A stretch of 64,000 nt of DNA from an uncultured Bacteroidota bacterium (GTDB lineage: Bacteria > Bacteroidota > Bacteroidia > Bacteroidales > DTGW01). The position numbers and the translations under genes are program-made. The stretch spans positions 66,416 through 130,415 of the forward strand of contig CAWEFA010000027.1 of the NCBI GenBank assembly GCA_963808135.1. The letters are read 5' to 3'. Of the stretch, positions 1 through 64,000 are shown piece by piece. Positions within the stretch are counted from its first letter, which is position 1, and each line of letters begins with the position of its first letter. The notes beneath the pieces are model-generated. The model had not been told where the DNA came from, did not search any database, and was given only the letters and a program-made list of their open reading frames with translations.

Positions 1-137
1 GGCAGGGTCAGACTTATTCCAGGTTTTGTTTTATCATTAAAGTACGAAGAATCGTATGTAAATACGAATGTGCTACTATCTGTCTCAGCTAATATCCCTG
101 TTAAAATACCATTTCTATAGACTTCAGCTTTTCTCAT
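1..137 (-). CDS. hipA: HipA-family toxin kinase, N-terminal domain only (gene runs off the left edge)
   Basis: Not in the ORF track because it is open at the window edge. The reverse-strand ATG at 137..135 overlaps the TGA of the upstream HTH gene (ATGA). My translation MRKAEVYRNGILTGILAETDSSTFVFTYDSSYFNDKTKPGISLTL fits the HipA N-terminal-domain pattern (V-Y..G..aG-L ... F-x-Y ... ISLxLP). Confidence 0.6.
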   Translation of the reverse strand, partial: MRKAEVYRNGILTGILAETDSSTFVFTYDSSYFNDKTKPGISLTL

Positions 138-346
138 TTATTAGGTTTTTTTAGTTCGAGTTTGATTTCAATGCCTAATATATCAGCAATCTTTTGTAAA
201 TTATTTAATGTTATATTTCCTTTGCCACTTTCAAACCGCTTTAATGTTGCAATTCCTACTTCTGAAAGTTCTGCAAGGTATTCCTGGTTTATGCCCAGAA
301 TATCCTTTCTTTCTTTTATTACTTTTATAATCTCTTCGTTTGTCAT
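134..346 (-). CDS. hipB: XRE-family helix-turn-helix protein, HipB-like antitoxin
   Basis: Lies within ORF 134..433. The ATG at 346 gives 70 aa, MTNEEIIKVIKERKDILGINQEYLAELSEVGIATLKRFESGKGNITLNNLQKIADILGIEIKLELKK, a classic Cro/XRE HTH. It overlaps the hipA-like start by 4 nt. Confidence 0.7.
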   Translation of the reverse strand: MTNEEIIKVIKERKDILGINQEYLAELSEVGIATLKRFESGKGNITLNNLQKIADILGIEIKLELKKPNK

Positions 347-364
347 TTCAAAAAAAATAAGTTC

Positions 365-504
365 GGTATCATATATGATACTATTGAGTAAAGATATGGT
401 ATATTTAATTAAAAAACAATATAAAAGTATCATTTATGATACCGTAGAAGATGATTCGACTTTATATAGTGTACAATTGTGAGAATAGTATCATATATGA
501 TACC
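365..504. promoter_or_regulatory. Three copies of an 18-bp palindrome at exact 61-bp phasing upstream of the HTH gene (candidate operator array)
   Basis: GGTATCATATATGATACT at 365..382, AGTATCATTTATGATACC at 426..443 and AGTATCATATATGATACC at 487..504. Start-to-start spacing is 61 and 61 bp. The first copy lies about 18 nt upstream of the ATG at 346. Confidence 0.5.
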
Positions 505-523
505 GTTTGGTGGTTAAGAAAGT

Positions 524-668
524 CTAATGATTTTGAACTATCCTGAATTTCTGGATAGTTGAAGTTCTATCCAACTCGCCACTATTAAAAATATTCTGCA
601 AGTATTCATTTGCCGTGCGAACATCAACATCAAAAAGTTCAGCCACATAACCTGATTTGTTCGGTTGA
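524..668 (-). pseudogene. RhuM-family protein, N-terminal remnant
   Basis: The reverse-strand reading QPNKSGYVAELFDVDVRTANEYLQNIFNSGELDRTSTIQKFRIVQNH* resembles the first ~50 residues of RhuM-family proteins (AELF.V....I..HL.NIF..GEL....KF). It has no start codon and stops after ~48 codons. Confidence 0.35.
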
Positions 669-696
669 TATTAATAAACTAATAAATTTGGCATTG

Positions 697-1381
697 TTAA
701 ATAAGTATAGCTAAATCATTATTCCATTTAAACATTAGCAATTTTATTGAATAAATCAACATATATTTTGCTTTTGTATAACATTTAGTTTTCCTTCTTA
801 ATCTTGCTAAGAAATGCCTGAAGAGACTATTATAGCCTTCTACTGTATATGTTTCTGCTTTTGTCTGAAACAATTGCTCTTTAGGTACAAATTCATTATA
901 AGCTTTCCAATAGTCGGCACATACTATTCCTTTGGAAAATTCTTCAATTTTATTCCAGAGCTTTTTCCCTGTTTCTGTTCCTCGTGTGCCAATTTCACAA
1001 TTGACGAACCTGTGCCCATTTCTATCAACAGCAATCCATATCCAGCAGTAGTTTTTTTTGAACCAATATATGTATGCATTTCATCCAATTCTACAACTTC
1101 AATTTCACCAGAATTTCTAAATTCATCTAGTTTTTCTCCAAAGGACTTTATCCAATTAAAAACAGCAACATGGCTTACATTTAAATATCGTCCTATTGAT
1201 CGAAACCCTAAACCTTCTAAATATAAAATCAATGCATTTCTTTTAAGGTTATTAGGCTTTCCTATTTGCTCAACAGTAAACTATGCTTGCAATCTTTACA
1301 TAAATATCGTTGCTTTGATTTAACTATACCATCTTTACGGAAATTTTTACTTTTACATTTTGGGCAGCTATCCATATTCAT
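697..1381 (-). mobile_element. IS1-family transposase gene, disrupted by two frameshifts
   Basis: Reverse strand from the ATG at 1381: MNMDSCPKCKSKNFRKDGIVKSKQRYLCKDCKHS (zinc finger). A shift at the A3 run 1278..1280 leads to FTVEQIGKPNNLKRNALILYLEGLGFRSIGRYLNVSHVAVFNWIKSFG...ELDEMHTYIGSKK. A shift in the T8 run 1052..1059 leads to NYCWIWIAVDRNGHRFVNCEIGTRGTETGKKLWNKIEEFSKGIVCADYWKAYNEFVPKEQLFQTKAETYTVEGYNSLFRHFLARLRRKTKCY, with the stop at 697. The layout and motifs are those of IS1-family transposases. I could not define convincing terminal inverted repeats. Confidence 0.8.
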
Positions 1382-1422
1382 TTCATTTAGGTTTATAACT
1401 GTACAAATATATAAAAACTATA

Positions 1423-2171
1423 CTAAATTAACAATACCCTTATTTTTTCGATAAACGGAATGAGCGTGTGGCCTTCGTAAATACTACCTTCATAAATATC
1501 GTAACCAATTGCATAGCCTCCAAGTCCAACAAGCAAACCAATGTAAATCTGTGGGCATTGGTGTTTGCCATCTTTACTAAATCCGGTTTTGCGCAGATCA
1601 TCCTCATCGCTTGCTTCAAAATACAACGTGGTCATGTCGTAAAATACAACACTGATTTTATTATTAAGAACTCTCAAAGTGTGATTAAATGCAATATTCT
1701 CAACCTGTGGCTTCAGTTTGTCGTTCAATTTGTCCAAAAAACGATATACAGCATCTATATCCAGGCTTGTTCCCTGATAACGGTATAAATAATTAATGGT
1801 TTTGAGCTTACTCAAAGGAAATGCCAGCCGGGCAATTACTAAATGACGGAAAAATTCGTCGTTAATAGCATTAAAGCCAATGTAATTATATATTTTCCCA
1901 AAGATTATTTCGGGTCCGAGAGTGCGGATGCTTGCGTTGTCCAATTTAGAGAAGGCTTGCTCAATAGTTGCATCGCCCTCGAATCCGAAAAGCTTTTGGG
2001 ATTACCACTAAGTCGCTCAATCTCTTGTCTGGCAAGGTGTACTAATTTTTCAATTTCCTGCTGCGTGGTGGCAGAACCTATTGTTTTAACTACTTTATAG
2101 CGTCCATTATGCTTCTGTATGACTTGAATACTAAAGCTCCCGGAAGAATTAGGTTTCTTTCTGATAAACAT
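1423..2171 (-). mobile_element. IS1634-type (IS4 superfamily) transposase, N-terminal part only, frameshifted and 3'-truncated
   Basis: ORFs 1905..2171 ([33 protein letters not shown]) and 1423..1944 (LGPEIIFGKIYNYIGF ... VVFYDMTTLYFEASDEDDLRKTGFSKDGKHQCPQIYIGLLV) match the conserved N-terminal third of IS1634-type transposases. The two frames join at the A4 run 1988..1991. The frame ends at ~1440, where the IS1-like segment begins, and the DDE part is missing. A 9-bp inverted repeat GGGACACCC/GGGTGTCCC lies at 2184..2192 and 2232..2240. Confidence 0.65.
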
Positions 2172-2240
2172 ACTTTAAAATTCGGGACACCCAAATTAAA
2201 AATACTTTTCAATATTTACAAGGGTTTCATAGGGTGTCCC

Positions 2241-2420
2241 AAAAAAGTGCGGAAAACAGGAAAAGAAACACTTATTGACTCATCAAAGCATTTGGTTTTA
2301 AAAACTGCCCATCCTTCGCCGTATTCTGTAACTTATGGATTCTTTGGCTGCCGTCATTTTTCGAAAACCAATCAATATCTTGAGGAACATGGGCTAAAAC
2401 CTATCGACTGGCAATTATAA
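2241..2420 (+). pseudogene. ung: Uracil-DNA glycosylase, 3' remnant
   Basis: [59 protein letters not shown] is the C-terminal ~55 residues of family-1 UDG (the HPSPLS-motif region). The catalytic N-terminal part is absent and is replaced by the IS1634-like segment. Confidence 0.7.
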
Positions 2421-2449
2421 ATTATGAAGCCCTAAACCTTAATGCTTCC

Positions 2450-3116
2450 TTACTGGTTGGCAATTGCATTGTTTAGGAACTTATTGAATGGCACAAGCGC
2501 AGTAAAAACTTCAGTTATTTCATCCATGAGACGGTTATCGTGAAGCATTTGAAAGGGAACATCTTTGGCAACCGAATAATTTTTAAATTTTAAGTATTCG
2601 ATATAAGGAAAACCGGCAGGAAAATCTTTAGGTGGTTTTTTCAGCTTTTGGTCATCGTCGATGTTGCCGAAATGTTTTACAAAAGTTGGCTTTTGAACTA
2701 TTTCAAGAAACTCGTCGATATTTTCATAAATTTCCAATCGTAATTTTTTTAAAATTTCCGGCATAGGCATATAAATGCCTCCGGCAAGCATATTCAACCC
2801 AGGTTCGATATGAAAATAATAACCTGCAAAACCGCTTTTCCTACCGCCTTTGACCATATAAGCGCCAAAATTTACTTTATAGGGCGTTTTGTCGTTTGAA
2901 AATCTTGTATCGCGATAAATACGAAAAGTGCAATCTTTTGGCTCGAGATAAGCAATATCTCTATCAATATTCCCGAAAACAGCAATTATTTTAGCAGTGA
3001 AATTCTCAAATTCTTTTTTTGCTTCGTCGTACCAGTTTTTGTTTTTTTGAAACCACTCCCGATTTGTTGTTTTCTTTTAACTGCTCAAGAAAATCGGTAA
3101 GTCTTTTACTTATCAT
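2450..3116 (-). CDS. DUF2461 (TIGR02453-type) protein with one frameshift near the 5' end
   Basis: ORF 2450..2857 continues upstream in the same frame as TNREWFQKNKNWYDEAKKEFENF...FRIYRDTRFSNDKTPYKVNFGAYMVKGGRKSGFAGYYFHIEPG. The start MISKRLTDFLEQLKENN (ATG at 3116) is in another frame. The join maps to the T3 run 3063..3065. Confidence 0.7.
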
Positions 3117-3143
3117 TTTTATTCTTTTTATAAATCCAAAATA

Positions 3144-5633
3144 TTATTCCTGCCAGAAGCAGCAGTAAATTACTAAAATAGAACTGGCATTAGCAACTTT
3201 CCGGCCAATGTAATACGATTTAGGTTCAAATTTAAATTCTATTTAATGACTACCGGAAGGTATAATCATTGACCTTAAAATATAATCGGCCCTTCCATAG
3301 GGTGCAGGATTGCCGTCAATGTATGCATTCCAGCCTTTGTCATAAAATATCTCCGAAAATACAGCCAATTGCGGATTTTTTTTAACAATCCGACCGGTAC
3401 TCAAGGCGCGCCGGTGCATAAGAAAGTAATTTAATATTTGCACTGCTGTCAAATTTTAATGTTTCAATTCCCGGTAGTTTTGTTTCAAACCGTTTATCAA
3501 TAATCGCTGTTTGTTTGGGGTTGAATTCATTTACTGCCGCCAACGCCCATCGGCATTTTTTACCCATTTAACTTCCTTAACAAACCAGGCATTGCCCATA
3601 GCAGAAGTATTAATTAAAGGGTTTGCATCAGAATTATAAATAATGTATTTGGTGTTTAACATATTTAGAATTGACAAATCTTTAAAAACCTTATCGAGAT
3701 TTTCAATTGTAACCTTTGACCGAAGCGCTGAACCGAGTTTAGAAATATCCCTGGAAAGCGGGCCATCAATCAAATCCTGGTACCTGCGCATTTTTGCGCC
3801 ATGATAACCACCAATAGATTTATGAAAATATGGGGTATAAGCATCGGCAAACACACCCCTGGTAAGGTTTAAAACCCTGTAATCGAGATCATATCCTTCA
3901 AAATTATTTCATCAGTCGTAGTTTTCACAAACTGGTTCTGGTATTCCGTTTTCGTTACGAAATTTTCTTTATTAATATAGCGACGGTCAACTCCCCACAA
4001 GTCAACCAATATTAAAATGCACAACCCTGATGAAAACAAAACAGGTTTTATCTTTTTTAAAGCAAATCCCCAGATCAGCCCGGCTGAAAGCAAAACAAAT
4101 ACGAGCGACCGGAAAGAATCGGCCCGGAGTATCGATTGCCTGTCCATTTGCATTGCCGATATAAGGTTATTTATTATGTCTTCAGGCCATTTAGCCGATT
4201 TTAATTGTTCAATTAGTCCGGAATCCTGACTGCTGCTGAAATTAAAAAACCATCCGGAAATTAAAATAAATATCAGCAATATCCCTCCGACAATCCCAAG
4301 AGAATATTTTAAAGCTTTTACAGTTTCTTCTTTATTAATTTTCTCATCAAACACTTCTTTTAAGGCAAAGAAACCTAATAATGGAAAAGCAAAATTTGCA
4401 ATTACAAGAATCATTTCAACAGTCCGGAATTTGTTGTATCCGGGGAAATAATAGAAAAACAGGTCGGTGACTAATGTAAAATTTTTGCCCCACGCAAGTA
4501 CAATTGACAAAATTGCTGCTGACAAAAGCCACCATTTTTTAGCGCCTTTAACTATAAAGAGTCCAAATACAAACAAAAAGCAAATTATAGCGCCAAAATA
4601 TTTAGGGCCGGAAGTAGAAATCAAATCACCCCAATATACCGGCAAACTGGCTGCAATACGAACCGCATCCTGCGCCCCCGCCTTTTGAAGTTCTTCAGCA
4701 GTCCTTGAATCTTCTTTGAATCCATTTACCCCGGCGCCCATTAAATTCGGGACCAAAACAGAAAATGTTTCAGAAATGCCGTAGCTCCATTGCAGCGCAT
4801 AATCTTTATCAAGCCCTCATGATTCTTTTTCCCCGCTTTTTAAAATATGCTCCGACTTGCCCCTTATGCTGTATTTGCCGTATTCGTAAGTTGTCCATAA
4901 ATTTGTAATATTTGGCAGAATTGCCAGGACAACGGAAAAACAAAAATGGCGGAAACAATAAAGAAATGTTTTAGTTCTTTTATTTTAAATGTATAAATAA
5001 ATTTTACTATGAAAAGAACCAATATAGTCATAAAGCAGTAATATGCTATTTGCGGATGGCTAAAAGAAATTTCTAAACCTGTTGCAAAAACGGTAAACAA
5101 CCCACCCCAAAAATATTTTTTATCAAACAATAAAAGCACACCGGCAATAACCAAAGGCATCATGGATATTGCATAAGCCTGGGTAATATGCCCAACACTA
5201 ATTATAATTATATTGAACGATGCAAAAGCAAACCCGATAGCCCCTGCAATGCTTAAAATTTTATCAACCCTGAGGCTTATAAGAAGGATATAAAAACCAA
5301 GAAGCAATAAAAATAATATGGCTACTGTTGTGTAAGGCAAATGCAGGCTTATTTCCACTGAAGCCTGTGGAAAATATTAAATGACGGCGCTCCTTTTATT
5401 AAATAAGAAGGCATACCGCCAAACATTGAATTTGTCCAAAGTGGATGTTCGCCCGGATGTGCCTTTTCGTATTCGACTAATTCGTGCGACATACCTTTTG
5501 TGTGTGTATCGTCCATTTGCGGCAGGCTCTTTCCTGTTAATACAGGGCTGAAATAAGCATAGCTTAAAATTACGAACCCAACAATTATAAATATGTGCGG
5601 AACCAGCGGCCTAAAAATGTTTTTCAAATCCAT
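3144..5633 (-). pseudogene. YfhO-family polytopic membrane protein (GT-C-like), fragmented
   Basis: Six consecutive reverse ORFs (5349..5633, 4864..5358, 3869..4756, 3531..3854, 3382..3567, 3243..3452) change frame at every junction. There is also an in-frame TAA at 3243..3245, after which the same frame continues IEFKFEPKSYYIGRKVANASSILVIYCCFWQE* to 3144. The N-terminus (PLWTNSMFGGMPSYLI) is typical of Bacteroidota YfhO proteins. Confidence 0.75.
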
Positions 5634-5721
5634 TTTGTAAATTTTTAATTCATAAAATTAAAGAAATTTTGTTTGCAGTATTTCCACTTGACAATTTTTT
5701 TGAAAGCAACTTAAACAGAAA

Positions 5722-6249
5722 TTAATAAAAGCGTGAATCAATGAGCGTAAAACGCCAGGGTTTGTTTTTCCAAATATCGCCGGCATAATCAATACCAATC
5801 CTGCAAGAGGTTGAATATGATATTTTATCAGAATTATCCACGATGTAAAGTCTTTGCGAAGTTATAAGGTTTTCACCATTAAAAGATTTATCAATTTCCA
5901 AATACCTGGAAAGTTTTCCGGGCCCGTTGAATTTCTCAAGGCCTCTTATCAGCGCGGCTTGCGGTGTGCCCTCTTGTCCGGCAACAACATTTATCATCCA
6001 ATACATCCCATAAATAAGGTACATATAAATAAAACCTCCCTGACTGTACATTATTTCATTTCTGGCAGTCCTTCCCATACGCGCATGACAAGCCAGGTCT
6101 TCTTCGCCCCTGTATGCTTCAGTTTCGGTAATCATTAATCTTTTTTCATTTCCTTCGGGGCAAATCCTAACCAATGTTTTACCTAACAGTGCAGGAGCAA
6201 CTTCTAAAACATCATTTGTATAAAAGTCAGGCCCCAACCGCTTTTCCAT
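5722..6249 (-). CDS. mpg: DNA-3-methyladenine glycosylase (AAG/Mpg family)
   Basis: Intact 175-aa ORF. ITETEAYRGEEDLACHA..GRTARNEIMYSQGGFIYMYLIYGMYWMINVV..ALIRG is the Mpg-family signature. Confidence 0.8.
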   Translation of the reverse strand: MEKRLGPDFYTNDVLEVAPALLGKTLVRICPEGNEKRLMITETEAYRGEEDLACHARMGRTARNEIMYSQGGFIYMYLIYGMYWMINVVAGQEGTPQAALIRGLEKFNGPGKLSRYLEIDKSFNGENLITSQRLYIVDNSDKISYSTSCRIGIDYAGDIWKNKPWRFTLIDSRFY

Positions 6250-7824
6250 TTTCGAAAGTATTATTTATTCCCCACAAAAAAATCGAATAAAAAAAGGTGG
6301 TAAAAGTTAAGCCCACTTGATTTTCAATGGCATCTTCGTTAATGAACGATAAAAAGATGACAATAAAAATCATAACAAAATAATAGAAGTTCCATTTCTT
6401 TTCAAGCACTGGCGGAACAATAAATGCAAGAATTATAAGAATGAAACCGATAATACCGAAATGAATCATAAAACGAAGATATTGATTGTGCGATTCTCTT
6501 TGAAAATGCTTTTCCAACCCGGTATCATGCGTTTTATAATAGTTTTCAAAAGCTTTTTTGGCATCGCCGGTGCCAAGCCCAAAAAGAGATTTTTCTTAAT
6601 TATACTTAATGACATTTTAATATAAACAAGCCTTTGAACTACAGAATGGCCGCTAACGCTTCCATTGTTCATGTAATCGTCAACTTCCCCAACAACTTCA
6701 TATATGCGCGGATAAATACTGCCCATTTTGGCAAAAATTTTATTTGCCATACCTTTTTCAACATTTCTAATATCTCTATTCGTCATCTTCCATATACCTG
6801 CAGAATCTTTTCTCAATCCCATAGAAGTTAAATATCTTATCAGCGTATATTTTATAGGTTGGTTTCTTAAATCGTTATTATTAAAAAATATTTTGCTGCG
6901 TTTGTTCCATTCACGTTCCAATTCAACCGGACAATAATAAAGCCATACATAATGGCCATTTTCCCTACTGTTGTTTAATGTGTCATTAATGTATGGGTTC
7001 CCATTAACGGTATATTTTTCGAGTTTGTTAAAATCAATCTTATCTTTTGCATAAAAATCGTGTACTACTGAAAAAATATATCCGGTTGCAAAAATTGGCG
7101 CCATTATCAATGCCAATATTATTCCTGTTTTTGCATACCGGTTTTTTACCTGGTTCATATTAATAATAATCAAAATAAAAGTTGATATAAACAGAATAGA
7201 AATTCCGGTAAGTGATTTTAACAGAAATAAGAAATAAATAAGCCATATTGCAGATATTGTATAAACCAAATGAAGCCGGTTATACGAAGGGAAACCTTTA
7301 ACCAGCCAGTACAAGAGGATATGAATGCCAACAACAACCATTAACGAAAGCCTGATGTGAGAAATAAAAATTGAAATTTCCCTTACGTCGCTAAATTTTA
7401 TTGGAATAATGCCAAAAAATATCAAAGCGCTGAAAAGAGTTGAGAAAATAACTGCAAGGATAAAAATGTGCATTATCAGTCTAAACTTTTTAACAGGTAT
7501 TGGCTCCGATGTTCCAATAATTACAGGTAGAATAATAAGCGGCAATTTTAGGAAAAGGTTTATAAATCCGAGATTTGTTTCGGAAGTGCCGAACATCCAT
7601 ATAATATGGACAACGTATATGGTTAAAAAAATCAGGATACTTTTCCGGCGATACAGGATTTTCAGCTTCTGTGGCAGGTTCCCTTCAAGCAGCCAGTTTA
7701 ATATCAGCAATATCTGGCTTATAACCAGGAATTGCCTGTAATATAGTAATGATACAGCCAGCAATGCCAAAAGCCAAAAATAAATATCACGGCTGTAAAG
7801 CCTATATTGTTTCAGAAAGCCCAT
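6227..7824 (-). CDS. O-antigen-ligase-like (Wzy_C-type) polytopic membrane protein with one frameshift
   Basis: Built from ORFs 6466..7824 and 6227..6517, with many TM helices. Shifting frame near 6572..6577 restores NLFLGLGTGDAKKAFENYYKTHDTGLEKHFQRESHNQYLRFMIHFGIIG, the GxGxG ... HNxYL ... GiiG pattern of O-antigen ligase family proteins. Confidence 0.6.
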
Positions 7825-7911
7825 AACAATTTAAAAGGTTTGCGAAAGTATGAAAAAAAGGTTTAATAAAAAATTTGAATAAAGCTTGATTTAATAAAGG
7901 CAAATTGGTCA

Positions 7912-8069
7912 AATTCCCCCTTTGAAGGGGGTTAGGGGGATGTTAGGTTTAATTTGCCTGTTTAATTTGAATGTTTATATGATCGTATTTAAGAAGATTC
8001 GCTTAATAAAGTTTTTTAAGCGATGATTTTATTTATTATACATCCCCCAACCCCCTTCAAAGGGGGATT
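7912..8069. repeat. Pair of inverted ~30-bp G/C-hairpin repeats enclosing ~98 bp
   Basis: The left arm AATTCCCCCTTTGAAGGGGGTTAGGGGGATG is at 7912..7942. The reverse complement of the right arm (8041..8069) is AATCCCCCTTTGAAGGGGGTTGGGGGATG, which differs by two single-base indels. Each arm also contains its own CCCCCTT..AAGGGGG hairpin. The pair is intergenic between two same-strand genes. Confidence 0.7.
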
Positions 8070-8146
8070 CTTCCTGATTAGCTTTTAACTGTATTATAAT
8101 TTTTAAAACTTAATTCGCATTAAATGTGTAATGCAATTGGGAGAAA

Positions 8147-9595
8147 TTAATCAACAATCAGCGGCTTGTCCGTTCTCTTTTTTTGCTGGGCGCCGGCGCC
8201 AAAAACAAAATTAATACCAAACCTGAAATCGAAATTTTCGGCCTTGTAAGGTATATAGTCCTTTTTAGCATAATATAAAGGAATATTATCGAATATAAAA
8301 TAAAAATTAATAGGTATAAGATAGATTATGGGGTCAGTAACTCGGAATGACAAGCCTACACCCATGTTTGAAAATCCGTTATCTAATATAGAATAGCTGG
8401 TTGACAACATAAACATCCTGAAAAGCCTCAAGTTGCCTGAAAGCGTAAATTGCTGGTAAAATTGATTTCTGTAATATTGGGTAACAGAAAGCAGGCCAAG
8501 ACTGAAGAATTGCGCCGGTATAAATTCTGCTCCCAGAATAAGCTTTGCAGGCAACCAGGTTGTGTATTTTGTTTTTGTTTGACTGAATTTGAAAACATGC
8601 TTAAATGAATCTACAAGCTGGCTTGTAAATTTATTGCTGTCAGAATTATTAAGTAAATCAATATTGCCAACCCCCATAAATGAGGTATCGCCTTTAAAGC
8701 TGAATTTGTAGGTTTCACTTCTCCATCGGATAAATCCAATATCGAGCAAACTGGCAGAAAACATGAACTTATCAATGCCGCTGTAAGTAACCCCGAAATC
8801 GAACCCTACACCCGGGTTATTAAAAGGTTTATAATATTTATAGGGATTGCCGCTACGGGATGTAATGCTTTTTAATTTGCCTGCCGAATCGGTTTCAACA
8901 TTAAAATAGGGCATAGTAGCATAAACATTCAAATCGGCGCTGACATTCTGCCTGTACATGCTGTCGACCACTGATGAGCCAAAAGTGAATTTGTTATTTT
9001 GTGTGGTAACATTGAATATGCCCGATAGCGCTTTTGCGCGCACCCCAAACGTAATATTATCATTTATATTTTTTGAAACGCCCAATGATACTTCAGCATA
9101 ATTTGAAGTGTTTATTCCAAAATTTTTAAAATTATAGGATGTTGTAGTATTAAGCTGCAGCGTTGACATAAGTTTAATAAAATCACGGGGATAAGAAATG
9201 GCCATATCCGATTTAACAGAAACTCCCAATGTAAAAAAAATACCTTTTATTCTAACACCTATGTTTAAAGGGGAAACCTGGAGATTATAATAAATATTAT
9301 TAATTTCTTTTAAATTTTGGATGAAATTATGCGTTTTAGCGGAGTCATGTAAAAATGTAATTAAAGTATCGTTTCTATAAGGAATAAGAATATCCTTTAG
9401 GCTAAGGGAATTGTTGCCGGCGTTGGCATAAATGTCTGCAATGCCCAGGAAAAAATTGCATTTGGGCTGAAATGCCGGGTTTAGCTGGTTATATTCAGGC
9501 ACTTTATCCATAAAATAAAGCGTAGTATTTATTTGCGCTGATAAAGAAGCAAAAAATGTACAGGTAATAATAAAAGAAATTAAGCGTCGTATCAT
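8147..9595 (-). CDS. Predicted outer-membrane beta-barrel protein, family uncertain (PorP/SprF- or DUF5723-like)
   Basis: 482 aa with a signal peptide (FFASLSAQ) and an early LNPAF motif. Alternating aromatic and hydrophobic strands run throughout and end in FGINFVFG. Confidence 0.45.
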   Translation of the reverse strand: MIRRLISFIITCTFFASLSAQINTTLYFMDKVPEYNQLNPAFQPKCNFFLGIADIYANAGNNSLSLKDILIPYRNDTLITFLHDSAKTHNFIQNLKEINNIYYNLQVSPLNIGVRIKGIFFTLGVSVKSDMAISYPRDFIKLMSTLQLNTTTSYNFKNFGINTSNYAEVSLGVSKNINDNITFGVRAKALSGIFNVTTQNNKFTFGSSVVDSMYRQNVSADLNVYATMPYFNVETDSAGKLKSITSRSGNPYKYYKPFNNPGVGFDFGVTYSGIDKFMFSASLLDIGFIRWRSETYKFSFKGDTSFMGVGNIDLLNNSDSNKFTSQLVDSFKHVFKFSQTKTKYTTWLPAKLILGAEFIPAQFFSLGLLSVTQYYRNQFYQQFTLSGNLRLFRMFMLSTSYSILDNGFSNMGVGLSFRVTDPIIYLIPINFYFIFDNIPLYYAKKDYIPYKAENFDFRFGINFVFGAGAQQKKRTDKPLIVD

Positions 9596-9606
9596 ATAAT
9601 TAAATT

Positions 9607-11268
9607 TTAAAAGGACCCTTTTGCCTTGGCATAGAACTTACAACTAAAAGTCAGTTTAAACTTATAATCTGCCATGAACTTAACATATTTGGTTTTATCT
9701 TTATAAAAATCGGTAGTGCTGAAATAAACACCGATTAAAAGTTTCTTTGTTTTTTTAAGCGCGTTTAATTGTGTAGAATTAAGACTAACCGGCAACAGGC
9801 TTTTTGTAGATGCTGTAACCTTTTCAGTAACAGGATCGACTGGCGCAGCAGCAAGGATAGCATTGGTAGTATCGATTAATGTGCCGACATGATTGTTATT
9901 GATATCGGCAAAATAGACCTGGAGTTTTAAGCTTATTGGCATTCCATTTTCAGAAGCAATTTTCAATAACATGGATTCTATATTTATTGAATCCTTACCA
10001 TTGTTTAATGAATCCAACGAACTTGCTAAATCAAAACTCAAAGTATCATAAGTACTTAAACTTCCTGCACGTAACCAAATAGGAAGGTAAAATTCTGCTT
10101 TTAGTTTAAGGGAACTGGTATCGACAATTACATTTTCAATGCTGGTATTTTTATTCGGATTAGACCATGCATCGAAATGGAATGTAACATATTCGGGGTT
10201 TTGCTGAAGTGCCTGGAACAAATTTGTATTTGTATTTGAATATACAATTGTATCATTTTTAATGCTTCCCATGCTGCTTGGATAAAGAAGGTCAACTGGA
10301 TTAATAGAAGAATTTAAAGTTATGCTTTGCGAATTTGTTGACATGTTCGATGCATTAAATTGGATCGGCAAAATTACATAGCTGTTAGTTATATATAACT
10401 TTAATCTTGGATCCGCCCATTGAATATTTTTGGTAATATTATTGTTAAGCAACGATAAATTGATTGTATCATTAATGTTGAGCAGGTTTGTATATCCAGC
10501 ATAACCATACATGGCATAAAAATTAAAATTTGAAGTTGTCATGTTAAAAGATAAGCCCGAGCCGATTGGATCCCCCGGATTTCCGGTTAATGTTAAATCC
10601 AATCTTAGTGCAAGGTTTGATGAACCGGTTGCAGCCGATGCAAATCTTAAAAAATAATTGTCAGCGTTTATCGGCAAATCTTTATTGACATTTGCAGTAA
10701 GCTGAACAGAACCGCTTAAGGTATCTTTATTAAGCGTTATCCCCGGAAATGTAATTTTTAATGACCCTGCACAACTGGAATTAACCTTAATATCAATCAG
10801 CATACTTTTAATATGGATACTGTCAATCCGCTGGTCAGTCCCAAAACTTATCGGGTAGTTTATTGTAGTAGAAAAAGGAATTTTCCCGCCTGGAGGAAAT
10901 ACGGCAAATGGAAAAGATGAAGCATCAATATTAAAATTAAAGGAATTTTGTGTGGGGATGGCAAAAAGATCCTGACCAAAAAAGAATTGCAAATCCTTAT
11001 CATAAACTACATAAATAAGCCCGCTGTCAGGCCCGCTATGGTATTGATTTATATATTTTACGCTGTCCAACTTTTTTAATACTTCATCAAGCCGTATGGT
11101 TGTTGAACCAATTGTAAAAGCCAATCTCGGATCGGCCTCAAAAACGGTTGATAGTTTATTAACGTCATAATCTTTAAAACATGAATTAAATAAAATTCCC
11201 GCTGCCAATAAAAATATTGCATGCAGAAAAATTTTGATAATTCTTTGATTGAGCAAATATGTTATCAT
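9607..11268 (-). CDS. Predicted lipoprotein, function unknown
   Basis: 553 aa with a lipobox-like LFNSC after a hydrophobic leader. The protein is Asn/Ser/Thr-rich and lies 11 nt upstream of the beta-barrel gene. Confidence 0.5.
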   Translation of the reverse strand: MITYLLNQRIIKIFLHAIFLLAAGILFNSCFKDYDVNKLSTVFEADPRLAFTIGSTTIRLDEVLKKLDSVKYINQYHSGPDSGLIYVVYDKDLQFFFGQDLFAIPTQNSFNFNIDASSFPFAVFPPGGKIPFSTTINYPISFGTDQRIDSIHIKSMLIDIKVNSSCAGSLKITFPGITLNKDTLSGSVQLTANVNKDLPINADNYFLRFASAATGSSNLALRLDLTLTGNPGDPIGSGLSFNMTTSNFNFYAMYGYAGYTNLLNINDTINLSLLNNNITKNIQWADPRLKLYITNSYVILPIQFNASNMSTNSQSITLNSSINPVDLLYPSSMGSIKNDTIVYSNTNTNLFQALQQNPEYVTFHFDAWSNPNKNTSIENVIVDTSSLKLKAEFYLPIWLRAGSLSTYDTLSFDLASSLDSLNNGKDSINIESMLLKIASENGMPISLKLQVYFADINNNHVGTLIDTTNAILAAAPVDPVTEKVTASTKSLLPVSLNSTQLNALKKTKKLLIGVYFSTTDFYKDKTKYVKFMADYKFKLTFSCKFYAKAKGSF

Positions 11269-11296
11269 TTTAAAGAATTGTTAAGTTCAACATTGC

Positions 11297-13081
11297 TTAT
11301 TTTACATAATAATAGCGCAAAATTTCATTATCTCCCGTTTGCAATGTAAATTCATAATTATTGTTTGATAAAGATAAAACATTCATTGGAAAATTACCAT
11401 TAACAGGAAATCCTTTTACAATTTTTCTTTCTTTTTCAACCATGTAAACCTTATCCGATAATGACGAGCCGATAAAAATTGTTGTAATGCCTTTTTTTGA
11501 TTTCACGATAACAGGCTTCTGGTCAATCAGGCTGTCGGTTTGTATTGAAAAAATATTTTTCTTTTGCTGGTTGAATGCGTTTACAACATTTTTATCTGTA
11601 AACAAATAATCTTTCAGGCCATCGCCGTCAAAATCGACAAATGAGAAATTATGATTTTTTGTAAAATCGGCAAGCCTTATTTTTTCTATATGCCCGTCAG
11701 GATAAATAAAACAGGCCTGACCTGAAGTATCGGTTGTTACGATACGAAAAAAATTAGGCTTTTCGTCAATGAAAAATTCATTTTTTACTGATTTGAAAAA
11801 TGGTTGCTTTAACTTCAACTGCTGCTCGCCTTTTCGGTTCAAGAGGTTAACATTATTTGAGTCGGAAAAAAGGATGTAATCTTTCTTATGGTAAGTAAAA
11901 CATTGGGCTGGTTCTTTTAAAATATTAACTGTTTTTTCGAACTTCCAGCCATCAGCCTTATGGCCATCTTTTGTTAAAGCCACAAAGCTTTTATTTTTAA
12001 ATGCAATGTAATACCTGTAATTCAGGTTATGGTCAAAATCGGCTAATGCCAATCCATTTGTGGCAGTTTGCTTAAACTTCACCGGGAAACCGTTAATGTT
12101 ATTACCGTTTTTGTCAATTATGAAAAGGTTCTCGGCAGTATTAAAAAGCAACTGGTATTTGTTATTATTAAAATAATCTATTATAAATGTCGAACTTAGA
12201 ATTCTTTCGCCTAACGGACGCTTCCAAATTATTTTACCTGCCGACGAAATGAGATATATGTTTAGTTTTTTATCCTGAATGAAGAAAAGGTTTTTGTAAG
12301 CATCTTGATTGGTTATTAATGCTGTTGAACTCTCAACGGAACTATCCAATTTAATTGTCCATGCTAATTCCGGGCCAATGTAAGGCGTTACATCATTGTA
12401 AAGAAAAATATTATTATAATTAAATTCCCCGTTTCCCGAAACCTGGATTCCCGCAATTGTGCTTGTTTCCGCCCTGAACAGGTTTTTTTCAAACATACTT
12501 TTAATTTTCGGGTCGATAAATTTATTTATAAAATTCCAGGTTGAAGGGAAATTAAAAAATAGCGTCAGGTTTGATTTAGAAGCTAATGTGTTTGAAGCTA
12601 TATTCCGGTATAATGAATCGTTGATAATTGATTTGTTCGCATTTAATTCCGAAAGATAATTATCAAGCGCTTCTTCCGATTCTCCAAAAACCAAGTATTG
12701 TTTGAAATTACAAACGCTGGGATATTTGGCGCAACTAAAAACTTTACCAAATAATGCCGTAGGCAATTCATTGTCGGGCAACGCATGGACCATTGATTTT
12801 TCCTGGATGCTATCAGCGCTATTAATAGTATTTGAATCATAGAAAACCGGCTTTTCATGCTTATCTTTAATTAAACTTTTAATAAAATCAAGCGCATCAG
12901 GGTAACTTTTTGTCCTTACAATGCAATACATACTGTATTTTCCATCTTTTCCCAAACATCCGTTCAAAGTAAAAGACCCATCCATGATGTTGAATAATTT
13001 GTCGCCGATATTGTTTCCAAACTTTTGGTTTAAATTTTTAAGGTTTTCAGCCAATGTTTTATTATTTCGGCATGCTCTCAT
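11297..13081 (-). CDS. Large envelope protein, C-terminal part (FG-GAP/VCBS-like motif); probably one gene with 13062..14036
   Basis: 594 aa with no signal peptide of its own. It contains FVDFDGDGLKDYLF (FG-GAP/VCBS-type Ca-binding loop) and repeated beta-strand-like segments. It overlaps the upstream ORF by 20 nt in another frame. Confidence 0.5.
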   Translation of the reverse strand: MRACRNNKTLAENLKNLNQKFGNNIGDKLFNIMDGSFTLNGCLGKDGKYSMYCIVRTKSYPDALDFIKSLIKDKHEKPVFYDSNTINSADSIQEKSMVHALPDNELPTALFGKVFSCAKYPSVCNFKQYLVFGESEEALDNYLSELNANKSIINDSLYRNIASNTLASKSNLTLFFNFPSTWNFINKFIDPKIKSMFEKNLFRAETSTIAGIQVSGNGEFNYNNIFLYNDVTPYIGPELAWTIKLDSSVESSTALITNQDAYKNLFFIQDKKLNIYLISSAGKIIWKRPLGERILSSTFIIDYFNNNKYQLLFNTAENLFIIDKNGNNINGFPVKFKQTATNGLALADFDHNLNYRYYIAFKNKSFVALTKDGHKADGWKFEKTVNILKEPAQCFTYHKKDYILFSDSNNVNLLNRKGEQQLKLKQPFFKSVKNEFFIDEKPNFFRIVTTDTSGQACFIYPDGHIEKIRLADFTKNHNFSFVDFDGDGLKDYLFTDKNVVNAFNQQKKNIFSIQTDSLIDQKPVIVKSKKGITTIFIGSSLSDKVYMVEKERKIVKGFPVNGNFPMNVLSLSNNNYEFTLQTGDNEILRYYYVK

Positions 13082-14036
13082 TTATAGCAAGCTTGTAATT
13101 GTAAGGCTCGCTTAATGCAAAAGTGCCATAAAAAACAGTAGATGCAGGTAAAGCTTCATAATAAGGGACATCAACAGGTAATTCATTTTTAATTGTTCTC
13201 AGCCATATTTGTTTTTGGGTTGTTACATTTGAAAAGCCGTGCAGGGATATACATTTGTGGTCGATATTCAAATCAAGCGCATACCAGCCTTTATATTTTA
13301 AAGCTTTTTTCAAATCATCAGAATAAGCCGGTTGAAATAAACCCGCAAAAAAAGCCGAAAATTTTTCAGATTCAATATACAGGTTGCCGATTGTTTTTTT
13401 CCCGGTAGTAGAAAAGACTTTTGAAAAACTTGTATCGGAAAGAAGAGAACTTGAATTAATGGATTGCTTGTAAGCATCGGCGATATTTTTAGTCCTGTTG
13501 CCGATTATTAACAAATTCTCTTTAAAAAAATAATAAAGGTTTTGCCTGTTCTTTATCTTGAGGTTATTGAATTTAACCAGCGAAGGAGAATATTGGATAA
13601 GCTCATAGCCTCTTTTTTCAAGCAGCAGATATAGCTTTTTGCTCAAAACATTTTTATTAATGCTGTTCCCAAAAGGTAAATAAATATTAATGCCGTCCAA
13701 TTTGTCTTCCACATTATGAAATGAAAAGTAGATAGATGAATCATTTATCAGGCTTTTGAGCGCTGGGATTTCTTCGCTCAAACTATCGAGAAATAATTTT
13801 GTGCCTTCAATATTGTTTTTTAAAGAATTTTTTGGCAGGTTTTGAAAATTGTTGTTATCCATTAAAGTTGAGAAGAATTCTTTCACGCTGTTAACCTTTA
13901 AAATTAAAACAGCATCTTTAGGAATAGCTTTAACTACCTGTTGATATTGAAAGGCAGGTTTTTTCAAAATAAATAACAAGGCGCCAATAAACATGGCCCC
14001 GGTTATTGCAATTGTAGCTATCAGGCTTTTATTCAA
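13062..14036 (-). CDS. Membrane-anchored N-terminal part of the same large envelope protein (DUF3352-like)
   Basis: 324 aa with an N-terminal TM anchor (IATIAITGAMFIGALLFIL) followed by IPKDAVLILKVN, which I associate with DUF3352-type proteins. Confidence 0.45.
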   Translation of the reverse strand: MNKSLIATIAITGAMFIGALLFILKKPAFQYQQVVKAIPKDAVLILKVNSVKEFFSTLMDNNNFQNLPKNSLKNNIEGTKLFLDSLSEEIPALKSLINDSSIYFSFHNVEDKLDGINIYLPFGNSINKNVLSKKLYLLLEKRGYELIQYSPSLVKFNNLKIKNRQNLYYFFKENLLIIGNRTKNIADAYKQSINSSSLLSDTSFSKVFSTTGKKTIGNLYIESEKFSAFFAGLFQPAYSDDLKKALKYKGWYALDLNIDHKCISLHGFSNVTTQKQIWLRTIKNELPVDVPYYEALPASTVFYGTFALSEPYNYKLAINESMPK

Positions 14037-14123
14037 ATTTCCAAATATTTAGAAAACCGAAAAATAATTTGTTAACTGTTTCTTAAATTTCCGTGAAACG
14101 AAATGCTAAAATAGCTAATATTA

Positions 14124-14338
14124 AAATATTTGTAACTATTCAGGTTATTTAGACTGTAGGCTGAAGGCATTTAGTATTTTCGCAATGCCCCGGTCAAGGC
14201 TTCCGGCACTTTCTCTTTTACTACTATTTTCCGGGTACTTTATAAAACCCAATCGGCTGACCAATGAGTTTAGTATGATCCCGCACATTTTTCTCCTAAA
14301 AGTCTATAGCCTTTCTACCTGAATAGTTACAAATATTT
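14124..14338. repeat. 215-bp intergenic element bounded by perfect 22-bp terminal inverted repeats (MITE-like or structured RNA)
   Basis: AAATATTTGTAACTATTCAGGT at 14124..14145 is the exact reverse complement of 14317..14338. The 171-bp core is noticeably more GC-rich than its surroundings and has no ORF. Confidence 0.7.
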
Positions 14339-14366
14339 CTAAGAACATGAATTTTGAAAATACTTT

Positions 14367-14969
14367 TTATTGTGACAATTTTGAAACTCCCCCCGAAACA
14401 ATAAACTTCATGGCTTCGGCCGGATGAATATCAAGAGGTGTAATTAAATCGGTAGGAACGATAAACAATTCGCCCGAAAAATTATAAGAATGCGGGAAAT
14501 ACACTGCCACTTTATCTTTTATTTTAAGTTCAGATAAATCGGTGGCAGTAAGAAATCCGATTTTTTCAAGCTCCGCTATTTTGTTGACTTTAACCAATAC
14601 CGGCTGGGAAAATTTTTTATCTTTACCGACAAATGCCGAGAGGAAATCGCGTATTGAAGTATAAACAACCTGGACAATGGGTGCTTTGCTGATTAACTTT
14701 TCAATAATTGCTTTTATAGGCCTTGTTACAATTTTTTGTCCCAAATATCCCACTAAAGTGATAAAGATTAACAACACTATAAACCCGAGACCAGGGATTT
14801 TTATTTTCAGTATTTGTTCAATATACGTTTGTGCAAGCCCATCGCCAAAAGTGAAAACCTGGTAAATAATAAAGCACGTAATGGTTAATGGCGCTGTATA
14901 AAGCAAACCTTGCAGAAAAAAGTCAATGAATTTGTTCATTACTTTTTTGGTTAAATTTTTGTTTTCCAT
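14367..14969 (-). CDS. DUF502-family membrane protein
   Basis: Lies within ORF 14367..15044. The internal ATG at 14969 (MENKNLTKKVMNKFIDFFLQGLLYTAPLTITCFIIY) removes the overlap with the upstream gene. The protein has two TM helices followed by a soluble domain. Confidence 0.55.
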   Translation of the reverse strand: MENKNLTKKVMNKFIDFFLQGLLYTAPLTITCFIIYQVFTFGDGLAQTYIEQILKIKIPGLGFIVLLIFITLVGYLGQKIVTRPIKAIIEKLISKAPIVQVVYTSIRDFLSAFVGKDKKFSQPVLVKVNKIAELEKIGFLTATDLSELKIKDKVAVYFPHSYNFSGELFIVPTDLITPLDIHPAEAMKFIVSGGVSKLSQ

Positions 14970-14970
14970 A

Positions 14971-15327
14971 TTATTGAGTTTTTTCAATTTTAAATCTGAT
15001 CCTTTTGGGTAACCCCGATACAACAAGCCAATAGGAATGGTCAATCCATTCTTTAATTAATTTGTCTGCAACAGAGCCATCTAATAAAACAGTATTCCAA
15101 TGGGTTTTATTCATATGGTATCCCGGTTGCACGGAAGAATAACGTTCCCTGAGTTCAATTGCCAAATCAGGCGAACATTTAAGATTGATGCTTACTTCGC
15201 CTTCGATCTGTAACAATGCAAACATTTTTCCGCCGACTTTAAAAACCAAAGTTACATCATCAAATGGGAAACTTTCGGTTGTTTCTGGCATTGTAAGACA
15301 AAATTCACGTATTGCTTCAATATCCAT
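14971..15327 (-). CDS. MmcQ/YjbR-family DNA-binding protein
   Basis: 118 aa. MDIEAIREFCLTMPETTESFPFDDVTLVFKVGGKMFA...PGYHMNKTHWNTV is the YjbR-family pattern. Confidence 0.7.
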   Translation of the reverse strand: MDIEAIREFCLTMPETTESFPFDDVTLVFKVGGKMFALLQIEGEVSINLKCSPDLAIELRERYSSVQPGYHMNKTHWNTVLLDGSVADKLIKEWIDHSYWLVVSGLPKRIRFKIEKTQ

Positions 15328-15329
15328 TT

Positions 15330-15713
15330 TTATCTGACTTTTGGATAAAATGCGTTTTCAATATGCTCAATATTAAAATCATTGTATTTATATACAATTG
15401 TAATTATATCAAAGCGCACATCTGAATTCACGTTATGCTTCACTATAAAAGCATTTGCCGCGGCAATTATAAAACGTTGTTTTTTTAAAGTTACAGCTTC
15501 GGCAGGCGAAACAAGACTTCCGGCTCTCCGGGTTTTAACTTCAACAATTATTAGTTCATTTTTAAATTGGGCAACTATATCGAGTTCCTTCTGCATATAG
15601 CGCCAATTACGGAATAGAATAGTGTAACCTTTTTTCTCCAGGTAATCTGCTGCAATTTGTTCCCCCTTCATACCTGTATTTTTAATTTCTGTCATATCAA
15701 AAGGTTCTTTCAT
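15330..15713 (-). CDS. YraN-family (UPF0102) endonuclease-like protein
   Basis: 127 aa. GEQIAADYLEKKGYTILFRNWRYMQKELDIVAQFKNELIIVEVKTR is the YraN signature. Confidence 0.7.
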   Translation of the reverse strand: MKEPFDMTEIKNTGMKGEQIAADYLEKKGYTILFRNWRYMQKELDIVAQFKNELIIVEVKTRRAGSLVSPAEAVTLKKQRFIIAAANAFIVKHNVNSDVRFDIITIVYKYNDFNIEHIENAFYPKVR

Positions 15714-15850
15714 GTAAGGAATAATTGTTTGTCAATTTAAAAAGAAGATTTATCAACACAAACAGTTACTATATAAAAATTATCTAACTTAATCATTTAT
15801 TTACCGTTATTAAGATAAAAAATGTATTAATATTACAAAAAATTACGAGG

Positions 15851-16495
15851 ATGTGTGGGAAAGTTAAGAAAAATTTTTTATTCATAGTGTTTTTGCTTTT
15901 GCAAAGCACTTGTTGGTCTGCCGGGTTTGAGGGGAGTATTTCTTTAATCAAGGAATCGTTTTACGACACAACGTTTTTCAATTATTTTGTATCCGATGGT
16001 AAAATCCGTATCGAAGAGTTTAATTCAAAAAAATTATTACAGCACATTTATATTGTTAACACTCTTAATGATGAGGTTATTATCATCGATCCGGTTAAAA
16101 AACTATATACAAAATTAAGGAAGAAACCTCTGAACTGTAACAACGATGCACAATGCGCTGTGTTAAAGTCAGTGAATAGCAAAATGATTAATGGAATCAG
16201 ATGCTACCAATGGAGGGTAAAGTGCAAAGATAAAAACACTGAAATATCCTATTGGGTAACGCAAAATGATTTTTACTTTTTCGAAAAAATGGCGAAGATA
16301 TTTAATGCAACCGATAGAAGCTTGGAGTTTTTTAACCACATTCCATTGTCGCAAGGTTTTTTCCCTATGTTAAGCGTTGAAAGAAACCTGGTGCGCGATG
16401 AAAAAATGCGTACGGCCGTATTAAATATCGAAAGAAAATCAGTTGATTCTGCTTTGTTTAGGATACCTTTTAATTATAAACTTTATTCGATTTGA
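15851..16495 (+). CDS. Secreted hypothetical protein
   Basis: 214 aa with an N-terminal signal peptide (FLFIVFLLLQSTCWSA). I recognise no catalytic motif. Confidence 0.45.
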   Translation: MCGKVKKNFLFIVFLLLQSTCWSAGFEGSISLIKESFYDTTFFNYFVSDGKIRIEEFNSKKLLQHIYIVNTLNDEVIIIDPVKKLYTKLRKKPLNCNNDAQCAVLKSVNSKMINGIRCYQWRVKCKDKNTEISYWVTQNDFYFFEKMAKIFNATDRSLEFFNHIPLSQGFFPMLSVERNLVRDEKMRTAVLNIERKSVDSALFRIPFNYKLYSI

Positions 16496-16724
16496 TATTT
16501 AATTCAGTTGCACGTTGAGAAAGTACAGTCGTTAATTATTCGTTTGTGCTTCTGGATTTTTTTTCAAATGATAGATTTCTGCTCAGGGTCTATGTAATAT
16601 TATTTTCCCATTACTAATTTCCTTTCAAAAAATTCAGTATGTGATTTTATAAAAAAATTACTGAGTGTAATCGGTTAATTGTCGATTTAACTAATAAAAC
16701 AATTGATTGCAGTATTATTGCAAT

Positions 16725-16744
16725 TCAAATTTATATAAATTTGA
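16725..16744 (+). promoter_or_regulatory. 20-bp perfect palindrome containing a Bacteroidota -7 box (TAnnTTTG) upstream of dapF
   Basis: TCAAATTTATATAAATTTGA at 16725..16744. Its last 8 nt, TAAATTTG, match the TAnnTTTG -7 consensus. It ends 55 nt before the ATG at 16800. Confidence 0.35.
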
Positions 16745-16799
16745 AACTTGATAGTTGATGTTATTTTCATCAAAAGTTTTAACGGATAATAATATTTTT

Positions 16800-17666
16800 A
16801 TGCTTAATAATTTCTTCGTTAAATCGCATGGCTTGGGGAATGACTACTTGGTATTCGATAGCTCGAAGATTGGCTTTGCGGTTAATGAAAAATCAATTAA
16901 ACGAATTTGCGATGTGCATTATGGCATTGGTTCCGATGGGATTTTATTGTTAGCGCCTTCGGGAAAAGCTGATTTTGGCCTGAAAATATACAATCCCGAT
17001 GGTTCGGAAGCAGAGAAAAGCGGAAACGGCCTTCGTATTTTCTCTAAATTTTTGTTTGATTATAAATATACTTCGAATAAAAAATTTACAATTGAAACAT
17101 TGGGCGGTGTTGTTAAAGCTTCAGTTGATGAAGAAATGAATGGCAGGGCTTCTTTAATTTCAATAGAAATGGGCAAGCCGACATTTATAAGCAAAGAAAT
17201 CCCGGTTAATTGCAACCAAAAGGAATGTATGGATTTTCCTTTGGAAATTGACGATAAAAAATTTCTGATAAACTGTGTATCGGTCGGTAACCCGCATTGC
17301 GTTATAATAACCGATAAACTTGATAAAGAAGAAGTAATTAAATATGGTGGTAAAATTGAAAACCATCCGTTGTTTCCAAACCGCATTAATGTTCAGTTTG
17401 CTAAAGTTATTTCGCGTGAAGAAATAGAAATTCTTATTTGGGAAAGAGGGGCCGGTTTTACCCTCGCCTCTGGAAGCTCGTCCTGTGCTGTTGCTTGTGT
17501 GATGCGGAAAAAAGGACTTATAGCAAATAAAGCAATGATAAATATGCCGGGAGGTAAATTAAAAATTGAGATAAATGATGCATGGCAAATTATACTTTGC
17601 GGAGAGGTAAGACAAATTGCCGAAGGGTTTATTAATTCAGAGTTATTAGAAGATTTGAATAAATGA
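16800..17666 (+). CDS. dapF: Diaminopimelate epimerase
   Basis: Lies within ORF 16755..17666, with the ATG at 16800 giving MLNNFFVKSHGLGNDYLVFD. Other motifs are NPDGSEAEKSGNGLRIF, SVGNPHCV and WERGAGFTLASGSSSCA, which include both catalytic Cys regions. Confidence 0.85.
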   Translation: MLNNFFVKSHGLGNDYLVFDSSKIGFAVNEKSIKRICDVHYGIGSDGILLLAPSGKADFGLKIYNPDGSEAEKSGNGLRIFSKFLFDYKYTSNKKFTIETLGGVVKASVDEEMNGRASLISIEMGKPTFISKEIPVNCNQKECMDFPLEIDDKKFLINCVSVGNPHCVIITDKLDKEEVIKYGGKIENHPLFPNRINVQFAKVISREEIEILIWERGAGFTLASGSSSCAVACVMRKKGLIANKAMINMPGGKLKIEINDAWQIILCGEVRQIAEGFINSELLEDLNK

Positions 17667-19525
17667 ATTACAAATATTGCAACGATATTTTATCCTATTC
17701 ACGATTTTTAACAAGAGAGATAAATATTGGCGGCGTGCCTTTGGGCGGTGAAAACCCTATCCGCATTCAAAGCATGACCAATACAAATACGCTTGATACA
17801 GAAGCTACAGTAGGGCAATGCATACGGATAATAAAAGCCGGGGCTGATTATGTTCGTATAACCGCGCAGGGGATTCGCGAAGCTGAAAATCTTTTGAATA
17901 TAAAAGCCGAACTAAGGAATAAAGGTTTTAAAACTCCTCTTATTGCCGATGTCCATTTTAATCCAAAAGTCGCAGAAATAGCTGCCGCCATTGTTGAAAA
18001 AATACGTATTAACCCTGGAAATTATATCAATAAAAATAGCTCTGGAAAAATTGAATTTTCCGATTCTGAGTATAACAATGAAATAGAAAAAATCCATACA
18101 AATATTTTACCATTGCTTAAAATTTGCAGGGTACATGGAACTGCAATAAGAATTGGTGTAAATCACGGTTCGCTTAGCAATCGCATAATTTGCAGGTACG
18201 GCAATACTCCCCGTGGAATGGTCGAATCGGCTATGGAGTTTCTACGGATTTGCGCCGGCGAAAATTTTCACAATATAGTTGTTTCATTAAAAGCCAGCAA
18301 TACAAGGGATATGGTTTATTCAAACAGGCTATTGGTTAATTCTATGTTGGCCGAAGGCCTGATTTATCCGCTTCACCTTGGGGTTACGGAGGCAGGCGAG
18401 GGCGAAGATGGAATAGTGAAATCTTCATTGGGTATCGGCGCACTTCTTGCCGACGGAATAGGAGATACCATACGCGTTTCCCTGACCGGCGAGCCGGAAG
18501 AAGAAATTCCTGTCGCTAAGGAATTAATTAAATATTTTACCGACAGGGAAAAAACATTTGAAACTCAATCCATAAAAGTTGAATCAAAAAATCCTTTCGA
18601 ATACAAAAAAAGAGATACCTGTCCGGTTGAAAATATCGGCGGCAAAAATTTAGCAATAATCATAACGGATTGGGTTGGCGGGAATGAATCTCCAGAAATG
18701 CCGGAATATTTCTATTTAAACAAGGGCAATAACTTCGATAATTTACCTGATAAATTCAACTACATATTAAACCTTCACGACTGGTTTAAATATGTTAAGC
18801 ATAAGAAAAATATTTTTCCGCTTTATACAGTAGCAGAGTTTAATACTTATGGAACCAAACATTCAAATCTGAATTTTGTAATTGTTTCAAACGAAGATTA
18901 TGTGGATTGCTTTTCAGGTAAAATAAAAAACAGCAAAAATGCCGTCCTGATATTTGAAACAATTAATAAAAACAGTGTGGCCGATCAACGTTCATTTTTT
19001 TACAAATTGATAGAACAAGGAATAAATGTGCCTGTAATATTAAATAAAAATTATTCCGAAGATTCATTAATGTCATTTCAGATAAAAGCTGCTTCTGATT
19101 TGGGAGCTATGCTTATAGACGGTTTTTCTGATGGAATATGGATAAGAAATAATAAAATAACCGAACGCCGCGATATAATATCTTTACCGTTTAATATTTT
19201 GCAGGCCGGCAGGGTGCGCATGTCAAAAACCGATTATATATCTTGCCCTTCCTGTGGGCGCAGCTTATTTGACATTAAATCGGAAGTTCTTCGGATTAAG
19301 CAAAAAACGAGTCAGTTAAAGCATCTTAAAATAGCTATAATGGGTTGTATTGTCAATGGCCCGGGCGAAATGGCGGACGCTGATTATGGTTTTGTCGGCT
19401 CTGGCCCTGAGAAAATTTCTTTATACAAAGGAAAACAGGTTGTAAAGAAAGATATAATTTCAAAAAATGCTTTAGAAGAATTAATAGAGCTAATTAAATC
19501 CAATGGCGATTGGGTTGATCCTTAA
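17663..19525 (+). CDS. ispG: 4-hydroxy-3-methylbut-2-enyl diphosphate synthase (long Bacteroidota-type IspG)
   Basis: 620 aa with an ATGA overlap onto the dapF stop. It shows IRIQSMTNTNTLDT, VNHGSL and the C-terminal Fe-S cysteines (ISCPSCGR ... MGCIVNGPGE). Confidence 0.9.
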   Translation: MNYKYCNDILSYSRFLTREINIGGVPLGGENPIRIQSMTNTNTLDTEATVGQCIRIIKAGADYVRITAQGIREAENLLNIKAELRNKGFKTPLIADVHFNPKVAEIAAAIVEKIRINPGNYINKNSSGKIEFSDSEYNNEIEKIHTNILPLLKICRVHGTAIRIGVNHGSLSNRIICRYGNTPRGMVESAMEFLRICAGENFHNIVVSLKASNTRDMVYSNRLLVNSMLAEGLIYPLHLGVTEAGEGEDGIVKSSLGIGALLADGIGDTIRVSLTGEPEEEIPVAKELIKYFTDREKTFETQSIKVESKNPFEYKKRDTCPVENIGGKNLAIIITDWVGGNESPEMPEYFYLNKGNNFDNLPDKFNYILNLHDWFKYVKHKKNIFPLYTVAEFNTYGTKHSNLNFVIVSNEDYVDCFSGKIKNSKNAVLIFETINKNSVADQRSFFYKLIEQGINVPVILNKNYSEDSLMSFQIKAASDLGAMLIDGFSDGIWIRNNKITERRDIISLPFNILQAGRVRMSKTDYISCPSCGRSLFDIKSEVLRIKQKTSQLKHLKIAIMGCIVNGPGEMADADYGFVGSGPEKISLYKGKQVVKKDIISKNALEELIELIKSNGDWVDP

Positions 19526-19528
19526 AAA

Positions 19529-21979
19529 TTAATTTATAGGTTCCTTTTGTTTTTTATATAATTTGTGCCTAAATATCTTATCCATAAAAGCTGGCTTTTC
19601 TTTATTATAATATCCATAGCCATATCCGTAATTATAATTATAACCATAATTATACCCGTAACCATAACCGCTTTGGGCAACAGGCAGGTCATTGATAATA
19701 ATATTTACATTTTGGATGTTTCGTTTTTTTAAAGTCGATACAATTTGTTTAAAAATTGCTTTACGCGTATAATTATGTCTAACCATGAATATGTTAACAT
19801 CGCTAAAGTTAAACAGTAGCATTGCGTCGGCAACCATTCCCACCGGCGGGGTATCAATAATTATATAATCGAACCATTGTTTCAGGTTAAATATCATTTC
19901 ATTAGTAACGGGTGAAGCTATTAATTCATTCGGATTAGGCGGCACAGGCCCGGGCAAAATTACATTCAGGTTTTTATTAGAAGTAGTATTTATTATTTTT
20001 TCAAGCTCATCATTACCGCTTAAAAATGTACTTATGCCTTTATTATTTGTTAGGTCGAACGGAACGTTCCGCATTGGCTTCCGAAGGTCGAAATACAACA
20101 ACAGGGTTTTTTTGCCGAATAAAGCAAAGCTTGCTGCCAGGTTTATGCTTGTATAGCTTTTGCCTTCATCCATCATTGATGATGTAACCAAAATTACATG
20201 CTTTTCATTTAGCGGGGCAACGAATTGAAAGTTAGTCCTGATTGACCTGAACGATTCTGCAACAATAGATTTTGGATCATCAAAAATTGGGATTAGATTT
20301 TTTGATTTGTTATGAATTGCATGACCGAGTACAGGAAAATCGGCTATAGACTCAACATCTTCAATTTCGCGTATTTTTTCATTAAAATAGTCATTGAAGA
20401 AAATTAACACGAATGGAATACAAAGCCCAAGCATAATAGCAATTAACATATTCTTCATGAAATTCGGCGAAATAAGAATGGCATCACGTTTGTCGGCTTC
20501 ATTTACAATTTCGTTATCGGAGATTAAGCCGGCTTTAGAAATTTGTAAATCGCTTCGTTTCGAAAGCAAATAAGTATATAAATCGCTATAAAGCTTAAAT
20601 ATTCTTTCATAACCGAATAATTCTTTTTGCGTTTTAGGCAATTTTTCTTCTTCAGCAGAAACCTTATCAATCCGTTGGTCGATATAATGAACCGACATTT
20701 CATTAGCATCTATTAAATTTTTTACATTATTGAAAATGACCTTTTTTAAATTGGAAACTTTTGCATCGTATGAAGTAGTAAAAGGATTTTCCTTCTTAAG
20801 ATTATTAGCCAATTCAGCCCGGTCGTTTATCATATCGGTAAACTCGCTGAACAAGCTGTTTAATACCGGGTCGTCAATTCCCATTGATGCGGGCGCTATG
20901 AAGGTTTTCACATCGCTGTTTTTCTCCAGAAGATCTTTTAAGTACTCAAAATATTTCTGTCTTGCTAATAGCTCTGCTTTCCGGTTTTGAAGATCTTCAA
21001 GGCCTTTAAAAACTTCTTGCGAATAAAAATCAACATCCATTATTTTATTGGCCGATTGGAATGTTTGAAGCCGTTCCTGCGATAATTTTAATGAATCAGA
21101 TACTTCAAGAAGTTGATTGCTAATGAAATTTATGGTGTTGGCAGCCGATATATGTTTTTTTTCAATCGATTTTTCAAGATATATATTACAGATACAATTT
21201 AAAAAATCAACAATTTTATCGATGTTATTTCCTTTGAATGAAACCTGGAGTATAGTTGAATTTCGAAGGTCAGTAACCTCGTAGTTTCGGAATTCCCTGA
21301 TAAGGCTTTCCCATGACCTCAAAGAAAAATAATATTCCTTTCCAATAATATTTGTATTTGATTTTTTCGGGTTCTTTAACCTGAGAGTAAACGAAATAAG
21401 ATCAGTTTTTACAGGTTTGTTACAAATAAAAGTATTTTTGAATTTGCAGTTATAAATAACATTTTTAACCGATTGTGTATATAAATTTCTTAATTGAGCA
21501 TTCTGAAAATCAGCCGACAGAAAATAGGTGGAATCGGAAAGGAATTTAACTTTATATAAAACGTCGGTGGTTTGCAAAGCAAGGCTATCGGGGATAATTT
21601 CAAACGGGGAGTTTAAATATAGCTCACGCCTGGCAAACGGAATTTTTTGAAAATATGAAATGCCAAAATTAAGTCTTTTCAAAGCCCTTTCGGTAATATG
21701 GGTCGATTTGAGCATTTCGGTTTCGTTAACTATCGAAAATTTATTTTCAACAGCTTCAATAGGATCGGCATTTTGAAGGTCTATGAGAGGTTTTTCTTTT
21801 TTTATGAGAATAGAAGCCGAAATTCGATAAACGGTCTGGGAATACCGTGATACAACAACTGCAATACTCATTGCAATAAATGTTGACAATAAAATAAGTT
21901 TCCAGTATTGTTGAATCTTACGGATGATATACTTTAAATCGTTTGGTTCTTGTTTTATTGCAGATCGTTCAAATTCCAT
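19529..21979 (-). CDS. Wzc/GumC-like polysaccharide co-polymerase with BY-kinase domain
   Basis: 816 aa with an N-terminal Wzz-type domain and two TM segments. It has a P-loop (VTSSMMDEGKSYTS), IIIDTPPVG, and the Tyr-rich tail GYGYGYNYGYNYNYGYGYGYY. Confidence 0.85.
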   Translation of the reverse strand: MEFERSAIKQEPNDLKYIIRKIQQYWKLILLSTFIAMSIAVVVSRYSQTVYRISASILIKKEKPLIDLQNADPIEAVENKFSIVNETEMLKSTHITERALKRLNFGISYFQKIPFARRELYLNSPFEIIPDSLALQTTDVLYKVKFLSDSTYFLSADFQNAQLRNLYTQSVKNVIYNCKFKNTFICNKPVKTDLISFTLRLKNPKKSNTNIIGKEYYFSLRSWESLIREFRNYEVTDLRNSTILQVSFKGNNIDKIVDFLNCICNIYLEKSIEKKHISAANTINFISNQLLEVSDSLKLSQERLQTFQSANKIMDVDFYSQEVFKGLEDLQNRKAELLARQKYFEYLKDLLEKNSDVKTFIAPASMGIDDPVLNSLFSEFTDMINDRAELANNLKKENPFTTSYDAKVSNLKKVIFNNVKNLIDANEMSVHYIDQRIDKVSAEEEKLPKTQKELFGYERIFKLYSDLYTYLLSKRSDLQISKAGLISDNEIVNEADKRDAILISPNFMKNMLIAIMLGLCIPFVLIFFNDYFNEKIREIEDVESIADFPVLGHAIHNKSKNLIPIFDDPKSIVAESFRSIRTNFQFVAPLNEKHVILVTSSMMDEGKSYTSINLAASFALFGKKTLLLYFDLRKPMRNVPFDLTNNKGISTFLSGNDELEKIINTTSNKNLNVILPGPVPPNPNELIASPVTNEMIFNLKQWFDYIIIDTPPVGMVADAMLLFNFSDVNIFMVRHNYTRKAIFKQIVSTLKKRNIQNVNIIINDLPVAQSGYGYGYNYGYNYNYGYGYGYYNKEKPAFMDKIFRHKLYKKQKEPIN

Positions 21980-22005
21980 TTCATTTCTTATATGAACCGA
22001 AAAAA

Positions 22006-22781
22006 TTATTTGATATTAAAATATATCAATAAAGCCAGTGTAAATGACGCTATTGAGAAAAGCATAGTGTATGGAAATTTATCAAATGCAAATGATTTTG
22101 CTGTCCGCGGTTCCACGTATAAAATATCATTAGGCATCAGGTAGTAATAATCGCTTTGAAGAATATCCTTATTTGATAAGTCAAGGATAATTACATCAGA
22201 ACCTTTTAAAGTTTGGCGGACCAATTTTACTTTTTTTATATTTGCAAAATCCTTAAACCCGCCCGCCATTCCAACAGCCTGGAGAATATTTACCTGATCT
22301 TTGTTTATGGTAAAATTACCCGGTGAATTTACTTCCCCCAATACCGCAACCTGGTAATCTATTAACCTTACAACTACAGTGGCTTCTTTAAAATAATCAT
22401 TAATGGCTTTTTGCATTTGGTTTTTTATTTCTTCAACTGTTAATCCTTTAACATACATTTTATCAATAAAAGAATAGCTAATGTAGCCTTGCTCGTCGAC
22501 CATATAGCTGTTCAAATACATGTATGTCTCGTTCATCAACGAGGGGAGATCGGTTTGAAAAAGTTTGCTGGTTTTTGGGTCGGTACTGTACACTCTAATA
22601 TAAAGGTGATCGCCGGTTTGAATATGATAGGTTGTTTTTTTGCTATTTTCGAAATTACTTATCGTTTCTTTCGATGGTCCTGAATTAATCTAAGGCGCTT
22701 TTGAGAAATACATGAACTTGTTAAGGAAGCGACTAATAAAATAAAATAAATGAGTAATGAATGAATGAAATGGCTTTTCAT
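22006..22781 (-). CDS. Wza-like polysaccharide export outer-membrane lipoprotein with one frameshift
   Basis: ORF 22006..22593 extends upstream in frame to INSGPSKETISNFENSKKTTYHIQTGDHLYIRVYS and shows VAVLGEVNSPGNF and ILQAVGMAGG (Poly_export/SLBB pattern). The lipoprotein signal MKSHFIHSLLIYFILLVASLTSSC starts at the ATG at 22781 in another frame. The join lies within ~22660..22690. Confidence 0.75.
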
Positions 22782-22788
22782 GGCTTTA

Positions 22789-24495
22789 TTATTTGTTCTG
22801 TTGCTGCTCTTCATTGAAAATACTTTTTAGGTTTACCTGCTGGCCATTGTTATATGCAGAAATAAACGCCCCTTCGATATTAATTTTTTTAAGCAGGTTA
22901 CAAGCTTTGCTATAATCATTGCCACAATTAATAGAATATTTATACCAGTTATCTTCAAAACTGTTTTCAAGTTGTTCGGGTCCGGAATATATATCCTTCA
23001 ATTCCCCGGCAGATAGTTCAACTCTGCTTGCTACAACCTGAACTTTAAAAATAAGATTTGAAGCATACTTAAAGTTAATAAAATTATTTGAATTTTCATC
23101 TGGTTTAATTAAAGCTTCCGTTGGGTTTATTTTTCGGCCATTTACAAACGCAACAACAAATGCCCCTTTAATTTCGCAGCTTTCCCTGAATTGCCTGGCT
23201 GAAGCATAAGTTTGATAAGGCCCTGTTGAATATTTGTACCATTCGTCTTCATAAATTTCTTCTAAGATTTCCGGGCCGGGATAAATTCCTTTTTGCATTT
23301 CAGGATTTAATGGAACACGGCTTGCGGCAACCTGAACCCTGAAAGTAAATCCCTGAACTGAAATGGTATCTGAGAATTTATACTGTGATTTTTTTTGAAT
23401 ATTCTTTCCTATCCTTTGGCTTTTTTCTTTTGTTTCAGATTTTGAGTTATAAGCTGTTTCTGTATCAATTTTGCCGGTTGATCCTGTTTGTTTAGAAGCT
23501 AAGGTTGTGTTTTGTTGTGCCAATAGTAAGCTATCCGGAATATTTTTTTTAGCGGTATCTTTAGAAGCTGTTTCGGCATTTAAATCGTTGTCGCCAAAAA
23601 TATATCTGTACCAGGCTTTTTTTATGGCTTCAATATCTGAATAATCAAGAGATGGAAAGTCGATAATATATTTTTCATAATCTTTTGGGTACGATTCTTT
23701 AATAAATTTATTAAACGCATCAACTTTTTCTTCTCTAATATTAATTGCCTGGTAAATATTGGGTGCACTAACCGGTTCGGTAGATGTTTTGGCGGCAACC
23801 GGCTCTTCTTTTTCAGTTTCAGGAATCTTGCGAATAGTATCTGCCGGTTTTTTTTGGAAAACTTGACCCGTATCTTTTGGCATAGATGTTTGAGAAAATG
23901 AAGTATTTGAATATATATTGAATGCCTTAATTATATCTTCGACAGCTTTATTGGATAAATCCAAAGCAGAGGACATTGTTGAAAACGAAATTAGCTTATC
24001 ATTAGCGCCTTCGGCTTCTTTAAGCTGGTTTATAGCTGACTGGAAATTTGTACGTGAATTATTTTCGAGAGATTTTGCATATCCTAAATCTTCAGGGTTG
24101 CCTTGATACTTTTTCCAGAATTCTTCTGCTTTGGAAATATATACTTCGTATTTAATTTTATTTGATGATTGATGTGCTTTAAGCCCTTCTATTTGCTTAT
24201 CAAGCGCCTTATTATTTAGCTTTTCGGTTTCTTCAGCTGTTAATTCGGATTGTTTCGTGGAAATTTCATTATAAATTTTATCAGCTTCCTGCTGAATTTG
24301 CTTCGATTTCCGATCTTCTTTTTCGGCTTTTTCCAATTTTTTTCTGTCGGAATTGGTAATAATTATCTTGTCATTATTAATATTTTGGAAAGCAAAAACT
24401 GTTTTCGCCTGGAAAACATTTCCATAAATAAACAACAATATAACCGGTAATTTTTGGATCATAAACGCTAAATGTAATTTTTGATATTGTTTCAA
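22789..24495 (-). CDS. SPOR-domain protein (two C-terminal SPOR repeats, long charged N-terminal region)
   Basis: 568 aa with an N-terminal hydrophobic leader and a Lys/Glu-rich region. It carries two repeats, FRVQVAASRVPL...GAFVVAF and FKVQVVASRVEL...GAFISAY, typical of SPOR peptidoglycan-binding domains. It ends 8 nt upstream of the wza-like start. Confidence 0.65.
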   Translation of the reverse strand: MKQYQKLHLAFMIQKLPVILLFIYGNVFQAKTVFAFQNINNDKIIITNSDRKKLEKAEKEDRKSKQIQQEADKIYNEISTKQSELTAEETEKLNNKALDKQIEGLKAHQSSNKIKYEVYISKAEEFWKKYQGNPEDLGYAKSLENNSRTNFQSAINQLKEAEGANDKLISFSTMSSALDLSNKAVEDIIKAFNIYSNTSFSQTSMPKDTGQVFQKKPADTIRKIPETEKEEPVAAKTSTEPVSAPNIYQAINIREEKVDAFNKFIKESYPKDYEKYIIDFPSLDYSDIEAIKKAWYRYIFGDNDLNAETASKDTAKKNIPDSLLLAQQNTTLASKQTGSTGKIDTETAYNSKSETKEKSQRIGKNIQKKSQYKFSDTISVQGFTFRVQVAASRVPLNPEMQKGIYPGPEILEEIYEDEWYKYSTGPYQTYASARQFRESCEIKGAFVVAFVNGRKINPTEALIKPDENSNNFINFKYASNLIFKVQVVASRVELSAGELKDIYSGPEQLENSFEDNWYKYSINCGNDYSKACNLLKKINIEGAFISAYNNGQQVNLKSIFNEEQQQNK

Positions 24496-25055
24496 TAGTA
24501 ATATAAACCTATAATGTGTTTGTTGGTTAATTTGGATTTAGAAAATGGAAAAACAGTTAAATTTTAAATAATTGTATTTCATCATTTTGCCATAGCTGTT
24601 TTTGTTTTTCGTACACTGCGACATTTCATTGTCCGGTAGGGTTTTGCAGTTTATTTATTTTTGAAAAAATCAGTTTTTTAACTATAAAAATTTCTTATAT
24701 GTAAATATAAGAAATCAATTTTATAAATTTCCCCTTTAAGTTATTTTTATATCCTTCTTAACTATTTAGGATAATAGCGCATTTGGTTAAGATAATTATC
24801 AGGTTCCAAATTTAAAAAACTTCTGAAACATCCATATTCTGGAAGGTATAAACATAATGAGATTATATAATCCAATATAGATGATCTACCCGATAATTGA
24901 AACCAAATCAGTTCACATGAAAATAAAGCATTACTTACTTTATTGGTAATAAATTAATTTTATTAAATTAGCTAACTTAAAATTCAATTTGATAACAAAT
25001 AAAACGAAATTGATAAATTGCTCTTGAAATTAATTTATAACTAAAATATTTTCAA

Positions 25056-25907
25056 ATGAAAAATATTATAGTTCCTTTAGATTTTTCAAACGATTCTTTA
25101 AAAGGTCTCGAGTATGCGCTTTTAATTGCAGGCAAAATTCCGGTGAAGATTCAAATGGTTTATGTTCAGAGAAGGACAGACATACCCAGTAACTCAGGAG
25201 AAGAATTCCGACAAGCTGAAAAAAAATTTTTAAATATTTTGGATAGCTATAATGCCCGTGTACCTAAAAATTCATCGTTAACATATATTATTAAAAAAGG
25301 TAAAGTTTACCAGGAAGTAGTAAACCAGGCACAAGCTTTTCAGGATAGTTTAATTGTAGCCTCTACTCACGGCGCTTCGGGATTTGAAGAATTATTTATA
25401 GGGAGCAATGCATACAGGATTATTTCAGCTACTACACGCCCGGTAATTACCATCAGGCAAGTGCAGGCGCCAAAAAATATTAATAAAATATTACTGCCTA
25501 TTGACATTGTTGTTGAATCGCGGCAAAAAGTAATTTTTACTTCATTCCTCGCACAAATATTTGGGGCTGAAATTCATGTTGTTACTGTATCTTCTTCAAA
25601 AAGCAAAAAAATAACCAATCGGTTGAATGCATATTCAGCCCAGGTTTGTAATTATTTAAAAACGCGTGAAATTCAATTTACAACAGGCTCTCTTTATGGA
25701 AGTAAATATATTAAGCAAATTATTGAATATGCTGAAAATATAAATGCGGATTTGATTTCAATAATTAATGAAAGTGGTGATAGTATTACTGACTTTATTA
25801 TTGGCGGTGAAGCGCAACAAATTATAAGTAAATCGCCGGTGCCGATTCTTACCATAAGGGCAAAGCCTCATTTTATTAAAGAAAGTTTCAGCACTTTTGG
25901 GGAATAA
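25056..25907 (+). CDS. Tandem universal stress protein (UspA family)
   Basis: 283 aa made of two Usp-like halves (IIVPLDFS ... LIVASTHGASGFEELFIGSNAYRIIS, then ILLPID ... FIIGGEAQQIISKSPVPILT). Confidence 0.75.
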   Translation: MKNIIVPLDFSNDSLKGLEYALLIAGKIPVKIQMVYVQRRTDIPSNSGEEFRQAEKKFLNILDSYNARVPKNSSLTYIIKKGKVYQEVVNQAQAFQDSLIVASTHGASGFEELFIGSNAYRIISATTRPVITIRQVQAPKNINKILLPIDIVVESRQKVIFTSFLAQIFGAEIHVVTVSSSKSKKITNRLNAYSAQVCNYLKTREIQFTTGSLYGSKYIKQIIEYAENINADLISIINESGDSITDFIIGGEAQQIISKSPVPILTIRAKPHFIKESFSTFGE

Positions 25908-26017
25908 CATAATTTAATGACAAATAAATTTCTTAAAGTTTTTGGTTATAAATTAAAAACATGTTTATAAAAATTCTTCAATTTATTTTTAAAAGCCAAT
26001 TGTAGATTATTACAGAT

Positions 26018-26530
26018 ATGTTTAAAAATTTTTACATATTTATTTTAATAATGATGTTTAGTTGCCAGTCCAAATACAAACCTTTACAAACTGTGCCTGA
26101 TGTAAATTTAGAAAGTTATTCAGGCTTGTGGTATGAAATTGCGGCATTCCCCCAGATATTTGAACGCGGGTGTAAATGCACAACTGCCGAATATCAGTTA
26201 ACCGGCAAAAATTATATCAGTATTATTAATAAATGTCAAAAGCCAAAAAAAATTGATAAAATTGCTGGAAAAGCTTTTGTTGTAAAAGGTTCAGGAAATG
26301 CTAAACTTAAGGTACAATTTTTCTGGCCTTTTAAAGGCGATTATTGGATTATTGAACTGGATAAGGATTACAAATGGGCGGCGGTTGGAAATAAAAGCAG
26401 GAAATATTTATGGATACTTTCACGAACATCGGCAATAAATGACGATTTATATAATGAAATACTTAATAAGTTAGCCGGGAAAGGCTTTGATGTTTCAAAA
26501 TTGATTAGAACGATACACGATTGTAAATAA
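26018..26530 (+). CDS. blc: Bacterial lipocalin (Blc-like)
   Basis: 170 aa with a signal sequence plus Cys. YSGLWYEIAAFPQIFERGC and YLWILSR are hallmark lipocalin motifs. Confidence 0.8.
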   Translation: MFKNFYIFILIMMFSCQSKYKPLQTVPDVNLESYSGLWYEIAAFPQIFERGCKCTTAEYQLTGKNYISIINKCQKPKKIDKIAGKAFVVKGSGNAKLKVQFFWPFKGDYWIIELDKDYKWAAVGNKSRKYLWILSRTSAINDDLYNEILNKLAGKGFDVSKLIRTIHDCK

Positions 26531-26603
26531 TTTTATAATAAAAAAATTAAAAATCATCGGAGCATTTCTTACTTTTAGTCGATAAATTGATATACTTTGC
26601 GAT

Positions 26604-27497
26604 ATGAGTGATTTTAAATACTTACTAAATATTTTAGTCGGGGCAATAGTATTCATAATTACAGCGTGCCATCATGAAATTCCTGATATTAAAACAACTT
26701 TTGAAGCAGATACTGTAAAAACTGAAATTGAAATGGTAAAAAAAGCTATCAATATTTTTTACCATATGTATTTGCCCTCCGAAATGTATAAAGTTTTTGA
26801 AAAAGCTGGAGCAGTGTATACGCCGGATATGCTAAACCCTGTTGAAAATGTGAATTTATACGAAGTTAGCAGTAAAGCTGCATTAAATCTCGGGATTTAT
26901 GGAGTAGACCTGAGTTATAATAAAATGTTTGGACAAAACCAAAAAACATTGCTTTATTTTACCGTTATTCATAAGCTCTCACAACAATTAGGGATTCCTG
27001 ATAACCATTTTACATTGGCCCTGAAGAAAATGGAAAAGAATTTATATAATCGCGATTCACTGGCAAAATACGCTACCAATATATATATTACTACAAACCA
27101 CTACTTAAATGAAAACGACCGGCAGGCAATAGCTGCGTTAATTATTACCGGCGGATGGATTGAAGCTCTTTATATTACGGCCAGGATATCAGATGAGAAC
27201 CCTTTAAACAAAGAAATAATAGAACGTATAGCATTTCAGAAATACTCCCTTCACACCCTTATTTCGTTTTTAAACAATTTTCAGGACGATAATAATGTTG
27301 CTAAATATTTATTAATGCTAAAAACCTTGCAGCGCTCATTTAATAAACTTGAAATTTTATATGAACCGGGCGACCTTGAAATCGACACAATAAATAAAAT
27401 GATAAGTACAAACAAAGCCGAATTTACATTACAGGATAAAGATATTAAGGAGATAAAAAAATTAGTCGTTGAGATTAGAAATGATATTGTCAAATAA
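26604..27497 (+). CDS. Predicted lipoprotein, function unknown
   Basis: 297 aa with a lipobox-like IITAC. The protein appears mostly helical and I recognise no family. Confidence 0.45.
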   Translation: MSDFKYLLNILVGAIVFIITACHHEIPDIKTTFEADTVKTEIEMVKKAINIFYHMYLPSEMYKVFEKAGAVYTPDMLNPVENVNLYEVSSKAALNLGIYGVDLSYNKMFGQNQKTLLYFTVIHKLSQQLGIPDNHFTLALKKMEKNLYNRDSLAKYATNIYITTNHYLNENDRQAIAALIITGGWIEALYITARISDENPLNKEIIERIAFQKYSLHTLISFLNNFQDDNNVAKYLLMLKTLQRSFNKLEILYEPGDLEIDTINKMISTNKAEFTLQDKDIKEIKKLVVEIRNDIVK

Positions 27498-27688
27498 GCT
27501 TGGATATATCTTTTAAAAGTATTTAAAATCTGTTCAGTATTTAAAAAACACTATAAGAACTTAACCTGTTAAGCTCTATAACTAAATCATTTGTAATAAT
27601 TTTAAAGCCAAGCAAAAAATATTCGCTTAAATGTTATTTAAGTCGGATAGTTGATCCTCTTATATATCAATGAATTTATTATTTAAAC

Positions 27689-28186
27689 ATGCGCGAAAAA
27701 CGTTGGTATGCAGTTTATGTTCGGTCAAGAAGTGAGAAAAAAGTATTTAAACAATTAATCGAACAGGGAACCGATAGCTATTTACCTTTGCTAAAAACTT
27801 TGCGCCAATGGAGCGACAGGAAAAAAATGGTAGAACTTCCATTGTTCAGTTCCTATGTTTTTGTCAATATTTCGCCAAAACAATTTGACTATGTACTGAA
27901 CGTTCAAGGTATAGTAAAGTTTGTAAATTTTGATGACAAGCCAGCTACCATCCCCGAAAAACAAATTGAAAGCCTTCGGTTATTGCTTTTTTCGGGCGAA
28001 AAATTTGAAATTGGTTTTGATGAATTTAAACTTGGAGAAAAAGTTGAAGTAATTGCAGGCCCGTTAAAAGGATTTAATGGAATCCTGGCAGATTATAAAG
28101 GGAAGAAACGTGTTTTACTCAGGATAGAAACAATTAACCAATCATTATTTGTTCAAATCAGGCCGTCATATTTAAAAAAGGGATAA
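27689..28186 (+). CDS. UpxY-family (NusG-like) transcription antiterminator heading the polysaccharide locus
   Basis: 165 aa. WYAVYVRSRSEKKVFKQL...SYLPLLKTLRQWSDRKKMVELPLFSSYVFV plus a C-terminal KOW-like segment (GEKVEVIAGPLKGFNG). It is the first gene of a long co-directional array. Confidence 0.8.
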   Translation: MREKRWYAVYVRSRSEKKVFKQLIEQGTDSYLPLLKTLRQWSDRKKMVELPLFSSYVFVNISPKQFDYVLNVQGIVKFVNFDDKPATIPEKQIESLRLLLFSGEKFEIGFDEFKLGEKVEVIAGPLKGFNGILADYKGKKRVLLRIETINQSLFVQIRPSYLKKG

Positions 28187-28451
28187 TTATTTTAAATAAT
28201 TTCTAAAATTACAATCCATTAGCTTATTATTATAAACAGCCTATTCTTATCATGACAATAACAATTAAAAATGTTTTAAATTTTTTTTAAAACTTTCTAA
28301 AAATTAAATTGAATAATATTTTTTTATTAATTTTGAGTAAGAAAATTACTCGGTCAGTGAATGCCTTAATGTAACTGAGAAGGCGAAGCTGTGAAAAATC
28401 CTGTTGAAAATATAATTTTTACTTCCTGAAATACAAATATTTAGCATAATC

Positions 28452-28979
28452 GTGTTAGATACTCTCATTAGTTCCCGTACAAGAATTAATTTGCTTTTAA
28501 AATTCTTTCTTAATCCCGAATGTACATCGTATTTACGGGAATTGGCCGAAGAATTTAATGAGAGTACAAATGGGATAAGGTTAGAACTGAATAAATTTGA
28601 GCAGGCAGGAATGTTATATTCAATTGTCGAGGGCAATCGAAAACTATTTAAGGCAAACAAGGATTATCCGTTTTATAATGAAATACATAATATTTTGATG
28701 AAATATACCGGAATCGGACAAATTATTGAACAATTCGTATTGCACCTGGGGCAACTTAATAAAGTATATCTCTCAGGTGATTATGCAAAGGGCAGGCATT
28801 CAGAAATAATTGATGTTGTGCTGGTGGGTGAGATAAACCGAAAATATTTGGTTAACGCAATTGAAAAAGCTCAAAAGTTGATATTGAAAAAAATTAAATA
28901 TCTTATTTATAGCAATAATGAGTTTGATTGCAATAGTATGGCTAAGGATTTGCTTTTGCTTTATGATGCCAGAAAATAA
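28452..28979 (+). CDS. Winged-helix (ArsR-like) regulator with C-terminal nucleotidyltransferase-like domain
   Basis: 175 aa with a GTG start. The N-terminus is SRTRINLLLKFFLNPECTSYLRELAEEFNESTNGIRLELNKFEQAGML (wHTH). The C-terminus is VYLSGDYAKGRHSEIIDVVLVGEI (minimal NTase-like). Confidence 0.55.
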   Translation: MLDTLISSRTRINLLLKFFLNPECTSYLRELAEEFNESTNGIRLELNKFEQAGMLYSIVEGNRKLFKANKDYPFYNEIHNILMKYTGIGQIIEQFVLHLGQLNKVYLSGDYAKGRHSEIIDVVLVGEINRKYLVNAIEKAQKLILKKIKYLIYSNNEFDCNSMAKDLLLLYDARK

Positions 28980-29032
28980 TTCAGAATAAACAAGCCAATA
29001 AAAAATTTTTTTAAGCTTTTAAAATTATCAAT

Positions 29033-30035
29033 ATGATTAAAATCTGTCTTGTTGGATATGGTTACTGGGGGCCAAATTTATTAAGAAATTTTAATGCCCT
29101 TGACAATTGCAAAGTCACGGTTGTTTGCGATTCGCGTGAAGAGAGATTAAAGCTTGTTTTAAAAAATTATCCCGATACTATTGTAACAACAAAACTCGAT
29201 GACGCTTTTCAAAATGATTTTGATTCAGTAATTGTTGCAACCCCTGTTTTTACTCATTTTGATATTGCAAAAAAGGCTTTATCACTCGGCAAGCATGTTT
29301 TAATAGAAAAGCCAATGGCTTCATCGGTCAAACAATGTGAAGAACTTATATTGTTGGCTGAAAAAAATGGTTTGTCATTAATGGTCGATCATACTTTTTT
29401 ATATACCGGGTCTGTAAGAAAAATAAAAGAACTTCTTTCAACAGATTTTTATTGGAAAAATTCAATATATCGATTCAACCCGCATTAACTTAGGACTTTT
29501 TCAGCCGGATATAAATGTTTTATGGGACTTGGCGCCTCATGATATTTCTATACTTAATTATGTATATCATGAAAAACCTGTATCTGTGAACGCCGTGGGG
29601 ATTTGCCATACATTTAATAAGATTGAAAATATAGCCTATCTTACGCTAAAGTATCAAAATGAGATGATAGCTCATTTCCATTGCTCATGGTCGTCTCCTG
29701 TAAAAATTCGCAAGTTTTTAATAGGCGGGGACAAAAAAATGATTGTATGGGACGATATGGAACCCACTGAAAAAGTAAAGATATACGATACCGGCTATGA
29801 TTATAAGAATGACGAGGAAAAAAGAAAAATATTGGTTGATTATCGAACCGGAGATATCTATGTTCCAAAAGTTTCCGGTACAGAAGCGCTGAGCCTGATG
29901 GCTAAAGATTTTATAAAATCAATAAGTGAAAACATCGAACCGGTTGCAAATGCTCAGAATGGATTGTTTGTAGTGAAAATTCTTGAAGCAGCTAATAATT
30001 CATTAAAAAATAATGGGAAAGAAATTTTATTATAG
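29033..30035 (+). CDS. Gfo/Idh/MocA-family sugar-nucleotide oxidoreductase (WbpB/GnnA-like), split by one frameshift
   Basis: Built from ORFs 29033..29488 and 29529..30035. It has a Rossmann start ICLVGYGYWGPN and LIEKPMA. Reading from 29453 in the next frame gives GKIQYIDSTRINLGLFQPDINVLWDLAPHDISI, which bridges the two ORFs. The shift maps to the T5 run 29446..29450. Confidence 0.75.
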
Positions 30036-30041
30036 TTTTTT

Positions 30042-30533
30042 ATGGAAATATTAAATATTGATTCAGATAAACAATCGCTTGTAAATGTAAAGGTTGGTAG
30101 TAATGTAAAGTTTTTTAACTTTGTTAATGCCTATGGATGCCAAATAGATGATAACACCAAAGTGGGAGCTTTTGTGGAAATTCAAAAAGGTGTAACCATA
30201 GGTAAAAATTGCAAAATCTCAAGCCATACTTTCATTTGCGAAGGTGTTTCAATAGAAGATGATGTTTTTGTTGGCCACAATGTTTCGTTTATTAACGATT
30301 TATACCCGCGTTCTACAAACAAAAATGGGCAATTGCAAACAACTGACGATTGGAAAGTAGTTGAAACTATTGTAAAAAAAGGGGCTTCGATTGGTACAAG
30401 TACAACAATTTTAGCAGGTGTTACCATTGGTGAAAATGCTATTGTAGGAGCCGGTTCAGTAGTAACAAAAAATGTTCCTGCAAATACTGTTGTAGCAGGT
30501 AATCCCGCTAAAATACTCAGAACTGTAAATTAA
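30042..30533 (+). CDS. Hexapeptide-repeat (left-handed beta-helix) N-acetyltransferase, WbpD/WlbB-like
   Basis: 163 aa with repeated [LIV]-G-x4 hexads (VGAFVEIQKGVTIGKNCKISSHTFICEGVSIEDDVFVGHNV ... VVAGNPAK). Confidence 0.7.
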   Translation: MEILNIDSDKQSLVNVKVGSNVKFFNFVNAYGCQIDDNTKVGAFVEIQKGVTIGKNCKISSHTFICEGVSIEDDVFVGHNVSFINDLYPRSTNKNGQLQTTDDWKVVETIVKKGASIGTSTTILAGVTIGENAIVGAGSVVTKNVPANTVVAGNPAKILRTVN

Positions 30534-30629
30534 TTTATTATGAAACACCCATGATTCGGCTAATCGCAAACACAAATGAAGATAATGTGGGTGTTCCATA
30601 CGACGAATAAAAAATAAAATTATCTACGT

Positions 30630-31730
30630 ATGAATAAGATTCAATTCCTCGATTTAAATAAGCAATATCAGCAAATAAAAGATGAGGTTTTAAAAGAACT
30701 TCCAAAGGTATTTGAAAGCAGCGCTTTTACTAATGGTTATTCAGTTACAAATTTCGAGAAATCGTTTGCAGCATATTGCAATACAAATTATGCCGTGGCC
30801 GTAAATAATGGCACATCTGCTTTGCATCTTGCCCTTCTTACATTAAATATCGGCAATGGCGATGAAGTTATTATTCCTGCCAATACGTTTATTGCTACCG
30901 CATGGGCGGCTGCTTATGTAAATGCCAGGCCAGTATTTGTTGACTGCACTTCCGATACATGGGAAATTGATCCTGCTCAAATTGAAAAACATATAACAAA
31001 AAAAACAAAAGCAATTATTGGCGTTCATTTGTACGGACAACCTTTCGATTTCGATGCTGTGAAAAAAATTGCTGATAAACATTCACTTTATTTAATTGAG
31101 GATGCTGCACAAGCTCATGGGGCATTATACAAAGGAAGGAAAACAGGCTGCATGAGCGATATGGCCTGCTTTAGTTTTTATCCCGGCAAAAACTTAGGAA
31201 CTTATGGCGAAGGCGGCGCTATTACCACAAATAATAATGAGTATGTCGAAAAATTACAAATGCTGCGCAACCATGGAAGCAGGGAACGCTATTACCATGA
31301 AACAATCGGTTTTAATATGCGAATGGGTGGAGTTGAAGGCGCAGTTTTAGGGATTAAACTGAAATACCTCGATAGCTGGAATGCCCACAGGAAAGAGATT
31401 GCCGAAATGTATTTTAAAGGTATTACCAATTCCAAAATAACTTTTCAGAAACAACCGGATTTTTCCGATTCTATTTATCACCTTTTTGTAATCACTACTC
31501 CCGAGCGCGACAATTTTATTAATTATTTGAATTCGAATAATATTTTTCCCGGATTACATTATCCGGTTCCATGCCATCTTCAAAAAGCATTCTCTAATTT
31601 AGGCTATAAAAAAGGTAATTTCCCAAATGCGGAATATCTTGCAGAACATTGTGTGAGTTTGCCTATGTATGCGGAACTAAAAGATGAAGAGGTGCAAGAA
31701 GTGATTGATGTTGTAAATAATTATTCATGA
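30630..31730 (+). CDS. DegT/DnrJ/EryC1/StrS-family PLP aminotransferase (WbpE-like)
   Basis: 366 aa. Motifs seen are NGTSALHLAL, IEDAAQAHG and FSFYPGKNLGTYGEGGAI (PLP lysine). Confidence 0.85.
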   Translation: MNKIQFLDLNKQYQQIKDEVLKELPKVFESSAFTNGYSVTNFEKSFAAYCNTNYAVAVNNGTSALHLALLTLNIGNGDEVIIPANTFIATAWAAAYVNARPVFVDCTSDTWEIDPAQIEKHITKKTKAIIGVHLYGQPFDFDAVKKIADKHSLYLIEDAAQAHGALYKGRKTGCMSDMACFSFYPGKNLGTYGEGGAITTNNNEYVEKLQMLRNHGSRERYYHETIGFNMRMGGVEGAVLGIKLKYLDSWNAHRKEIAEMYFKGITNSKITFQKQPDFSDSIYHLFVITTPERDNFINYLNSNNIFPGLHYPVPCHLQKAFSNLGYKKGNFPNAEYLAEHCVSLPMYAELKDEEVQEVIDVVNNYS

Positions 31731-32761
31731 GGATTAAAAGCAAGTTGTTACAACAGATTGATCTGCTGAAATTAAACTTGAGTGGTAAGGTCGTTTTAAC
31801 AGAAGCTGCAACAGGTGCATTTGTAATAACACCCATTATGGCGGCTCTGGCAGGAGCCAAAGTTTATGCTTTTACAAAGGCTACTAAATATGGTTCTGTT
31901 AATGAGGTAATTCTACAAACAAGAAAAATAACTGAATTATTTTATGGATATAATTTAGATTTACATATAATCACGGAATTAACTCCTGATATTATTTATG
32001 AGGCTGATATCATTACCAATTCAGGCCATCTTCGCCCTTTGGATAAGAAAAAACTGAAATATGCTAAAAGCGGAGTTGTTATCCCTTTAATGTATGAAGC
32101 ATGGGAACTTCGTGATAAAGATATAGATATTGATTATACTAATAAGATGAGAATTATTGTCGGAGCAACAAATGAACGACATCCGAATGTTGATGTATTC
32201 AACTATCTTGGAGATATGGCATTAAAAATGATATTTGATGCCAATCTTTGTCCTTATAGGAACAAATTTATTCTTTTTTGCAATAATGATTTTGGCCCAT
32301 ATGTGGCAAATACATTGTCAAAAGTTTGTGGCTCATTGGCAGTTTGTGATTTGATAGAAAATAAAGAAAAATACGATGCGCTGCAAATTGACTGGATTGG
32401 CAATTTTCCTGAATTTACTGTACCTGAAAAATATAAAAAATGTGATGCTGTAATATTTACTGCCTATCCGTTTGATAAAATATGGATCGGACAAAAAAAT
32501 ACTCCGATATTGATTGGTAAATTAAAGGCAGAAATTGATAATCCTTACATACTAAGATATGCTGGTGATATTGATTGCAAAGCTTTGGATGCAAATGGAG
32601 TAAATTATTTCCCATATTCTGTAAAGAGTGGACACATGGGAATATTACCTTCTGAAATTGGTTTTGATCCAATTATATGTTTACAGGCTGGAGGGTTAAA
32701 AGTGGCAGAGGAATTGTTAAACGGTAATTTCAAGTCCGATTATTTAAAAATCATTTCTTAG
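31727..32761 (+). CDS. Uncharacterised 344-aa cytoplasmic protein, translationally coupled to the aminotransferase
   Basis: Its start overlaps the upstream stop (ATGA). There is no TM segment or signal peptide. The only hint is an N-terminal GKVVLTEAATGAFVITPIMAALAGAKVYAF stretch that could be a nucleotide-binding beta-alpha-beta unit. Confidence 0.45.
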   Translation: MRIKSKLLQQIDLLKLNLSGKVVLTEAATGAFVITPIMAALAGAKVYAFTKATKYGSVNEVILQTRKITELFYGYNLDLHIITELTPDIIYEADIITNSGHLRPLDKKKLKYAKSGVVIPLMYEAWELRDKDIDIDYTNKMRIIVGATNERHPNVDVFNYLGDMALKMIFDANLCPYRNKFILFCNNDFGPYVANTLSKVCGSLAVCDLIENKEKYDALQIDWIGNFPEFTVPEKYKKCDAVIFTAYPFDKIWIGQKNTPILIGKLKAEIDNPYILRYAGDIDCKALDANGVNYFPYSVKSGHMGILPSEIGFDPIICLQAGGLKVAEELLNGNFKSDYLKIIS

Positions 32762-32804
32762 GATGAAATAAATGGATTCTATTTTTTTACTATATAAATA
32801 ATTT

Positions 32805-33588
32805 ATGAACATCATTTCACCTAATGCCAAAATTGGACTTAATGTCCGTTTTGGATCAAATTTAGTTATCGGAGACAATGTAGTTATTCAAGATTATGTT
32901 GAAATTGGTAATAATACAATAGTTAATAATACTTTGATTGGAAGTGGGACAATCATTGAATCAAACTGTATTATCGGATATTCAAAAGTGTCCGGATGGG
33001 TTTCAAGAGAATCTGAAAACATTGAAATTAAACTAGAGAATCTTGTAATTGGTAATAATTGTTTAATACGCGAAGGAGCAACTCTATATATGGGCTCAAA
33101 ATTAGGTAATTCCATTAAAATTAATCACAAAGCTTTAATAAGAGCTAATGCAATTATTGGAGATTTTACTTCTATTGGTTCTATGACAGAATTAGACGGC
33201 GACTTGTCGATTGGGGAACATTGCTCAATACATTCCCAAAATCATATTTGTAGTAATACTACAATTCAGGATTATGTATTTATTGCTCCTTTTTGCGTAA
33301 CTGCTGAAGGAGACCCAATGACGTTTTATAGACCACAACTTTATCAATTAAAAGGTCCTGAAACTGGACCTTTTATTGAAAGCGGTTGTCAAATTGGAGT
33401 CAACGTTGTACTATATCCTAGAAATTCGCCTTGGTCATGAATGTATAGTCGGTTCAAGTGCAGTGGTAACTAAATCCTTTGAACCATTATCTATTCTATC
33501 TGGTTGTCCTGCTAAAAGAGTTGCTGATGTTAAAGATTTATTTAGATTACCTTTGGAAATTAGAAAAAAAATTGGTATTGAAAAGTAA
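32805..33588 (+). CDS. Hexapeptide-repeat acyltransferase, split by one frameshift
   Basis: Built from ORFs 32805..33440 and 33376..33588, with hexapeptide repeats throughout. Dropping one A from the A3 run 33422..33424 restores GCQIGVNVVLYPRIRLGHECIVGSSAVVTKSF...SGCPAKRV. Confidence 0.7.
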
Positions 33589-33613
33589 CTACTTTTTTGA
33601 AGAAAACTAATAT

Positions 33614-34561
33614 ATGAACGATATTTGTATAGTCATCCCTTTCCTGAATGAGGAGAAAAATATTTCATTTTTAGTAAATAATTTAAATAATTATTTTAAA
33701 AATAATAAACATTTATCTTATGAGGTTATTTTTGTTGATGATGGGTCAATAGATAATTCTTTTGAAATTCTTCTTAATTCAAAATATGAACATTATAATG
33801 TAAAATTGATAAAATTATCAAGAAATTTTGGATCACATTCTGCTTTAAGAGCTGGGATCATACATAGTAACAGTCGTTATCTTACAATGTTCCCTGCAGA
33901 TTTACAGGATCCATTATCATTAATAGAAAAACTATACTCAAAATGTTTAGAAGGTTACGACATAGTTGTTGCTCAGAGAAAAACCGTTAAAGTAGATGCC
34001 ACTACCCGCTTATTTTCTCGGTTTTATTCTTGGCTCATGCGAAAATATGTGATTAGGGATTATCCTAAATATGGTGCTGATATAGTAATGATTAATGTTA
34101 AAATCAAGGAAGTACTCAATTCCAACATTGAAGCTAATTCAAATTTTATCTTGCATATTATGTCTCTTGGATTTAAAAAAGCATTCATTGAATATGATAA
34201 AGTTGAAAGGAAATATGGAAAAACAAAATGGACATTATCAAAAAAAATAAAACTTCTAATAGATTCATTTGTCGCTTTCTCTTATGCTCCAGTAAGATTT
34301 GTAACAATTATGGGGATACTTTTTTCAATAATAGGATTTCTTTGGACAGTTTATATAGTGTTCAGAACAATAATGATAGGTGATTTATCTCCTGGGTGGC
34401 CTGCTTTAATTTCGGTTTTATCAATTGGCTTTGGAATTACGAATATTTCTCTTGGAATAATTGCTGAATATCTTTGGAGAACTTTAGACTCTGCAAGAAA
34501 AAGACCAGCTTTTATAGTGGATGAAATTATTGAATTGAATAAAAATGAGGAAACTAAGTAA
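33614..34561 (+). CDS. GT2 polyprenyl-phosphate glycosyltransferase (ArnC/GtrB/DPM1-like)
   Basis: 315 aa. Motifs seen are ICIVIPFLNEEKNI, VIFVDDGSIDNS and SRNFGSHSALRAG, followed by two C-terminal TM helices. This is the architecture of lipid-carrier-charging GT2 enzymes. Confidence 0.75.
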   Translation: MNDICIVIPFLNEEKNISFLVNNLNNYFKNNKHLSYEVIFVDDGSIDNSFEILLNSKYEHYNVKLIKLSRNFGSHSALRAGIIHSNSRYLTMFPADLQDPLSLIEKLYSKCLEGYDIVVAQRKTVKVDATTRLFSRFYSWLMRKYVIRDYPKYGADIVMINVKIKEVLNSNIEANSNFILHIMSLGFKKAFIEYDKVERKYGKTKWTLSKKIKLLIDSFVAFSYAPVRFVTIMGILFSIIGFLWTVYIVFRTIMIGDLSPGWPALISVLSIGFGITNISLGIIAEYLWRTLDSARKRPAFIVDEIIELNKNEETK

Positions 34562-35537
34562 TATTCTAATTACCGGAGGCGCCGGTTTTATTGGTTCGCA
34601 TTTAACTGATGAACTTCTGTCAAGAGGTTACAAGGTTATTGTAATCGATAATTTAATTAATGGCAAAGAAGAAAATTTAAAAACAGCTAAAAGCCATGAT
34701 AGATTTACCTTTATAAAAGGCGACATTTTAAATGAATACGATTTAGAAAATGCAATGAAAAATGTCGACGCCATTTTTCACATGGCTTGCTTGGGCGTAA
34801 GGCATTCGATCAATAATCCTTACGAAAACCATTTGGTAAATGCCGAAGGAAGTTTAAAAGTTTTAATAAAAGCCCGTCAAAATCAAATAAAGAAATTTTT
34901 TTATATTTCCTCATCCGAAATCTATGGCAAGGCTTTATCGTTTCCAATTAAAGAAAGCGATACGCCATATCCTATTACTGTTTACGGGGCATCGAAGCTT
35001 GCCGGAGAACATTACACAAATTCCTTTTTTGAATGTTATGGAATGGATGTTACTGTAATCCGGTTGTTTAACAATTTTGGCCCGCGTGCGCACCACGAGG
35101 GCGATAGCGGTGAAGTAATTCCCCGCACCATTGTAAATGCGCTATATGAAAAAAACCCTGTAATTTTTGGCGATGGCAGCATTTCAAAGGATTTTATATT
35201 TGTGAAAGATACTGCCAGAATTTTGGCCGATCTTATTGATGTTGAGAGATTGACAGGCCAAACTTATAACATCGGTTCGGGTGAAGAAATTACCATTAAA
35301 GCTTTGATGGAAGAAATAATTTCTATTATAGGCAATAAAAAACTCAAAATTGAATACGATGCCCCGAGGCCTGCCGATGTTCCGCGTTTATTGGTCAATT
35401 CTGAAAAATTAAAACATATTTATAATTTCAAACTCAATTATAATTTATTACAAGGCCTTAATGAAACCGTTCATTACTACAAAGACATTATGAAAGAAAA
35501 AAATTTAGCGAATGAAATCCCTCTTAAAAACTGGTAA
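34545..35537 (+). CDS. Extended-SDR NAD-dependent epimerase/dehydratase (UDP-glucuronate decarboxylase-like)
   Basis: 330 aa with ILITGGAGFIGSHL (GxxGxxG) and YGASKLAGE (YxxxK). Confidence 0.75.
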   Translation: MRKLSNILITGGAGFIGSHLTDELLSRGYKVIVIDNLINGKEENLKTAKSHDRFTFIKGDILNEYDLENAMKNVDAIFHMACLGVRHSINNPYENHLVNAEGSLKVLIKARQNQIKKFFYISSSEIYGKALSFPIKESDTPYPITVYGASKLAGEHYTNSFFECYGMDVTVIRLFNNFGPRAHHEGDSGEVIPRTIVNALYEKNPVIFGDGSISKDFIFVKDTARILADLIDVERLTGQTYNIGSGEEITIKALMEEIISIIGNKKLKIEYDAPRPADVPRLLVNSEKLKHIYNFKLNYNLLQGLNETVHYYKDIMKEKNLANEIPLKNW

Positions 35538-35540
35538 TTA

Positions 35541-36665
35541 ATGATTCCGGTCGCAAAACCATATTTAACAGCCGATGAAGCCCAGGCCGCTTACGATGTA
35601 ATATTGTCCGGCTGGGTAACACAAGGCCCAAAAGTCCAGGAATTTGAAGAAAAATTTGCGGCATATGTCGGAAGCAGTTACGCTGTTGCTGTATCGAGTT
35701 GTACAACTGCCCTTCATCTTTCGCTTATAGTAGCAGGTATTAAACCAGGCGATGAAGTTATTTGCCCATCCATGTCTTTCATAGCTACAGCAAATGCAAT
35801 TGTCCATGCGGGAGCCAAACCGGTTTTTGCCGAGGTTAACAAACATTTTAACATTGATGCAAAGCATGCCGAGACATTGATAACATCCAAAACAAAAGCT
35901 ATTCTTATTGTACACCAGATAGGCATGCCTGCCGATATTGATACTTTTAAAAATATTTGTAAAAAACATAACTTATTATTAATCGAAGATGCTGCTTGTG
36001 CAATAGGTTCGGCATATAAAGGAAAAAAAATTGGTTCACATTCCGACCTGGTTTGCTTTTCATTTCATCCCCGCAAAGTAATTACCACAGGCGATGGAGG
36101 TATGATTGCCACATCAAATCCTGAATATTATAAACGGTTAAAAGCTCTCCGCCAGCATGCCATGAGCGTAAATGACCTGGAGCGCCATAAATCCGATAAA
36201 ATTATTTTTGAAGAATACCCGGAAGTTGGTTACAATTACCGGATGACAAATATCCAGGCTGCAATCGGAATCAAGCAATTGGAAAAACTGGATTTGATAG
36301 TTAATGAACGTCGCAAAATTGCTTTTCAATACCATGAAGGATTAAAAGATTGTAAGTATTTGGATTTACCAATTGAAGAAGAAGGATATTTTTCAAATTA
36401 CCAATCGTATGCCATTACTTTGAAAGATACGGTTAAAATAAGCAGAAACGAATTTATGCAAAAATTAACCGATGAAGGTATTTCTGTTCGAAGGGGCGTG
36501 ATGACAGCCCATCGGGAAAAAGCATACGCCAATGAAAAAGTTAAGCTTCCAATATCAGAAAAACTTTCGGATAATAGTATTATTTTACCGCTGTTTCACC
36601 CAATGCAAAAGATGGATTATTTAAATATTATAGAAGAAATTAAAAGAATTTTATCGGAATTGTAA
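35541..36665 (+). CDS. DegT-family PLP aminotransferase (ArnB-like)
   Basis: 374 aa. Motifs seen are VLSGWVTQGPKVQEFEEKFA, IEDAACAIGS and FSFHPRKVITTGDGGM (PLP lysine). Confidence 0.85.
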   Translation: MIPVAKPYLTADEAQAAYDVILSGWVTQGPKVQEFEEKFAAYVGSSYAVAVSSCTTALHLSLIVAGIKPGDEVICPSMSFIATANAIVHAGAKPVFAEVNKHFNIDAKHAETLITSKTKAILIVHQIGMPADIDTFKNICKKHNLLLIEDAACAIGSAYKGKKIGSHSDLVCFSFHPRKVITTGDGGMIATSNPEYYKRLKALRQHAMSVNDLERHKSDKIIFEEYPEVGYNYRMTNIQAAIGIKQLEKLDLIVNERRKIAFQYHEGLKDCKYLDLPIEEEGYFSNYQSYAITLKDTVKISRNEFMQKLTDEGISVRRGVMTAHREKAYANEKVKLPISEKLSDNSIILPLFHPMQKMDYLNIIEEIKRILSEL

Positions 36666-36692
36666 TTCAAATATATCTATTTAAAATTTTAA

Positions 36693-38201
36693 ATGAGGGC
36701 TTTACGTATGAATATAAAAATTAAAATTTTACTGATTCTAATAATATTAGGATATTTATTATATAACTTTTTGACTTTGGCGATTTCACCAATACCTTGG
36801 TTTGACGAAGTTTGGTTCGCAAGTATTACCCATTCGTTCATTACAAAAGGGAAATTTTTATTGGAAATATGCCCACTTAGAACTGATAAAGAGGTATTGG
36901 CTTATGGGCCGGTTTATTTTTTATTAACGGCTGCCAGTGTTAAATTGTTGGGTTTTGGTATTTTTTCATTTCGTCTTGTTAATTTCTTATTTGGCTTAGC
37001 AAATATTTATGTTTTTTATAATATCATTAAGTATTTTATTAAAGACAGGCTGTGGGTTTTGTTAACAACCTTGCTTATTATATTTGACAATATTTATTGT
37101 TCAAATATTCATGGAGGAAGGATGGATTCAGTAGCAATATTTTTTTGTTTGGTTTCCTTAAATGCTTTATTAATTGATAAATTAAAACCACGTAATCTCT
37201 TGCTCTCCGGAGTTTTTGCAGTATTAGCAATCCTTACAACGCCCAGGTCGGGATTTTTATTTCTCTCAATAATAGTCTTTATTATTTCCATTGATGGGTT
37301 TAAAGTTCATATAATAGAAAAAATACGCAATTTGATTATTTGGGTTCTGCCAATAATTATTGTTTATGCTTTATGGATTTGGTATGCTTTTGGTAATATC
37401 GGGCAATTTTTAGAATATTATATTCATCCGGGTAAAGTCGCAAACATTCCATTAACTACAAGTGTTGGGGGAAAATTATTTATTCCCCAATACCAGGTTT
37501 TGTTAATTATTACAACAATTATACTTCTTATATCAGGGATATTTAAAAAGAAAATAAAGCCGGATATTTTTATAATAATTTCAATAATAAATATAGTTGG
37601 TTTTTACTTTTTGGTAAATGATTCCGGGGCATATTCGGTATATATAATTTATTTCTTATATGGATTGTTTTGTTATTTACTTTATAAATTTGAGTTTAAG
37701 CAAAACTTACAAAAGTTTAAATTCGCAATTTATGCTCTTGTTCTATTTGTAAACCTGTGTATTTTTTCAATTAAAACAATTACGGTATTTGCTTGTTGGG
37801 AAGCAAGGGATTTTCATAAAATCGACCAAATAGTAAAAGCAAATATTTCTCAGGGTGCAAAAGTAGTTGGCTGCGACAGGTATTATTATTCGGTTATAAA
37901 AAATAATGACTATTTTCAAACTGTTGAACGTCCTAAAAGCAACCTGGAAAGAGCGGAATATCACCGGAACCAGTTTAATTTCGAATATCTCATTATTAGC
38001 GATGAAATAGAAAAATCTAAACCCGATATATTAAAACAATATAATAATGGAAGTTTAATTTTAGTTTCGCATTTTATGTTGAAAGGAACAGGAATAATAA
38101 ATAAAATTAATAAAATAACAGGGATGAAAATTAGCGAATCCTATAATGGTGAAATTTATAAAAGGAAATTAAATAATAATACTATAATAAAACAGTTATA
38201 A
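36693..38201 (+). CDS. GT-C-fold polytopic glycosyltransferase (ArnT/PMT-like)
   Basis: 502 aa with about 11-13 TM helices. An acidic motif (PWFDEVWFA) follows the first TM helix and there is a C-terminal soluble domain. It follows the ArnB/ArnC-like genes directly. Confidence 0.6.
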   Translation: MRALRMNIKIKILLILIILGYLLYNFLTLAISPIPWFDEVWFASITHSFITKGKFLLEICPLRTDKEVLAYGPVYFLLTAASVKLLGFGIFSFRLVNFLFGLANIYVFYNIIKYFIKDRLWVLLTTLLIIFDNIYCSNIHGGRMDSVAIFFCLVSLNALLIDKLKPRNLLLSGVFAVLAILTTPRSGFLFLSIIVFIISIDGFKVHIIEKIRNLIIWVLPIIIVYALWIWYAFGNIGQFLEYYIHPGKVANIPLTTSVGGKLFIPQYQVLLIITTIILLISGIFKKKIKPDIFIIISIINIVGFYFLVNDSGAYSVYIIYFLYGLFCYLLYKFEFKQNLQKFKFAIYALVLFVNLCIFSIKTITVFACWEARDFHKIDQIVKANISQGAKVVGCDRYYYSVIKNNDYFQTVERPKSNLERAEYHRNQFNFEYLIISDEIEKSKPDILKQYNNGSLILVSHFMLKGTGIINKINKITGMKISESYNGEIYKRKLNNNTIIKQL

Positions 38202-38376
38202 AAATGAAACTTTAGAGCCGAAACCCTAAGTAAAAGTTACATATCATTGGTTACAAGAACTAAATACAATATATGGCTCTGGTTAATGTTGACGCCCATA
38301 AAACAAAACAAGTTTTTTAGAGAATGACAAGCTTATAACAGAAAGTTTACAAGCTATTTCAAAAATTTAAAAATAA

Positions 38377-39792
38377 ATGAAATTATCTGTAATTATTACC
38401 TCATACAATTATGATAAATTCTTAAGCAGGGCAATCAGAAGTGTGCTTCAACAGTCCTTAGATAAAGCCTTATATGAAGTTATTGTCATTGATGATGCTT
38501 CTACAGACAATACCAAACTTATTCTTGAGCCTTTTGAAGATATTTGCAGAATTTTTCATCTTGAAAAAAATGTAGGCATAGCAGAAGCCAGAAATATTGG
38601 TATCAAAAAAGCCAGGGGACAATTTGTAATTTTCGTTGATGCCGATGACTATATTCACTATGAAATGTTAAAAACGCAATTATTGTTTTTAGAGGAGAAT
38701 AATTCTTTAGACGCTGTATCAATAGATTATTACACGGTTAATGAAAAGGGAGATCATCTTAATCATATTTCTGCAGATGAAAATCCTATTGCATGCGGCA
38801 TAATGTTTAGGAAAGATCATCTCATAGATATTGGTATGTACGATCCGGCATTTAAGGCGCGGGAAGAAGAAGATCTTCGGGCTCGTTTTCAGGAAAAATA
38901 TAAAATTTACAATATAATTTTACCTTTATATAGATATCGGAAACACGAAAATAATCTGACAAATGATATAAGTTTAATGCAGGAATTTCGCGAAAAACTC
39001 AGTAAAAAATTAAAAAAACAAAAGAATAATCCTAATATAATAGCTATTATTCAGGCCCGCGTTGGCTCGTCCAGGTTACCGGGAAAAGTTTTACTGCCAG
39101 TTCAGGGGAAAACCGTACTGGAACATGTTGTCGAAAGGGTAAGCAGAAGCGCTTACTTAAACGATGTAATTGTTGCCACCACAACAAACAGCAATGACGA
39201 CGGAATAGCAGCCTTAACTAAAAAAACTAACTGCAAAGTTTACAGGGGTTCGGAAAATGATGTGTTGGACAGGTATTATCAAGCGGCAACACAATTTTCA
39301 GCCGAGGTGGTTGTCCGGGTAACTTCGGATTGCCCGCTTATCGATCCTTCTGTTATTGATTTGGTTATAGAAAAGTTTTTGAATAGCAAATCCGATTATA
39401 CTTCAAATACTTTGAAAGTTCCCTTCCCGGATGGACAGGATGTGGAAGTGTTTACTTATAAATCGCTTGAAAAAGCATGGAATGAAGCCAAATTATTATC
39501 TGAAAGAGAACATGTAACTCCATACATTAAAAATAATTCTTCTCTTTTTAAAGTAAACTGGATTGAAGGGAAACAAGAGCAAAGCAAATACCGCTGGTGC
39601 CTTGACGAGCCTAAAGACCTCGAGCTTATTACTGCCATTTACGATGCTTTGTATCCAAAAAATAAACAATTTGGAATGAAAGAAATTTTGGAATTGTTAG
39701 AAGAACAACCAACGCTTAAAAATATCAACAGTCATATAATCCGCGACGAAGGATATTTAAAATCATTAAAACAGGATAAATTAATAAAATAA
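38377..39792 (+). CDS. Fusion protein: N-terminal GT2 glycosyltransferase plus C-terminal SpsF-type cytidylyltransferase
   Basis: 471 aa. Residues 1 to ~200 read LSVIITSYNYDKFL and VIVIDDASTDNT (GT2). From ~226 the sequence is IIAIIQARVGSSRLPGKVLLPV...VIVATTTNSNDD...YRGSENDVLDRYY...VVRVTSDCPLIDP (acylneuraminate/SpsF-type cytidylyltransferase). Confidence 0.75.
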   Translation: MKLSVIITSYNYDKFLSRAIRSVLQQSLDKALYEVIVIDDASTDNTKLILEPFEDICRIFHLEKNVGIAEARNIGIKKARGQFVIFVDADDYIHYEMLKTQLLFLEENNSLDAVSIDYYTVNEKGDHLNHISADENPIACGIMFRKDHLIDIGMYDPAFKAREEEDLRARFQEKYKIYNIILPLYRYRKHENNLTNDISLMQEFREKLSKKLKKQKNNPNIIAIIQARVGSSRLPGKVLLPVQGKTVLEHVVERVSRSAYLNDVIVATTTNSNDDGIAALTKKTNCKVYRGSENDVLDRYYQAATQFSAEVVVRVTSDCPLIDPSVIDLVIEKFLNSKSDYTSNTLKVPFPDGQDVEVFTYKSLEKAWNEAKLLSEREHVTPYIKNNSSLFKVNWIEGKQEQSKYRWCLDEPKDLELITAIYDALYPKNKQFGMKEILELLEEQPTLKNINSHIIRDEGYLKSLKQDKLIK

Positions 39793-39796
39793 CTTT

Positions 39797-41102
39797 ATGG
39801 GCAAATCACAGGAATTATATTTACGGGCAAAGAAAATTATTCCCGGGGGCACACAGCTTCTTTCCAAAAGGCCGGAGATGTTTTTACCGGATCAATGGCC
39901 GGCTTATTATAACAGGGCAAAGGGTTGTGAAATTTGGGATTTGGATGGGAAACATTACTACGATATGGGCCTCATGGGAGTTGGTGCAAATGTTTTAGGT
40001 TATGCTAATGATGAAGTTGACACTGCTGTAATAAAAGCTATTAAATCCGGAACAAATAGCACTTTGAATTGCCCGGAAGAAATAAAATTGGCTGAAATGC
40101 TTTGTTCAATTCATCCCTGGGCAGAGATGGTCAGGTATGCACGTACCGGCGGCGAGGCAATGACTATAGCAGTAAGAATAGCCAGGGCCAAAACCGGCAA
40201 GAGTAAAATATTATTTTGCGGGTATCATGGTTGGCATGATTGGTATTTAACGGCCAATCTTTCGGAAGATAAATTAAAACATGGCCATTTACTCCCGGGA
40301 CTTGAACCGAACGGGGTTCCTGTTGAATTGTTAAATACATCTACTACATTTCAATACAATAATACTGAAGAATTTCTTCGGAAACTTTCGGAGAATAACG
40401 ATCAAATAGCTTGTGTTGTAATGGAGTCGGTTCGTAACTTTGAACCCGAAAAGGAATTCTTAAATACGCTAAGGAATGAAACCAGGGAAACGGGGAATCA
40501 TTTTAATAATCGATGAAATAACTGCAGGGTTTCGGCTCAATATGGGAGGGGCTCATTTAAGGTACAACCTGGAACCCGACATTGCAGTTTTCGGCAAGGC
40601 TATGAGCAACGGATATCCAATGGCGGCAATTATTGGAAAACGTTTTGTAATGGAAGCGGCTCAAAATTCTTTTATCAGCAGCTTATTTTGGACAGAAAAA
40701 ATTGGGCCGGTCGCTTCAATAACAACAATTGAAATTATGCAGGATCCAAAGATTTTTCAGACAATAAAATCAAATGGTGAAAAAATTTCAAATGGGTTAA
40801 AAAAGGCAGCTGACGAAACAAATATTGAATTATCTATAACCGGCAATCCTGCCATTTTGGGTTTTTCAATACAACATCAAAATCCTTTGGTAGTAAAAAC
40901 CTACTTCATCCAGGAACTCTTAAAAAAAGAATTTATCAGTACTTTTGCATATTATTCATCAATTTCCCATACTGATGCGATTATAAATAATTATTTGGGC
41001 GAAGTAAAATCCGTGTTCAAAAAAATAAAAGAAAACTTTGATATTCTTGAGAAACTTTTAGAAGGCGCCGTTTGTCATGCAGGTTTTAAAAGATTAACGT
41101 GA
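39797..41102 (+). CDS. Class-III PLP aminotransferase (glutamate-1-semialdehyde aminomutase-like), split by one frameshift
   Basis: Built from ORFs 39797..40516 and 40476..41102. Motifs seen are GGTQLLSKRPE and GYHGWHDW. The second ORF starts RGIILIIDEITAGFR and contains FGKAMSNGYP (PLP lysine). The frames must join inside the 40476..40516 overlap, plausibly at the G3/A3 runs 40485..40490. Confidence 0.75.
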
Positions 41103-41647
41103 TGCAAATAAATGGTGAAAAAATATATTTAAAGAGGCTTAATGTCGAAGATGTTACAGCCAATTATGTAACCTGGATGTCCGACCCAGAAGTTTGCAAA
41201 TACCTGGAAAGTAAATGGCAAAGCCATACTCTGGAAAGTATCAGAAAATATGTTGATGGGCTTTCAAAAAGCCCGTCAAATTATTTGATGGGTATTTTTA
41301 ATATCACCGACAATAAACATATCGGCAATATTAAGTTGGGAAACATTCATAAAGTTCACCGTTATTGCGATTTAGGCTTGCTGATTGGCGAGAAAGAATT
41401 CTGGGGAAAAGGAATTGCAACGGAGGCAATTACTTCGGCCACAAAATATGGGTTTGAAATTTTGAACCTTCATAAAATTTTTGCAACGGTTTGGGAACCT
41501 AATGTCGGCTCTTACAAAGCTTTTATTAAAGCCGGTTATGTTGAAGTCGGTATTTTTAAAAAGCATATTTTCCTTGATGGAAAATATGTTGATGAATACA
41601 TTCTCGAAATAATTAATAATAATGAAACGCACAACAAATCCCTTTGA
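41099..41647 (+). CDS. GNAT N-acetyltransferase (RimL/PseH-like)
   Basis: 182 aa with an overlapping start. Motifs seen are LKRLNVEDVTANYVTWMSDPEV and GEKEFWGKGIATEA (acetyl-CoA loop). Confidence 0.7.
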   Translation: MMQINGEKIYLKRLNVEDVTANYVTWMSDPEVCKYLESKWQSHTLESIRKYVDGLSKSPSNYLMGIFNITDNKHIGNIKLGNIHKVHRYCDLGLLIGEKEFWGKGIATEAITSATKYGFEILNLHKIFATVWEPNVGSYKAFIKAGYVEVGIFKKHIFLDGKYVDEYILEIINNNETHNKSL

Positions 41648-42440
41648 AGTAAATTTTAAAGAAAAGTTCAGCTTAGATGGCAAAGTAATTATTATTACCG
41701 GCGCTTGCGGCCTGATAGGAAAAGCGTTTTGTGAAGCCATTGCCCAATTCGGGGCGCATGTTGTTGCAGCCGATCTTTTACAAGCCTCTCCAAAGTCATT
41801 TGCCGAAAGCTTAGAAAAAAAGCATGGAAGAAAAATGTTGGGATACGATCTCGATGTGGTTAAAAAAGGTTCCATAATTGGCCTGAAAGAAGATGTGTTG
41901 GCAAGATTTAGTAAAATAGATGGTTTGGTGAATGCACATCAAAATAAAACCAAAAATTTTTTTCAACCGTTTGAAATTTATTCTGAAGAAAATTGGGACG
42001 CTGTTGTTGAAACAAATTTAAAAGGCACATTTTTAACATGCCAGATTATTGGCGGATGGATGGCTGAACATAATGGCGGATGTATTGTGAATATTCCTTC
42101 AACTTACAGCGTTGTGGCACCGAACCAAAATCTGTACAAAGGCACCTCGCTTGGTTGCCCTGCTGCATATTCAGCTTCAAAGGGTGGAATTGATGCATTG
42201 TCCAGGTATCTTGCTTCATATTGGGCAAACAAAAACGTAAGGGTTAATATGATAACACCTCATGGAGTTTGGAATAACCATGAAGAACAATTCGAGAAAA
42301 ATTTCTCAAATTTTTCCCCAATGCAACGCATGAGTTACAACCATGAAGTTGCTGGCGCTTTAGTATATCTGCTCTCTGATGCTTCTTCGTATGTTACAGG
42401 TCATAACATGCTGGTCGAAGGCGGCTGGACAGTTTGGTAG
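41622..42440 (+). CDS. Short-chain dehydrogenase/reductase
   Basis: 272 aa with GKVIIITGACGLIGKAF (TGxxxGxG) and YSASKGG (YxxxK). Confidence 0.8.
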   Translation: MKRTTNPFEVNFKEKFSLDGKVIIITGACGLIGKAFCEAIAQFGAHVVAADLLQASPKSFAESLEKKHGRKMLGYDLDVVKKGSIIGLKEDVLARFSKIDGLVNAHQNKTKNFFQPFEIYSEENWDAVVETNLKGTFLTCQIIGGWMAEHNGGCIVNIPSTYSVVAPNQNLYKGTSLGCPAAYSASKGGIDALSRYLASYWANKNVRVNMITPHGVWNNHEEQFEKNFSNFSPMQRMSYNHEVAGALVYLLSDASSYVTGHNMLVEGGWTVW

Positions 42441-42503
42441 TTTAACAATAAGAATCAGGTAACTAAAGTTCATATTATTTCCTTATAAAAAGAAGCGACA
42501 AGA

Positions 42504-43325
42504 ATGAGAAATTTATCACAGATAAACCATCCAATTTATATTGATGAAATTACACCATCATTCATAACGCGATATTTCGAATATTCCTGGGCATCTGAAC
42601 AATTTAATAATGAAGATATTATTTTGGATATTGGTTGCAATACAGGCATGGGTTTAGATATATTATCGAAACACGTTAAAACAGTTTGGGGAACCGATGT
42701 TATTCCGGATGTCATAAATTCATTGAATGAAAAATATAAAAACAACAATAAAATAAAAGTTAAATTGGTGCCGGAAGATAATGAAATTTGTTTTAGCGAT
42801 AATTATTTTGATGGGATAGTAGCTTGTAATTTAATTGAGCATATCAATTCTCCCGATATTTTTCTTGAAAAATTAAAGAAATGCCTTAAACCAAAGGGCA
42901 GAATAATTTTTTCAACAGTAAATAGGAAATTGAGATTGTATTGGTGGCAAAAACCATATAATCCTTTTCATTACAACGAATTTTCCCACAATAGTTTAAG
43001 AAAAACTCTATTAAGGCACTTTAACAAAGTTGAGATTTTTGGAGTATTTACATCGCCTCCATTTTTCCCTGATTATATAAAACTATCGTCAACAAAAAAA
43101 TTTGATAATGGTATAAGGTATCCATTATATCATTTTTATTATAAGAATATTCGCCGGTTAATTCGCCCAATAACATCTATTCGAAAAAAGAAGTATATTA
43201 TCAACGAAACAAACAATTCGGGCATTGAGAAAAAATATACAATCAATGAAGCATTAAGTTTTATTAATATAAAAAATACGGATTTAGATAAATGCTCAGA
43301 GATATTAGCTATTGCTTATAAATAA
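42504..43325 (+). CDS. Class I SAM-dependent methyltransferase
   Basis: 273 aa with motif I ILDIGCNTGMGLD and post-I/II segments (GIVACNLIEHI, LKPKGRIIFST). Confidence 0.7.
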   Translation: MRNLSQINHPIYIDEITPSFITRYFEYSWASEQFNNEDIILDIGCNTGMGLDILSKHVKTVWGTDVIPDVINSLNEKYKNNNKIKVKLVPEDNEICFSDNYFDGIVACNLIEHINSPDIFLEKLKKCLKPKGRIIFSTVNRKLRLYWWQKPYNPFHYNEFSHNSLRKTLLRHFNKVEIFGVFTSPPFFPDYIKLSSTKKFDNGIRYPLYHFYYKNIRRLIRPITSIRKKKYIINETNNSGIEKKYTINEALSFINIKNTDLDKCSEILAIAYK

Positions 43326-43462
43326 ACGCATAATTATCTTGAAAATAATTATTCCCGTTATTACAACTTACCTTTCAACAATAGTTCTCATTCAAATCAA
43401 GCAGATTAATATTTTTAAATAAACTAATAATTCAAGGCTTTGCCAAAAAAGAATTTTAAAAA

Positions 43463-44524
43463 ATGAAAATAACACTAACAGAATTTATTAGCTCGTATAA
43501 ACCGGATATTTTAGTAAAACCATATATTATTGCTGAAGCAGGCGTTAACCATGAAGGTAAAATGGATTTTGCCAAACGTTTAATTGACGAGGCATTTGAA
43601 GGTGGGGCACAAGCAATAAAATTTCAAACATATAAAGCAGAAACAATAGCTTCTAAAAATAGCCCATCATATTGGGATATTACAAAAGAACCAACCAAAA
43701 GCCAATATGAATTGTTTAAAAAATACGATAAATTCTGGAAAAAAGAATATGAAGAATTAAAAACCTATTGCGACAAAACCGGCATTGAATTTTTATCAAC
43801 TCCATTCGATATTGAATCGGCAAAATTTTTAAACGATCTCATGCCTGTTATTAAAATATCATCTTCTGATATTACAAACCTGCCGTTTATAGAATTTCTG
43901 TGCTCTTTCGATAAGCCTGTTATTTTATCAACCGGCGCGAGTTATCTTTGGGAAATACAACAAGCAGTGGAACTCATTGAGAAAAATGGGAATCAATTAT
44001 GCCTGATGCATTGTATTTTAAATTATCCTACAATGGATGAAAATGCCAATTTAGGAATGATAAAAGATATTATAGCTCACTTTCCGCAACATGTTGCCGG
44101 ATACAGCGATCATACGCTACCCGGGAATATGGATATTTTAATTACCGCATTTTTACTTGGGGCTGCTGTTATCGAAAAACATTTTACATTCGATAAAACT
44201 TTACCGGGGAATGATCATTATCATGCAATGGACAAGAATGATTTGAAAAACTTCTGGAAAAAAATAGATTACCAATTAAATATACTTGGAGAAATTAAAA
44301 TTAATTCATTAGAAAGCGAAGAACCAGCCAGAAAAAATGCCAGGAGGTCGTTGGTAGCTTCAAGAGATATTCCGAAAGGGAAAATTATTGATCCCGCTGA
44401 TTTAACATGGAAAAGGCCTGCGTTTGGAATTTCACCGAAATTCTATAAAGAAATTATTGGTAAAAAAGTTACTAAGGATATAGAAAAAGATGAAATTATT
44501 TATTGGCAATACCTTGAAATATGA
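43463..44524 (+). CDS. NeuB/SpsE/PseI-family nonulosonate (sialic-acid-like) synthase with SAF domain
   Basis: 353 aa. Motifs seen are IIAEAGVNHEGKMDFAKRLIDEAFEGGAQAIKFQTYK, MHCILNYPT and YSDHT, plus a C-terminal SAF-like segment RRSLVASRDIPKGKII. Confidence 0.85.
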   Translation: MKITLTEFISSYKPDILVKPYIIAEAGVNHEGKMDFAKRLIDEAFEGGAQAIKFQTYKAETIASKNSPSYWDITKEPTKSQYELFKKYDKFWKKEYEELKTYCDKTGIEFLSTPFDIESAKFLNDLMPVIKISSSDITNLPFIEFLCSFDKPVILSTGASYLWEIQQAVELIEKNGNQLCLMHCILNYPTMDENANLGMIKDIIAHFPQHVAGYSDHTLPGNMDILITAFLLGAAVIEKHFTFDKTLPGNDHYHAMDKNDLKNFWKKIDYQLNILGEIKINSLESEEPARKNARRSLVASRDIPKGKIIDPADLTWKRPAFGISPKFYKEIIGKKVTKDIEKDEIIYWQYLEI

Positions 44525-45199
44525 ATCCCGAGATATCAAAGCACAATAAACGACCTTCTTAGTTTAAATGTCAGCTCGTATTGCGAACTTGGCCCGGGAG
44601 AAGGTTCTGTTGCAATAGGTTTAAAAAAAGCCGGGAAGAATGTAGTTTGCCTGGAAGCCCCGTGGGATTTTGATAAAAGGACTTCCTGGGGCAAAGAGAA
44701 CAATATTAAAATTTATAAAGGGGAATTTTTCTCAACGGATTTCTCAAAAATAATTGAAGAAGAAATCGAATGTTTTTCATTAATTCATGCTATTGCCCAC
44801 CTAAGGTTTCCGCCTCACCTGATACTTGAAAAAGCATTTAAAAAATTGAAGCCGGGAGGTTATTTTTATCTTTCTACTGTAAATGCAGGATCGCTTGACA
44901 AAGTAATAAAACTGGCTAAAGGACAAGCCATAACCGATGAAGTGAAGAAATTTGTTGAAATGGGAGAGGATTATAAAAAATACTGCAACCCTTCAGGAAA
45001 ATATATGATTTGGGATAGCTGGATGCACGTTAAAGAATACAGGGCATTTGAATTAAAAAAGATATTTGAAGAAGAGAACTTCAAAGTTATTAAGCTCTTT
45101 CACCGGAATAATTTTAAAAATTGGGAAAATGATATTATTTGTAAAATTTGGCCGCACCTCTCCGAAGAAATAATTATAGTTGGTAAAAAAAATGATTAG
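44521..45199 (+). CDS. SAM-dependent methyltransferase with an early frameshift
   Basis: The frame of ORF 44846..45199 is open back to 44525 and reads YCELGPGEGSVAIGLKKAGKNVVCLE...LKPGGYFYLSTVN (motifs I and II). It has no ATG in that frame. An ATG at 44521 (ATGA overlap with the neuB-like stop) is in the neighbouring frame and stops after 13 codons. The join lies within 44524..44560. Confidence 0.55.
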
Positions 45200-46460
45200 C
45201 GCTATTGAAAAATATTTTGATCGTTTATGGCCTATTTGCAGGAGTATTACGGGGGAAGGATTAAGGGAAACTTTGAAAATTCTACAGGAGATAATTCCTT
45301 TGAAACTTACTGAAATTCCAACCGGCGCTAAAGTCTTTGACTGGGAAATCCCTAAAGAATGGAACATTTCTGACGCTTATATAATCACGCCAGAAGGCAA
45401 GAAAATAGCAAATTTTAAAAATAATAACCTGCATGTTGTTAATTATTCTGTTCCTGTTAATGAAACTATAGAATATCCGCAATTGATACAGCACATTTAC
45501 ACATTGCCTGATTTACCTGATGCGGTTCCATATATAACATCATATTATAAGGAAAATTGGGGATTTTGTTTATCCCATAATGAATTTCTTACACTTCCTA
45601 AAGAAGGGAAATATAAAGTATTTATTGATTCAAATTTAAAAGAAGGTTCGTTAACTTATGGCGATCTTGTTCTTCCAGGCGATTCTGATAAGGAAATTCT
45701 TTTTTCAACTTATGTCTGTCATCCGAGCATGGCAAATAATGAGCTTTCAGGGCCTCTTGTAACAGCTTTTTTATATCAGAAAATCAAAGAACTGACCAAC
45801 AGAAAATATACTTACCGATTTGTTTTTGTTCCTGAAACCATTGGAGCAATTGCTTACCTTAATAAAAATGGGAATTATTTAAAAGATAAACTTGAAGCCG
45901 GATTTGTAATTACATGTTGTGGCGATAAAGGCAATTTCACTTATAAACGGTCAAAAGCTGAAGGAACCCTGGTTGATAGGGCAACAGAACATTTTTTAAA
46001 AAATACCCAAGAACATTTTAAGATTATTGATTTCAAAATAGGCGGTAGCGACGAAAGACAATATTGTTCCCCAGGTTTTAATTTGCCGGTTGGTTCGTTA
46101 ATGAGAACTATGTACAAATGTTACCCGGAATACCATACTTCATTGGATAACAAAAATTTTATTTCTTTCCCTTCGTTAATCGAAACAATTGATGCATATT
46201 TTGATATTGTCAGAATTTTCGAATTAAATGATAAGTATGTTAATAAAATTAAATATGGAGAACCTTTTTTAAGCAAACATAATTTGTATCCCACTGACAC
46301 AAATCACCAGAAAATGGCGGATTCTACTGCCATGTTATTACATTTTCTTGCCTATGCCGATGGGACTAAAGACTTAATTGAAATTGCCGAAAAGTTTAAT
46401 AGCTGTATACTTGATTTTGCCGATATAGTTGAAACCTGCAAAAAAAATAATTTAATTTAA
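45192..46460 (+). CDS. Aminopeptidase-like-domain protein (DUF4910/COG4310 type) of polysaccharide loci
   Basis: Lies within ORF 45180..46460, with the ATG at 45192. MISAIEKYFDRLWPICRSITGEGLRETLKILQEIIPL...VFDWEIPKEWNI is the pattern I associate with this family. Confidence 0.55.
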   Translation: MISAIEKYFDRLWPICRSITGEGLRETLKILQEIIPLKLTEIPTGAKVFDWEIPKEWNISDAYIITPEGKKIANFKNNNLHVVNYSVPVNETIEYPQLIQHIYTLPDLPDAVPYITSYYKENWGFCLSHNEFLTLPKEGKYKVFIDSNLKEGSLTYGDLVLPGDSDKEILFSTYVCHPSMANNELSGPLVTAFLYQKIKELTNRKYTYRFVFVPETIGAIAYLNKNGNYLKDKLEAGFVITCCGDKGNFTYKRSKAEGTLVDRATEHFLKNTQEHFKIIDFKIGGSDERQYCSPGFNLPVGSLMRTMYKCYPEYHTSLDNKNFISFPSLIETIDAYFDIVRIFELNDKYVNKIKYGEPFLSKHNLYPTDTNHQKMADSTAMLLHFLAYADGTKDLIEIAEKFNSCILDFADIVETCKKNNLI

Positions 46461-46461
46461 G

Positions 46462-47892
46462 GTGCTTAAATTTATTCTTGGAAATTCCATACTCTATACT
46501 TTTGCTAATTATTTGCCGCTTTTGGCGAATATTATTATTTTACCAATCATTACCCCATATCTTACAACATTCGATTATGGCATTTATGGTTTAGTGTTTG
46601 CATATATTTCGGGTCTGTCGTTTCTTAGCGACCTGGGATTAACTGTTTTATTCCAGAACAGTTATTTTAAAACAAATGAAAATTATAAAGAATTATGGTC
46701 GAAATACCTCGGTTTAAGGTTAATTGGCAATACAATTTATTCAATAATACTTATTGTTGTATTATATTTTTCATTAAACAATAAAGTAAATTCTGGTGTC
46801 CTGGTAGAAATATTACTTTTAATAGGAATCCCTGTATTATTTTTTGAAGTTACAAAATCAATTGGAATAAGATGGTGCCAATATTCAGGCAATCACAGGA
46901 AGGTTCATATTGCCACTTTTACCGGCGCTATTATTTCGCTCACATCGACATACTATTGTATTTACCATTTAAGGATGGGCTATTTGGGCTGGTTTGTTTC
47001 AAACTTGGTTACAAATTTTTTTCTCTTTATATATTATTCAAAAATAATTTATATCGACTTAAAAGTGATACCAAAATTTTTTCTGGATTTACCATTTGTT
47101 AAAAAAAGCCTGAAAGTATCCCTTCCTTTGGTGCCTCATTCTTTTTCCGGTTATCTGATCAATACTTCCGACAGGGTTATGCTGGATTGTTTTAAAGTAA
47201 ATATCAATTCGATTGGGAATTATAATTTAGCATATTCGTATTCTAACTATTTCCAGTCATTTAACAATTCAATGGGAACGGTGTTGACTCCTATTTATCT
47301 TAGCAGGTTAGAAAAAAAGAATGAAGACAAGTCGGTAGCTATATTAATAATAAGCTGGATGATTTTGTCCGTTTTCATAAGCTTCAATTTATGCTTATGG
47401 AGCAGGGAAATTTTTGCCTTTTTATACAGAAACGCCAGTCTTAACAGCGTTTATCCTTATTGTATATTTATTCTTATGGGTATGAACTATTTCCCGATGT
47501 ACAGCGCTGCAATACTCAAACTAATTTATCTTGAACAAACTAAAACAATTCTTCGAATATCGGTAATTGGCGGAGTAATTAATATATTATTAAACATTTT
47601 GTTAATTAATGCTTATGGAATTAAAGCTACTGTATTTAGTTCATTTATAAGTTATCTCTATATGGGTTTTAGCGGATTTTTTATTTCTTCAATCAGAAAG
47701 CATATTAGTTTTAATTATAGGCCTTTATTTTGGTTATCGCTAATTATAGTATTATCCATTTTGGTATTCTATGCAGTTAATTTATCCTTTATTCAAAAAA
47801 TTCCAATAACTCTATTTTCCTTATTATCCGTTTCAATTCTTTATTTCTCAAATAAAAAATCATTATCAGGTATTTTGAAACAAGATTCATGA
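46462..47892 (+). CDS. wzx: Wzx-type (MOP superfamily) polysaccharide flippase
   Basis: 476 aa with a GTG start and about 12-14 TM helices. The position and topology are typical for Wzx. Confidence 0.65.
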   Translation: MLKFILGNSILYTFANYLPLLANIIILPIITPYLTTFDYGIYGLVFAYISGLSFLSDLGLTVLFQNSYFKTNENYKELWSKYLGLRLIGNTIYSIILIVVLYFSLNNKVNSGVLVEILLLIGIPVLFFEVTKSIGIRWCQYSGNHRKVHIATFTGAIISLTSTYYCIYHLRMGYLGWFVSNLVTNFFLFIYYSKIIYIDLKVIPKFFLDLPFVKKSLKVSLPLVPHSFSGYLINTSDRVMLDCFKVNINSIGNYNLAYSYSNYFQSFNNSMGTVLTPIYLSRLEKKNEDKSVAILIISWMILSVFISFNLCLWSREIFAFLYRNASLNSVYPYCIFILMGMNYFPMYSAAILKLIYLEQTKTILRISVIGGVINILLNILLINAYGIKATVFSSFISYLYMGFSGFFISSIRKHISFNYRPLFWLSLIIVLSILVFYAVNLSFIQKIPITLFSLLSVSILYFSNKKSLSGILKQDS

Positions 47893-47965
47893 AAGAAAAC
47901 AACTCCGACTTTATAAGCAATGTTTATTTCAAAATAAATGATGATGTAATTTTTAATTTATTTCA

Positions 47966-49375
47966 ATGGCGTTAGATATTAAATTCACCGATTTTAAAAA
48001 TTATTTTTATTCAAAAGTAACAGACTTTTCAATTTTTAATTGCCAGGAATTTAACCTGCTCAAAGTTGTCCTTGAAGGATTGGTTGTAAATTATAACAAA
48101 TCCTCCCAAAAAGTTAGGAATTATGTGTTTTATCCATTATGGTTTTTTCAGCTTATTCTTTTAATAAAAAGATTTAAGAAAAAAAACTTAATTAAATCAT
48201 ATCAAAAAGAATTAGAACTGCAACAACAAAAAGAAAATTTGATTATCGATGTGGGGCGAATTGTGTTCGATGAAAACAACCAGCCTTTATCTACTTATTT
48301 CCATAATATCATTAATAAACTTGGCAAAGAAAACACGACCCTTATTATTGAAGAAATAATACATAAGAATGTATTTTACAATTTCTATTATAAGGACCTG
48401 GCCAAAATCTTTTATAACTCTAAGTTAACCGATGAAAACAAATTATTAAGAAAAGAACTCATAAGAGTATTTAATCTTATAAAAAGCAAAAGAATTTTCA
48501 ACTCCGGCGAAATGGAGAATATTAAAATCGCTTTTAACAATTTTTTTAATCATTACAGAATCTGGGATGTAATTATTAAAGCTTTAAAACCCCAAAAAGC
48601 ATTTTTTGTTTGTCATTATCATAAAGAGGGTTGTATATTGGCGTTGAGAAGGAATAATGTAAAAACCATCGAACTTCAGCATGGATTAATAGCCCCGCAG
48701 GATATTTTTTATTGCTTCCCGCCACAGGTAAAAAGTATAGCAAATAAGGCGCTTTTTGCTGATAAAATTTACACCTATGGAAAATACTGGAAAGAAATTT
48801 TACTAACCGGGGTTGAATATAGTGAAAAGCAGATTGAAATTTTAGGGTACTTTGTTAGCACGAATTCTGTGTTTTTTGAGAACGATAGAATATTTCTTGA
48901 TAATTTATGTTTAAATAAAAAGGTTATACTAATTACAACTCAAAATAACATTACCGGTTATTTTATTAAATATATTGAAAATATGAGTTTGAAATTGGCC
49001 CAAACAAATCCGGAATACATAATAGTCGTCAAACCACATCATGGTGAAAAATCAGAAGCTTATAAAAAACTTGAAACTGCCGGGAATGTGTTTGTTCTTA
49101 ATATTAATACAGACATCCTTTACAAATATGCGGAAATAAATATTTCGGTATACTCAACCACGCTTTTCGAAGCCTACCGGCATTCAATTACCTGCTTTGC
49201 TTTAAAGGCAGAACAATACATTGATTATGTTGCAACAATAATTAATTCAGGCATTGCATTTCCCTTGGAGTTTGATCAGAATCCTGTAGAAGAACTAAAA
49301 AAAATAAATAAAACCAGGAATTCTTTTCAAAATATTCAATTCTTTTTCAGTGATTTTAATCCTGAGCGTTTATGA
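47966..49375 (+). CDS. Uncharacterised 469-aa soluble protein (candidate novel glycosyltransferase)
   Basis: It has no TM segments. Two alpha/beta-like halves surround FFVCHYHKEGCILALRRNNVKTIELQHGLI. It sits directly after wzx and downstream of the nonulosonate module. Confidence 0.4.
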   Translation: MALDIKFTDFKNYFYSKVTDFSIFNCQEFNLLKVVLEGLVVNYNKSSQKVRNYVFYPLWFFQLILLIKRFKKKNLIKSYQKELELQQQKENLIIDVGRIVFDENNQPLSTYFHNIINKLGKENTTLIIEEIIHKNVFYNFYYKDLAKIFYNSKLTDENKLLRKELIRVFNLIKSKRIFNSGEMENIKIAFNNFFNHYRIWDVIIKALKPQKAFFVCHYHKEGCILALRRNNVKTIELQHGLIAPQDIFYCFPPQVKSIANKALFADKIYTYGKYWKEILLTGVEYSEKQIEILGYFVSTNSVFFENDRIFLDNLCLNKKVILITTQNNITGYFIKYIENMSLKLAQTNPEYIIVVKPHHGEKSEAYKKLETAGNVFVLNINTDILYKYAEINISVYSTTLFEAYRHSITCFALKAEQYIDYVATIINSGIAFPLEFDQNPVEELKKINKTRNSFQNIQFFFSDFNPERL

Positions 49376-49453
49376 ATATTTTTCTCAAATACCCGGCAGG
49401 CGTGGAGATATTGTCTGTGCCAGCTTACTTGAGTTTATAATTAAAATGATATA

Positions 49454-49497
49454 ATGACTATTTCAGCAATTATTCCCTGTTATAAACTCGAAAATTT
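49454..49497 (+). pseudogene. GT2 glycosyltransferase 5' stub (copy 1)
   Basis: MTISAIIPCYKLEN is the canonical GT2 N-terminus. After that the sequence loses all GT2 similarity. It is part of a ~65-bp repeat shared with 50852..50917. Confidence 0.6.
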
Positions 49498-49820
49498 ATT
49501 TGGGACAACATTGGTTTTTTATATTTTTTTAAAAAAATTGAATACAGCGTGTTATTGAGTAATTTAGAGTTAATTTTACAAAAAATGGGAAAAGTTTTTT
49601 CGTTAATCATTAATAACGATAAAAATCTCTTATCCGGGTATTATTCAAACTTATTTTAGAATTAATTGATATAAAACCCACATGTTAAACAAGAATAACA
49701 CAAAGAACGGATGAATAAAATCTTAGCAAACAATACAAGTAGGTTGAATGCTGAGACATGTGGGTTCTCCCGAATAATCGGGACAAGCTATCCGACCTTT
49801 GAAAATTAAATTTTATTTGG

Positions 49821-50621
49821 ATGAAAAAAATATTAAAGAAAATATTAACGATAATTTTAGGTGATTATCTTGTATTCCTAATTGCAAAGCTAAAAAGGAA
49901 ATATATTCCGAGTAAAGAGCAAAAGGAAATAATCAGAAATGAATTAGAAGAGATCAATAGAAGAAAGTTGTTTTATAGTTCTTTTGTCAAAAAAAATGAT
50001 TTGTGTTTTGATGTTGGAGCTAATATAGGAAATAGAGTTAGTCCTCTTTTGGAACTTGGGGCAAAAGTTGTAGCTGTTGAGCCACAAGAAAGTTGCTACA
50101 AGATTTTAAAATTAAAATTTGGCAAAAAGATTGAAATTGTTAAAAATGGTTTAGGGGAAAGTGAATGTATAAAAGATTTTCACATATCAAATGCTGACGT
50201 ATTATCATCTTTTTCAGAAGAATGGATTAATTCTGTTAAGGACTTTCGTTTTAAAGAGTACAATTGGGATAAGGTCATAAAAGTTGAAATGACAACTCTT
50301 GATAAACTGATTGAGAAATATGGCCTGCCAATATTTATTAAAATTGATGTTGAGGGTTACGAGTTAGATGTTTTGAAAGGTTTAACAAAACCTATAAGAA
50401 TGATTAGTTTTGAATTTACTGTTCCTGAACAAATCAATAGAATTATCGAGTGTATTGAGCAAATAGAAAAAAATGATACAAATATTGAGTGTAATTACAG
50501 TATTGGTGAAAGTATGATTTTTGCATTACCATCATGGCAATCAGTGGAAGAGATGAGAAAACATATAATTCCTGAAAGAAATTATGGATATTGGTCATGG
50601 GTTTGGAGACATTTATGTTAG
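49821..50621 (+). CDS. FkbM-family methyltransferase
   Basis: 266 aa with FDVGANIGNRVSPLLELGAKVVAVEP and IKIDVEGYELDVLKG. A neighbouring frame reads EIMDIGHGFGDIYVRIKNYH* to 50640, which looks like the usual family C-terminus. This suggests another A-run frameshift near 50570..50582 (low confidence). Confidence 0.75.
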   Translation: MKKILKKILTIILGDYLVFLIAKLKRKYIPSKEQKEIIRNELEEINRRKLFYSSFVKKNDLCFDVGANIGNRVSPLLELGAKVVAVEPQESCYKILKLKFGKKIEIVKNGLGESECIKDFHISNADVLSSFSEEWINSVKDFRFKEYNWDKVIKVEMTTLDKLIEKYGLPIFIKIDVEGYELDVLKGLTKPIRMISFEFTVPEQINRIIECIEQIEKNDTNIECNYSIGESMIFALPSWQSVEEMRKHIIPERNYGYWSWVWRHLC

Positions 50622-50873
50622 AATTAAAAACTATCACTAACAGTGGCTTATAAGAATTATATGTTAAAAGCAAGAAAAAATTAAGCTGCTTTAAAATAAA
50701 TTTTTTTTGAACGACATTCTCTTTTATTTTCTGTTATCAAAGGCAGGGTATGTTTGGGCATATTAAAAATCTATAATTGTGAATATTTCAATGAAATTAA
50801 ACAACCTCTTAGGTGTTATTGATGATTCTGAAAATTTTTTAGAGAGGTTTGGTTTATAAGTAAAATGATATAA

Positions 50874-50957
50874 TGAGAATTTCAGCAATTATTCCTTGTT
50901 ATAATGTCGAAAATTATATTGAAGAACCTGTTAAATCATTAATAAACCAAACGTAAT
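50874..50957 (+). pseudogene. GT2 glycosyltransferase 5' stub (copy 2)
   Basis: MRISAIIPCYNVENYIEEPVKSLINQT followed by TAA TAG. This is 27 codons of a GT2 N-terminus and then nothing. Confidence 0.65.
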
Positions 50958-51041
50958 AGGATATTAAAAATGGCAAATGTCCATGTGATTATTCTTTACT
51001 TGAAAAACTAAAGATATTTCCGAATTACTAAAGCATTCAAA

Positions 51042-52361
51042 ATGGAAAATAAAATAAAATATTTATTCTCAGAGGTAATCAGTAATGAAGAGTTAAAAAA
51101 TCTAACTTTTTCAACATACTTCCCTATTATTATTAGTAATGGGAAAGTAAAATTAGGACCATCTGACCATTCCATTTGTTATCCTATTGAATTTTTATAC
51201 CCTGAAAAGAAAATAATTAGTGGCAATCTAAATTTTTACAACCAAATACTTTACGACAACCTCAACTTAAATAATTTTCTTAAAAATGAACATATAAAAC
51301 AAATTGATTTAAATAATTGCCAAAGTAATAAGTGTATAATAATTAATGTAATTGATAACTGTTATGGTCACGCTTTCTTAAAACTTCTCAATGTTCAGAT
51401 TTTCTGGAATAAATACAGTTCAAAATATGATATAATTGTAATTATTCAGGATCAACTATTGCATTACTTACCAAAATTAAAAGGTTTAATTCCAATACCA
51501 ATAAAGTTAGGATTTTCTGAAGCTGAAAAAGGATATTTATTAACTACGATTATTGATAAATTAAAAAACAATTATCAGATAGTTGATTATGGTATTTTAA
51601 ACACATATGAAAAATATGCATCAAAAAAAGTAATTATAGATTTTTTTGATTTTTTTGGCCAAAACAATCAAAATTCATCTTCAAAAAATATTTGTTTTTA
51701 TTATAGAAAAGACTTTTTTAGGATGTGGGGAGGATACAAACAAAAAAATAATATTATTAGATTTTTTAATCATTTAAAACACTTTTTTAGTAAAAATATT
51801 ACTTTCTTCGTTTTAGGAGAAAGGGATACATTTAATTTTCCATCATGGATTAATGATATACGAGTTAATTCTTTTAATAAAGATGTTGATTTTCAATATA
51901 ATCATATTCTATTAAATAGTATTATTGCAATAGGTGTTACTGGTTCAAATATGTTACTTCCATCATTATTAGCTGATTCAACGGTTCATTTAATCCCCGC
52001 TTTTAAGATAAAAAACATAAATGAAGATATCATTAGAACAGACACTGATACTATTTCCGGATATTATATTCATCAAAATATTTTGGTACTTAATAAAAGC
52101 TTTTATTATTCGCCTATTGAACTAGCTCAACAAATAGTTCTACAGTATAATGCTAAATTGGAAAAATTATATAAAACAAATATTAGAGAAAATTATAGTT
52201 CAAGTCAAAATATTTGGATTTGTAAAAATTTCCCTGAGTTTAATTTATCAAATGCTGTAAAATTAAAGTCCATAATAAATAATAAAACTTATTCATTTCT
52301 TTATTATAAACTTAAACTTACTAAAATTTTAAAATTATTTAAATGTATTAAGGTGTTTTAA
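51042..52361 (+). CDS. Uncharacterised 439-aa protein, very AT-rich
   Basis: It has no TM segment and is Asn/Ile/Lys-rich. I recognise no motif. It lies between the GT2 stub and the second oxidoreductase gene. Confidence 0.4.
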   Translation: MENKIKYLFSEVISNEELKNLTFSTYFPIIISNGKVKLGPSDHSICYPIEFLYPEKKIISGNLNFYNQILYDNLNLNNFLKNEHIKQIDLNNCQSNKCIIINVIDNCYGHAFLKLLNVQIFWNKYSSKYDIIVIIQDQLLHYLPKLKGLIPIPIKLGFSEAEKGYLLTTIIDKLKNNYQIVDYGILNTYEKYASKKVIIDFFDFFGQNNQNSSSKNICFYYRKDFFRMWGGYKQKNNIIRFFNHLKHFFSKNITFFVLGERDTFNFPSWINDIRVNSFNKDVDFQYNHILLNSIIAIGVTGSNMLLPSLLADSTVHLIPAFKIKNINEDIIRTDTDTISGYYIHQNILVLNKSFYYSPIELAQQIVLQYNAKLEKLYKTNIRENYSSSQNIWICKNFPEFNLSNAVKLKSIINNKTYSFLYYKLKLTKILKLFKCIKVF

Positions 52362-52519
52362 AACAATTTCTAAATAAAGGATATTAAAACCTCTGGACAA
52401 AGTCTTGTGCCAAAACAGATATTCGCTTTACAAACAAAGTTTATTATCCCGAGGTAGGGTCTCGAAGAATTCTTTTAATTAAAATCTAAATTCCAATTAG
52501 TTTAATTTTGTTAATTAAT

Positions 52520-53581
52520 ATGAAGTTAAAATTTGCCCTTATTGGCTGTGGACGCATTTCTGTAAAACATTCTGAATTGTTAGGAAGTGGTAAAATAAAA
52601 GATTCCCAACTGGTTGCCGTTTGCGATATAGTTGAAGATAAAGCAAAAAAGGTAGCTCAGAAATATAATGTCCCATATTATACTGATATGGACACAATGT
52701 TGCAAAATGAGGATATTGATGTTGTTTCAGTTTTAACAGAAAGCGGCAATCATGCCAAAAATGTTATAAACATTGCAAAATATGGGAAACATATTGTCGT
52801 TGAAAAACCAATGGCCCTTACTTTGGATGATGCAGATGCAATGATTCATGCTTGTTCAGAGAACAATTGCAAACTTTTTATTGTTAAGCAAAACCGATTT
52901 AATTATCCCGTAGTAGAATTGCGTAGAGCAATAGAAAGCAGACGTTTTGGGAAACTAGTGATGGGTACCATTCGAGTGCGCTGGTGTCGAACACAAGAAT
53001 ACTATAATCAGGATAAGTGGAGAGGAACATGGGCTTACGATGGCGGTGTGTTGTCAAATCAAGCCAGTCATCATATCGATTTATTGCAATGGATGATGGG
53101 TGATGTGGAAAGTGTTTATGCAAAAAGTATTACAGCATTGGTTGATATTGAAGCTGAAGATACAGCTGTTGCAGTTTTAAAATTTAAAAACGGGGCATTA
53201 GGAATAGTTGAAGCAACCACTGCGACCAGACCAATAGATATTGAAGGTTCACTTTCAATACTTGGAGAAAAAGGTATGGTCGAAATTGGCGGATTTGCTG
53301 TAAACGAAATCAAACATTGGAATTTTAAAGAAAAGTTAGCAATTGATGATAATATACATGATTTCTCCACAAACCCGCCAAACGTTTACGGGTTTGGCCA
53401 TCAAGCCTATTATGAAGATGTTGTTGATTCTATTATACAAAATAAAAAAAGTCTTATAGATGGTTTTGAAGGAAGAAAAAGCTTAGAGTTAATTTTAGCC
53501 CTTTATGAGTCAATAGAAACTGAGAAAGAAGTATTTCTGCGGTTTAGTCCTCAAAAATGCAGATTAGGTTTTAAAAACTAG
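52520..53581 (+). CDS. Gfo/Idh/MocA-family sugar-nucleotide oxidoreductase (WbpB/WlbA-like)
   Basis: Lies within ORF 52508..53581, with the ATG at 52520. Motifs seen are MKLKFALIGCGRIS, VVEKPMA and QNRFN. Confidence 0.8.
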   Translation: MKLKFALIGCGRISVKHSELLGSGKIKDSQLVAVCDIVEDKAKKVAQKYNVPYYTDMDTMLQNEDIDVVSVLTESGNHAKNVINIAKYGKHIVVEKPMALTLDDADAMIHACSENNCKLFIVKQNRFNYPVVELRRAIESRRFGKLVMGTIRVRWCRTQEYYNQDKWRGTWAYDGGVLSNQASHHIDLLQWMMGDVESVYAKSITALVDIEAEDTAVAVLKFKNGALGIVEATTATRPIDIEGSLSILGEKGMVEIGGFAVNEIKHWNFKEKLAIDDNIHDFSTNPPNVYGFGHQAYYEDVVDSIIQNKKSLIDGFEGRKSLELILALYESIETEKEVFLRFSPQKCRLGFKN

Positions 53582-53586
53582 AACAA

Positions 53587-54066
53587 ATGAATAATTCCCC
53601 AACAATTAAACCTTTCAAAATTATCAACGTTAATTTTGGTAATAATATTAAGATAATTGAACCGGTAAATATATACGATTGTAATATTGGAGACAATTGT
53701 TTTATTGGGCCATTTGTAGAGATTCAAAAAAATGTAACTGTAGGTAAAAATTGCAAAATACAATCACATTCATTTATTTGCGAATTAGTAACCATTGGAA
53801 ATGATTGTTTTATTGGACATGGTGTAATGTTTATAAATGATTTATTTCAAGAAGGTGGTCCTGCAGGTGGTGATATAACCAAATGGAGAGAAACACATAT
53901 TGGTAACAAAGTATCAATAGGTTCAAATGCAACAATCTTACCCATTATTATTTGCGATGATGTAGTAATTGGTGCTGGTTCGGTAGTAACAAAAAATATT
54001 TCAGAGTCTGGTATCTATGCGGGAAATCCTGCAAAACTGATTCGCAAACTACCTCAATCAAAATAA
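53587..54066 (+). CDS. Hexapeptide-repeat N-acetyltransferase, paralogue of 30042..30533
   Basis: 159 aa. IGPFVEIQKNVTVGKNCKIQSHSFICELVTIGNDCFIGHGV ... YAGNPAKL aligns by eye over its whole length with the 30042 protein. Confidence 0.7.
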   Translation: MNNSPTIKPFKIINVNFGNNIKIIEPVNIYDCNIGDNCFIGPFVEIQKNVTVGKNCKIQSHSFICELVTIGNDCFIGHGVMFINDLFQEGGPAGGDITKWRETHIGNKVSIGSNATILPIIICDDVVIGAGSVVTKNISESGIYAGNPAKLIRKLPQSK

Positions 54067-54076
54067 TAAAATAATT

Positions 54077-55195
54077 ATGAAAATCCCATTTGTTGATTTA
54101 ACCGCCCAATATTTATCAATTAAAGATGAAATTGATACTGCCATTCAAAACGTTATTAATGATTGTGCATTTATTGGTACTATTAACAATAAGTACATTA
54201 AAAAATTTGAAGAAGAATTTGCCGGATTTTTAGGAACAAATCATTGCATTGCTTGCGCAAATGGTACAGATTCACTTGAAATAATTATCAAAGCCTTAGG
54301 AATAGGACCAGGCGATGAAGTTATTGTCCCATCTTTATCATGGATTGCCACTTCAGAAGCTGTTAGCAATATTGGAGCAAAACCTGTCTTTGTGGATATT
54401 GAACCAAACTTTTTTTGTATCGATGAATCAAAAATTGAAGAGAAAGTTAATGCGAGAACCAAAGCAATAATTCCTGTTCATTTATACGGCCATCCTGCCA
54501 ATATGCCTGCATTAATTGATATAGCTCAAAAGTATAACCTCTTCGTGATCGAAGACTGTGCTCAAGCACATGGTGCAGAAATTAATGGTCAAAAAGTTGG
54601 AACTTTTGGTATTGCTGCAGGATTTAGCTTTTTCCCAGGAAAAAATCTTGGGGCATTTGGAGATGCTGGGGGTATTGTTACAAATAACGAAGAGCTTGCT
54701 AAACAGTGTCGAATGATCTCGCAACATGGTCAGCTTGAAAAAAAACATTTTCATTATATCGAAGGCCGCAATAGCAGAATGGATGGCATAAATGCAGCCG
54801 TATTATCGGTAAAGTTAAAATATCTTGACGAATGGAATGAAAAAAGAAAAAAAGCTGTGAAAATTTATTTTGAAAATATAGATCATTCAAAAGTACATTG
54901 CCCTAAAATAAAAGAAAATTATAATCATGTTTTTCATTTATTTGTAATTAGATCTGACGAAAGAGATACTATACTTAAAAAGCTTGAAGAACAAAAAATA
55001 AGTGCAGCAGTGCAATATCCTACGCCGTTACCCTTCTTGCTGGCTTATAATAAATTATCTATTTTTTTTATGAATCAATTTCCTGTTGCTTCACAAATTA
55101 CAAAACAGATATTATCATTACCAATTTACCCCGAAATTTCAAAAGAACAGATTGTGTACATTAGCAATATCGTTAATTCATATAGTATTCTTTGA
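54077..55195 (+). CDS. DegT-family PLP aminotransferase, paralogue of 30630..31730
   Basis: 372 aa. Motifs seen are NGTDSLEIIIKAL, IEDCAQAHG and FSFFPGKNLGAFGDAGGI. Confidence 0.85.
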   Translation: MKIPFVDLTAQYLSIKDEIDTAIQNVINDCAFIGTINNKYIKKFEEEFAGFLGTNHCIACANGTDSLEIIIKALGIGPGDEVIVPSLSWIATSEAVSNIGAKPVFVDIEPNFFCIDESKIEEKVNARTKAIIPVHLYGHPANMPALIDIAQKYNLFVIEDCAQAHGAEINGQKVGTFGIAAGFSFFPGKNLGAFGDAGGIVTNNEELAKQCRMISQHGQLEKKHFHYIEGRNSRMDGINAAVLSVKLKYLDEWNEKRKKAVKIYFENIDHSKVHCPKIKENYNHVFHLFVIRSDERDTILKKLEEQKISAAVQYPTPLPFLLAYNKLSIFFMNQFPVASQITKQILSLPIYPEISKEQIVYISNIVNSYSIL

Positions 55196-56448
55196 TAAAT
55201 TTAAAACATATTATTTTATCTTGTTATAATTTTCCACCAAATCCCGGTATAGGTGGTAGAAGATGGGCAAAATTTGCTAAGCATTTAGCCAAAAAAGGAT
55301 ATGTGATACATGTAATAAGAGCCAAAAAAAAAACAGAGAATGAATCTGATTGGACATCAGATGTTCAATCAGAGAATATTATTCATTATCCGATAAAAAC
55401 AAATTACCCGGCATTATTAGGAAGGGCTCCAAAGAGTATTTTTGAAAATTTTTTATATCGCCTTCAGGTTTTCTCCATGTATCTTTTTACAAGGGGAACT
55501 ATTTACGATAGCGCCGCATGCATGCAACATTCATATATTAGAGTAATATTAGGGATAATTAATAAATACAATGTAAAAAATATAATAGTTACGGGCGCTC
55601 CATTTCGTTTGTTCTATTATACTGCTCTATTAAAAAAAAATCATCCGGAATTAAATATTATATGCGATTACCGCGATCCATGGTTGAATGCTGTAAATTA
55701 TGGGTTTCAAAATTTAAGTAAAAACAGGCGAAATTTTGAACATAAAATGCAAAGTATTGTATTTGAATATTGCGATATAATTACTGCGCCAAACAAATTT
55801 TTGCTTTCAGAGATAAAATCATTTGCAACCAATCAGCAGCAAAAACGATTAAAATTTGTAGAAATAACTCATGCCTATGATGATGATATTAAGCAGAAGG
55901 TTGTAAAAAGTAAGGAGAATAAAAATAAAATTATTTTAACTTATGGAGGAACGCTATATATAGGAACGGATACTTTACTTGAAACCCTGAAATCTTTTCT
56001 CGATTTATGTAAAGAAAAGAATTCCGAATTATATAAAAGATTAGAAATAAGATTTTATACAAATGAAATTCATTTTGAATTGCTTTTTAATAAACATAAA
56101 GATGTTGTATGTTTTTACAAACCTGTAACTAATATATTGGAGATTATTCAGATTTCAGATTTTGTACTGATTCTATTAGGGCAACATAATAAAGATTATT
56201 TAACTACTAAATTTTTTGAATTGTTACCTTATAGAAAACCTCTTATATACATTGGAGAGAGAGGTTATGCTGCAGATTTTATAGAAAAAAACAAGTTAGG
56301 CTTTATATTGCCATCTCATTTCGAAAATGAATTATTAAATATTTTAAAGGAATTTCCACTCATATTAAAAGAATATAACGATTCATTCGATTATTCAAGT
56401 TTTTCTTATCAGAAAATGACAAAAAAACTGGAAAGCTATTTTATTTAA
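55192..56448 (+). CDS. Glycosyltransferase, GT-B fold (GT4-like)
   Basis: 418 aa with an overlapping start. The N-terminus ILSCYNFPPNPGIGGRRWAKFAKHLAKKGYVIHVI is typical of GT4-like enzymes. Confidence 0.55.
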   Translation: MINLKHIILSCYNFPPNPGIGGRRWAKFAKHLAKKGYVIHVIRAKKKTENESDWTSDVQSENIIHYPIKTNYPALLGRAPKSIFENFLYRLQVFSMYLFTRGTIYDSAACMQHSYIRVILGIINKYNVKNIIVTGAPFRLFYYTALLKKNHPELNIICDYRDPWLNAVNYGFQNLSKNRRNFEHKMQSIVFEYCDIITAPNKFLLSEIKSFATNQQQKRLKFVEITHAYDDDIKQKVVKSKENKNKIILTYGGTLYIGTDTLLETLKSFLDLCKEKNSELYKRLEIRFYTNEIHFELLFNKHKDVVCFYKPVTNILEIIQISDFVLILLGQHNKDYLTTKFFELLPYRKPLIYIGERGYAADFIEKNKLGFILPSHFENELLNILKEFPLILKEYNDSFDYSSFSYQKMTKKLESYFI

Positions 56449-56594
56449 ATTTTGGGATTTTTTGTTTATATAAAAGAGCCATAAATAACTGCTTTTATTA
56501 ATTTTTGTGTTCTTAATGTGAATTTTTTCTTGTAAAGTCCACAAAGAATAAAAAATCGCAAAGAACATTTAGAATAAATAATTAGGAATTTTTA

Positions 56595-57772
56595 ATGAAA
56601 ATATTATATTACTCGCCTCACCCGTTTTTAAATCTTTCATCACCTTCCGGCTATGGAACCCATATACGCGAAATGATTAATGCATTTCGTGAAACAGGCC
56701 ATGTTGTTGAATCGCTTATAATGGGTGGAGAAGTAATCGTAAATAATGATTTGTCCATTAAAATTAAAAAGAACCCAATAAAAAAATTCATCCCGTCTAT
56801 ATTGTGGGAAACCATTAAAGATTTAAGATTAATATTTCACGACAGGAAAGCCCAACGTTTGCTATGCCAAAAAGTAATTGACTATAAACCGGATGTTATA
56901 TATGAAAGAGGATATTATATGACGATCTCCGGAATAAGAATTGCTAAAAAATTTAATTTATGTCATATCCTTGAAATGAATGCACCATTTCCTGAAGAAA
57001 GAAAAAGCATGGAAGGTTTGTCATTGCTTGGTTTTTTAGCAAAAAGAAGAGAACATATTCAAATTAAAGAAACATCCCATTTAGTGGTAGTTTCATCAGC
57101 TTTGAAATCATATTTCAAAAAAAAATTTGGGGATTACTTAACAAACATCATGATAATGCCGAACGCAATTAACCCTAAACAATAAATGTAAATAAAGATG
57201 AGGTTAAAAGTATCAGAAAGCAGATTTCTATAAATGAAAATGAAACGATTATTGGCTTTGTTGGTTCAATATTTCCTTATCACGGCGTTGATATATTATT
57301 AGATAGTTTTTGCAAACTACAGAAAACGAATCAAAATCTAAGGCTTTTAATTGTCGGCGATGGTGAATCACTGCCTAAGCTAAAGGAACAAGCTGTAAAA
57401 TCAGGCATCAATACAAAAGTTATTTTTACCGGGAATATTCAACATTCGCAGGTATGGAATTATATTTCTTTAATGGACATTTGTGTTATGGCCCGTTCTA
57501 ATTGGTACGGCTCGCCAATAAAAATATTCGAATACGGGGCATTGGGAAAGGCTATTATTGCGCCGGATAATATACCTGTGAATGATGTAATGATCCATAA
57601 CGAGGACGGCTTGCTTATAAGTAACGATTTATTTAAGCTTAGCTATGCCCTGTTAACGCTGTTGAATGATAAAGAAAAAAGAGAAATTTTAGGTAAAACT
57701 TTTCAAAAAAAAGTGCTAAATGAGCATACCTGGATAAATAATGCCAGGGTAATTCTAAATTCAGTTAAATGA
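56595..57772 (+). CDS. GT4 glycosyltransferase, split by one frameshift
   Basis: ORF 56595..57185 reads MKILYYSPHP...GYGTHIREM. The frame open from 57186 reads NVNKDEVKSIRKQISINENETIIGFVGSIFPYHGVDILL...LLIVGDGE...GSPIKIFEYGALGKAIIAPD, ending at 57772. Adding one A at 57181..57182 (CAATAAAT to CAAATAAAT) joins them. Confidence 0.8.
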
Positions 57773-58890
57773 CAATAGCCTTATTAACAGATGGAATATT
57801 CCCATATATTTTGGGAGGTATGCAAAAGCATGCCTATTACCTCGCTAAATATTTTGCAAAGTCGAAAATTTCAGTTGATATTTATCATCCAAAAATTCAT
57901 TCATCAATAGAACTGAACAAAGTTTTTTCAGCAGAGGAATTGAATTACATAAAAATTACAGAAATCTCATTTCCAAAGTTCCGATATTTTCCCGGTCATT
58001 ACATCCTGGAAAATTATATTTATTCGGGAAATATTTACAAAGCAATTAAACATAAAAATTATGATTTTATTTATGCAAAAGGATTAACAGCATGGTATAT
58101 TTTAAATCATAAAAAGAGTTTGCATACACCTGTCGGTATTCAGTTACATGGATTAGAAATGTTTCAGGATAAGAAAAATTTAAATGTTTCAAATATCCTT
58201 TTGCGTTGGGCGGCATTTCAAAATATTGTAAAAAGCGATTGTATATTTTCTTATGGTGGCAAAATATTACAGCTTTACGGGGAAATGAAAATACCTCAGG
58301 ATAAAATTATAATTCAACATGGCGGCGTTGAACCCGATTGGATAATTGAGCCAAAAGATGTTAAATCAAATGCTGAACGGACTTTTATTTTTATCGGAAG
58401 ATTTGAAAGAAGAAAAGGCCTGATTGAGTTAAACGAGGCCATCAATCAAATAATTAATGATTATAATTTCAGGTTTTATTTTCTTGGGAATATTCCTTTT
58501 AAGTACCAAATTAAATCTCTAAAATGTATTTATTTAGGCACAACCAATAGTATTGACGCTTACCGAAAATTTATAGATATGGCCGATATTATTGTTGTGC
58601 CGAGTTTATCCGAGGGCCTGCCTACGGTTATCCTCGAATGCATGGCAAGAGGCCTGGCACCTGTTGCCACTGATGTTGGCGCTGTTAGCGAGATTGTAAA
58701 TAATAATAGTGGCTGGCTAATTAATCCAAAAGACATAAACGCACTGAAGAATTCATTAATTGAAGCTATTACATTGCCTGAAAAAGAATTTACAGAAAAA
58801 AAAATCGAATCAATAAAAGCAATTAAATCAAAATTTCTTTGGCCTATACTCATTTCAGATTTGAATAAAGCAATTCAGAAAATAATATGA
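57769..58890 (+). CDS. GT4 glycosyltransferase
   Basis: 373 aa. FIFIGRFERRKGL and VVPSLSEGLPTVILECMARGLAPVATDVGAVSEIV form the EX7E region. Confidence 0.85.
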   Translation: MTIALLTDGIFPYILGGMQKHAYYLAKYFAKSKISVDIYHPKIHSSIELNKVFSAEELNYIKITEISFPKFRYFPGHYILENYIYSGNIYKAIKHKNYDFIYAKGLTAWYILNHKKSLHTPVGIQLHGLEMFQDKKNLNVSNILLRWAAFQNIVKSDCIFSYGGKILQLYGEMKIPQDKIIIQHGGVEPDWIIEPKDVKSNAERTFIFIGRFERRKGLIELNEAINQIINDYNFRFYFLGNIPFKYQIKSLKCIYLGTTNSIDAYRKFIDMADIIVVPSLSEGLPTVILECMARGLAPVATDVGAVSEIVNNNSGWLINPKDINALKNSLIEAITLPEKEFTEKKIESIKAIKSKFLWPILISDLNKAIQKII

Positions 58891-59571
58891 TAGTTGGAAA
58901 CGGACTAATTGCCCAAACACTTCATGATCTTGATGACGATGAAAACACTATAATTTTTGCTTCGGGTGTTTCGAATTCATCAGAAAGTGATGAGGAAGCT
59001 TTTAACCGTGAAGTTAATCTTCTTTTGTCATTTATTTCCGGGAGAAAAAAAATCGTATATTTCAGCACATGCAGCATTTTCGATGATTGTTTGAAAAATT
59101 CTCTTTATATACAACACAAAATTAATATTGAAAACTTAATTCAAAAAAACTTTAATAATTACCTTATTTTAAGATTGCCTACGTTAGTAAGCAATTCAAA
59201 CAATCCGAATACTTTTTTCAATTATTTTAGGGATAAAATAAAAAATAATCTCCCTTTATATGTGCAAAAAAATGCTTACAGATATTCTGTTAGATGCTGA
59301 AGATTTAAAATTTATAGTTCCGGGTTTGCTAAAAAAATATCATAGTGAAAATAAAATATTGAACATAGCCTATTCTAATGCAATTGCAGTAAGTGAGATT
59401 GTAAAAATCATGGAAACTAAATTAAACATAAAAGCAAATGTCAATTTTCTTGAAATTGGGAATTTCTTTACTTTTGATAATAGCGAATTTTTAATGTTTT
59501 TGAAGAATGAAAATATCTGTTATGATACAAACTATGTGGAAAAAGTAATAAATAAATATATTGTTAGCTGA
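58887..59571 (+). CDS. Rossmann-fold sugar-nucleotide epimerase/reductase-like protein, split by one frameshift
   Basis: Built from ORFs 58887..59300 and 59260..59571. Removing one A from the A7 run 59266..59272 gives LPLYVQKMLTDILLDAEDL and joins the frames. The family call is weak because no clean GxxGxxG motif is present. Confidence 0.4.
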
Positions 59572-59626
59572 TTTAATAAGAAGTTTGAATTAAATTTTCA
59601 CATGATTATAAATCAATAAAGTTTAT

Positions 59627-61161
59627 ATGATTAAGCAAATATTAGGGAAGAAACGATTGTTTGAAATTGAAAATAAGTTTTTGTGGCTATCTGTCGCAAT
59701 TGCTTTCAGGCTTATTATATGCCTGTTCTTTGTTTATCAAAGCAATATTTATTTGAAAGACAGGCTTAATAGTGGTTTTGTAATAATTTCCAATGATTAT
59801 GGCCAACTTCTCAGGCCTGTGGACAATTTTTTTAAAACCGGGGTTTATGAAGTTAGGGAAGGTTCCGGGTTGCCTTATGCCGGGCGTTTACACTTGGTTA
59901 TAGCTTTCCATATATGTTATTAAGGTTTGTTTTTAGTAAAAATATAGGCTTGTCTTTATTAATAATCTGGCAGTTTTTATTTTCAGCTCTTTCCGTATAT
60001 TACCTGGCAAAATGTATTTATTTGTTAACGAATAAAAAATCACTGTTTTTAATTGGTTTCTTTTCATATTTATTCTTTTCATATATCATTCAAGGGGATT
60101 TATGGACTTTACCCGAAAGTTTTTCTGTTTCGGCTTATATTTTTCATTTGTATTTTTTTATTCGATTCTGGAAAGAAAATAAAAACAAAAATTTAATTAT
60201 TTCAGGAGGATTTTTAACCTGGGCTATCTTCCTCAGGGGATTTTTGCTTACTTATCTGATCTCTTCAACAATTATACTTCTTTGGCTTTTATATAAAATG
60301 GGATTGAAATTAAAACTGGCAGCAATAAAATTAATGTTATTCTTTTTGCCATTTATAATAGCAGAGTCTATTTGGATAACTAGGAATTATATGTTGCTAC
60401 ACCAGTTTATCCCTTTGCAAACAATATTTGTTCCAGGCCAAAAAATTGATGCAAATGTCGATTATAAAGGCAGATATAAAAATTCAGTCCTTGCATTAAG
60501 AAAACTGGTTGTGTCGTGGGGTGGTAACGCCGTTGACTACTATCCAGACTCTGAGACGGGATGGTTTTTATCAGAAGTAAGAAAGCAGGGAGGCAATACT
60601 TTCCCTTTTCCAAATAAAATCTTTTTTACAGGGTTTACTAAAGATTCAGTTTACGAACTAAAACATTTAATTACTATATCATTTAAAGATACGTTTCCGG
60701 TAAAAGAACACTTAAGAATTGAAAATTTGATCATCAATAAATCAATGAGCTATATTTCAAAGATCAGGCAACAAAAGCCATTTATTTATTATTTTGAGAG
60801 CAGGGTTAAAAGAATAAAAAACTTTTTATTACAAAGCGTTGTTTCAAACTGGCCTGGGCCCCCCTTTAGGAATTCATCTTTGCTTTATAAATTTTATAAA
60901 CTATGCACATTATTTTTTTATTATTTAATTCTGAGTTTAAGCTTCTTTGCTTTAATTTATCAATTGCTTTTTAACAGACGTTTGGAAATAGGTTGGTATT
61001 TGTCTCTTAATTTTTTTATATTGCTAGTTACTTTCTCATATTTAATTGAGTCAGCAGAAAATAAATACTTTTTAACGGGTTTCATTAATGCATTCATTTT
61101 ATCTTATATAATGTTCCCTTTAATAATGAACCGATTCAGAAAAGATAATAAAAACTATTAA
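59627..61161 (+). CDS. Second GT-C-like polytopic membrane protein (ArnT/PMT-like), split by one frameshift
   Basis: Built from ORFs 59627..59923 and 59914..61161. Adding one T to the T3 run 59887..59889 gives PYAGRFTLGYSFPYMLLRFVFS and joins the frames. There are many TM helices. Confidence 0.5.
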
Positions 61162-61226
61162 ATACACTATTTGCAAGGCGATTGTAATCTTATTTAATTA
61201 ATGTTTTATTAAGCCAACTATATAGG

Positions 61227-61853
61227 ATGGTAAATTATTATTTGCAAAATAAGAACCTCTTAATCTTTTATTTACTTATTGTTTTATTGGGTACATTAAC
61301 AGGCCCGTTGGCATATATTGTAATCCCACTTTTATTTATTTATCATTTTGGGAAACAGAATATATTCTATATTTTTTTTGGTGTATTTTTCATCCTTCTT
61401 CTTTCCGATAGCCGACAATCTTTTTTTCATTTTGCAATTAACATTAAGCCTTATTTAGTAGTTTTGGTATTTTTATTTTATTTGTTGGGTTCTAATAAAT
61501 TAAGTTTTTTTTATCTTAAACCGTTTATCCCATTTTTTGGTATTGCTGCATTTAGCATATTATACAGCCCTGATATAAATACTTCCATCCTTAAAACTTC
61601 TTCTTACTTTATTATGCTTTTTATAATTCCGTCTTTGCTTACTATCTTGTTGCGCCAGAATAAAGAATATATTATCAAAGGAATCGTATATTTTAATTTA
61701 CTGATTATAGCTATTGGGATTGTTCTTTATTTTATAGCGCCGGGAATTGTAATATTTAAAGGGGACAGGTATTCGGCCCGAAATGAAAACCCATTTCATC
61801 CTGATAACCCACGGGGATCCACGCTCCGATGGCGGCCCGGAAGGCGGCAATGA
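61227..61853 (+). CDS. Wzy/O-antigen-polymerase-like membrane protein, truncated at the compositional breakpoint
   Basis: About 180 residues of consecutive TM helices end in FKGDRYS (compare the G-x-R-x-S-G region of O-antigen ligase/polymerase proteins). The last ~25 codons (ARNENPFHPDNPRGSTLRWRPGRRQ*) read into GC-rich DNA and are not membrane-protein-like. Confidence 0.5.
   Translation: MVNYYLQNKNLLIFYLLIVLLGTLTGPLAYIVIPLLFIYHFGKQNIFYIFFGVFFILLLSDSRQSFFHFAINIKPYLVVLVFLFYLLGSNKLSFFYLKPFIPFFGIAAFSILYSPDINTSILKTSSYFIMLFIIPSLLTILLRQNKEYIIKGIVYFNLLIIAIGIVLYFIAPGIVIFKGDRYSARNENPFHPDNPRGSTLRWRPGRRQ
61760..61810. other. Compositional breakpoint: AT-rich Bacteroidota-like DNA to the left, GC-rich DNA to the right
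   Basis: By eye the base composition changes from roughly one-third G+C to roughly 60 percent G+C within a few tens of bases. The ORF track switches from one long ORF per locus to overlapping long ORFs in several frames. Confidence 0.8.
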
Positions 61854-62342
61854 TTGACCGTAGATCACGATGCCGAATCCGGTGCGCGGGTTTGTTTCTA
61901 TGATGTGGCATGGTCGAATTAACCCCGCTGGCGATGTGGGCGCAATGGGGTGTTCTCCCAAAGTGGTGGCCGCCGGCAATGGCTGGCACGCCGCAACGGA
62001 GCGCGAGGACGTCGACTCGCAGCGGCACGCCAGATCGGACGCCGTGGATGATTTCAAGCGATTCGGTCTGGCCACCGGCTGCGGGCCGAACCTCGGCCTG
62101 GCATTGGGACAATCCGCTCGTCGGCAAATGGTGGCCCTGACGCAGTCCGTGGCCAGATTCAGCTTCAATTCCGCACTCCGCATTCCGAAATCATCGTCTG
62201 ACCGGCACGCCGCAAGGAGTTGGGGAATGGCGGGGCAACGAATCCTGGTGCCAAAGTTCAATTCACTGACTTTTTCTCGCTGATTTTATCGGCTCGGTAT
62301 ATTCTGGCAAGGGATGCGGCGCGCGGGTTTGCAGCTCATTGA

Positions 62343-62516
62343 AGCTTGTGGCAGGAAGGGTTTGGCACGTTTAGCATCGGCGTGTCAGGCGTAGAAGATA
62401 TGATTCATTATATTCAGACGCAGGAGGAACATCACCGGAAGAAAAGTTTCCGCGAGGAGTTGGAAGTTTTTCTCAAGAAGCACGGATATGACTACAAGGC
62501 GGAGATGTTGGATTGA
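62343..62516 (+). pseudogene. IS200/RayT-like (Y1) transposase, C-terminal remnant
   Basis: SLWQEGFGTFSIGVSGVEDMIHYIQTQEEHHRKKSFREELEVFLKKHGYDYKAEMLD* matches the conserved tail (WQ.GYgaFSvs......v..YI.NQ..HH....F..E) of REP-associated tyrosine transposases. A TGA lies immediately upstream at 62340..62342 and the N-terminal HUH part is absent. Confidence 0.7.
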
Positions 62517-62755
62517 AGTTCTTTCGTCCCTTTGGGACTTAATGATATGTTGATGACGTTTAACCCTGCCATAAATGGCTGGGCTATTTTCAACGAAGTC
62601 AGCCTCACCGCCGGCCGCGTCATGGCCAAACGCCGAGCGAGGTTTGCGGCCTGCCGGAAAGCAAACCGCTCTGGCGCGCGGGACGCGGCTTCGTCGTCCG
62701 CGACCTGCCGTGAACGGTTGTCCCCTGCCGCTGGCCGCAAACCAGCAAACCAGCA

Positions 62756-62786
62756 TTGACAGAATCAGACTTGGAAACTACATAAT
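62756..62786 (+). promoter_or_regulatory. Possible sigma-70-type promoter for the NRPS gene
   Basis: TTGACA lies at 62756..62761, with TACATA after a 17-nt spacer or CATAAT at 62781..62786 after a 19-nt spacer. A GAGGG Shine-Dalgarno sequence sits 7 nt before the ATG at 62816. Confidence 0.25.
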
Positions 62787-62815
62787 CTCCCGGTCAAGCT
62801 CAAAGAGGGCGCGTC

Positions 62816-64000
62816 ATGAATCATTTTGGCAACGTCAGCAACGAACAGGGCGGAGTGAAAACACCTTTCCCATGCGGTCGCTCGGTTGTGGACTTTCTTC
62901 GTGAAATCGTCCGGGCGCAGCCCAATTTGCCGGCCGTCAAAGATGCTGGCCGGACCATGACGCATGAGGAGCTGGACTTGAGATCGAATCTCGTGGCCGA
63001 TCGCCTCAAGCGGTGCGGGCTTCATTTGGAAGAGCCGGTCGCCATATTGATTCCTGCGTCGGGCGAATATGTCGTGGCGATGCTTGGCATCCTCAAGGCG
63101 GGCGGCGCTTATGTGCCACTGGATCCAAACGTGCCGGTTCGGCGGCTGGAATTTTTGCTGCAAGACAGCGGCAGCCGGTTCGCCTTGACCGATGCGGCGG
63201 GCACCAAACGGATCGGCGGATGGTCAGGCACGACCTTGGATCTGGCGGCCATCATCGGCCAGCCCGGCCCGGAGGCTCACAAAATTTCCGGCGTTCCTTC
63301 CGACCCCAATCGCCGGGCATACATCATCTATACCTCGGGTTCGACCGGGCAGCCCAAGGGCGTGGAGATTGAACATCATTCGCTGACGAACCTCGTCTGT
63401 GCCTATCACGAAAGATTTAATCTGAGCGCGCGAGATCGCTCCACGCTGTTTGCCAATGTCGCTTTTGACGCCTCGGTGGCGGATGTCTGGCCGACGCTTT
63501 GCGCCAGCGGCTGTCTGGTCGTCCCACCCAGGGAACTGATCCAGCATCCGGACTGTTTGATCGCCTGGCTGGCGGACGAGGAAATCACTTGGACGTTTGT
63601 GCCGACCGGCCTGGCGGAAATTTTGTTTGACCGCGTGTGGCCGGCGCAGGTGGCACTGCGCTTTCTGATGACCGGTGGCGACCGGCTGCGGGTCCGCCCG
63701 CCGCAAAATTTGCCCTTCACCGTGCTGAATGCCTATGGCCCGACTGAAAACACGGTGATCAGCACCTGGTCAGTGCTCAAAGCACAAAATGACAATTCGC
63801 AATTGCCTGCCATCGGCCGCCCCATTGCCAACGTGCAAACCTTTGTGCTGGACGAACACGGCCAACCCGTTGCCGATGGTGTGGCCGGCGAGCTTTATCT
63901 GGGTGGTGAACAGGTTGCGCGCGGCTATCTTGGCCAACCCGCGCTGAGACCGCAGAACGCTTTGTCTCCAATCCATTCACCGGATTGCCGGAGGCCCGGA
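62816..64000 (+). CDS. Non-ribosomal peptide synthetase, N-terminal adenylation domain (open at the right edge)
   Basis: Not in the ORF track because no stop occurs before the window end. An upstream in-frame TAA lies at 62783..62785. My translation from the ATG at 62816 contains LKAGGAYVPLDP (A2), AYIIYTSGSTGQPKGV (A3, 63317..63361), FDASV (A4), NAYGPTE (A5, from 63728) and GELYLGGEQVARGYL (A6). Confidence 0.85.
   Translation, partial: MNHFGNVSNEQGGVKTPFPCGRSVVDFLREIVRAQPNLPAVKDAGRTMTHEELDLRSNLVADRLKRCGLHLEEPVAILIPASGEYVVAMLGILKAGGAYVPLDPNVPVRRLEFLLQDSGSRFALTDAAGTKRIGGWSGTTLDLAAIIGQPGPEAHKISGVPSDPNRRAYIIYTSGSTGQPKGVEIEHHSLTNLVCAYHERFNLSARDRSTLFANVAFDASVADVWPTLCASGCLVVPPRELIQHPDCLIAWLADEEITWTFVPTGLAEILFDRVWPAQVALRFLMTGGDRLRVRPPQNLPFTVLNAYGPTENTVISTWSVLKAQNDNSQLPAIGRPIANVQTFVLDEHGQPVADGVAGELYLGGEQVARGYLGQPALRPQNALSPIHSPDCRRPG

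Follow-up and report, generated by a model that had tools for sequence, protein, structure and literature searches.

The window, a stretch of 64,000 nucleotides, appears to be part of a draft metagenome-assembled genome (159 contigs, 86% complete) of a free-living-type, Marinilabiliales-like Bacteroidota. We found 21 frame changes and two in-frame stops in it, at or near the coordinates given by the sequence-only reading, which had claimed about twenty scattered reading-frame breaks; each was re-derived from the sequence and is real in it. The breaks were checked by the continuity of Pfam profiles, frameshift-aware alignment to intact orthologs, comparison with other copies within the genome and three-frame reading; below, 'one base extra' or 'one base missing' is measured against the intact reading frame. 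Comparison with orthologous loci of relatives, suggested in the same reading as a check, placed breaks in YfhO, the DUF2461 gene, an O-antigen-ligase-like gene, the gene at 13062-13081 and wza.

The insertion-sequence corner of the window contains the remnant of an IS1634-like transposase (1423..2174, minus strand), which is cut off by an IS1 insertion, the left end of IS1 abutting its coding sequence. The remnant shares 96% DNA identity over 798 nt with an intact 509-aa copy on another contig (C31), with a single gap at ~1998, where one base is missing; the proposed break is thus real, but it does not lie in the A4 run 1988..1991 to which it had been assigned. The uracil-DNA glycosylase gene ung is present as a C-terminal stub (2046..2420, plus strand), its N-terminal part being replaced by the insertion sequence. 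The stub has a weak Pfam UDG match restricted to profile positions 84-140 of 141, and its translation retains the HPSP...GFFG...PIDW tail. The likely order of events would be the replacement of the ung start by the IS1634-like transposase, followed by the insertion of IS1 into the latter.

The IS1-family element, which encodes a Zn ribbon, an HTH and a DDE_Tnp_IS1 domain, has two frame changes of its own. At an A8 run (1052..1059, minus strand), the step from the Zn-ribbon/HTH part to the DDE part involves a -1 change of frame. The site is identical (GGTTCAAAAAAAACTAC) in six out of six copies from two subfamilies, the -1 frame change is common to every copy, and dN/dS between the subfamilies is 0.03 upstream of the run and 0.07 downstream. 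Because the site is conserved in all copies and both frames are under purifying selection, it is predicted to be a programmed -1 frameshift, made by the ribosome or through transcriptional slippage, and not a lesion, and its listing as a break (as T8) does not stand. The IS1 element of E. coli uses a programmed -1 frameshift (InsA/InsAB') at an A6C motif, and the element described here is similar both in its domains and in dropping one frame at an A-run kept in every copy. The two differ in the run, which is A8 rather than A6C, and in its position: the A8 run is not placed ahead of the catalytic DDE domain, where InsA and InsB meet, but ~10 residues past the first catalytic Asp (after ..ELDEMHTYIGSKK and before N..), just beyond the motif ELDEM. 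The second frame change (1276..1282, minus strand) is copy-specific, with one base missing at ~1279 between the Zn ribbon and the HTH; the sequence reads AGTTT here and AG(A/G)TTT, in one frame, in four other copies, and in a further copy (C96a) 5 nt are missing from this position.

The YfhO gene (3243..5633, minus strand) carries five frameshifts (at ~5359, 4937, 3891, 3547 and 3387) and two stops (TGA at 4817-4819 and TAA at ~3243). Frameshift-aware alignment recovers 534 of 858 columns identical to the intact 854-aa ortholog in the finished same-family genome G007, and the frame is open over 757-881 aa in 18 of the 19 relatives with a match; no near-identical intact YfhO copy was found in the protein collection. 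Seven lesions in 2.1 kb, two of them stops, are far above the background rate, and YfhO is probably a dead gene. Lesion clusters alone are no proof of biology, since the essential mrdA gene has a comparable local cluster (eight events in about 600 nt). A GT2 glycosyltransferase is reduced to a 30-aa N-terminal stub (50864..50953, plus strand), MRISAIIPCYNVENYIEEPVKSLINQT, which is ended by two stops and has the character of a structural remnant; its continuation was sought in all frames and none was found. Together, YfhO, the insertion sequences with their nesting and truncation, the shortened ung and the GT2 stub probably represent real damage. The YfhO, insertion-sequence and ung corner is best regarded as biological because base errors cannot make a nested insertion, a truncation and in-frame stops, in agreement with the earlier suggestion that part of the damage is biological.

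The other genes carry single breaks, several of which were located by orthologs. The DUF2461 gene (3063..3065, minus strand) has one base extra at ~3065 in the alignment to a 222-aa ortholog from the same-genus draft genome G001 (74% identity), and the downstream frame covers positions 12-208 of the 208-position Pfam profile. In the O-antigen-ligase-like gene (6572..6596, minus strand) one base is missing: residues 2-445 and 412-531 of the 532-aa G001 ortholog match two different frames, the second of which contains the Wzy_C tail. The overlap at 13062..13081 (minus strand), already suspected, is a true break with one base extra at ~13073, which splits a ~920-aa gene into 328 + 594 aa; in its homologs an uninterrupted frame of 889-996 aa is read (G001, 913 aa; G007, 919 aa), and the two frames here correspond to residues 3-323 and 323-913 of the G001 protein. 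The wza gene (22662..22689, minus strand) is missing one base at ~22675, as placed by alignment to its G001 ortholog, between the lipoprotein signal peptide and the Poly_export domain; Pfam assigns Poly_export and SLBB domains to the downstream frame. In a GT4 glycosyltransferase (57179..57185, plus strand) one base is missing, and Pfam finds Glyco_transf_4 and then Glycos_transf_1 in two frames.

Four further breaks, all on the plus strand, were checked by three-frame reading, and two of them (in the Rossmann-fold and GT-C genes) also against homolog lengths. A hexapeptide acyltransferase has one base extra at 33422..33424. A Rossmann-fold protein resembling NDP-sugar epimerases/reductases has one base extra at or near an A7 run (59266..59272), and its read-through product matches hundreds of single-frame homologs of 220-240 aa with 99-100% coverage. 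A GT-C membrane transferase lacks one base at 59887..59889 and is encoded here as 98 + 415 aa, compared with 484-521 aa in its homologs. Finally, a nonribosomal peptide synthetase (NRPS) adenylation domain is broken at 63940..63949 in the GC-rich tail of the contig: AMP-binding profile positions 2-384 are in the first frame, where the protein reads ...VARGYLGQPAL, and it continues as TAERFVSNPF...LGGDSL...GYSWAG in another. The tail, foreign in composition, is thus likewise frame-broken. The composition jump within the contig, a trait shared with draft and long-read assemblies, suggests that it may be chimeric.

We compared the assembly with seven Logan contigs of run ERR11748453, which cover 35.6 kb at 99.85-100% identity; they come from a k-mer assembly of a run that contains this organism and are independent at least in that sense, although the only difference from the assembly may be the assembler. 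Of the 11 breaks with Logan evidence, seven are absent from the Logan contigs and four are reproduced. All seven absent breaks are single-base insertions in the assembly: four in the window (29446, 40485-7, 44532 and 50573/4) and three elsewhere (C78:10132, C124:118477 and C124:121537). The Logan product is intact and full-length in six cases, and at C124:121537 the reading frame runs unbroken as far as the contig extends. Two of the seven insertions occur in the same context, CGA[G]ATATC.

The four assembly-only breaks in the window, all on the plus strand, are artefacts of this assembly. In a GFO/IDH/MocA oxidoreductase (29446..29450), whose Pfam GFO_IDH_MocA N-terminal and C-terminal domains follow each other across the break, T5 replaces the T4 of Logan contig L059, which encodes an intact 333-aa protein; the difference is one extra T in the assembly. 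A class-III aminotransferase (40485..40487) has one extra G, its Pfam positions 10-223 and 222-355 of 403 being in two frames, and the Logan product is an intact 434-aa protein, identical apart from the break. A methyltransferase (44532..44532) has an extra G in CGA[G]ATATC; Logan contig L058 is without it and encodes an intact 225-aa protein. The FkbM methyltransferase break (50573..50574, one base extra near the C-terminus), listed as possible, is real: the Logan product has 272 aa and ends in ...GFGDIYVRIKNYH, which is in the other frame here, versus 266 aa in the assembly.

The four reproduced breaks, three of which are deletions, are those in the acyltransferase (33422; Logan contig L057 is identical to the window at the site), GT4 (57181; L060, 100% identity over 4340 nt including the site), wza (the 195-aa downstream fragment is also recorded from Logan) and trpD. 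The Logan contigs have differences of their own from the assembly, namely +CT at 33033 in L057 and seven substitutions, and thus are not error-free or not clonal. If ERR11748453 consists of accurate short reads, the four reproduced breaks would be real mutations, which would leave a real pseudogene load several-fold above that of the finished relative.

The disagreement between the assemblies could also reflect a strain mixture, in which the assemblers chose different real alleles, including frameshift alleles of polysaccharide genes that are dispensable. The assemblies do differ by paired substitutions and small indels, with about one difference site per 3.6 kb, and strain-to-strain variability is frequent at polysaccharide loci. 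However, gldM and aconitase also carry assembly-only frameshift alleles, and the alleles peculiar to the assembly are always broken, are always insertions and twice share the same 8-nt context, which argues for a process error rather than standing variation. We therefore regard a strain mixture as very unlikely.

Across the genome, an alignment of 324 kb with 316 conserved genes contains 38 frame junctions, in 32 of these genes, or about one per 8.5 kb, which supplies the genome-wide broken fraction that the sequence-only reading had suggested as a check. The same test on 204 kb of G007 gave two loci (about one per 100 kb), one of which is probably the programmed prfB shift, judging from its ~367-aa product with 92% identity. 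The broken genes include rho, mrdA, rodA, RNase E/G, RNase Z, aroC, pyrC and trpD, as well as aconitase, EF-G2, sodB, gldM and mutL, and splits were also seen in two class-I aminoacyl-tRNA synthetase-like genes. Most have a single lesion, with several in YfhO and perhaps mutL, and true stops are rare: the spectrum comprises 29 insertions and 20 deletions (49) versus about three convincing in-frame stops. The same-genus draft G001 is likewise insertion-rich (12 insertions versus 4 deletions).

These data bear on a real high pseudogene load, in which slippage mutations would have been fixed in a decaying genome under host restriction or relaxed selection. Pseudogenes accumulate in recently host-restricted bacteria such as Sodalis and Mycobacterium leprae, and the genome studied here resembles them in its insertion-sequence copies (IS1 in at least six), nested insertion, truncated genes (ung, with the GT2 stub left) and multi-lesion YfhO (five shifts and two stops); the four breaks reproduced in the second assembly point the same way. 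Unlike in these bacteria, essential genes are not spared. Conserved, probably essential genes are broken as often as others, and the sparing expected under decay was not seen across identity classes, the broken share being 10% at 35-50%, 9% at 50-65%, 12% at 65-80% and 8% at 80-100% identity. The intact rpoB and secA are compatible with a random process at the observed rate. Moreover, indels are about 16 times as frequent as nonsense codons, broken genes mostly have one lesion with normal ortholog identity on both sides of it, and seven breaks are missing from the second assembly. Nor is the genome smaller or more AT-rich than those of free-living relatives, as compared with the listed genomes of the family and sampled stretches of G007 and G001: its size of 3.5 Mb is within the family's 2.4-4.8 Mb, and the sampled stretches have a GC content of 0.32-0.37 versus ~0.33 in the AT-rich part of the window (0.31-0.43 in most contigs of this genome). 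Thus, of the two causes offered earlier, consensus error and real decay, the outline with some biological damage holds, but the AT-rich, host-restricted genome in decay does not, and we consider it highly improbable.

The breaks had been described as mostly at short homopolymers, which is not borne out: genome-wide, runs of three or fewer are found at 71% of events versus 78% of positions drawn at random from the genes concerned, and only runs of at least six are enriched (18% versus 4.6%). Six window sites could be resolved to the base, and two of them are in runs (T4/T5 and G2/G3); five of the seven base-resolved artefacts are outside any run. The classic homopolymer signature of sequencing error is not recovered either, as most of the verified artefacts are insertions outside homopolymers, often of G before A. 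A homopolymer-type error (454, Ion or older nanopore) was rejected because indels are not concentrated in runs, with only 18% at runs of at least six.

The run-length data also touch on a natural mutator, in which a mismatch-repair-deficient population with a broken mutL would have gained recent one-base deletions, with assembly-specific insertion artefacts on top. In line with this, mutL has three deletion events, two at A6 runs; runs of at least six are commoner among deletions (~6 of 20) than insertions (~4 of 29); and reproduced breaks are mostly deletions (3 of 4), whereas the assembly-only ones are insertions throughout (7 of 7). The mutL lesions may themselves be errors, however, as Logan contigs do not cover mutL; deletion events are mostly at runs of four or fewer, RNase Z, RNase E/G and sodB also carry deletion-type breaks, and the reproduced sites number only four. 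On balance, a mutator is unlikely. That the Logan-reproduced breaks (mostly one-base deletions, ~40% of all) are real, so that this would be a mutL-broken, free-living Bacteroidota with a several-fold raised load of recent frameshifts, some in housekeeping genes, is in our view unlikely.

The window's breaks are likely to be mostly consensus errors of the draft assembly, plus a few real features. The draft consensus would carry about one single-base indel per 4-9 kb, and the single breaks in the window would mostly be such errors. Several observations support this reading: 7 of 11 breaks are absent from the independent assembly, where the gene is unbroken; conservation and essentiality are no filter, with 8-12% broken in every identity class; the rate (one per 8.5 kb) is far above that of the finished relative (two loci in the 204 kb taken from G007); and indels greatly outnumber in-frame stops. 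The broken NRPS tail and the insertion-rich pattern of G001 also fit it. In draft or long-read metagenome assemblies, consensus errors of the indel type are known to split genes into adjacent frame fragments. The breaks described here are similar in being single-base indels at about 1e-4 per base over all gene classes, in the good conservation of both gene halves and in that neither a second assembly nor a finished relative has them. They differ from older nanopore consensus, where homopolymer deletions are typical, in that the verified errors are insertions, mostly outside homopolymers; the technology was possibly low-coverage long reads. The clearest class of errors would be the assembly-specific single-base insertions, often of G before A, and a second, smaller class, mostly one-base deletions shared with Logan, would reflect recent mutations that are real or else errors that the reads themselves contain. 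Real features atop this noise would include the predicted frameshift of the IS1-family element, the nested insertion at ung, the GT2 stub and the probably dead YfhO gene.

About 10% of the genes in this genome are thus unreliable as a basis for gene calls, pseudogene counts or pathway gaps, and the same probably applies to its same-genus relative G001. The insertion-only, context-biased class of errors (G inserted before A, and twice in CGA[G]ATATC) forms a recognizable signature that could be used to flag similar assemblies. For the biology of these Bacteroidota, a conserved A8 site of predicted frameshifting within the catalytic region of their IS1-family element is a small positive result.

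The reading-frame breaks that a sequence-only reading had listed in the window were all re-derived, and the total came to 21 frame changes and two in-frame stops. They were mapped by continuity of Pfam profiles, frameshift-aware protein-to-DNA alignment to intact orthologues and three-frame translation. Pfam profiles are continuous across the breaks in the class-III aminotransferase (profile positions 10-223, then 222-355 of 403), the GFO/IDH/MocA oxidoreductase (N-terminal domain, then C-terminal domain) and the GT4 gene (Glyco_transf_4, then Glycos_transf_1). For the small fragments (pieces of YfhO and of the IS1634-like transposase, the Rossmann and GT-C proteins) Pfam gave little, and orthologues were used. 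The breaks in the YfhO, DUF2461, O-antigen-ligase-like and wza genes and at 13062-13081 were located by frameshift-aware alignment, while those in the acyltransferase, Rossmann, GT-C and NRPS genes are evident in three-frame translation; for Rossmann and GT-C, homologue lengths also agree. The overlap at 13062-13081 is a true break in one gene of ~920 aa; homologues read without interruption over 889-996 aa, among them one of 913 aa in G001 (a draft genome of the same genus) and one of 919 aa in G007 (finished, in one contig, and of the same family). Two positions were revised: the IS1634-like break, previously placed in the A4 run at 1988-1991, is a missing base at ~1998, and the second IS1 break lies not at a run but at a base missing in AG[A]TTT. 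For database searches alone, the frames of two broken proteins were read through, X standing at each YfhO break and the Rossmann parts being fused directly; a collection of 5.8 billion proteins held no intact protein nearly identical to YfhO, GT-C or Rossmann.

With the putative programmed IS1 shift left out, the lesions are distributed as ~12 in the insertion-sequence corner (0.7-7.8 kb), two in 8-29 kb, where G001 orthologues all matched in a single frame save at those two sites, and nine in 29-64 kb. The window spans C27:66416-130415, and its protein relatives are Marinilabiliales-type Bacteroidota (e.g. Carboxylicivirga, Marinilabiliaceae). Most of the window, with its large polysaccharide locus, has a GC content of 29-37%, which jumps at ~61775 to ~58% and stays there through the last 15 kb of contig C27. 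From window 61700-64000 to the contig end (C27:128100-143106), the GC fraction passes from ~0.27-0.31 to 0.58-0.65 inside ~100 nt. An NRPS A-T-TE module is encoded in this tail along with an intact acetyl-CoA synthetase and further genes; either the contig is chimeric or foreign DNA was inserted here recently. What look like three in-frame stops in the tail were rejected as lesions: they belong to the normal end of the intact acetyl-CoA synthetase gene and the non-coding frames beyond it.

One listed site should not be counted as damage. The 'T8 run' of IS1, GGTTCAAAAAAAACTAC on the coding strand, is identical in six of six genome copies from two subfamilies, and the frame changes by -1 there in every copy. 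Between the subfamilies, dN/dS amounts to 0.03 upstream of the run and 0.07 downstream. As judged from these sequences, GGTTCAAAAAAAACTAC is predicted to be a programmed shift site like that of IS1, but located directly after the first catalytic Asp and not ahead of the DDE domain.

The genome-wide rate of frame breaks was estimated by running open reading frames from 787 kb of G007 and G001 against the whole draft genome under study (G000; 3.5 Mb, 159 contigs, 86% complete, 4.4% contamination). Since the nearest genome is only ~74% identical to it in DNA, relatives were compared at the protein level only. Frame splits were found for 32 of 316 well-matched probes (38 junctions in 324 kb aligned, ~1 per 8.5 kb). 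In the reverse test, 204 kb of G007 contained two split loci; one is probably the programmed prfB shift, as its product of ~367 aa, 92% identical, suggests. Scored in this way, 216 kb of G001 held 15 junctions (~1 per 14 kb; 12 insertions versus 4 deletions), and its frame-split conserved genes include those at C21:63929-64626 and C1:663-1087.

The broken share in G000 is similar across identity classes: 10% at 35-50%, 9% at 50-65%, 12% at 65-80% and 8% at 80-100%. Among the broken genes are those for transcription terminator Rho, PBP2/MrdA, RodA, RNase E/G, RNase Z, chorismate synthase, dihydroorotase, TrpD, aconitase, EF-G2, Fe-superoxide dismutase, GldM and MutL, as well as two class-I aminoacyl-tRNA synthetase-like genes. 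The rpoB and secA genes are intact, which is compatible with a random process at the observed rate. Thus, a tenth of genes are broken irrespective of their conservation, and the breaking process is not filtered by selection. In the essential mrdA gene (C34:59785-60391), eight indel events fall within ~600 nt, with identity to the orthologue dropping to 35% between them, a local burst of low-quality consensus sequence.

Localised events across the genome comprise 29 insertions and 20 deletions, and about three in-frame stops are convincing. Most asterisks in the alignments mark HSP ends that enter a shifted frame or pass the gene end. An alternative genetic code was rejected, as the in-frame 'stops' are of all three kinds, align with no consistent residue and lie mostly at HSP ends. 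Runs of at least six bases are found near 18% of events, compared with 4.6% of positions drawn at random from those segments. The breaks had been described as lying mostly at short homopolymers, yet runs of three or fewer account for 71% of events versus 78% by chance. This association is mostly coincidence, because A3 or T3 occurs in nearly every 10-nt stretch of such AT-rich DNA.

An independent view came from Logan contigs, a k-mer assembly of run ERR11748453, which holds the same organism. Exact-protein look-ups identified seven contigs covering 35.6 kb of G000 at 99.85-100% identity; look-ups of four window proteins gave no match, and a literature search found no paper naming the run. Four window breaks are missing from these contigs, in which the genes are intact: the oxidoreductase (T5 in the assembly versus T4), the aminotransferase (additional G at 40485-40487), the methyltransferase (additional G at 44532) and FkbM (additional base at 50573/4), a break earlier listed only as possible and now seen to be real in the assembly. 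Outside the window, the breaks in gldM, aconitase and a third gene are likewise missing. Each of the seven assembly-only differences is an insertion of a single base; in five the added base is a G preceding an A, and two lie in the context CGA[G]ATATC. A deterministic motif error at CGAATATC was rejected, with 153 unchanged copies versus three of CGAGATATC; the CGA[G]ATATC-type insertion is a context bias only.

Four other breaks are reproduced in the Logan contigs: the acyltransferase at 33422, GT4 at 57181 (in a contig 100% identical across 4340 nt), the wza downstream fragment and trpD. An intact trpD-like Logan product from SRR27370447 was discarded as same-strain evidence, since it belongs to another species (77% DNA identity). 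Deletions make up three of the four reproduced breaks, and the insertion-to-deletion ratio of 7:0 in the assembly-only class versus 1:3 in the shared class suggests, on small numbers, two processes. One Logan contig has an extra CT of its own at 33033. Three pairs of substitutions 1-3 nt apart (e.g. GTC versus ATG) separate the two assemblies, at window 29114-29116 and 29858-29859 and at C78:7696-7697; they reflect either variation between strains or miscalls that depend on context. The Logan contigs stop at a ~97-nt repeat (30538-30635) directly upstream of the DegT gene start, with at least 14 more copies at 87-97% identity on other G000 contigs and weaker copies in relatives.

The insertion class is therefore probably an artefact of how the G000 assembly was made. 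That G001 is insertion-rich too, and that the foreign-looking NRPS tail of high GC content is also frame-broken, agrees with a cause in the data or pipeline and not in one organism. Low-depth long reads would be in keeping with the size of the contigs, the bias to insertions and the change of composition within a contig. The breaks shared with Logan are either genuine or were already carried by the reads, and the platform of the run would bear on which. The proposal of a decaying, host-restricted genome is unsupported, as the breaks strike genes irrespective of conservation and seven of them are absent from the Logan contigs.

Beneath this error noise lie a few features that are probably real. 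The IS1 copy sits inside the IS1634-like transposase gene, which has an intact 509-aa sister on contig C31, and the IS1634-like element in turn directly adjoins what is left of ung, a C-terminal stub. A 30-aa GT2 stub lies at 50864-50953. At the window edge (3-433), a HipA-like N-terminal fragment adjoins a small XRE-type HTH gene and resembles a candidate toxin-antitoxin pair. For YfhO, the five shifts noted earlier were recovered exactly, but frameshift-aware alignment gave two in-frame stops instead of one. These seven lesions in 2.1 kb, with deletions as four of the five indels and two nonsense codons, form a spectrum unlike that of the assembly-only class. The YfhO frame is open over 757-881 aa in 18 of 19 relatives with a match; in G001 it spans 679 aa versus ~850 aa in other relatives. 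On balance we favor a real pseudogene by a modest degree, with the caveat that the mrdA cluster shows that local error bursts occur too.

The mutL gene (C25:46917-47323) has lost a single base at each of three sites, two of which are at A6 runs; if real, these deletions would make this lineage a mismatch-repair mutator. The G000 assembly requires polishing before any claims about pseudogenes or pathways are made for this organism.

Follow-up and report, generated by a model that had tools for sequence, protein, structure and literature searches.

A conserved gene cassette for a putative CMP-activated amino-nonulosonic acid in an uncultured Bacteroidota bacterium

Introduction

Ulosonic acids with an extra amine are known from Flexibacter maritimus, which has an 8-amino nonulosonate, and from Shewanella, which has Kdo8N (PMC3210612). 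The SpsF-like protein FlmC provides the CMP-activation step in a Caulobacter set with which flagellin modification can be reconstituted in E. coli (PMC7591256).

Several related gene clusters pair an aminotransferase with a cytidylyltransferase. In Pseudosulfitobacter pSMR1-1, an aminotransferase of the type described here (454 bits) is fused to a cytidylyltransferase, and the cluster is also complete for Pse (PseB, PseC, a PseG::GNAT fusion, and PseI); its extra members are an aldo-keto reductase and a GNAT of the cassette type. Halorussus combines a cytidylyltransferase and aminotransferase with a GFO oxidoreductase, and Legionella Sg6 combines a GSA-type aminotransferase and cytidylyltransferase with an aldo-keto reductase. 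The oxidoreductase family differs between such clusters, whereas the aminotransferase and cytidylyltransferase are constant.

Here we analyze a locus within a 64,000-nucleotide stretch of an uncultured Bacteroidota bacterium (the window). An original prediction had read positions 38377 to 46460 as a nonulosonic acid module with an atypical local assortment of enzymes. This interpretation is partly supported: the set is instead one copy of a widespread cassette, for which we found no published description in the literature searched.

Gene content of the module

Profile scores recovered the predicted genes and coordinates (NeuB, cytidylyltransferase, class-III aminotransferase, GNAT, SDR, methyltransferases, and DUF4910 protein), all on the + strand and tightly packed. 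The canonical partners are absent from the module, as predicted, with no Epimerase_2, Polysacc_synt_2-type, or Glyco_tran_28_C gene among the window's scanned ORFs; 1.7 kb upstream of the module there are, however, an extended SDR (34545-35537) and a DegT aminotransferase (35541-36665). No protein reached the curated cutoffs for NeuB/LegI, PseI, PseH, PseB, PseC, LegB, or LegC, and the enzyme set is thus non-canonical.

The NeuB-family synthase with a C-terminal SAF domain (43463-44524, + strand) scores 249.5 bits for NeuB (PF03102) and 65 bits for SAF. It falls below the cutoffs of both NeuB_NnaB (332.2 versus 399.65 bits) and PseI (250.5 versus 340.25 bits) and is 32 to 34% identical to N. 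meningitidis NeuB, B. subtilis SpsE, and annotated PseI proteins. Aligned to 1xuz, it conserves R314 and the equivalents of E25, K53/Q55, H215, and H236, and the metal- and PEP-binding motifs are kept; E134 is replaced by D, as in 81/81 sequences of its clade. Comparison with KDO8P and DAHP synthases, proposed as the critical check, revealed no resemblance. Instead, motifs and identities mark the protein as a true nonulosonate-synthase family member, in a tight clade of its own (64 to 72% identity) that is neither PseI nor LegI.

The failure of this clade at both equivalog cutoffs and its D at the E134 position could reflect a different substrate, with PEP being condensed with a pentose, heptose, or sugar phosphate to an octulosonic or higher ulosonic acid. 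The same is suggested by a Methylomagnum gene cluster of related type, in which a HAD-IIIA phosphatase and a transketolase that is split accompany a cytidylyltransferase, an aminotransferase, an SDR, and a short NeuB. We regard this as very improbable, since the full NeuB and SAF architecture and all other catalytic motifs are as in characterized nonulosonate synthases, and the cassette contains neither a transketolase nor a phosphatase.

The class-III (GSA-aminomutase-like) aminotransferase (39797-41102, + strand; Aminotran_3) is present as predicted, but its gene is split by a frameshift that had been missed. Overlapping ORFs at 39797-40516 and 40476-41102 match Aminotran_3 profile positions 10-223 and 222-355, and the shift falls at a G4/AA run (GGGG/AA) at about 40,490-40,497. 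The repaired protein (433 aa) aligns over 100% of its length with intact homologues of 436 to 450 aa (55 to 61% identity) and contains FGKAMSNGYP, the motif of the PLP lysine. Sugar C-6' aminotransferases are among the class-III relatives of known structure.

The GNAT N-acyltransferase (41099-41647, + strand; Acetyltransf_3, 78.2 bits) scores 48.2 bits against the PseH model, under its cutoff of 93.1. Orthologues occur in cassette loci, and in two of these (L031 and L075) a formyltransferase fills the GNAT slot. The classical SDR (41622-42440, + strand; adh_short_C2, 147.6 bits) most resembles PRK09186 (195 bits; cutoff, 255) and PtmA (150 bits; cutoff, 350), followed by gluconate-5-DH and KduD-type models. 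Its nearest named models are free-sugar-acid enzymes (gluconate-5-DH, KduD, and mannonate oxidoreductase), and its orthologues in cassettes score 420 to 483 bits. The neighborhood comparison suggested in the original prediction revealed strong conservation of the aminotransferase, N-acyltransferase, and SDR trio across loci; the tightest unit is aminotransferase, SDR, and NeuB (L014, L023, and L026).

The module opens with ORF 38377-39792, which had been assigned to an SpsF-type cytidylyltransferase. This domain fills only the C-terminal half (39034-39792, + strand; aa ~220-471), fused to a GT2 glycosyltransferase that had escaped notice. The cytidylyltransferase, presumably a CMP-nonulosonate synthetase, matches CTP_transf_3 (129.4 bits, aa 222-421) and PDB 6oew "Cytidylyltransferase" (E value, 1.5e-46); no separate start codon lies close to where the domain begins. 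The GT2 domain (38377-39021, + strand; aa 1-215) has a GT-A core and matches Glycos_transf_2 (120.4 bits, aa 4-135) and PDB 6p61 "Glycosyltransferase" (E value, 3.9e-58 over aa 3-215). Its DXD motif, DADD (aa 88-91), and its REEEDL motif are kept without change in 19/19 cassette orthologues. One 506-aa protein (P0377) has the identical fusion architecture, with 33% identity over the full length; in other cassettes the GT2 is a stand-alone gene of ~213 aa.

Accessory and downstream genes

SAM-dependent methyltransferase 1 (42504-43325, + strand; Methyltransf_23, 68 bits) is outside the conserved core: 80 loci yielded a single weak relative (L070), and different methyltransferases or an MBOAT occupy the position between SDR and NeuB in other loci. 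Methyltransferase 2 (about 44525-45199, + strand; Methyltransf_23, 47.4 bits) is an optional cassette member, whose orthologues immediately follow NeuB in L024, L026, L031, L067, and L073 (280 to 372 bits). Its place after the synthase had been predicted, but not its missing start codon. The open frame (44525-45196) continues directly from the NeuB TGA, in the same frame as NeuB, and contains no ATG, GTG, or TTG before 44846.

With lesions in methyltransferase 2, the aminotransferase, a GFO gene (near 29,445, at a T5 run), and a GT4 gene (near 57,170, at an A run), four genes are disrupted in ~30 kb. If these were real mutations, the module would be a decaying, non-functional copy here, a reading to which we assign a low probability. 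Apart from the single shift, the aminotransferase shows no lesion and can be aligned along its entire length with intact homologues, and the remaining cassette genes are undamaged and keep their invariant motifs. The GFO, aminotransferase, and GT4 frameshifts all lie at short homopolymers, as expected of indels in a long-read assembly. With homopolymer-associated frameshifts in two other window genes, assembly indels are a serious possibility. The contig also has a probable chimeric join, pointing to assembly problems.

The DUF4910/DUF2172/HTH_47 metallopeptidase-like protein (45180-46460, + strand; 335.6, 121.9, and 48.5 bits in Pfam) belongs to the Cj1295 / CA_C2195 family and matches PDB 3k9t (E value, 3.5e-106). 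Its CHPSMANNELSG, PETIG, and YHTS motifs are invariant among 28 orthologues. By analogy with Cj1295, it probably remodels an N-acyl group.

The predicted extent of the module encloses its named genes but stops short of a conserved member. Beyond a Wzx-type flippase (46462-47892, + strand; Polysacc_synt, 63 bits, multiple hydrophobic segments), which also follows DUF4910 in several cassettes, lies a soluble GT-B protein without a Pfam match (47966-49375, + strand). This protein is conserved after DUF4910 in most cassettes (140 to 379 bits), and its sialyltransferase/TagF/KpsC-like motifs make it a candidate CMP-nonulosonate transferase. Its AF2 model (pLDDT, 94) gives a Foldseek match to the GT-B fold (E value, 1e-9), and the family profile matches the HP-motif region of KpsC (E value, 0.003). 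Some homologues carry PF04464, and NCBI names one a sialyltransferase. Residues H217, E221, Q238-H239-G240, K356, H358, and S397-T398 are invariant. The top Foldseek rank is held by UDP-GlcNAc 2-epimerases; instead of a transferase, the protein could be a NeuC-like enzyme that has diverged.

Proposed pathway

Gene content, domain identities, conservation, and fusions are what the analysis shows. We see about an even chance that the cassette is self-contained and serves to make, CMP-activate, and transfer an N-acylated amino-nonulosonic acid, dispensing with the usual 4,6-dehydratase, DegT aminotransferase, and hydrolase or 2-epimerase steps. In the reaction order that we infer, a nine-carbon 2-keto-3-deoxy acid would be formed by the NeuB/SAF synthase from PEP and a common hexose or N-acetylhexosamine. 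The SDR would then oxidize one hydroxyl of this acid, the aminotransferase would convert the carbonyl to an amine, and the GNAT (a formyltransferase in some relatives) would acylate it. The cytidylyltransferase would form the CMP-sugar, the GT-B protein would transfer the sugar to a glycan, and the adjacent Wzx flippase would export the glycan. Both methyltransferases would add accessory decorations.

That an amine is made and then acylated is suggested by the replacement of the GNAT by a formyltransferase and by the tight association of aminotransferase, SDR, and NeuB. The amino group is probably added after the sugar backbone is built, because the Pseudosulfitobacter aminotransferase is fused to a cytidylyltransferase beside a complete Pse set, and because Halorussus and Legionella Sg6 pair the same two enzymes with varying oxidoreductases. 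As it keeps the DXD motif, the GT2 probably uses an NDP-sugar; it may release a free hexose for NeuB, like PseG in the Pse pathway, or add a neighboring sugar. A source of free ManNAc or mannose is not encoded, unless, speculatively, the GT2 is a hydrolase.

A PseG-like GT2 that hydrolyzes an NDP-sugar would also suit the reverse order. Here the SDR, aminotransferase, and GNAT would act on an NDP-hexose (for example UDP-GlcNAc, by C4 oxidation without dehydration, amination, and acetylation), NeuB would condense the free diamino sugar with PEP, and the cytidylyltransferase would activate the product, a Leg/Pse-like 5,7-diacylamido acid with the 9-hydroxyl kept. The logic of these steps mirrors that of the Pse and Leg pathways and leaves no core enzyme without a function, not even the GT2, which has an invariant DXD and, at only ~213 aa, no obvious acceptor domain. 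The GT2 is present in stand-alone cassettes and missing from Pse-type clusters with PseG. Moreover, the usual substrates of sugar N-formyltransferases and PseH-like GNATs are nucleotide-linked amino sugars. We nevertheless find this order improbable. The families known to act on NDP-sugars include neither classical (as opposed to extended) SDRs nor class-III aminotransferases. The cytidylyltransferase fusions, to the aminotransferase and to the GT2, are easier to reconcile with adjacent late steps than with steps on either side of NeuB, and the pre-condensation steps of Pse clusters do not need the same aminotransferase.

Distribution and independence of the cassette

The cassette of GT2, N-acyltransferase, cytidylyltransferase, class-III aminotransferase, SDR, NeuB, DUF4910, and GT-B protein was found in 34/80 species-level Flavobacteriales/Bacteroidia loci. 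MAGs from these groups keep the order GT2, GNAT, CTP_transf_3, Aminotran_3, adh_short, NeuB+SAF, and DUF4910, then the no-Pfam GT-B protein or Wzx. Clustering is not obligatory, as 41/80 related NeuB genes stand alone in housekeeping contexts.

Canonical Pse/Leg/Neu early genes are not consistently present near cassettes. Among 127 flanking proteins from 12 cassette loci, Epimerase_2 (n = 2), DegT (n = 2), and Epimerase (n = 3) were rare, and Polysacc_synt_2 was not among the 25 commonest families. The scarcity of canonical genes in cassette flanks, and their absence from the window's scanned ORFs apart from one Arn-like unit, argue for independence from them. This unit comprises an ArnC-like (ArnC/PgfS-like) GT2, the upstream extended SDR and DegT, and a PMT_2 GT-C enzyme. 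The suggestion that DegT/LbH/oxidoreductase genes elsewhere in the locus supply the missing steps is unlikely: these genes belong to separate coherent units (the Arn-like unit and two GFO-oxidoreductase/LbH-acetyltransferase/DegT trios), and dozens of genomes carry the cassette without such neighbors.

A dependent cassette would receive a Pse- or Leg-type diacetamido-trideoxyhexose from elsewhere, perhaps via the upstream SDR and DegT, and its SDR, aminotransferase, and GNAT would add a third N-acyl group (on C8 or C4, for instance). The product would be a triamino nonulosonate resembling the one from Flexibacter maritimus, and a member of the Flavobacteriaceae is known to have an 8-amino-pentadeoxy-nonulosonate (PMC3210612). 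The same aminotransferase type occurs with a cassette-type GNAT and an oxidoreductase in complete Pse clusters and in Legionella Sg6. In Pse-type clusters the aminotransferase and the oxidoreductase come with the full canonical pathway, and the cassette of the Flavobacteriales might also need canonical genes at other sites of the genome. The GNAT has weak PseH similarity, and the upstream SDR is best matched in NCBIfam by LegB (188.8 bits) and the DegT by PseC (325.6 bits) and LegC (292 bits). These scores are, however, far under the cutoffs (93.1 bits for PseH, 475 for LegB, 423.5 for PseC, and 420 for LegC), and the flanking GT2 and GT-C enzymes place the SDR/DegT pair in the Arn-like unit. 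Together with the lack of a PseG/NeuC-type hydrolase among the window's scanned ORFs, the rarity of dehydratase, DegT, and epimerase genes in the flanks, and the separate NeuB clade, this makes a dependent cassette rather unlikely.

The self-contained cassette that we favor also lies on chromosome CP117812.1 of the cultured Lentisphaera profundi, and OZ253948.1 is a further complete genome with it. The cassette is widespread and found in more than one phylum.

A NeuB-family synthase and an SpsF-type cytidylyltransferase

The original prediction placed a NeuB/SpsE/PseI-type synthase at 43463-44524, and our searches confirmed a NeuB TIM barrel (249.5 bits; GA 22.1) with a C-terminal SAF domain (65 bits; GA 21), both passing their Pfam thresholds. 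The protein aligned with N. meningitidis NeuB (PDB 1xuz), B. subtilis SpsE (1vli), and C. jejuni PseI (8h2c) at E values of 1e-42 to 1e-47. Compared with 1xuz, the motifs that bind metal and PEP are kept, as is the arginine of the SAF domain (equivalents of E25, K53/Q55, H215, H236, and R314), and the equivalent of E134 is Asp in 81 of 81 members of the synthase clade; in N. meningitidis NeuB, these positions serve catalysis and the binding of metal and PEP. The synthase scored below the cut-offs of both TIGR03569, the NeuB/LegI equivalog (332.2 versus 399.65 bits), and TIGR03586, the PseI model (250.5 versus 340.25 bits), and is 32% identical to annotated PseI proteins. In a tree built with references, it fell into a tight, separate clade (64-72% identity) that is only 32-34% identical to NeuB, SpsE, and PseI. 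Clustering with KDO8P- or DAHP-type enzymes, named in the original prediction as a result that would refute it, was not seen. More than 100 proteins in the database share 68-75% identity with the synthase.

An SpsF-type cytidylyltransferase had been predicted within 38377-39792, and this held: CTP_transf_3 matched there with 129.4 bits (GA 22.6), PDB 6oew matched at an E value of 1.5e-46, and the gene is co-located with the NeuB-family synthase. We therefore assign it as an SpsF-type enzyme, putatively for a CMP-nonulosonate. What had been missed is its fusion partner, an N-terminal GT2 domain (aa 4-135, 120 bits, ahead of CTP_transf_3 at aa 222-421, 129 bits). The cytidylyltransferase half has no internal start codon, and the library protein P0377, 33% identical and the sole equivalent fusion found, has the same architecture. 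We take the fusion as real, despite its A-rich linker (38,995-39,036). Two other library proteins of about 500 aa, P0361 and P0362, were considered as GT2-cytidylyltransferase fusions and rejected, as BLASTP showed each to consist of two tandem SpsF-type domains. Many further SpsF-type domains lie within multidomain proteins of 540-1000 aa; together with the tandem proteins, these indicate that this cytidylyltransferase is often a fusion partner. In the set of Caulobacter genes that reconstitutes flagellin modification in E. coli, CMP activation is carried out by FlmC, which is SpsF-like (PMC7591256).

The DXD motif of the GT2 is invariant, which argues for an NDP-sugar as its likely substrate. 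The GT2 is present in stand-alone cassettes and missing from Pse-type (pseudaminic acid) clusters that have PseG; that it sets free the hexose for NeuB is an appealing but speculative idea. The PDB entries nearest to the DUF4910, GT2, and cytidylyltransferase parts of the cassette (3k9t, 6p61, and 6oew) bear generic molecule names, and 6p61, 6oew, and 6ncs are probably Leptospira proteins.

Gene content and integrity of the window's copy

All genes from 38377 to 49375 lie on the forward strand, overlapping or separated by short gaps, and a promoter/terminator scan, whose promoter part is uninformative for Bacteroidota, found no intergenic terminator inside the module. Following the fusion gene are a class-III aminotransferase in two halves (39797-40516 and 40476-41102, covering Pfam profile positions 10-223 and 222-355), a GNAT (41099-41647, Acetyltransf_3), a classical SDR (41622-42440), and a first methyltransferase (42504-43325), the last two also assigned by Pfam. 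A second methyltransferase and an aminopeptidase-like protein had been predicted after the synthase, and both are there. The former (44525-45196, Methyltransf_23, 47 bits) is an open frame after the NeuB stop codon that lacks a start codon before 44846, and the latter (45180-46460) is a DUF4910/DUF2172/HTH_47 protein (336, 122, and 48.5 bits). A Wzx-type flippase (46462-47892, Pfam) and a protein without a Pfam match (47966-49375), characterized with an AlphaFold2 (AF2) model and Foldseek, complete the run.

The aminotransferase is broken by a frameshift at a GGGG/AA run near 40,490. Rejoined, it is 433 aa long and aligns over its full length with intact homologues of 436-450 aa at 55-61% identity. 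Two other genes of the window are split in the same manner: a GFO/IDH/MocA (GFO) oxidoreductase (29033-30035) at a T5 run near 29,445 and a GT4 glycosyltransferase (56595-57800) at an A run near 57,170. Three homopolymer-linked frameshifts suggest indel errors typical of long-read assemblies. In addition, GC content in 61,700-64,000 jumps at roughly 61,760 from about 27-30% to about 55-65%. This GC-rich tail (about 58% GC) has the look of foreign DNA, either inserted or joined on in a chimeric assembly; its end resembles Proteobacteria NRPS genes (69-71% identity), and Rfam and ARAGORN found no rRNA or tRNA in it. The frameshifts may instead mark real pseudogenes, so that this copy of the cassette may be damaged rather than carry sequencing errors. 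Given the breaks at homopolymers, the end-to-end aminotransferase alignment, and the GC jump in the contig, we regard assembly indels as the probable cause.

Canonical nonulosonate genes are missing from the module

The usual partners of the sialic (Neu), legionaminic (Leg), and Pse routes had been noted as missing from the module, and profile searches agreed. Among the scanned ORFs of the window that are at least 100 aa long, none matched Epimerase_2 or Glyco_tran_28_C, and none had a Polysacc_synt_2-type best match. The nearest candidates for PseB (45.9 bits; cut-off, 407.75), PseC (325.6; 423.5), PseH (48.2; 93.1), LegB (188.8; 475), and LegC (292; 420) all fell short. Neither the Pse set (PseB, PseC, PseH, and PseG with the synthase) nor the Leg/Neu set (LegB, LegC, and a NeuC/LegG-type Epimerase_2) was found among these ORFs.

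It had also been proposed that the missing steps are borrowed from DegT, LbH acetyltransferase, and oxidoreductase genes elsewhere in the locus. An extended SDR (34545-35537) and a DegT (35541-36665) do lie 1.7 kb upstream, with LegB/RmlB and PseC/LegC as their best models, far below the cut-offs. However, they are flanked by an ArnC/PgfS-like GT2 on one side and a PMT_2 GT-C enzyme on the other and so belong to an Arn-like unit. The remaining candidates form trios of their own, and other cassette loci lack such genes. We therefore rejected borrowing as the main explanation. In the flanks of 12 cassette loci, Epimerase_2 and DegT each account for 2 of 127 proteins and Epimerase for 3 of 127. 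Together with the window scan, this indicates that the cassette usually has no classical early steps nearby.

The Arn-like unit comprises four genes (33614-38201), encoding the polyprenyl-phosphate GT2, the extended SDR, the DegT, and the 502-aa GT-C enzyme, and probably puts an amino sugar on a periplasmic acceptor through a lipid-phosphate carrier. The two GFO/LbH/DegT trios (29033-31730 and 52508-55195) are similar in arrangement to the WbpB/WbpD/WbpE genes for 2,3-diacetamido sugars. The locus begins with a NusG/UpxY-like gene (27689-28186); upstream of that, the minus strand carries Wza- and Wzc-like genes (19529-22593).

The cassette is widespread and coherent

A scan of one genome per species gave 202 relatives, from which 80 loci were kept for comparison. 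The cassette is present in 34 of these. In 41 of the 80, the synthase stands alone in housekeeping surroundings, and these lone copies form one derived clade. For example, in a locus of this Flavobacteriales clade, L009, the NeuB gene (9881-11056) is placed between ribF and an Xaa-Pro aminopeptidase gene. In this and the 40 other such loci, the lone NeuB is about 70% identical to that of the window, its surroundings comprise genes such as ribF, an LRR protein gene, an Xaa-Pro aminopeptidase gene, and rlmN, and no cassette gene was found within 10 kb.

Flavobacteriales metagenome-assembled genomes (MAGs) have the order GT2 (213 aa), GNAT, CTP_transf_3 (251 aa), Aminotran_3 (441-447 aa), adh_short (271 aa), NeuB with SAF (350 aa), an optional gene, and DUF4910 (427 aa), followed by a Wzx flippase and/or a protein of about 460 aa without a Pfam match. 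This set of seven core genes, in unchanged order, was also found in Lentisphaera profundi, a cultured organism (CP117812.1, positions about 2,303,300-2,311,100; L091, 8084-15854), and in one further Bacteroidota MAG, both with an aminotransferase of the window's subtype. The window's aminotransferase is just 27% identical to that of most Flavobacteriales cassettes, whereas its SDR, NeuB, and DUF4910 score 420-630 bits against the cassette orthologues; thus, one slot is filled by two class-III subtypes. The tightest unit is aminotransferase-SDR-NeuB (L014, L023, and L026).

The window departs from the common arrangement in having the GT2 fused to the cytidylyltransferase, the GNAT shifted behind the aminotransferase, and a lineage-specific methyltransferase between SDR and NeuB, a position where other loci have different methyltransferases or an MBOAT inserted. 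The cassette is abundant in uncultured Flavobacteriales and Bacteroidia from water, wastewater, and marine samples and also occurs in Lentisphaera. Next to the cassette in loci L010-L079, asparagine-synthase-like amidotransferases and HisF-like proteins recur, each making up 4 of the 127 flanking proteins; genes of these two types are characteristic of the formation of acetamidino groups on amino sugars.

The neighborhood comparison that the original prediction called for thus found the aminotransferase, N-acyltransferase, and SDR recurring with NeuB in the 34 loci and in L. profundi. The view of the gene set as atypical stood in part: it is non-canonical by the Pse, Leg, and Neu gene sets but no local oddity, being a conserved cassette.

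The DUF4910 protein and the GT-B protein

The DUF4910 protein matched CA_C2195 (3k9t) at an E value of 3.5e-106, with the same three-domain architecture of DUF4910, a DUF2172 insert, and HTH_47. Proteins of the CA_C2195 family bind one Zn and lack the M28 catalytic residues (PMC4000134). The window's protein keeps the equivalents of H189, S191, P225, and H324 of CA_C2195, where H189, D195, and H324 are the single-Zn ligands and S191 and P225 replace M28 catalytic residues. The motif CHPSMANNELSG is invariant in the DUF4910 proteins of the cassette clade, which differ from CA_C2195 in having Asn at the position of Zn ligand Asp195, with an adjoining Glu. Another member of this group (PIRSF015244), Cj1295 of C. 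jejuni, is needed for the 5-N-(di-O-methylglyceroyl) form of Pse, and removal of the N5-acetyl group has been proposed (PMC3068675). The window's protein shares the three-domain architecture with this group, and spsE/spsF-type genes are found alongside. By analogy, N-acyl remodelling by the DUF4910 protein and the methyltransferases is plausible.

In most cassettes, the gene at 47966-49375 comes after DUF4910 or the flippase, and in two loci, L093 and L085, it is paired with the synthase alone. Its product is soluble, and the AF2 model (pLDDT 94) has a GT-B fold (Foldseek E value, 1e-9). Among the invariant residues are those of xEG, KPH(P), and YSTT motifs, similar to motifs found in TagF and in bacterial sialyltransferases. 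The consensus of the family reads KPHPxEK and YSTT, but the window's protein has KPHHGEK. Bacterial GT-B transferases with CMP or CDP donors (sialyltransferase, KpsC, and TagF-like) have an acidic x-E-G motif in the N-terminal part and an HP motif with a downstream S-S/T in the C-terminal part. Three homologues carry PF04464, one is named sialyltransferase, and the family profile reached the HP-motif region of KpsC at an E value of only 0.003. We read the protein as a candidate CMP-sugar transferase. However, UDP-GlcNAc 2-epimerases are its top Foldseek matches, a likeness in fold only, so that it may instead be a divergent NeuC-like enzyme.

Comparison with known nonulosonate systems

The module shares with the CMP-Pse pathway of Campylobacter and Helicobacter (PseB, PseC, PseH, PseG, PseI, and PseF) a NeuB-family synthase, a GNAT N-acetyltransferase, a CMP-transferase step, and a place in a surface-glycan locus, with DUF4910 and methyltransferases alongside as in the C. 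jejuni flagellin locus. It differs in lacking an inverting 4,6-dehydratase, a DegT aminotransferase of its own, and PseG. Against the PseI, PseH, and PseC models, its synthase, GNAT, and aminotransferases do not reach the cut-offs, and its cytidylyltransferase is SpsF-type. Unlike in the CMP-Pse pathway, amination appears to be carried out by the classical SDR and the class-III aminotransferase.

The module also has features in common with the CMP-Leg and sialic acid pathways (LegB/C/H/G/I/F, NeuC/B/A, and B. subtilis Sps): the synthase scores higher on the NeuB/LegI than the PseI model (332 versus 250 bits) and is equally close to SpsE (1vli) and N. meningitidis NeuB, the cytidylyltransferase is of the SpsF type, and the SDR is similar to the PtmA of Leg loci. 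However, the module has no NeuC/LegG Epimerase_2 and no LegB or LegC at cut-off, and its synthase, below the TIGR03569 cut-off, forms a separate clade.

A third group consists of putative Pse clusters that combine the cytidylyltransferase and class-III aminotransferase (Pseudosulfitobacter plasmid pSMR1-1, Legionella pneumophila Sg6/Sg12, and Halorussus). These share with the cassette the aminotransferase subtype (446-454 bits), the SpsF-type cytidylyltransferase, the cassette-type GNAT, and an accompanying oxidoreductase. In contrast to the cassette, they keep the full canonical early steps, lack GT2, DUF4910, and the cassette-type NeuB, and use an aldo-keto reductase or GFO enzyme in place of the SDR.

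The pSMR1-1 locus (L086, 8992-12582) encodes a 677-aa cytidylyltransferase-aminotransferase fusion and a 514-aa PseG-GNAT fusion in one Pse cluster, with an unannotated 444-aa protein without a Pfam match between the GNAT and the former. A related cluster on Methylomagnum ishizawai plasmid pRS11DPr1 (L089, 7961-15443) has the SpsF-type cytidylyltransferase, class-III aminotransferase, and SDR. It also encodes a split transketolase, a HAD-IIIA phosphatase, and a NeuB that is short (301 aa) and lacks the SAF domain. This gene set hints at a sugar-phosphate substrate and, perhaps, a longer-chain ulosonic acid.

A proposed route to an amino-nonulosonate

The synthase and cytidylyltransferase belong to known families, and the module as read from its genes would work like a nonulosonate pathway. 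Our model of the remaining steps draws on four observations. On pSMR1-1, the window's subtype is fused to the SpsF-type cytidylyltransferase, and PseB, PseC, the PseG-GNAT fusion, and PseI are all there, leaving an aldo-keto reductase and a cassette-type GNAT surplus. In Halorussus, the cytidylyltransferase and aminotransferase occur with a GFO oxidoreductase, and in Legionella Sg6, a GSA-type aminotransferase and cytidylyltransferase occur with an aldo-keto reductase (PMC3694923). The library protein P0222 is a further aminotransferase-cytidylyltransferase fusion. Across the three systems, the aminotransferase and cytidylyltransferase are constant and the oxidoreductase family varies, which fits a simple oxidise-then-transaminate pair that acts next to CMP activation, on an already finished backbone. 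The nearest named models of the SDR act on free sugar acids, and solved class-III aminotransferase relatives include sugar C-6' aminotransferases. To our knowledge, neither classical SDRs nor class-III aminotransferases are families known for NDP-sugar chemistry. In two loci, L031 and L075, a formyltransferase occupies the usual GNAT position, suggesting that this slot serves N-acylation of an amine made by the aminotransferase.

We prefer the following order of steps, which, like the choice of hexose and of the carbon to be aminated, is inferred. NeuB would build the sugar acid, the SDR would oxidise a hydroxyl of this product, and the class-III aminotransferase would install an amine, which the GNAT, or the formyltransferase in some relatives, would N-acylate before the SpsF-type enzyme CMP-activates the sugar. 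This proposed logic, hydroxyl oxidation and then transamination on a finished sugar or sugar acid, is shared with Kdo8N biosynthesis in Shewanella and with C-6' amination of aminoglycosides by class-III aminotransferases. Kdo8N is made from Kdo by the oxidase KdnB and the aminotransferase KdnA, of families unlike those of the cassette. Ulosonic acids bearing an additional amine are known, namely an 8-amino-pentadeoxy-nonulosonate from Flexibacter maritimus and Kdo8N from Shewanella (PMC3210612).

More tentatively, the cassette could be a self-contained, cross-phylum amino-nonulosonate route that dispenses with both a nucleotide-sugar 4,6-dehydratase and a hydrolysing 2-epimerase. The short DXD-type GT2 would release a common hexose from its NDP carrier, the NeuB clade would build the nine-carbon acid, and the SDR and the GSA-aminomutase-like aminotransferase would aminate it afterwards, followed by acetylation or formylation. 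We consider this full scheme possible but rather doubtful.

Implications

Nonulosonic acids (sialic, legionaminic, and pseudaminic) cap bacterial surface glycans and affect recognition by the immune system, susceptibility to phages, and the assembly of flagella. The routes characterised so far all start from a nucleotide-hexosamine and proceed through dehydration, DegT amination, and release by a hydrolase or epimerase. The cassette retains just the synthase and the CMP step, the rest being replaced by a class-III aminotransferase, a classical SDR, a small GT2, and DUF4910. Our literature search found no publication on the cassette or its product, returning just gene tables, along with the papers on DUF4910 and on Cj1295.

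If the self-contained route is true, the product would be a nonulosonate class chemically undescribed so far, for example one with the 9-hydroxyl kept and an extra N-acyl group, and the aminotransferase/oxidoreductase pair would also account for the 8-amino nonulosonates of Flavobacteriia. Identifying the product would extend nonulosonate biosynthesis by a branch, show what is done by the class-III aminotransferase that accompanies SpsF-type cytidylyltransferases across many phyla, and give a testable role to DUF4910 and to the proteins of PDB entries 3k9t, 6p61, and 6oew.
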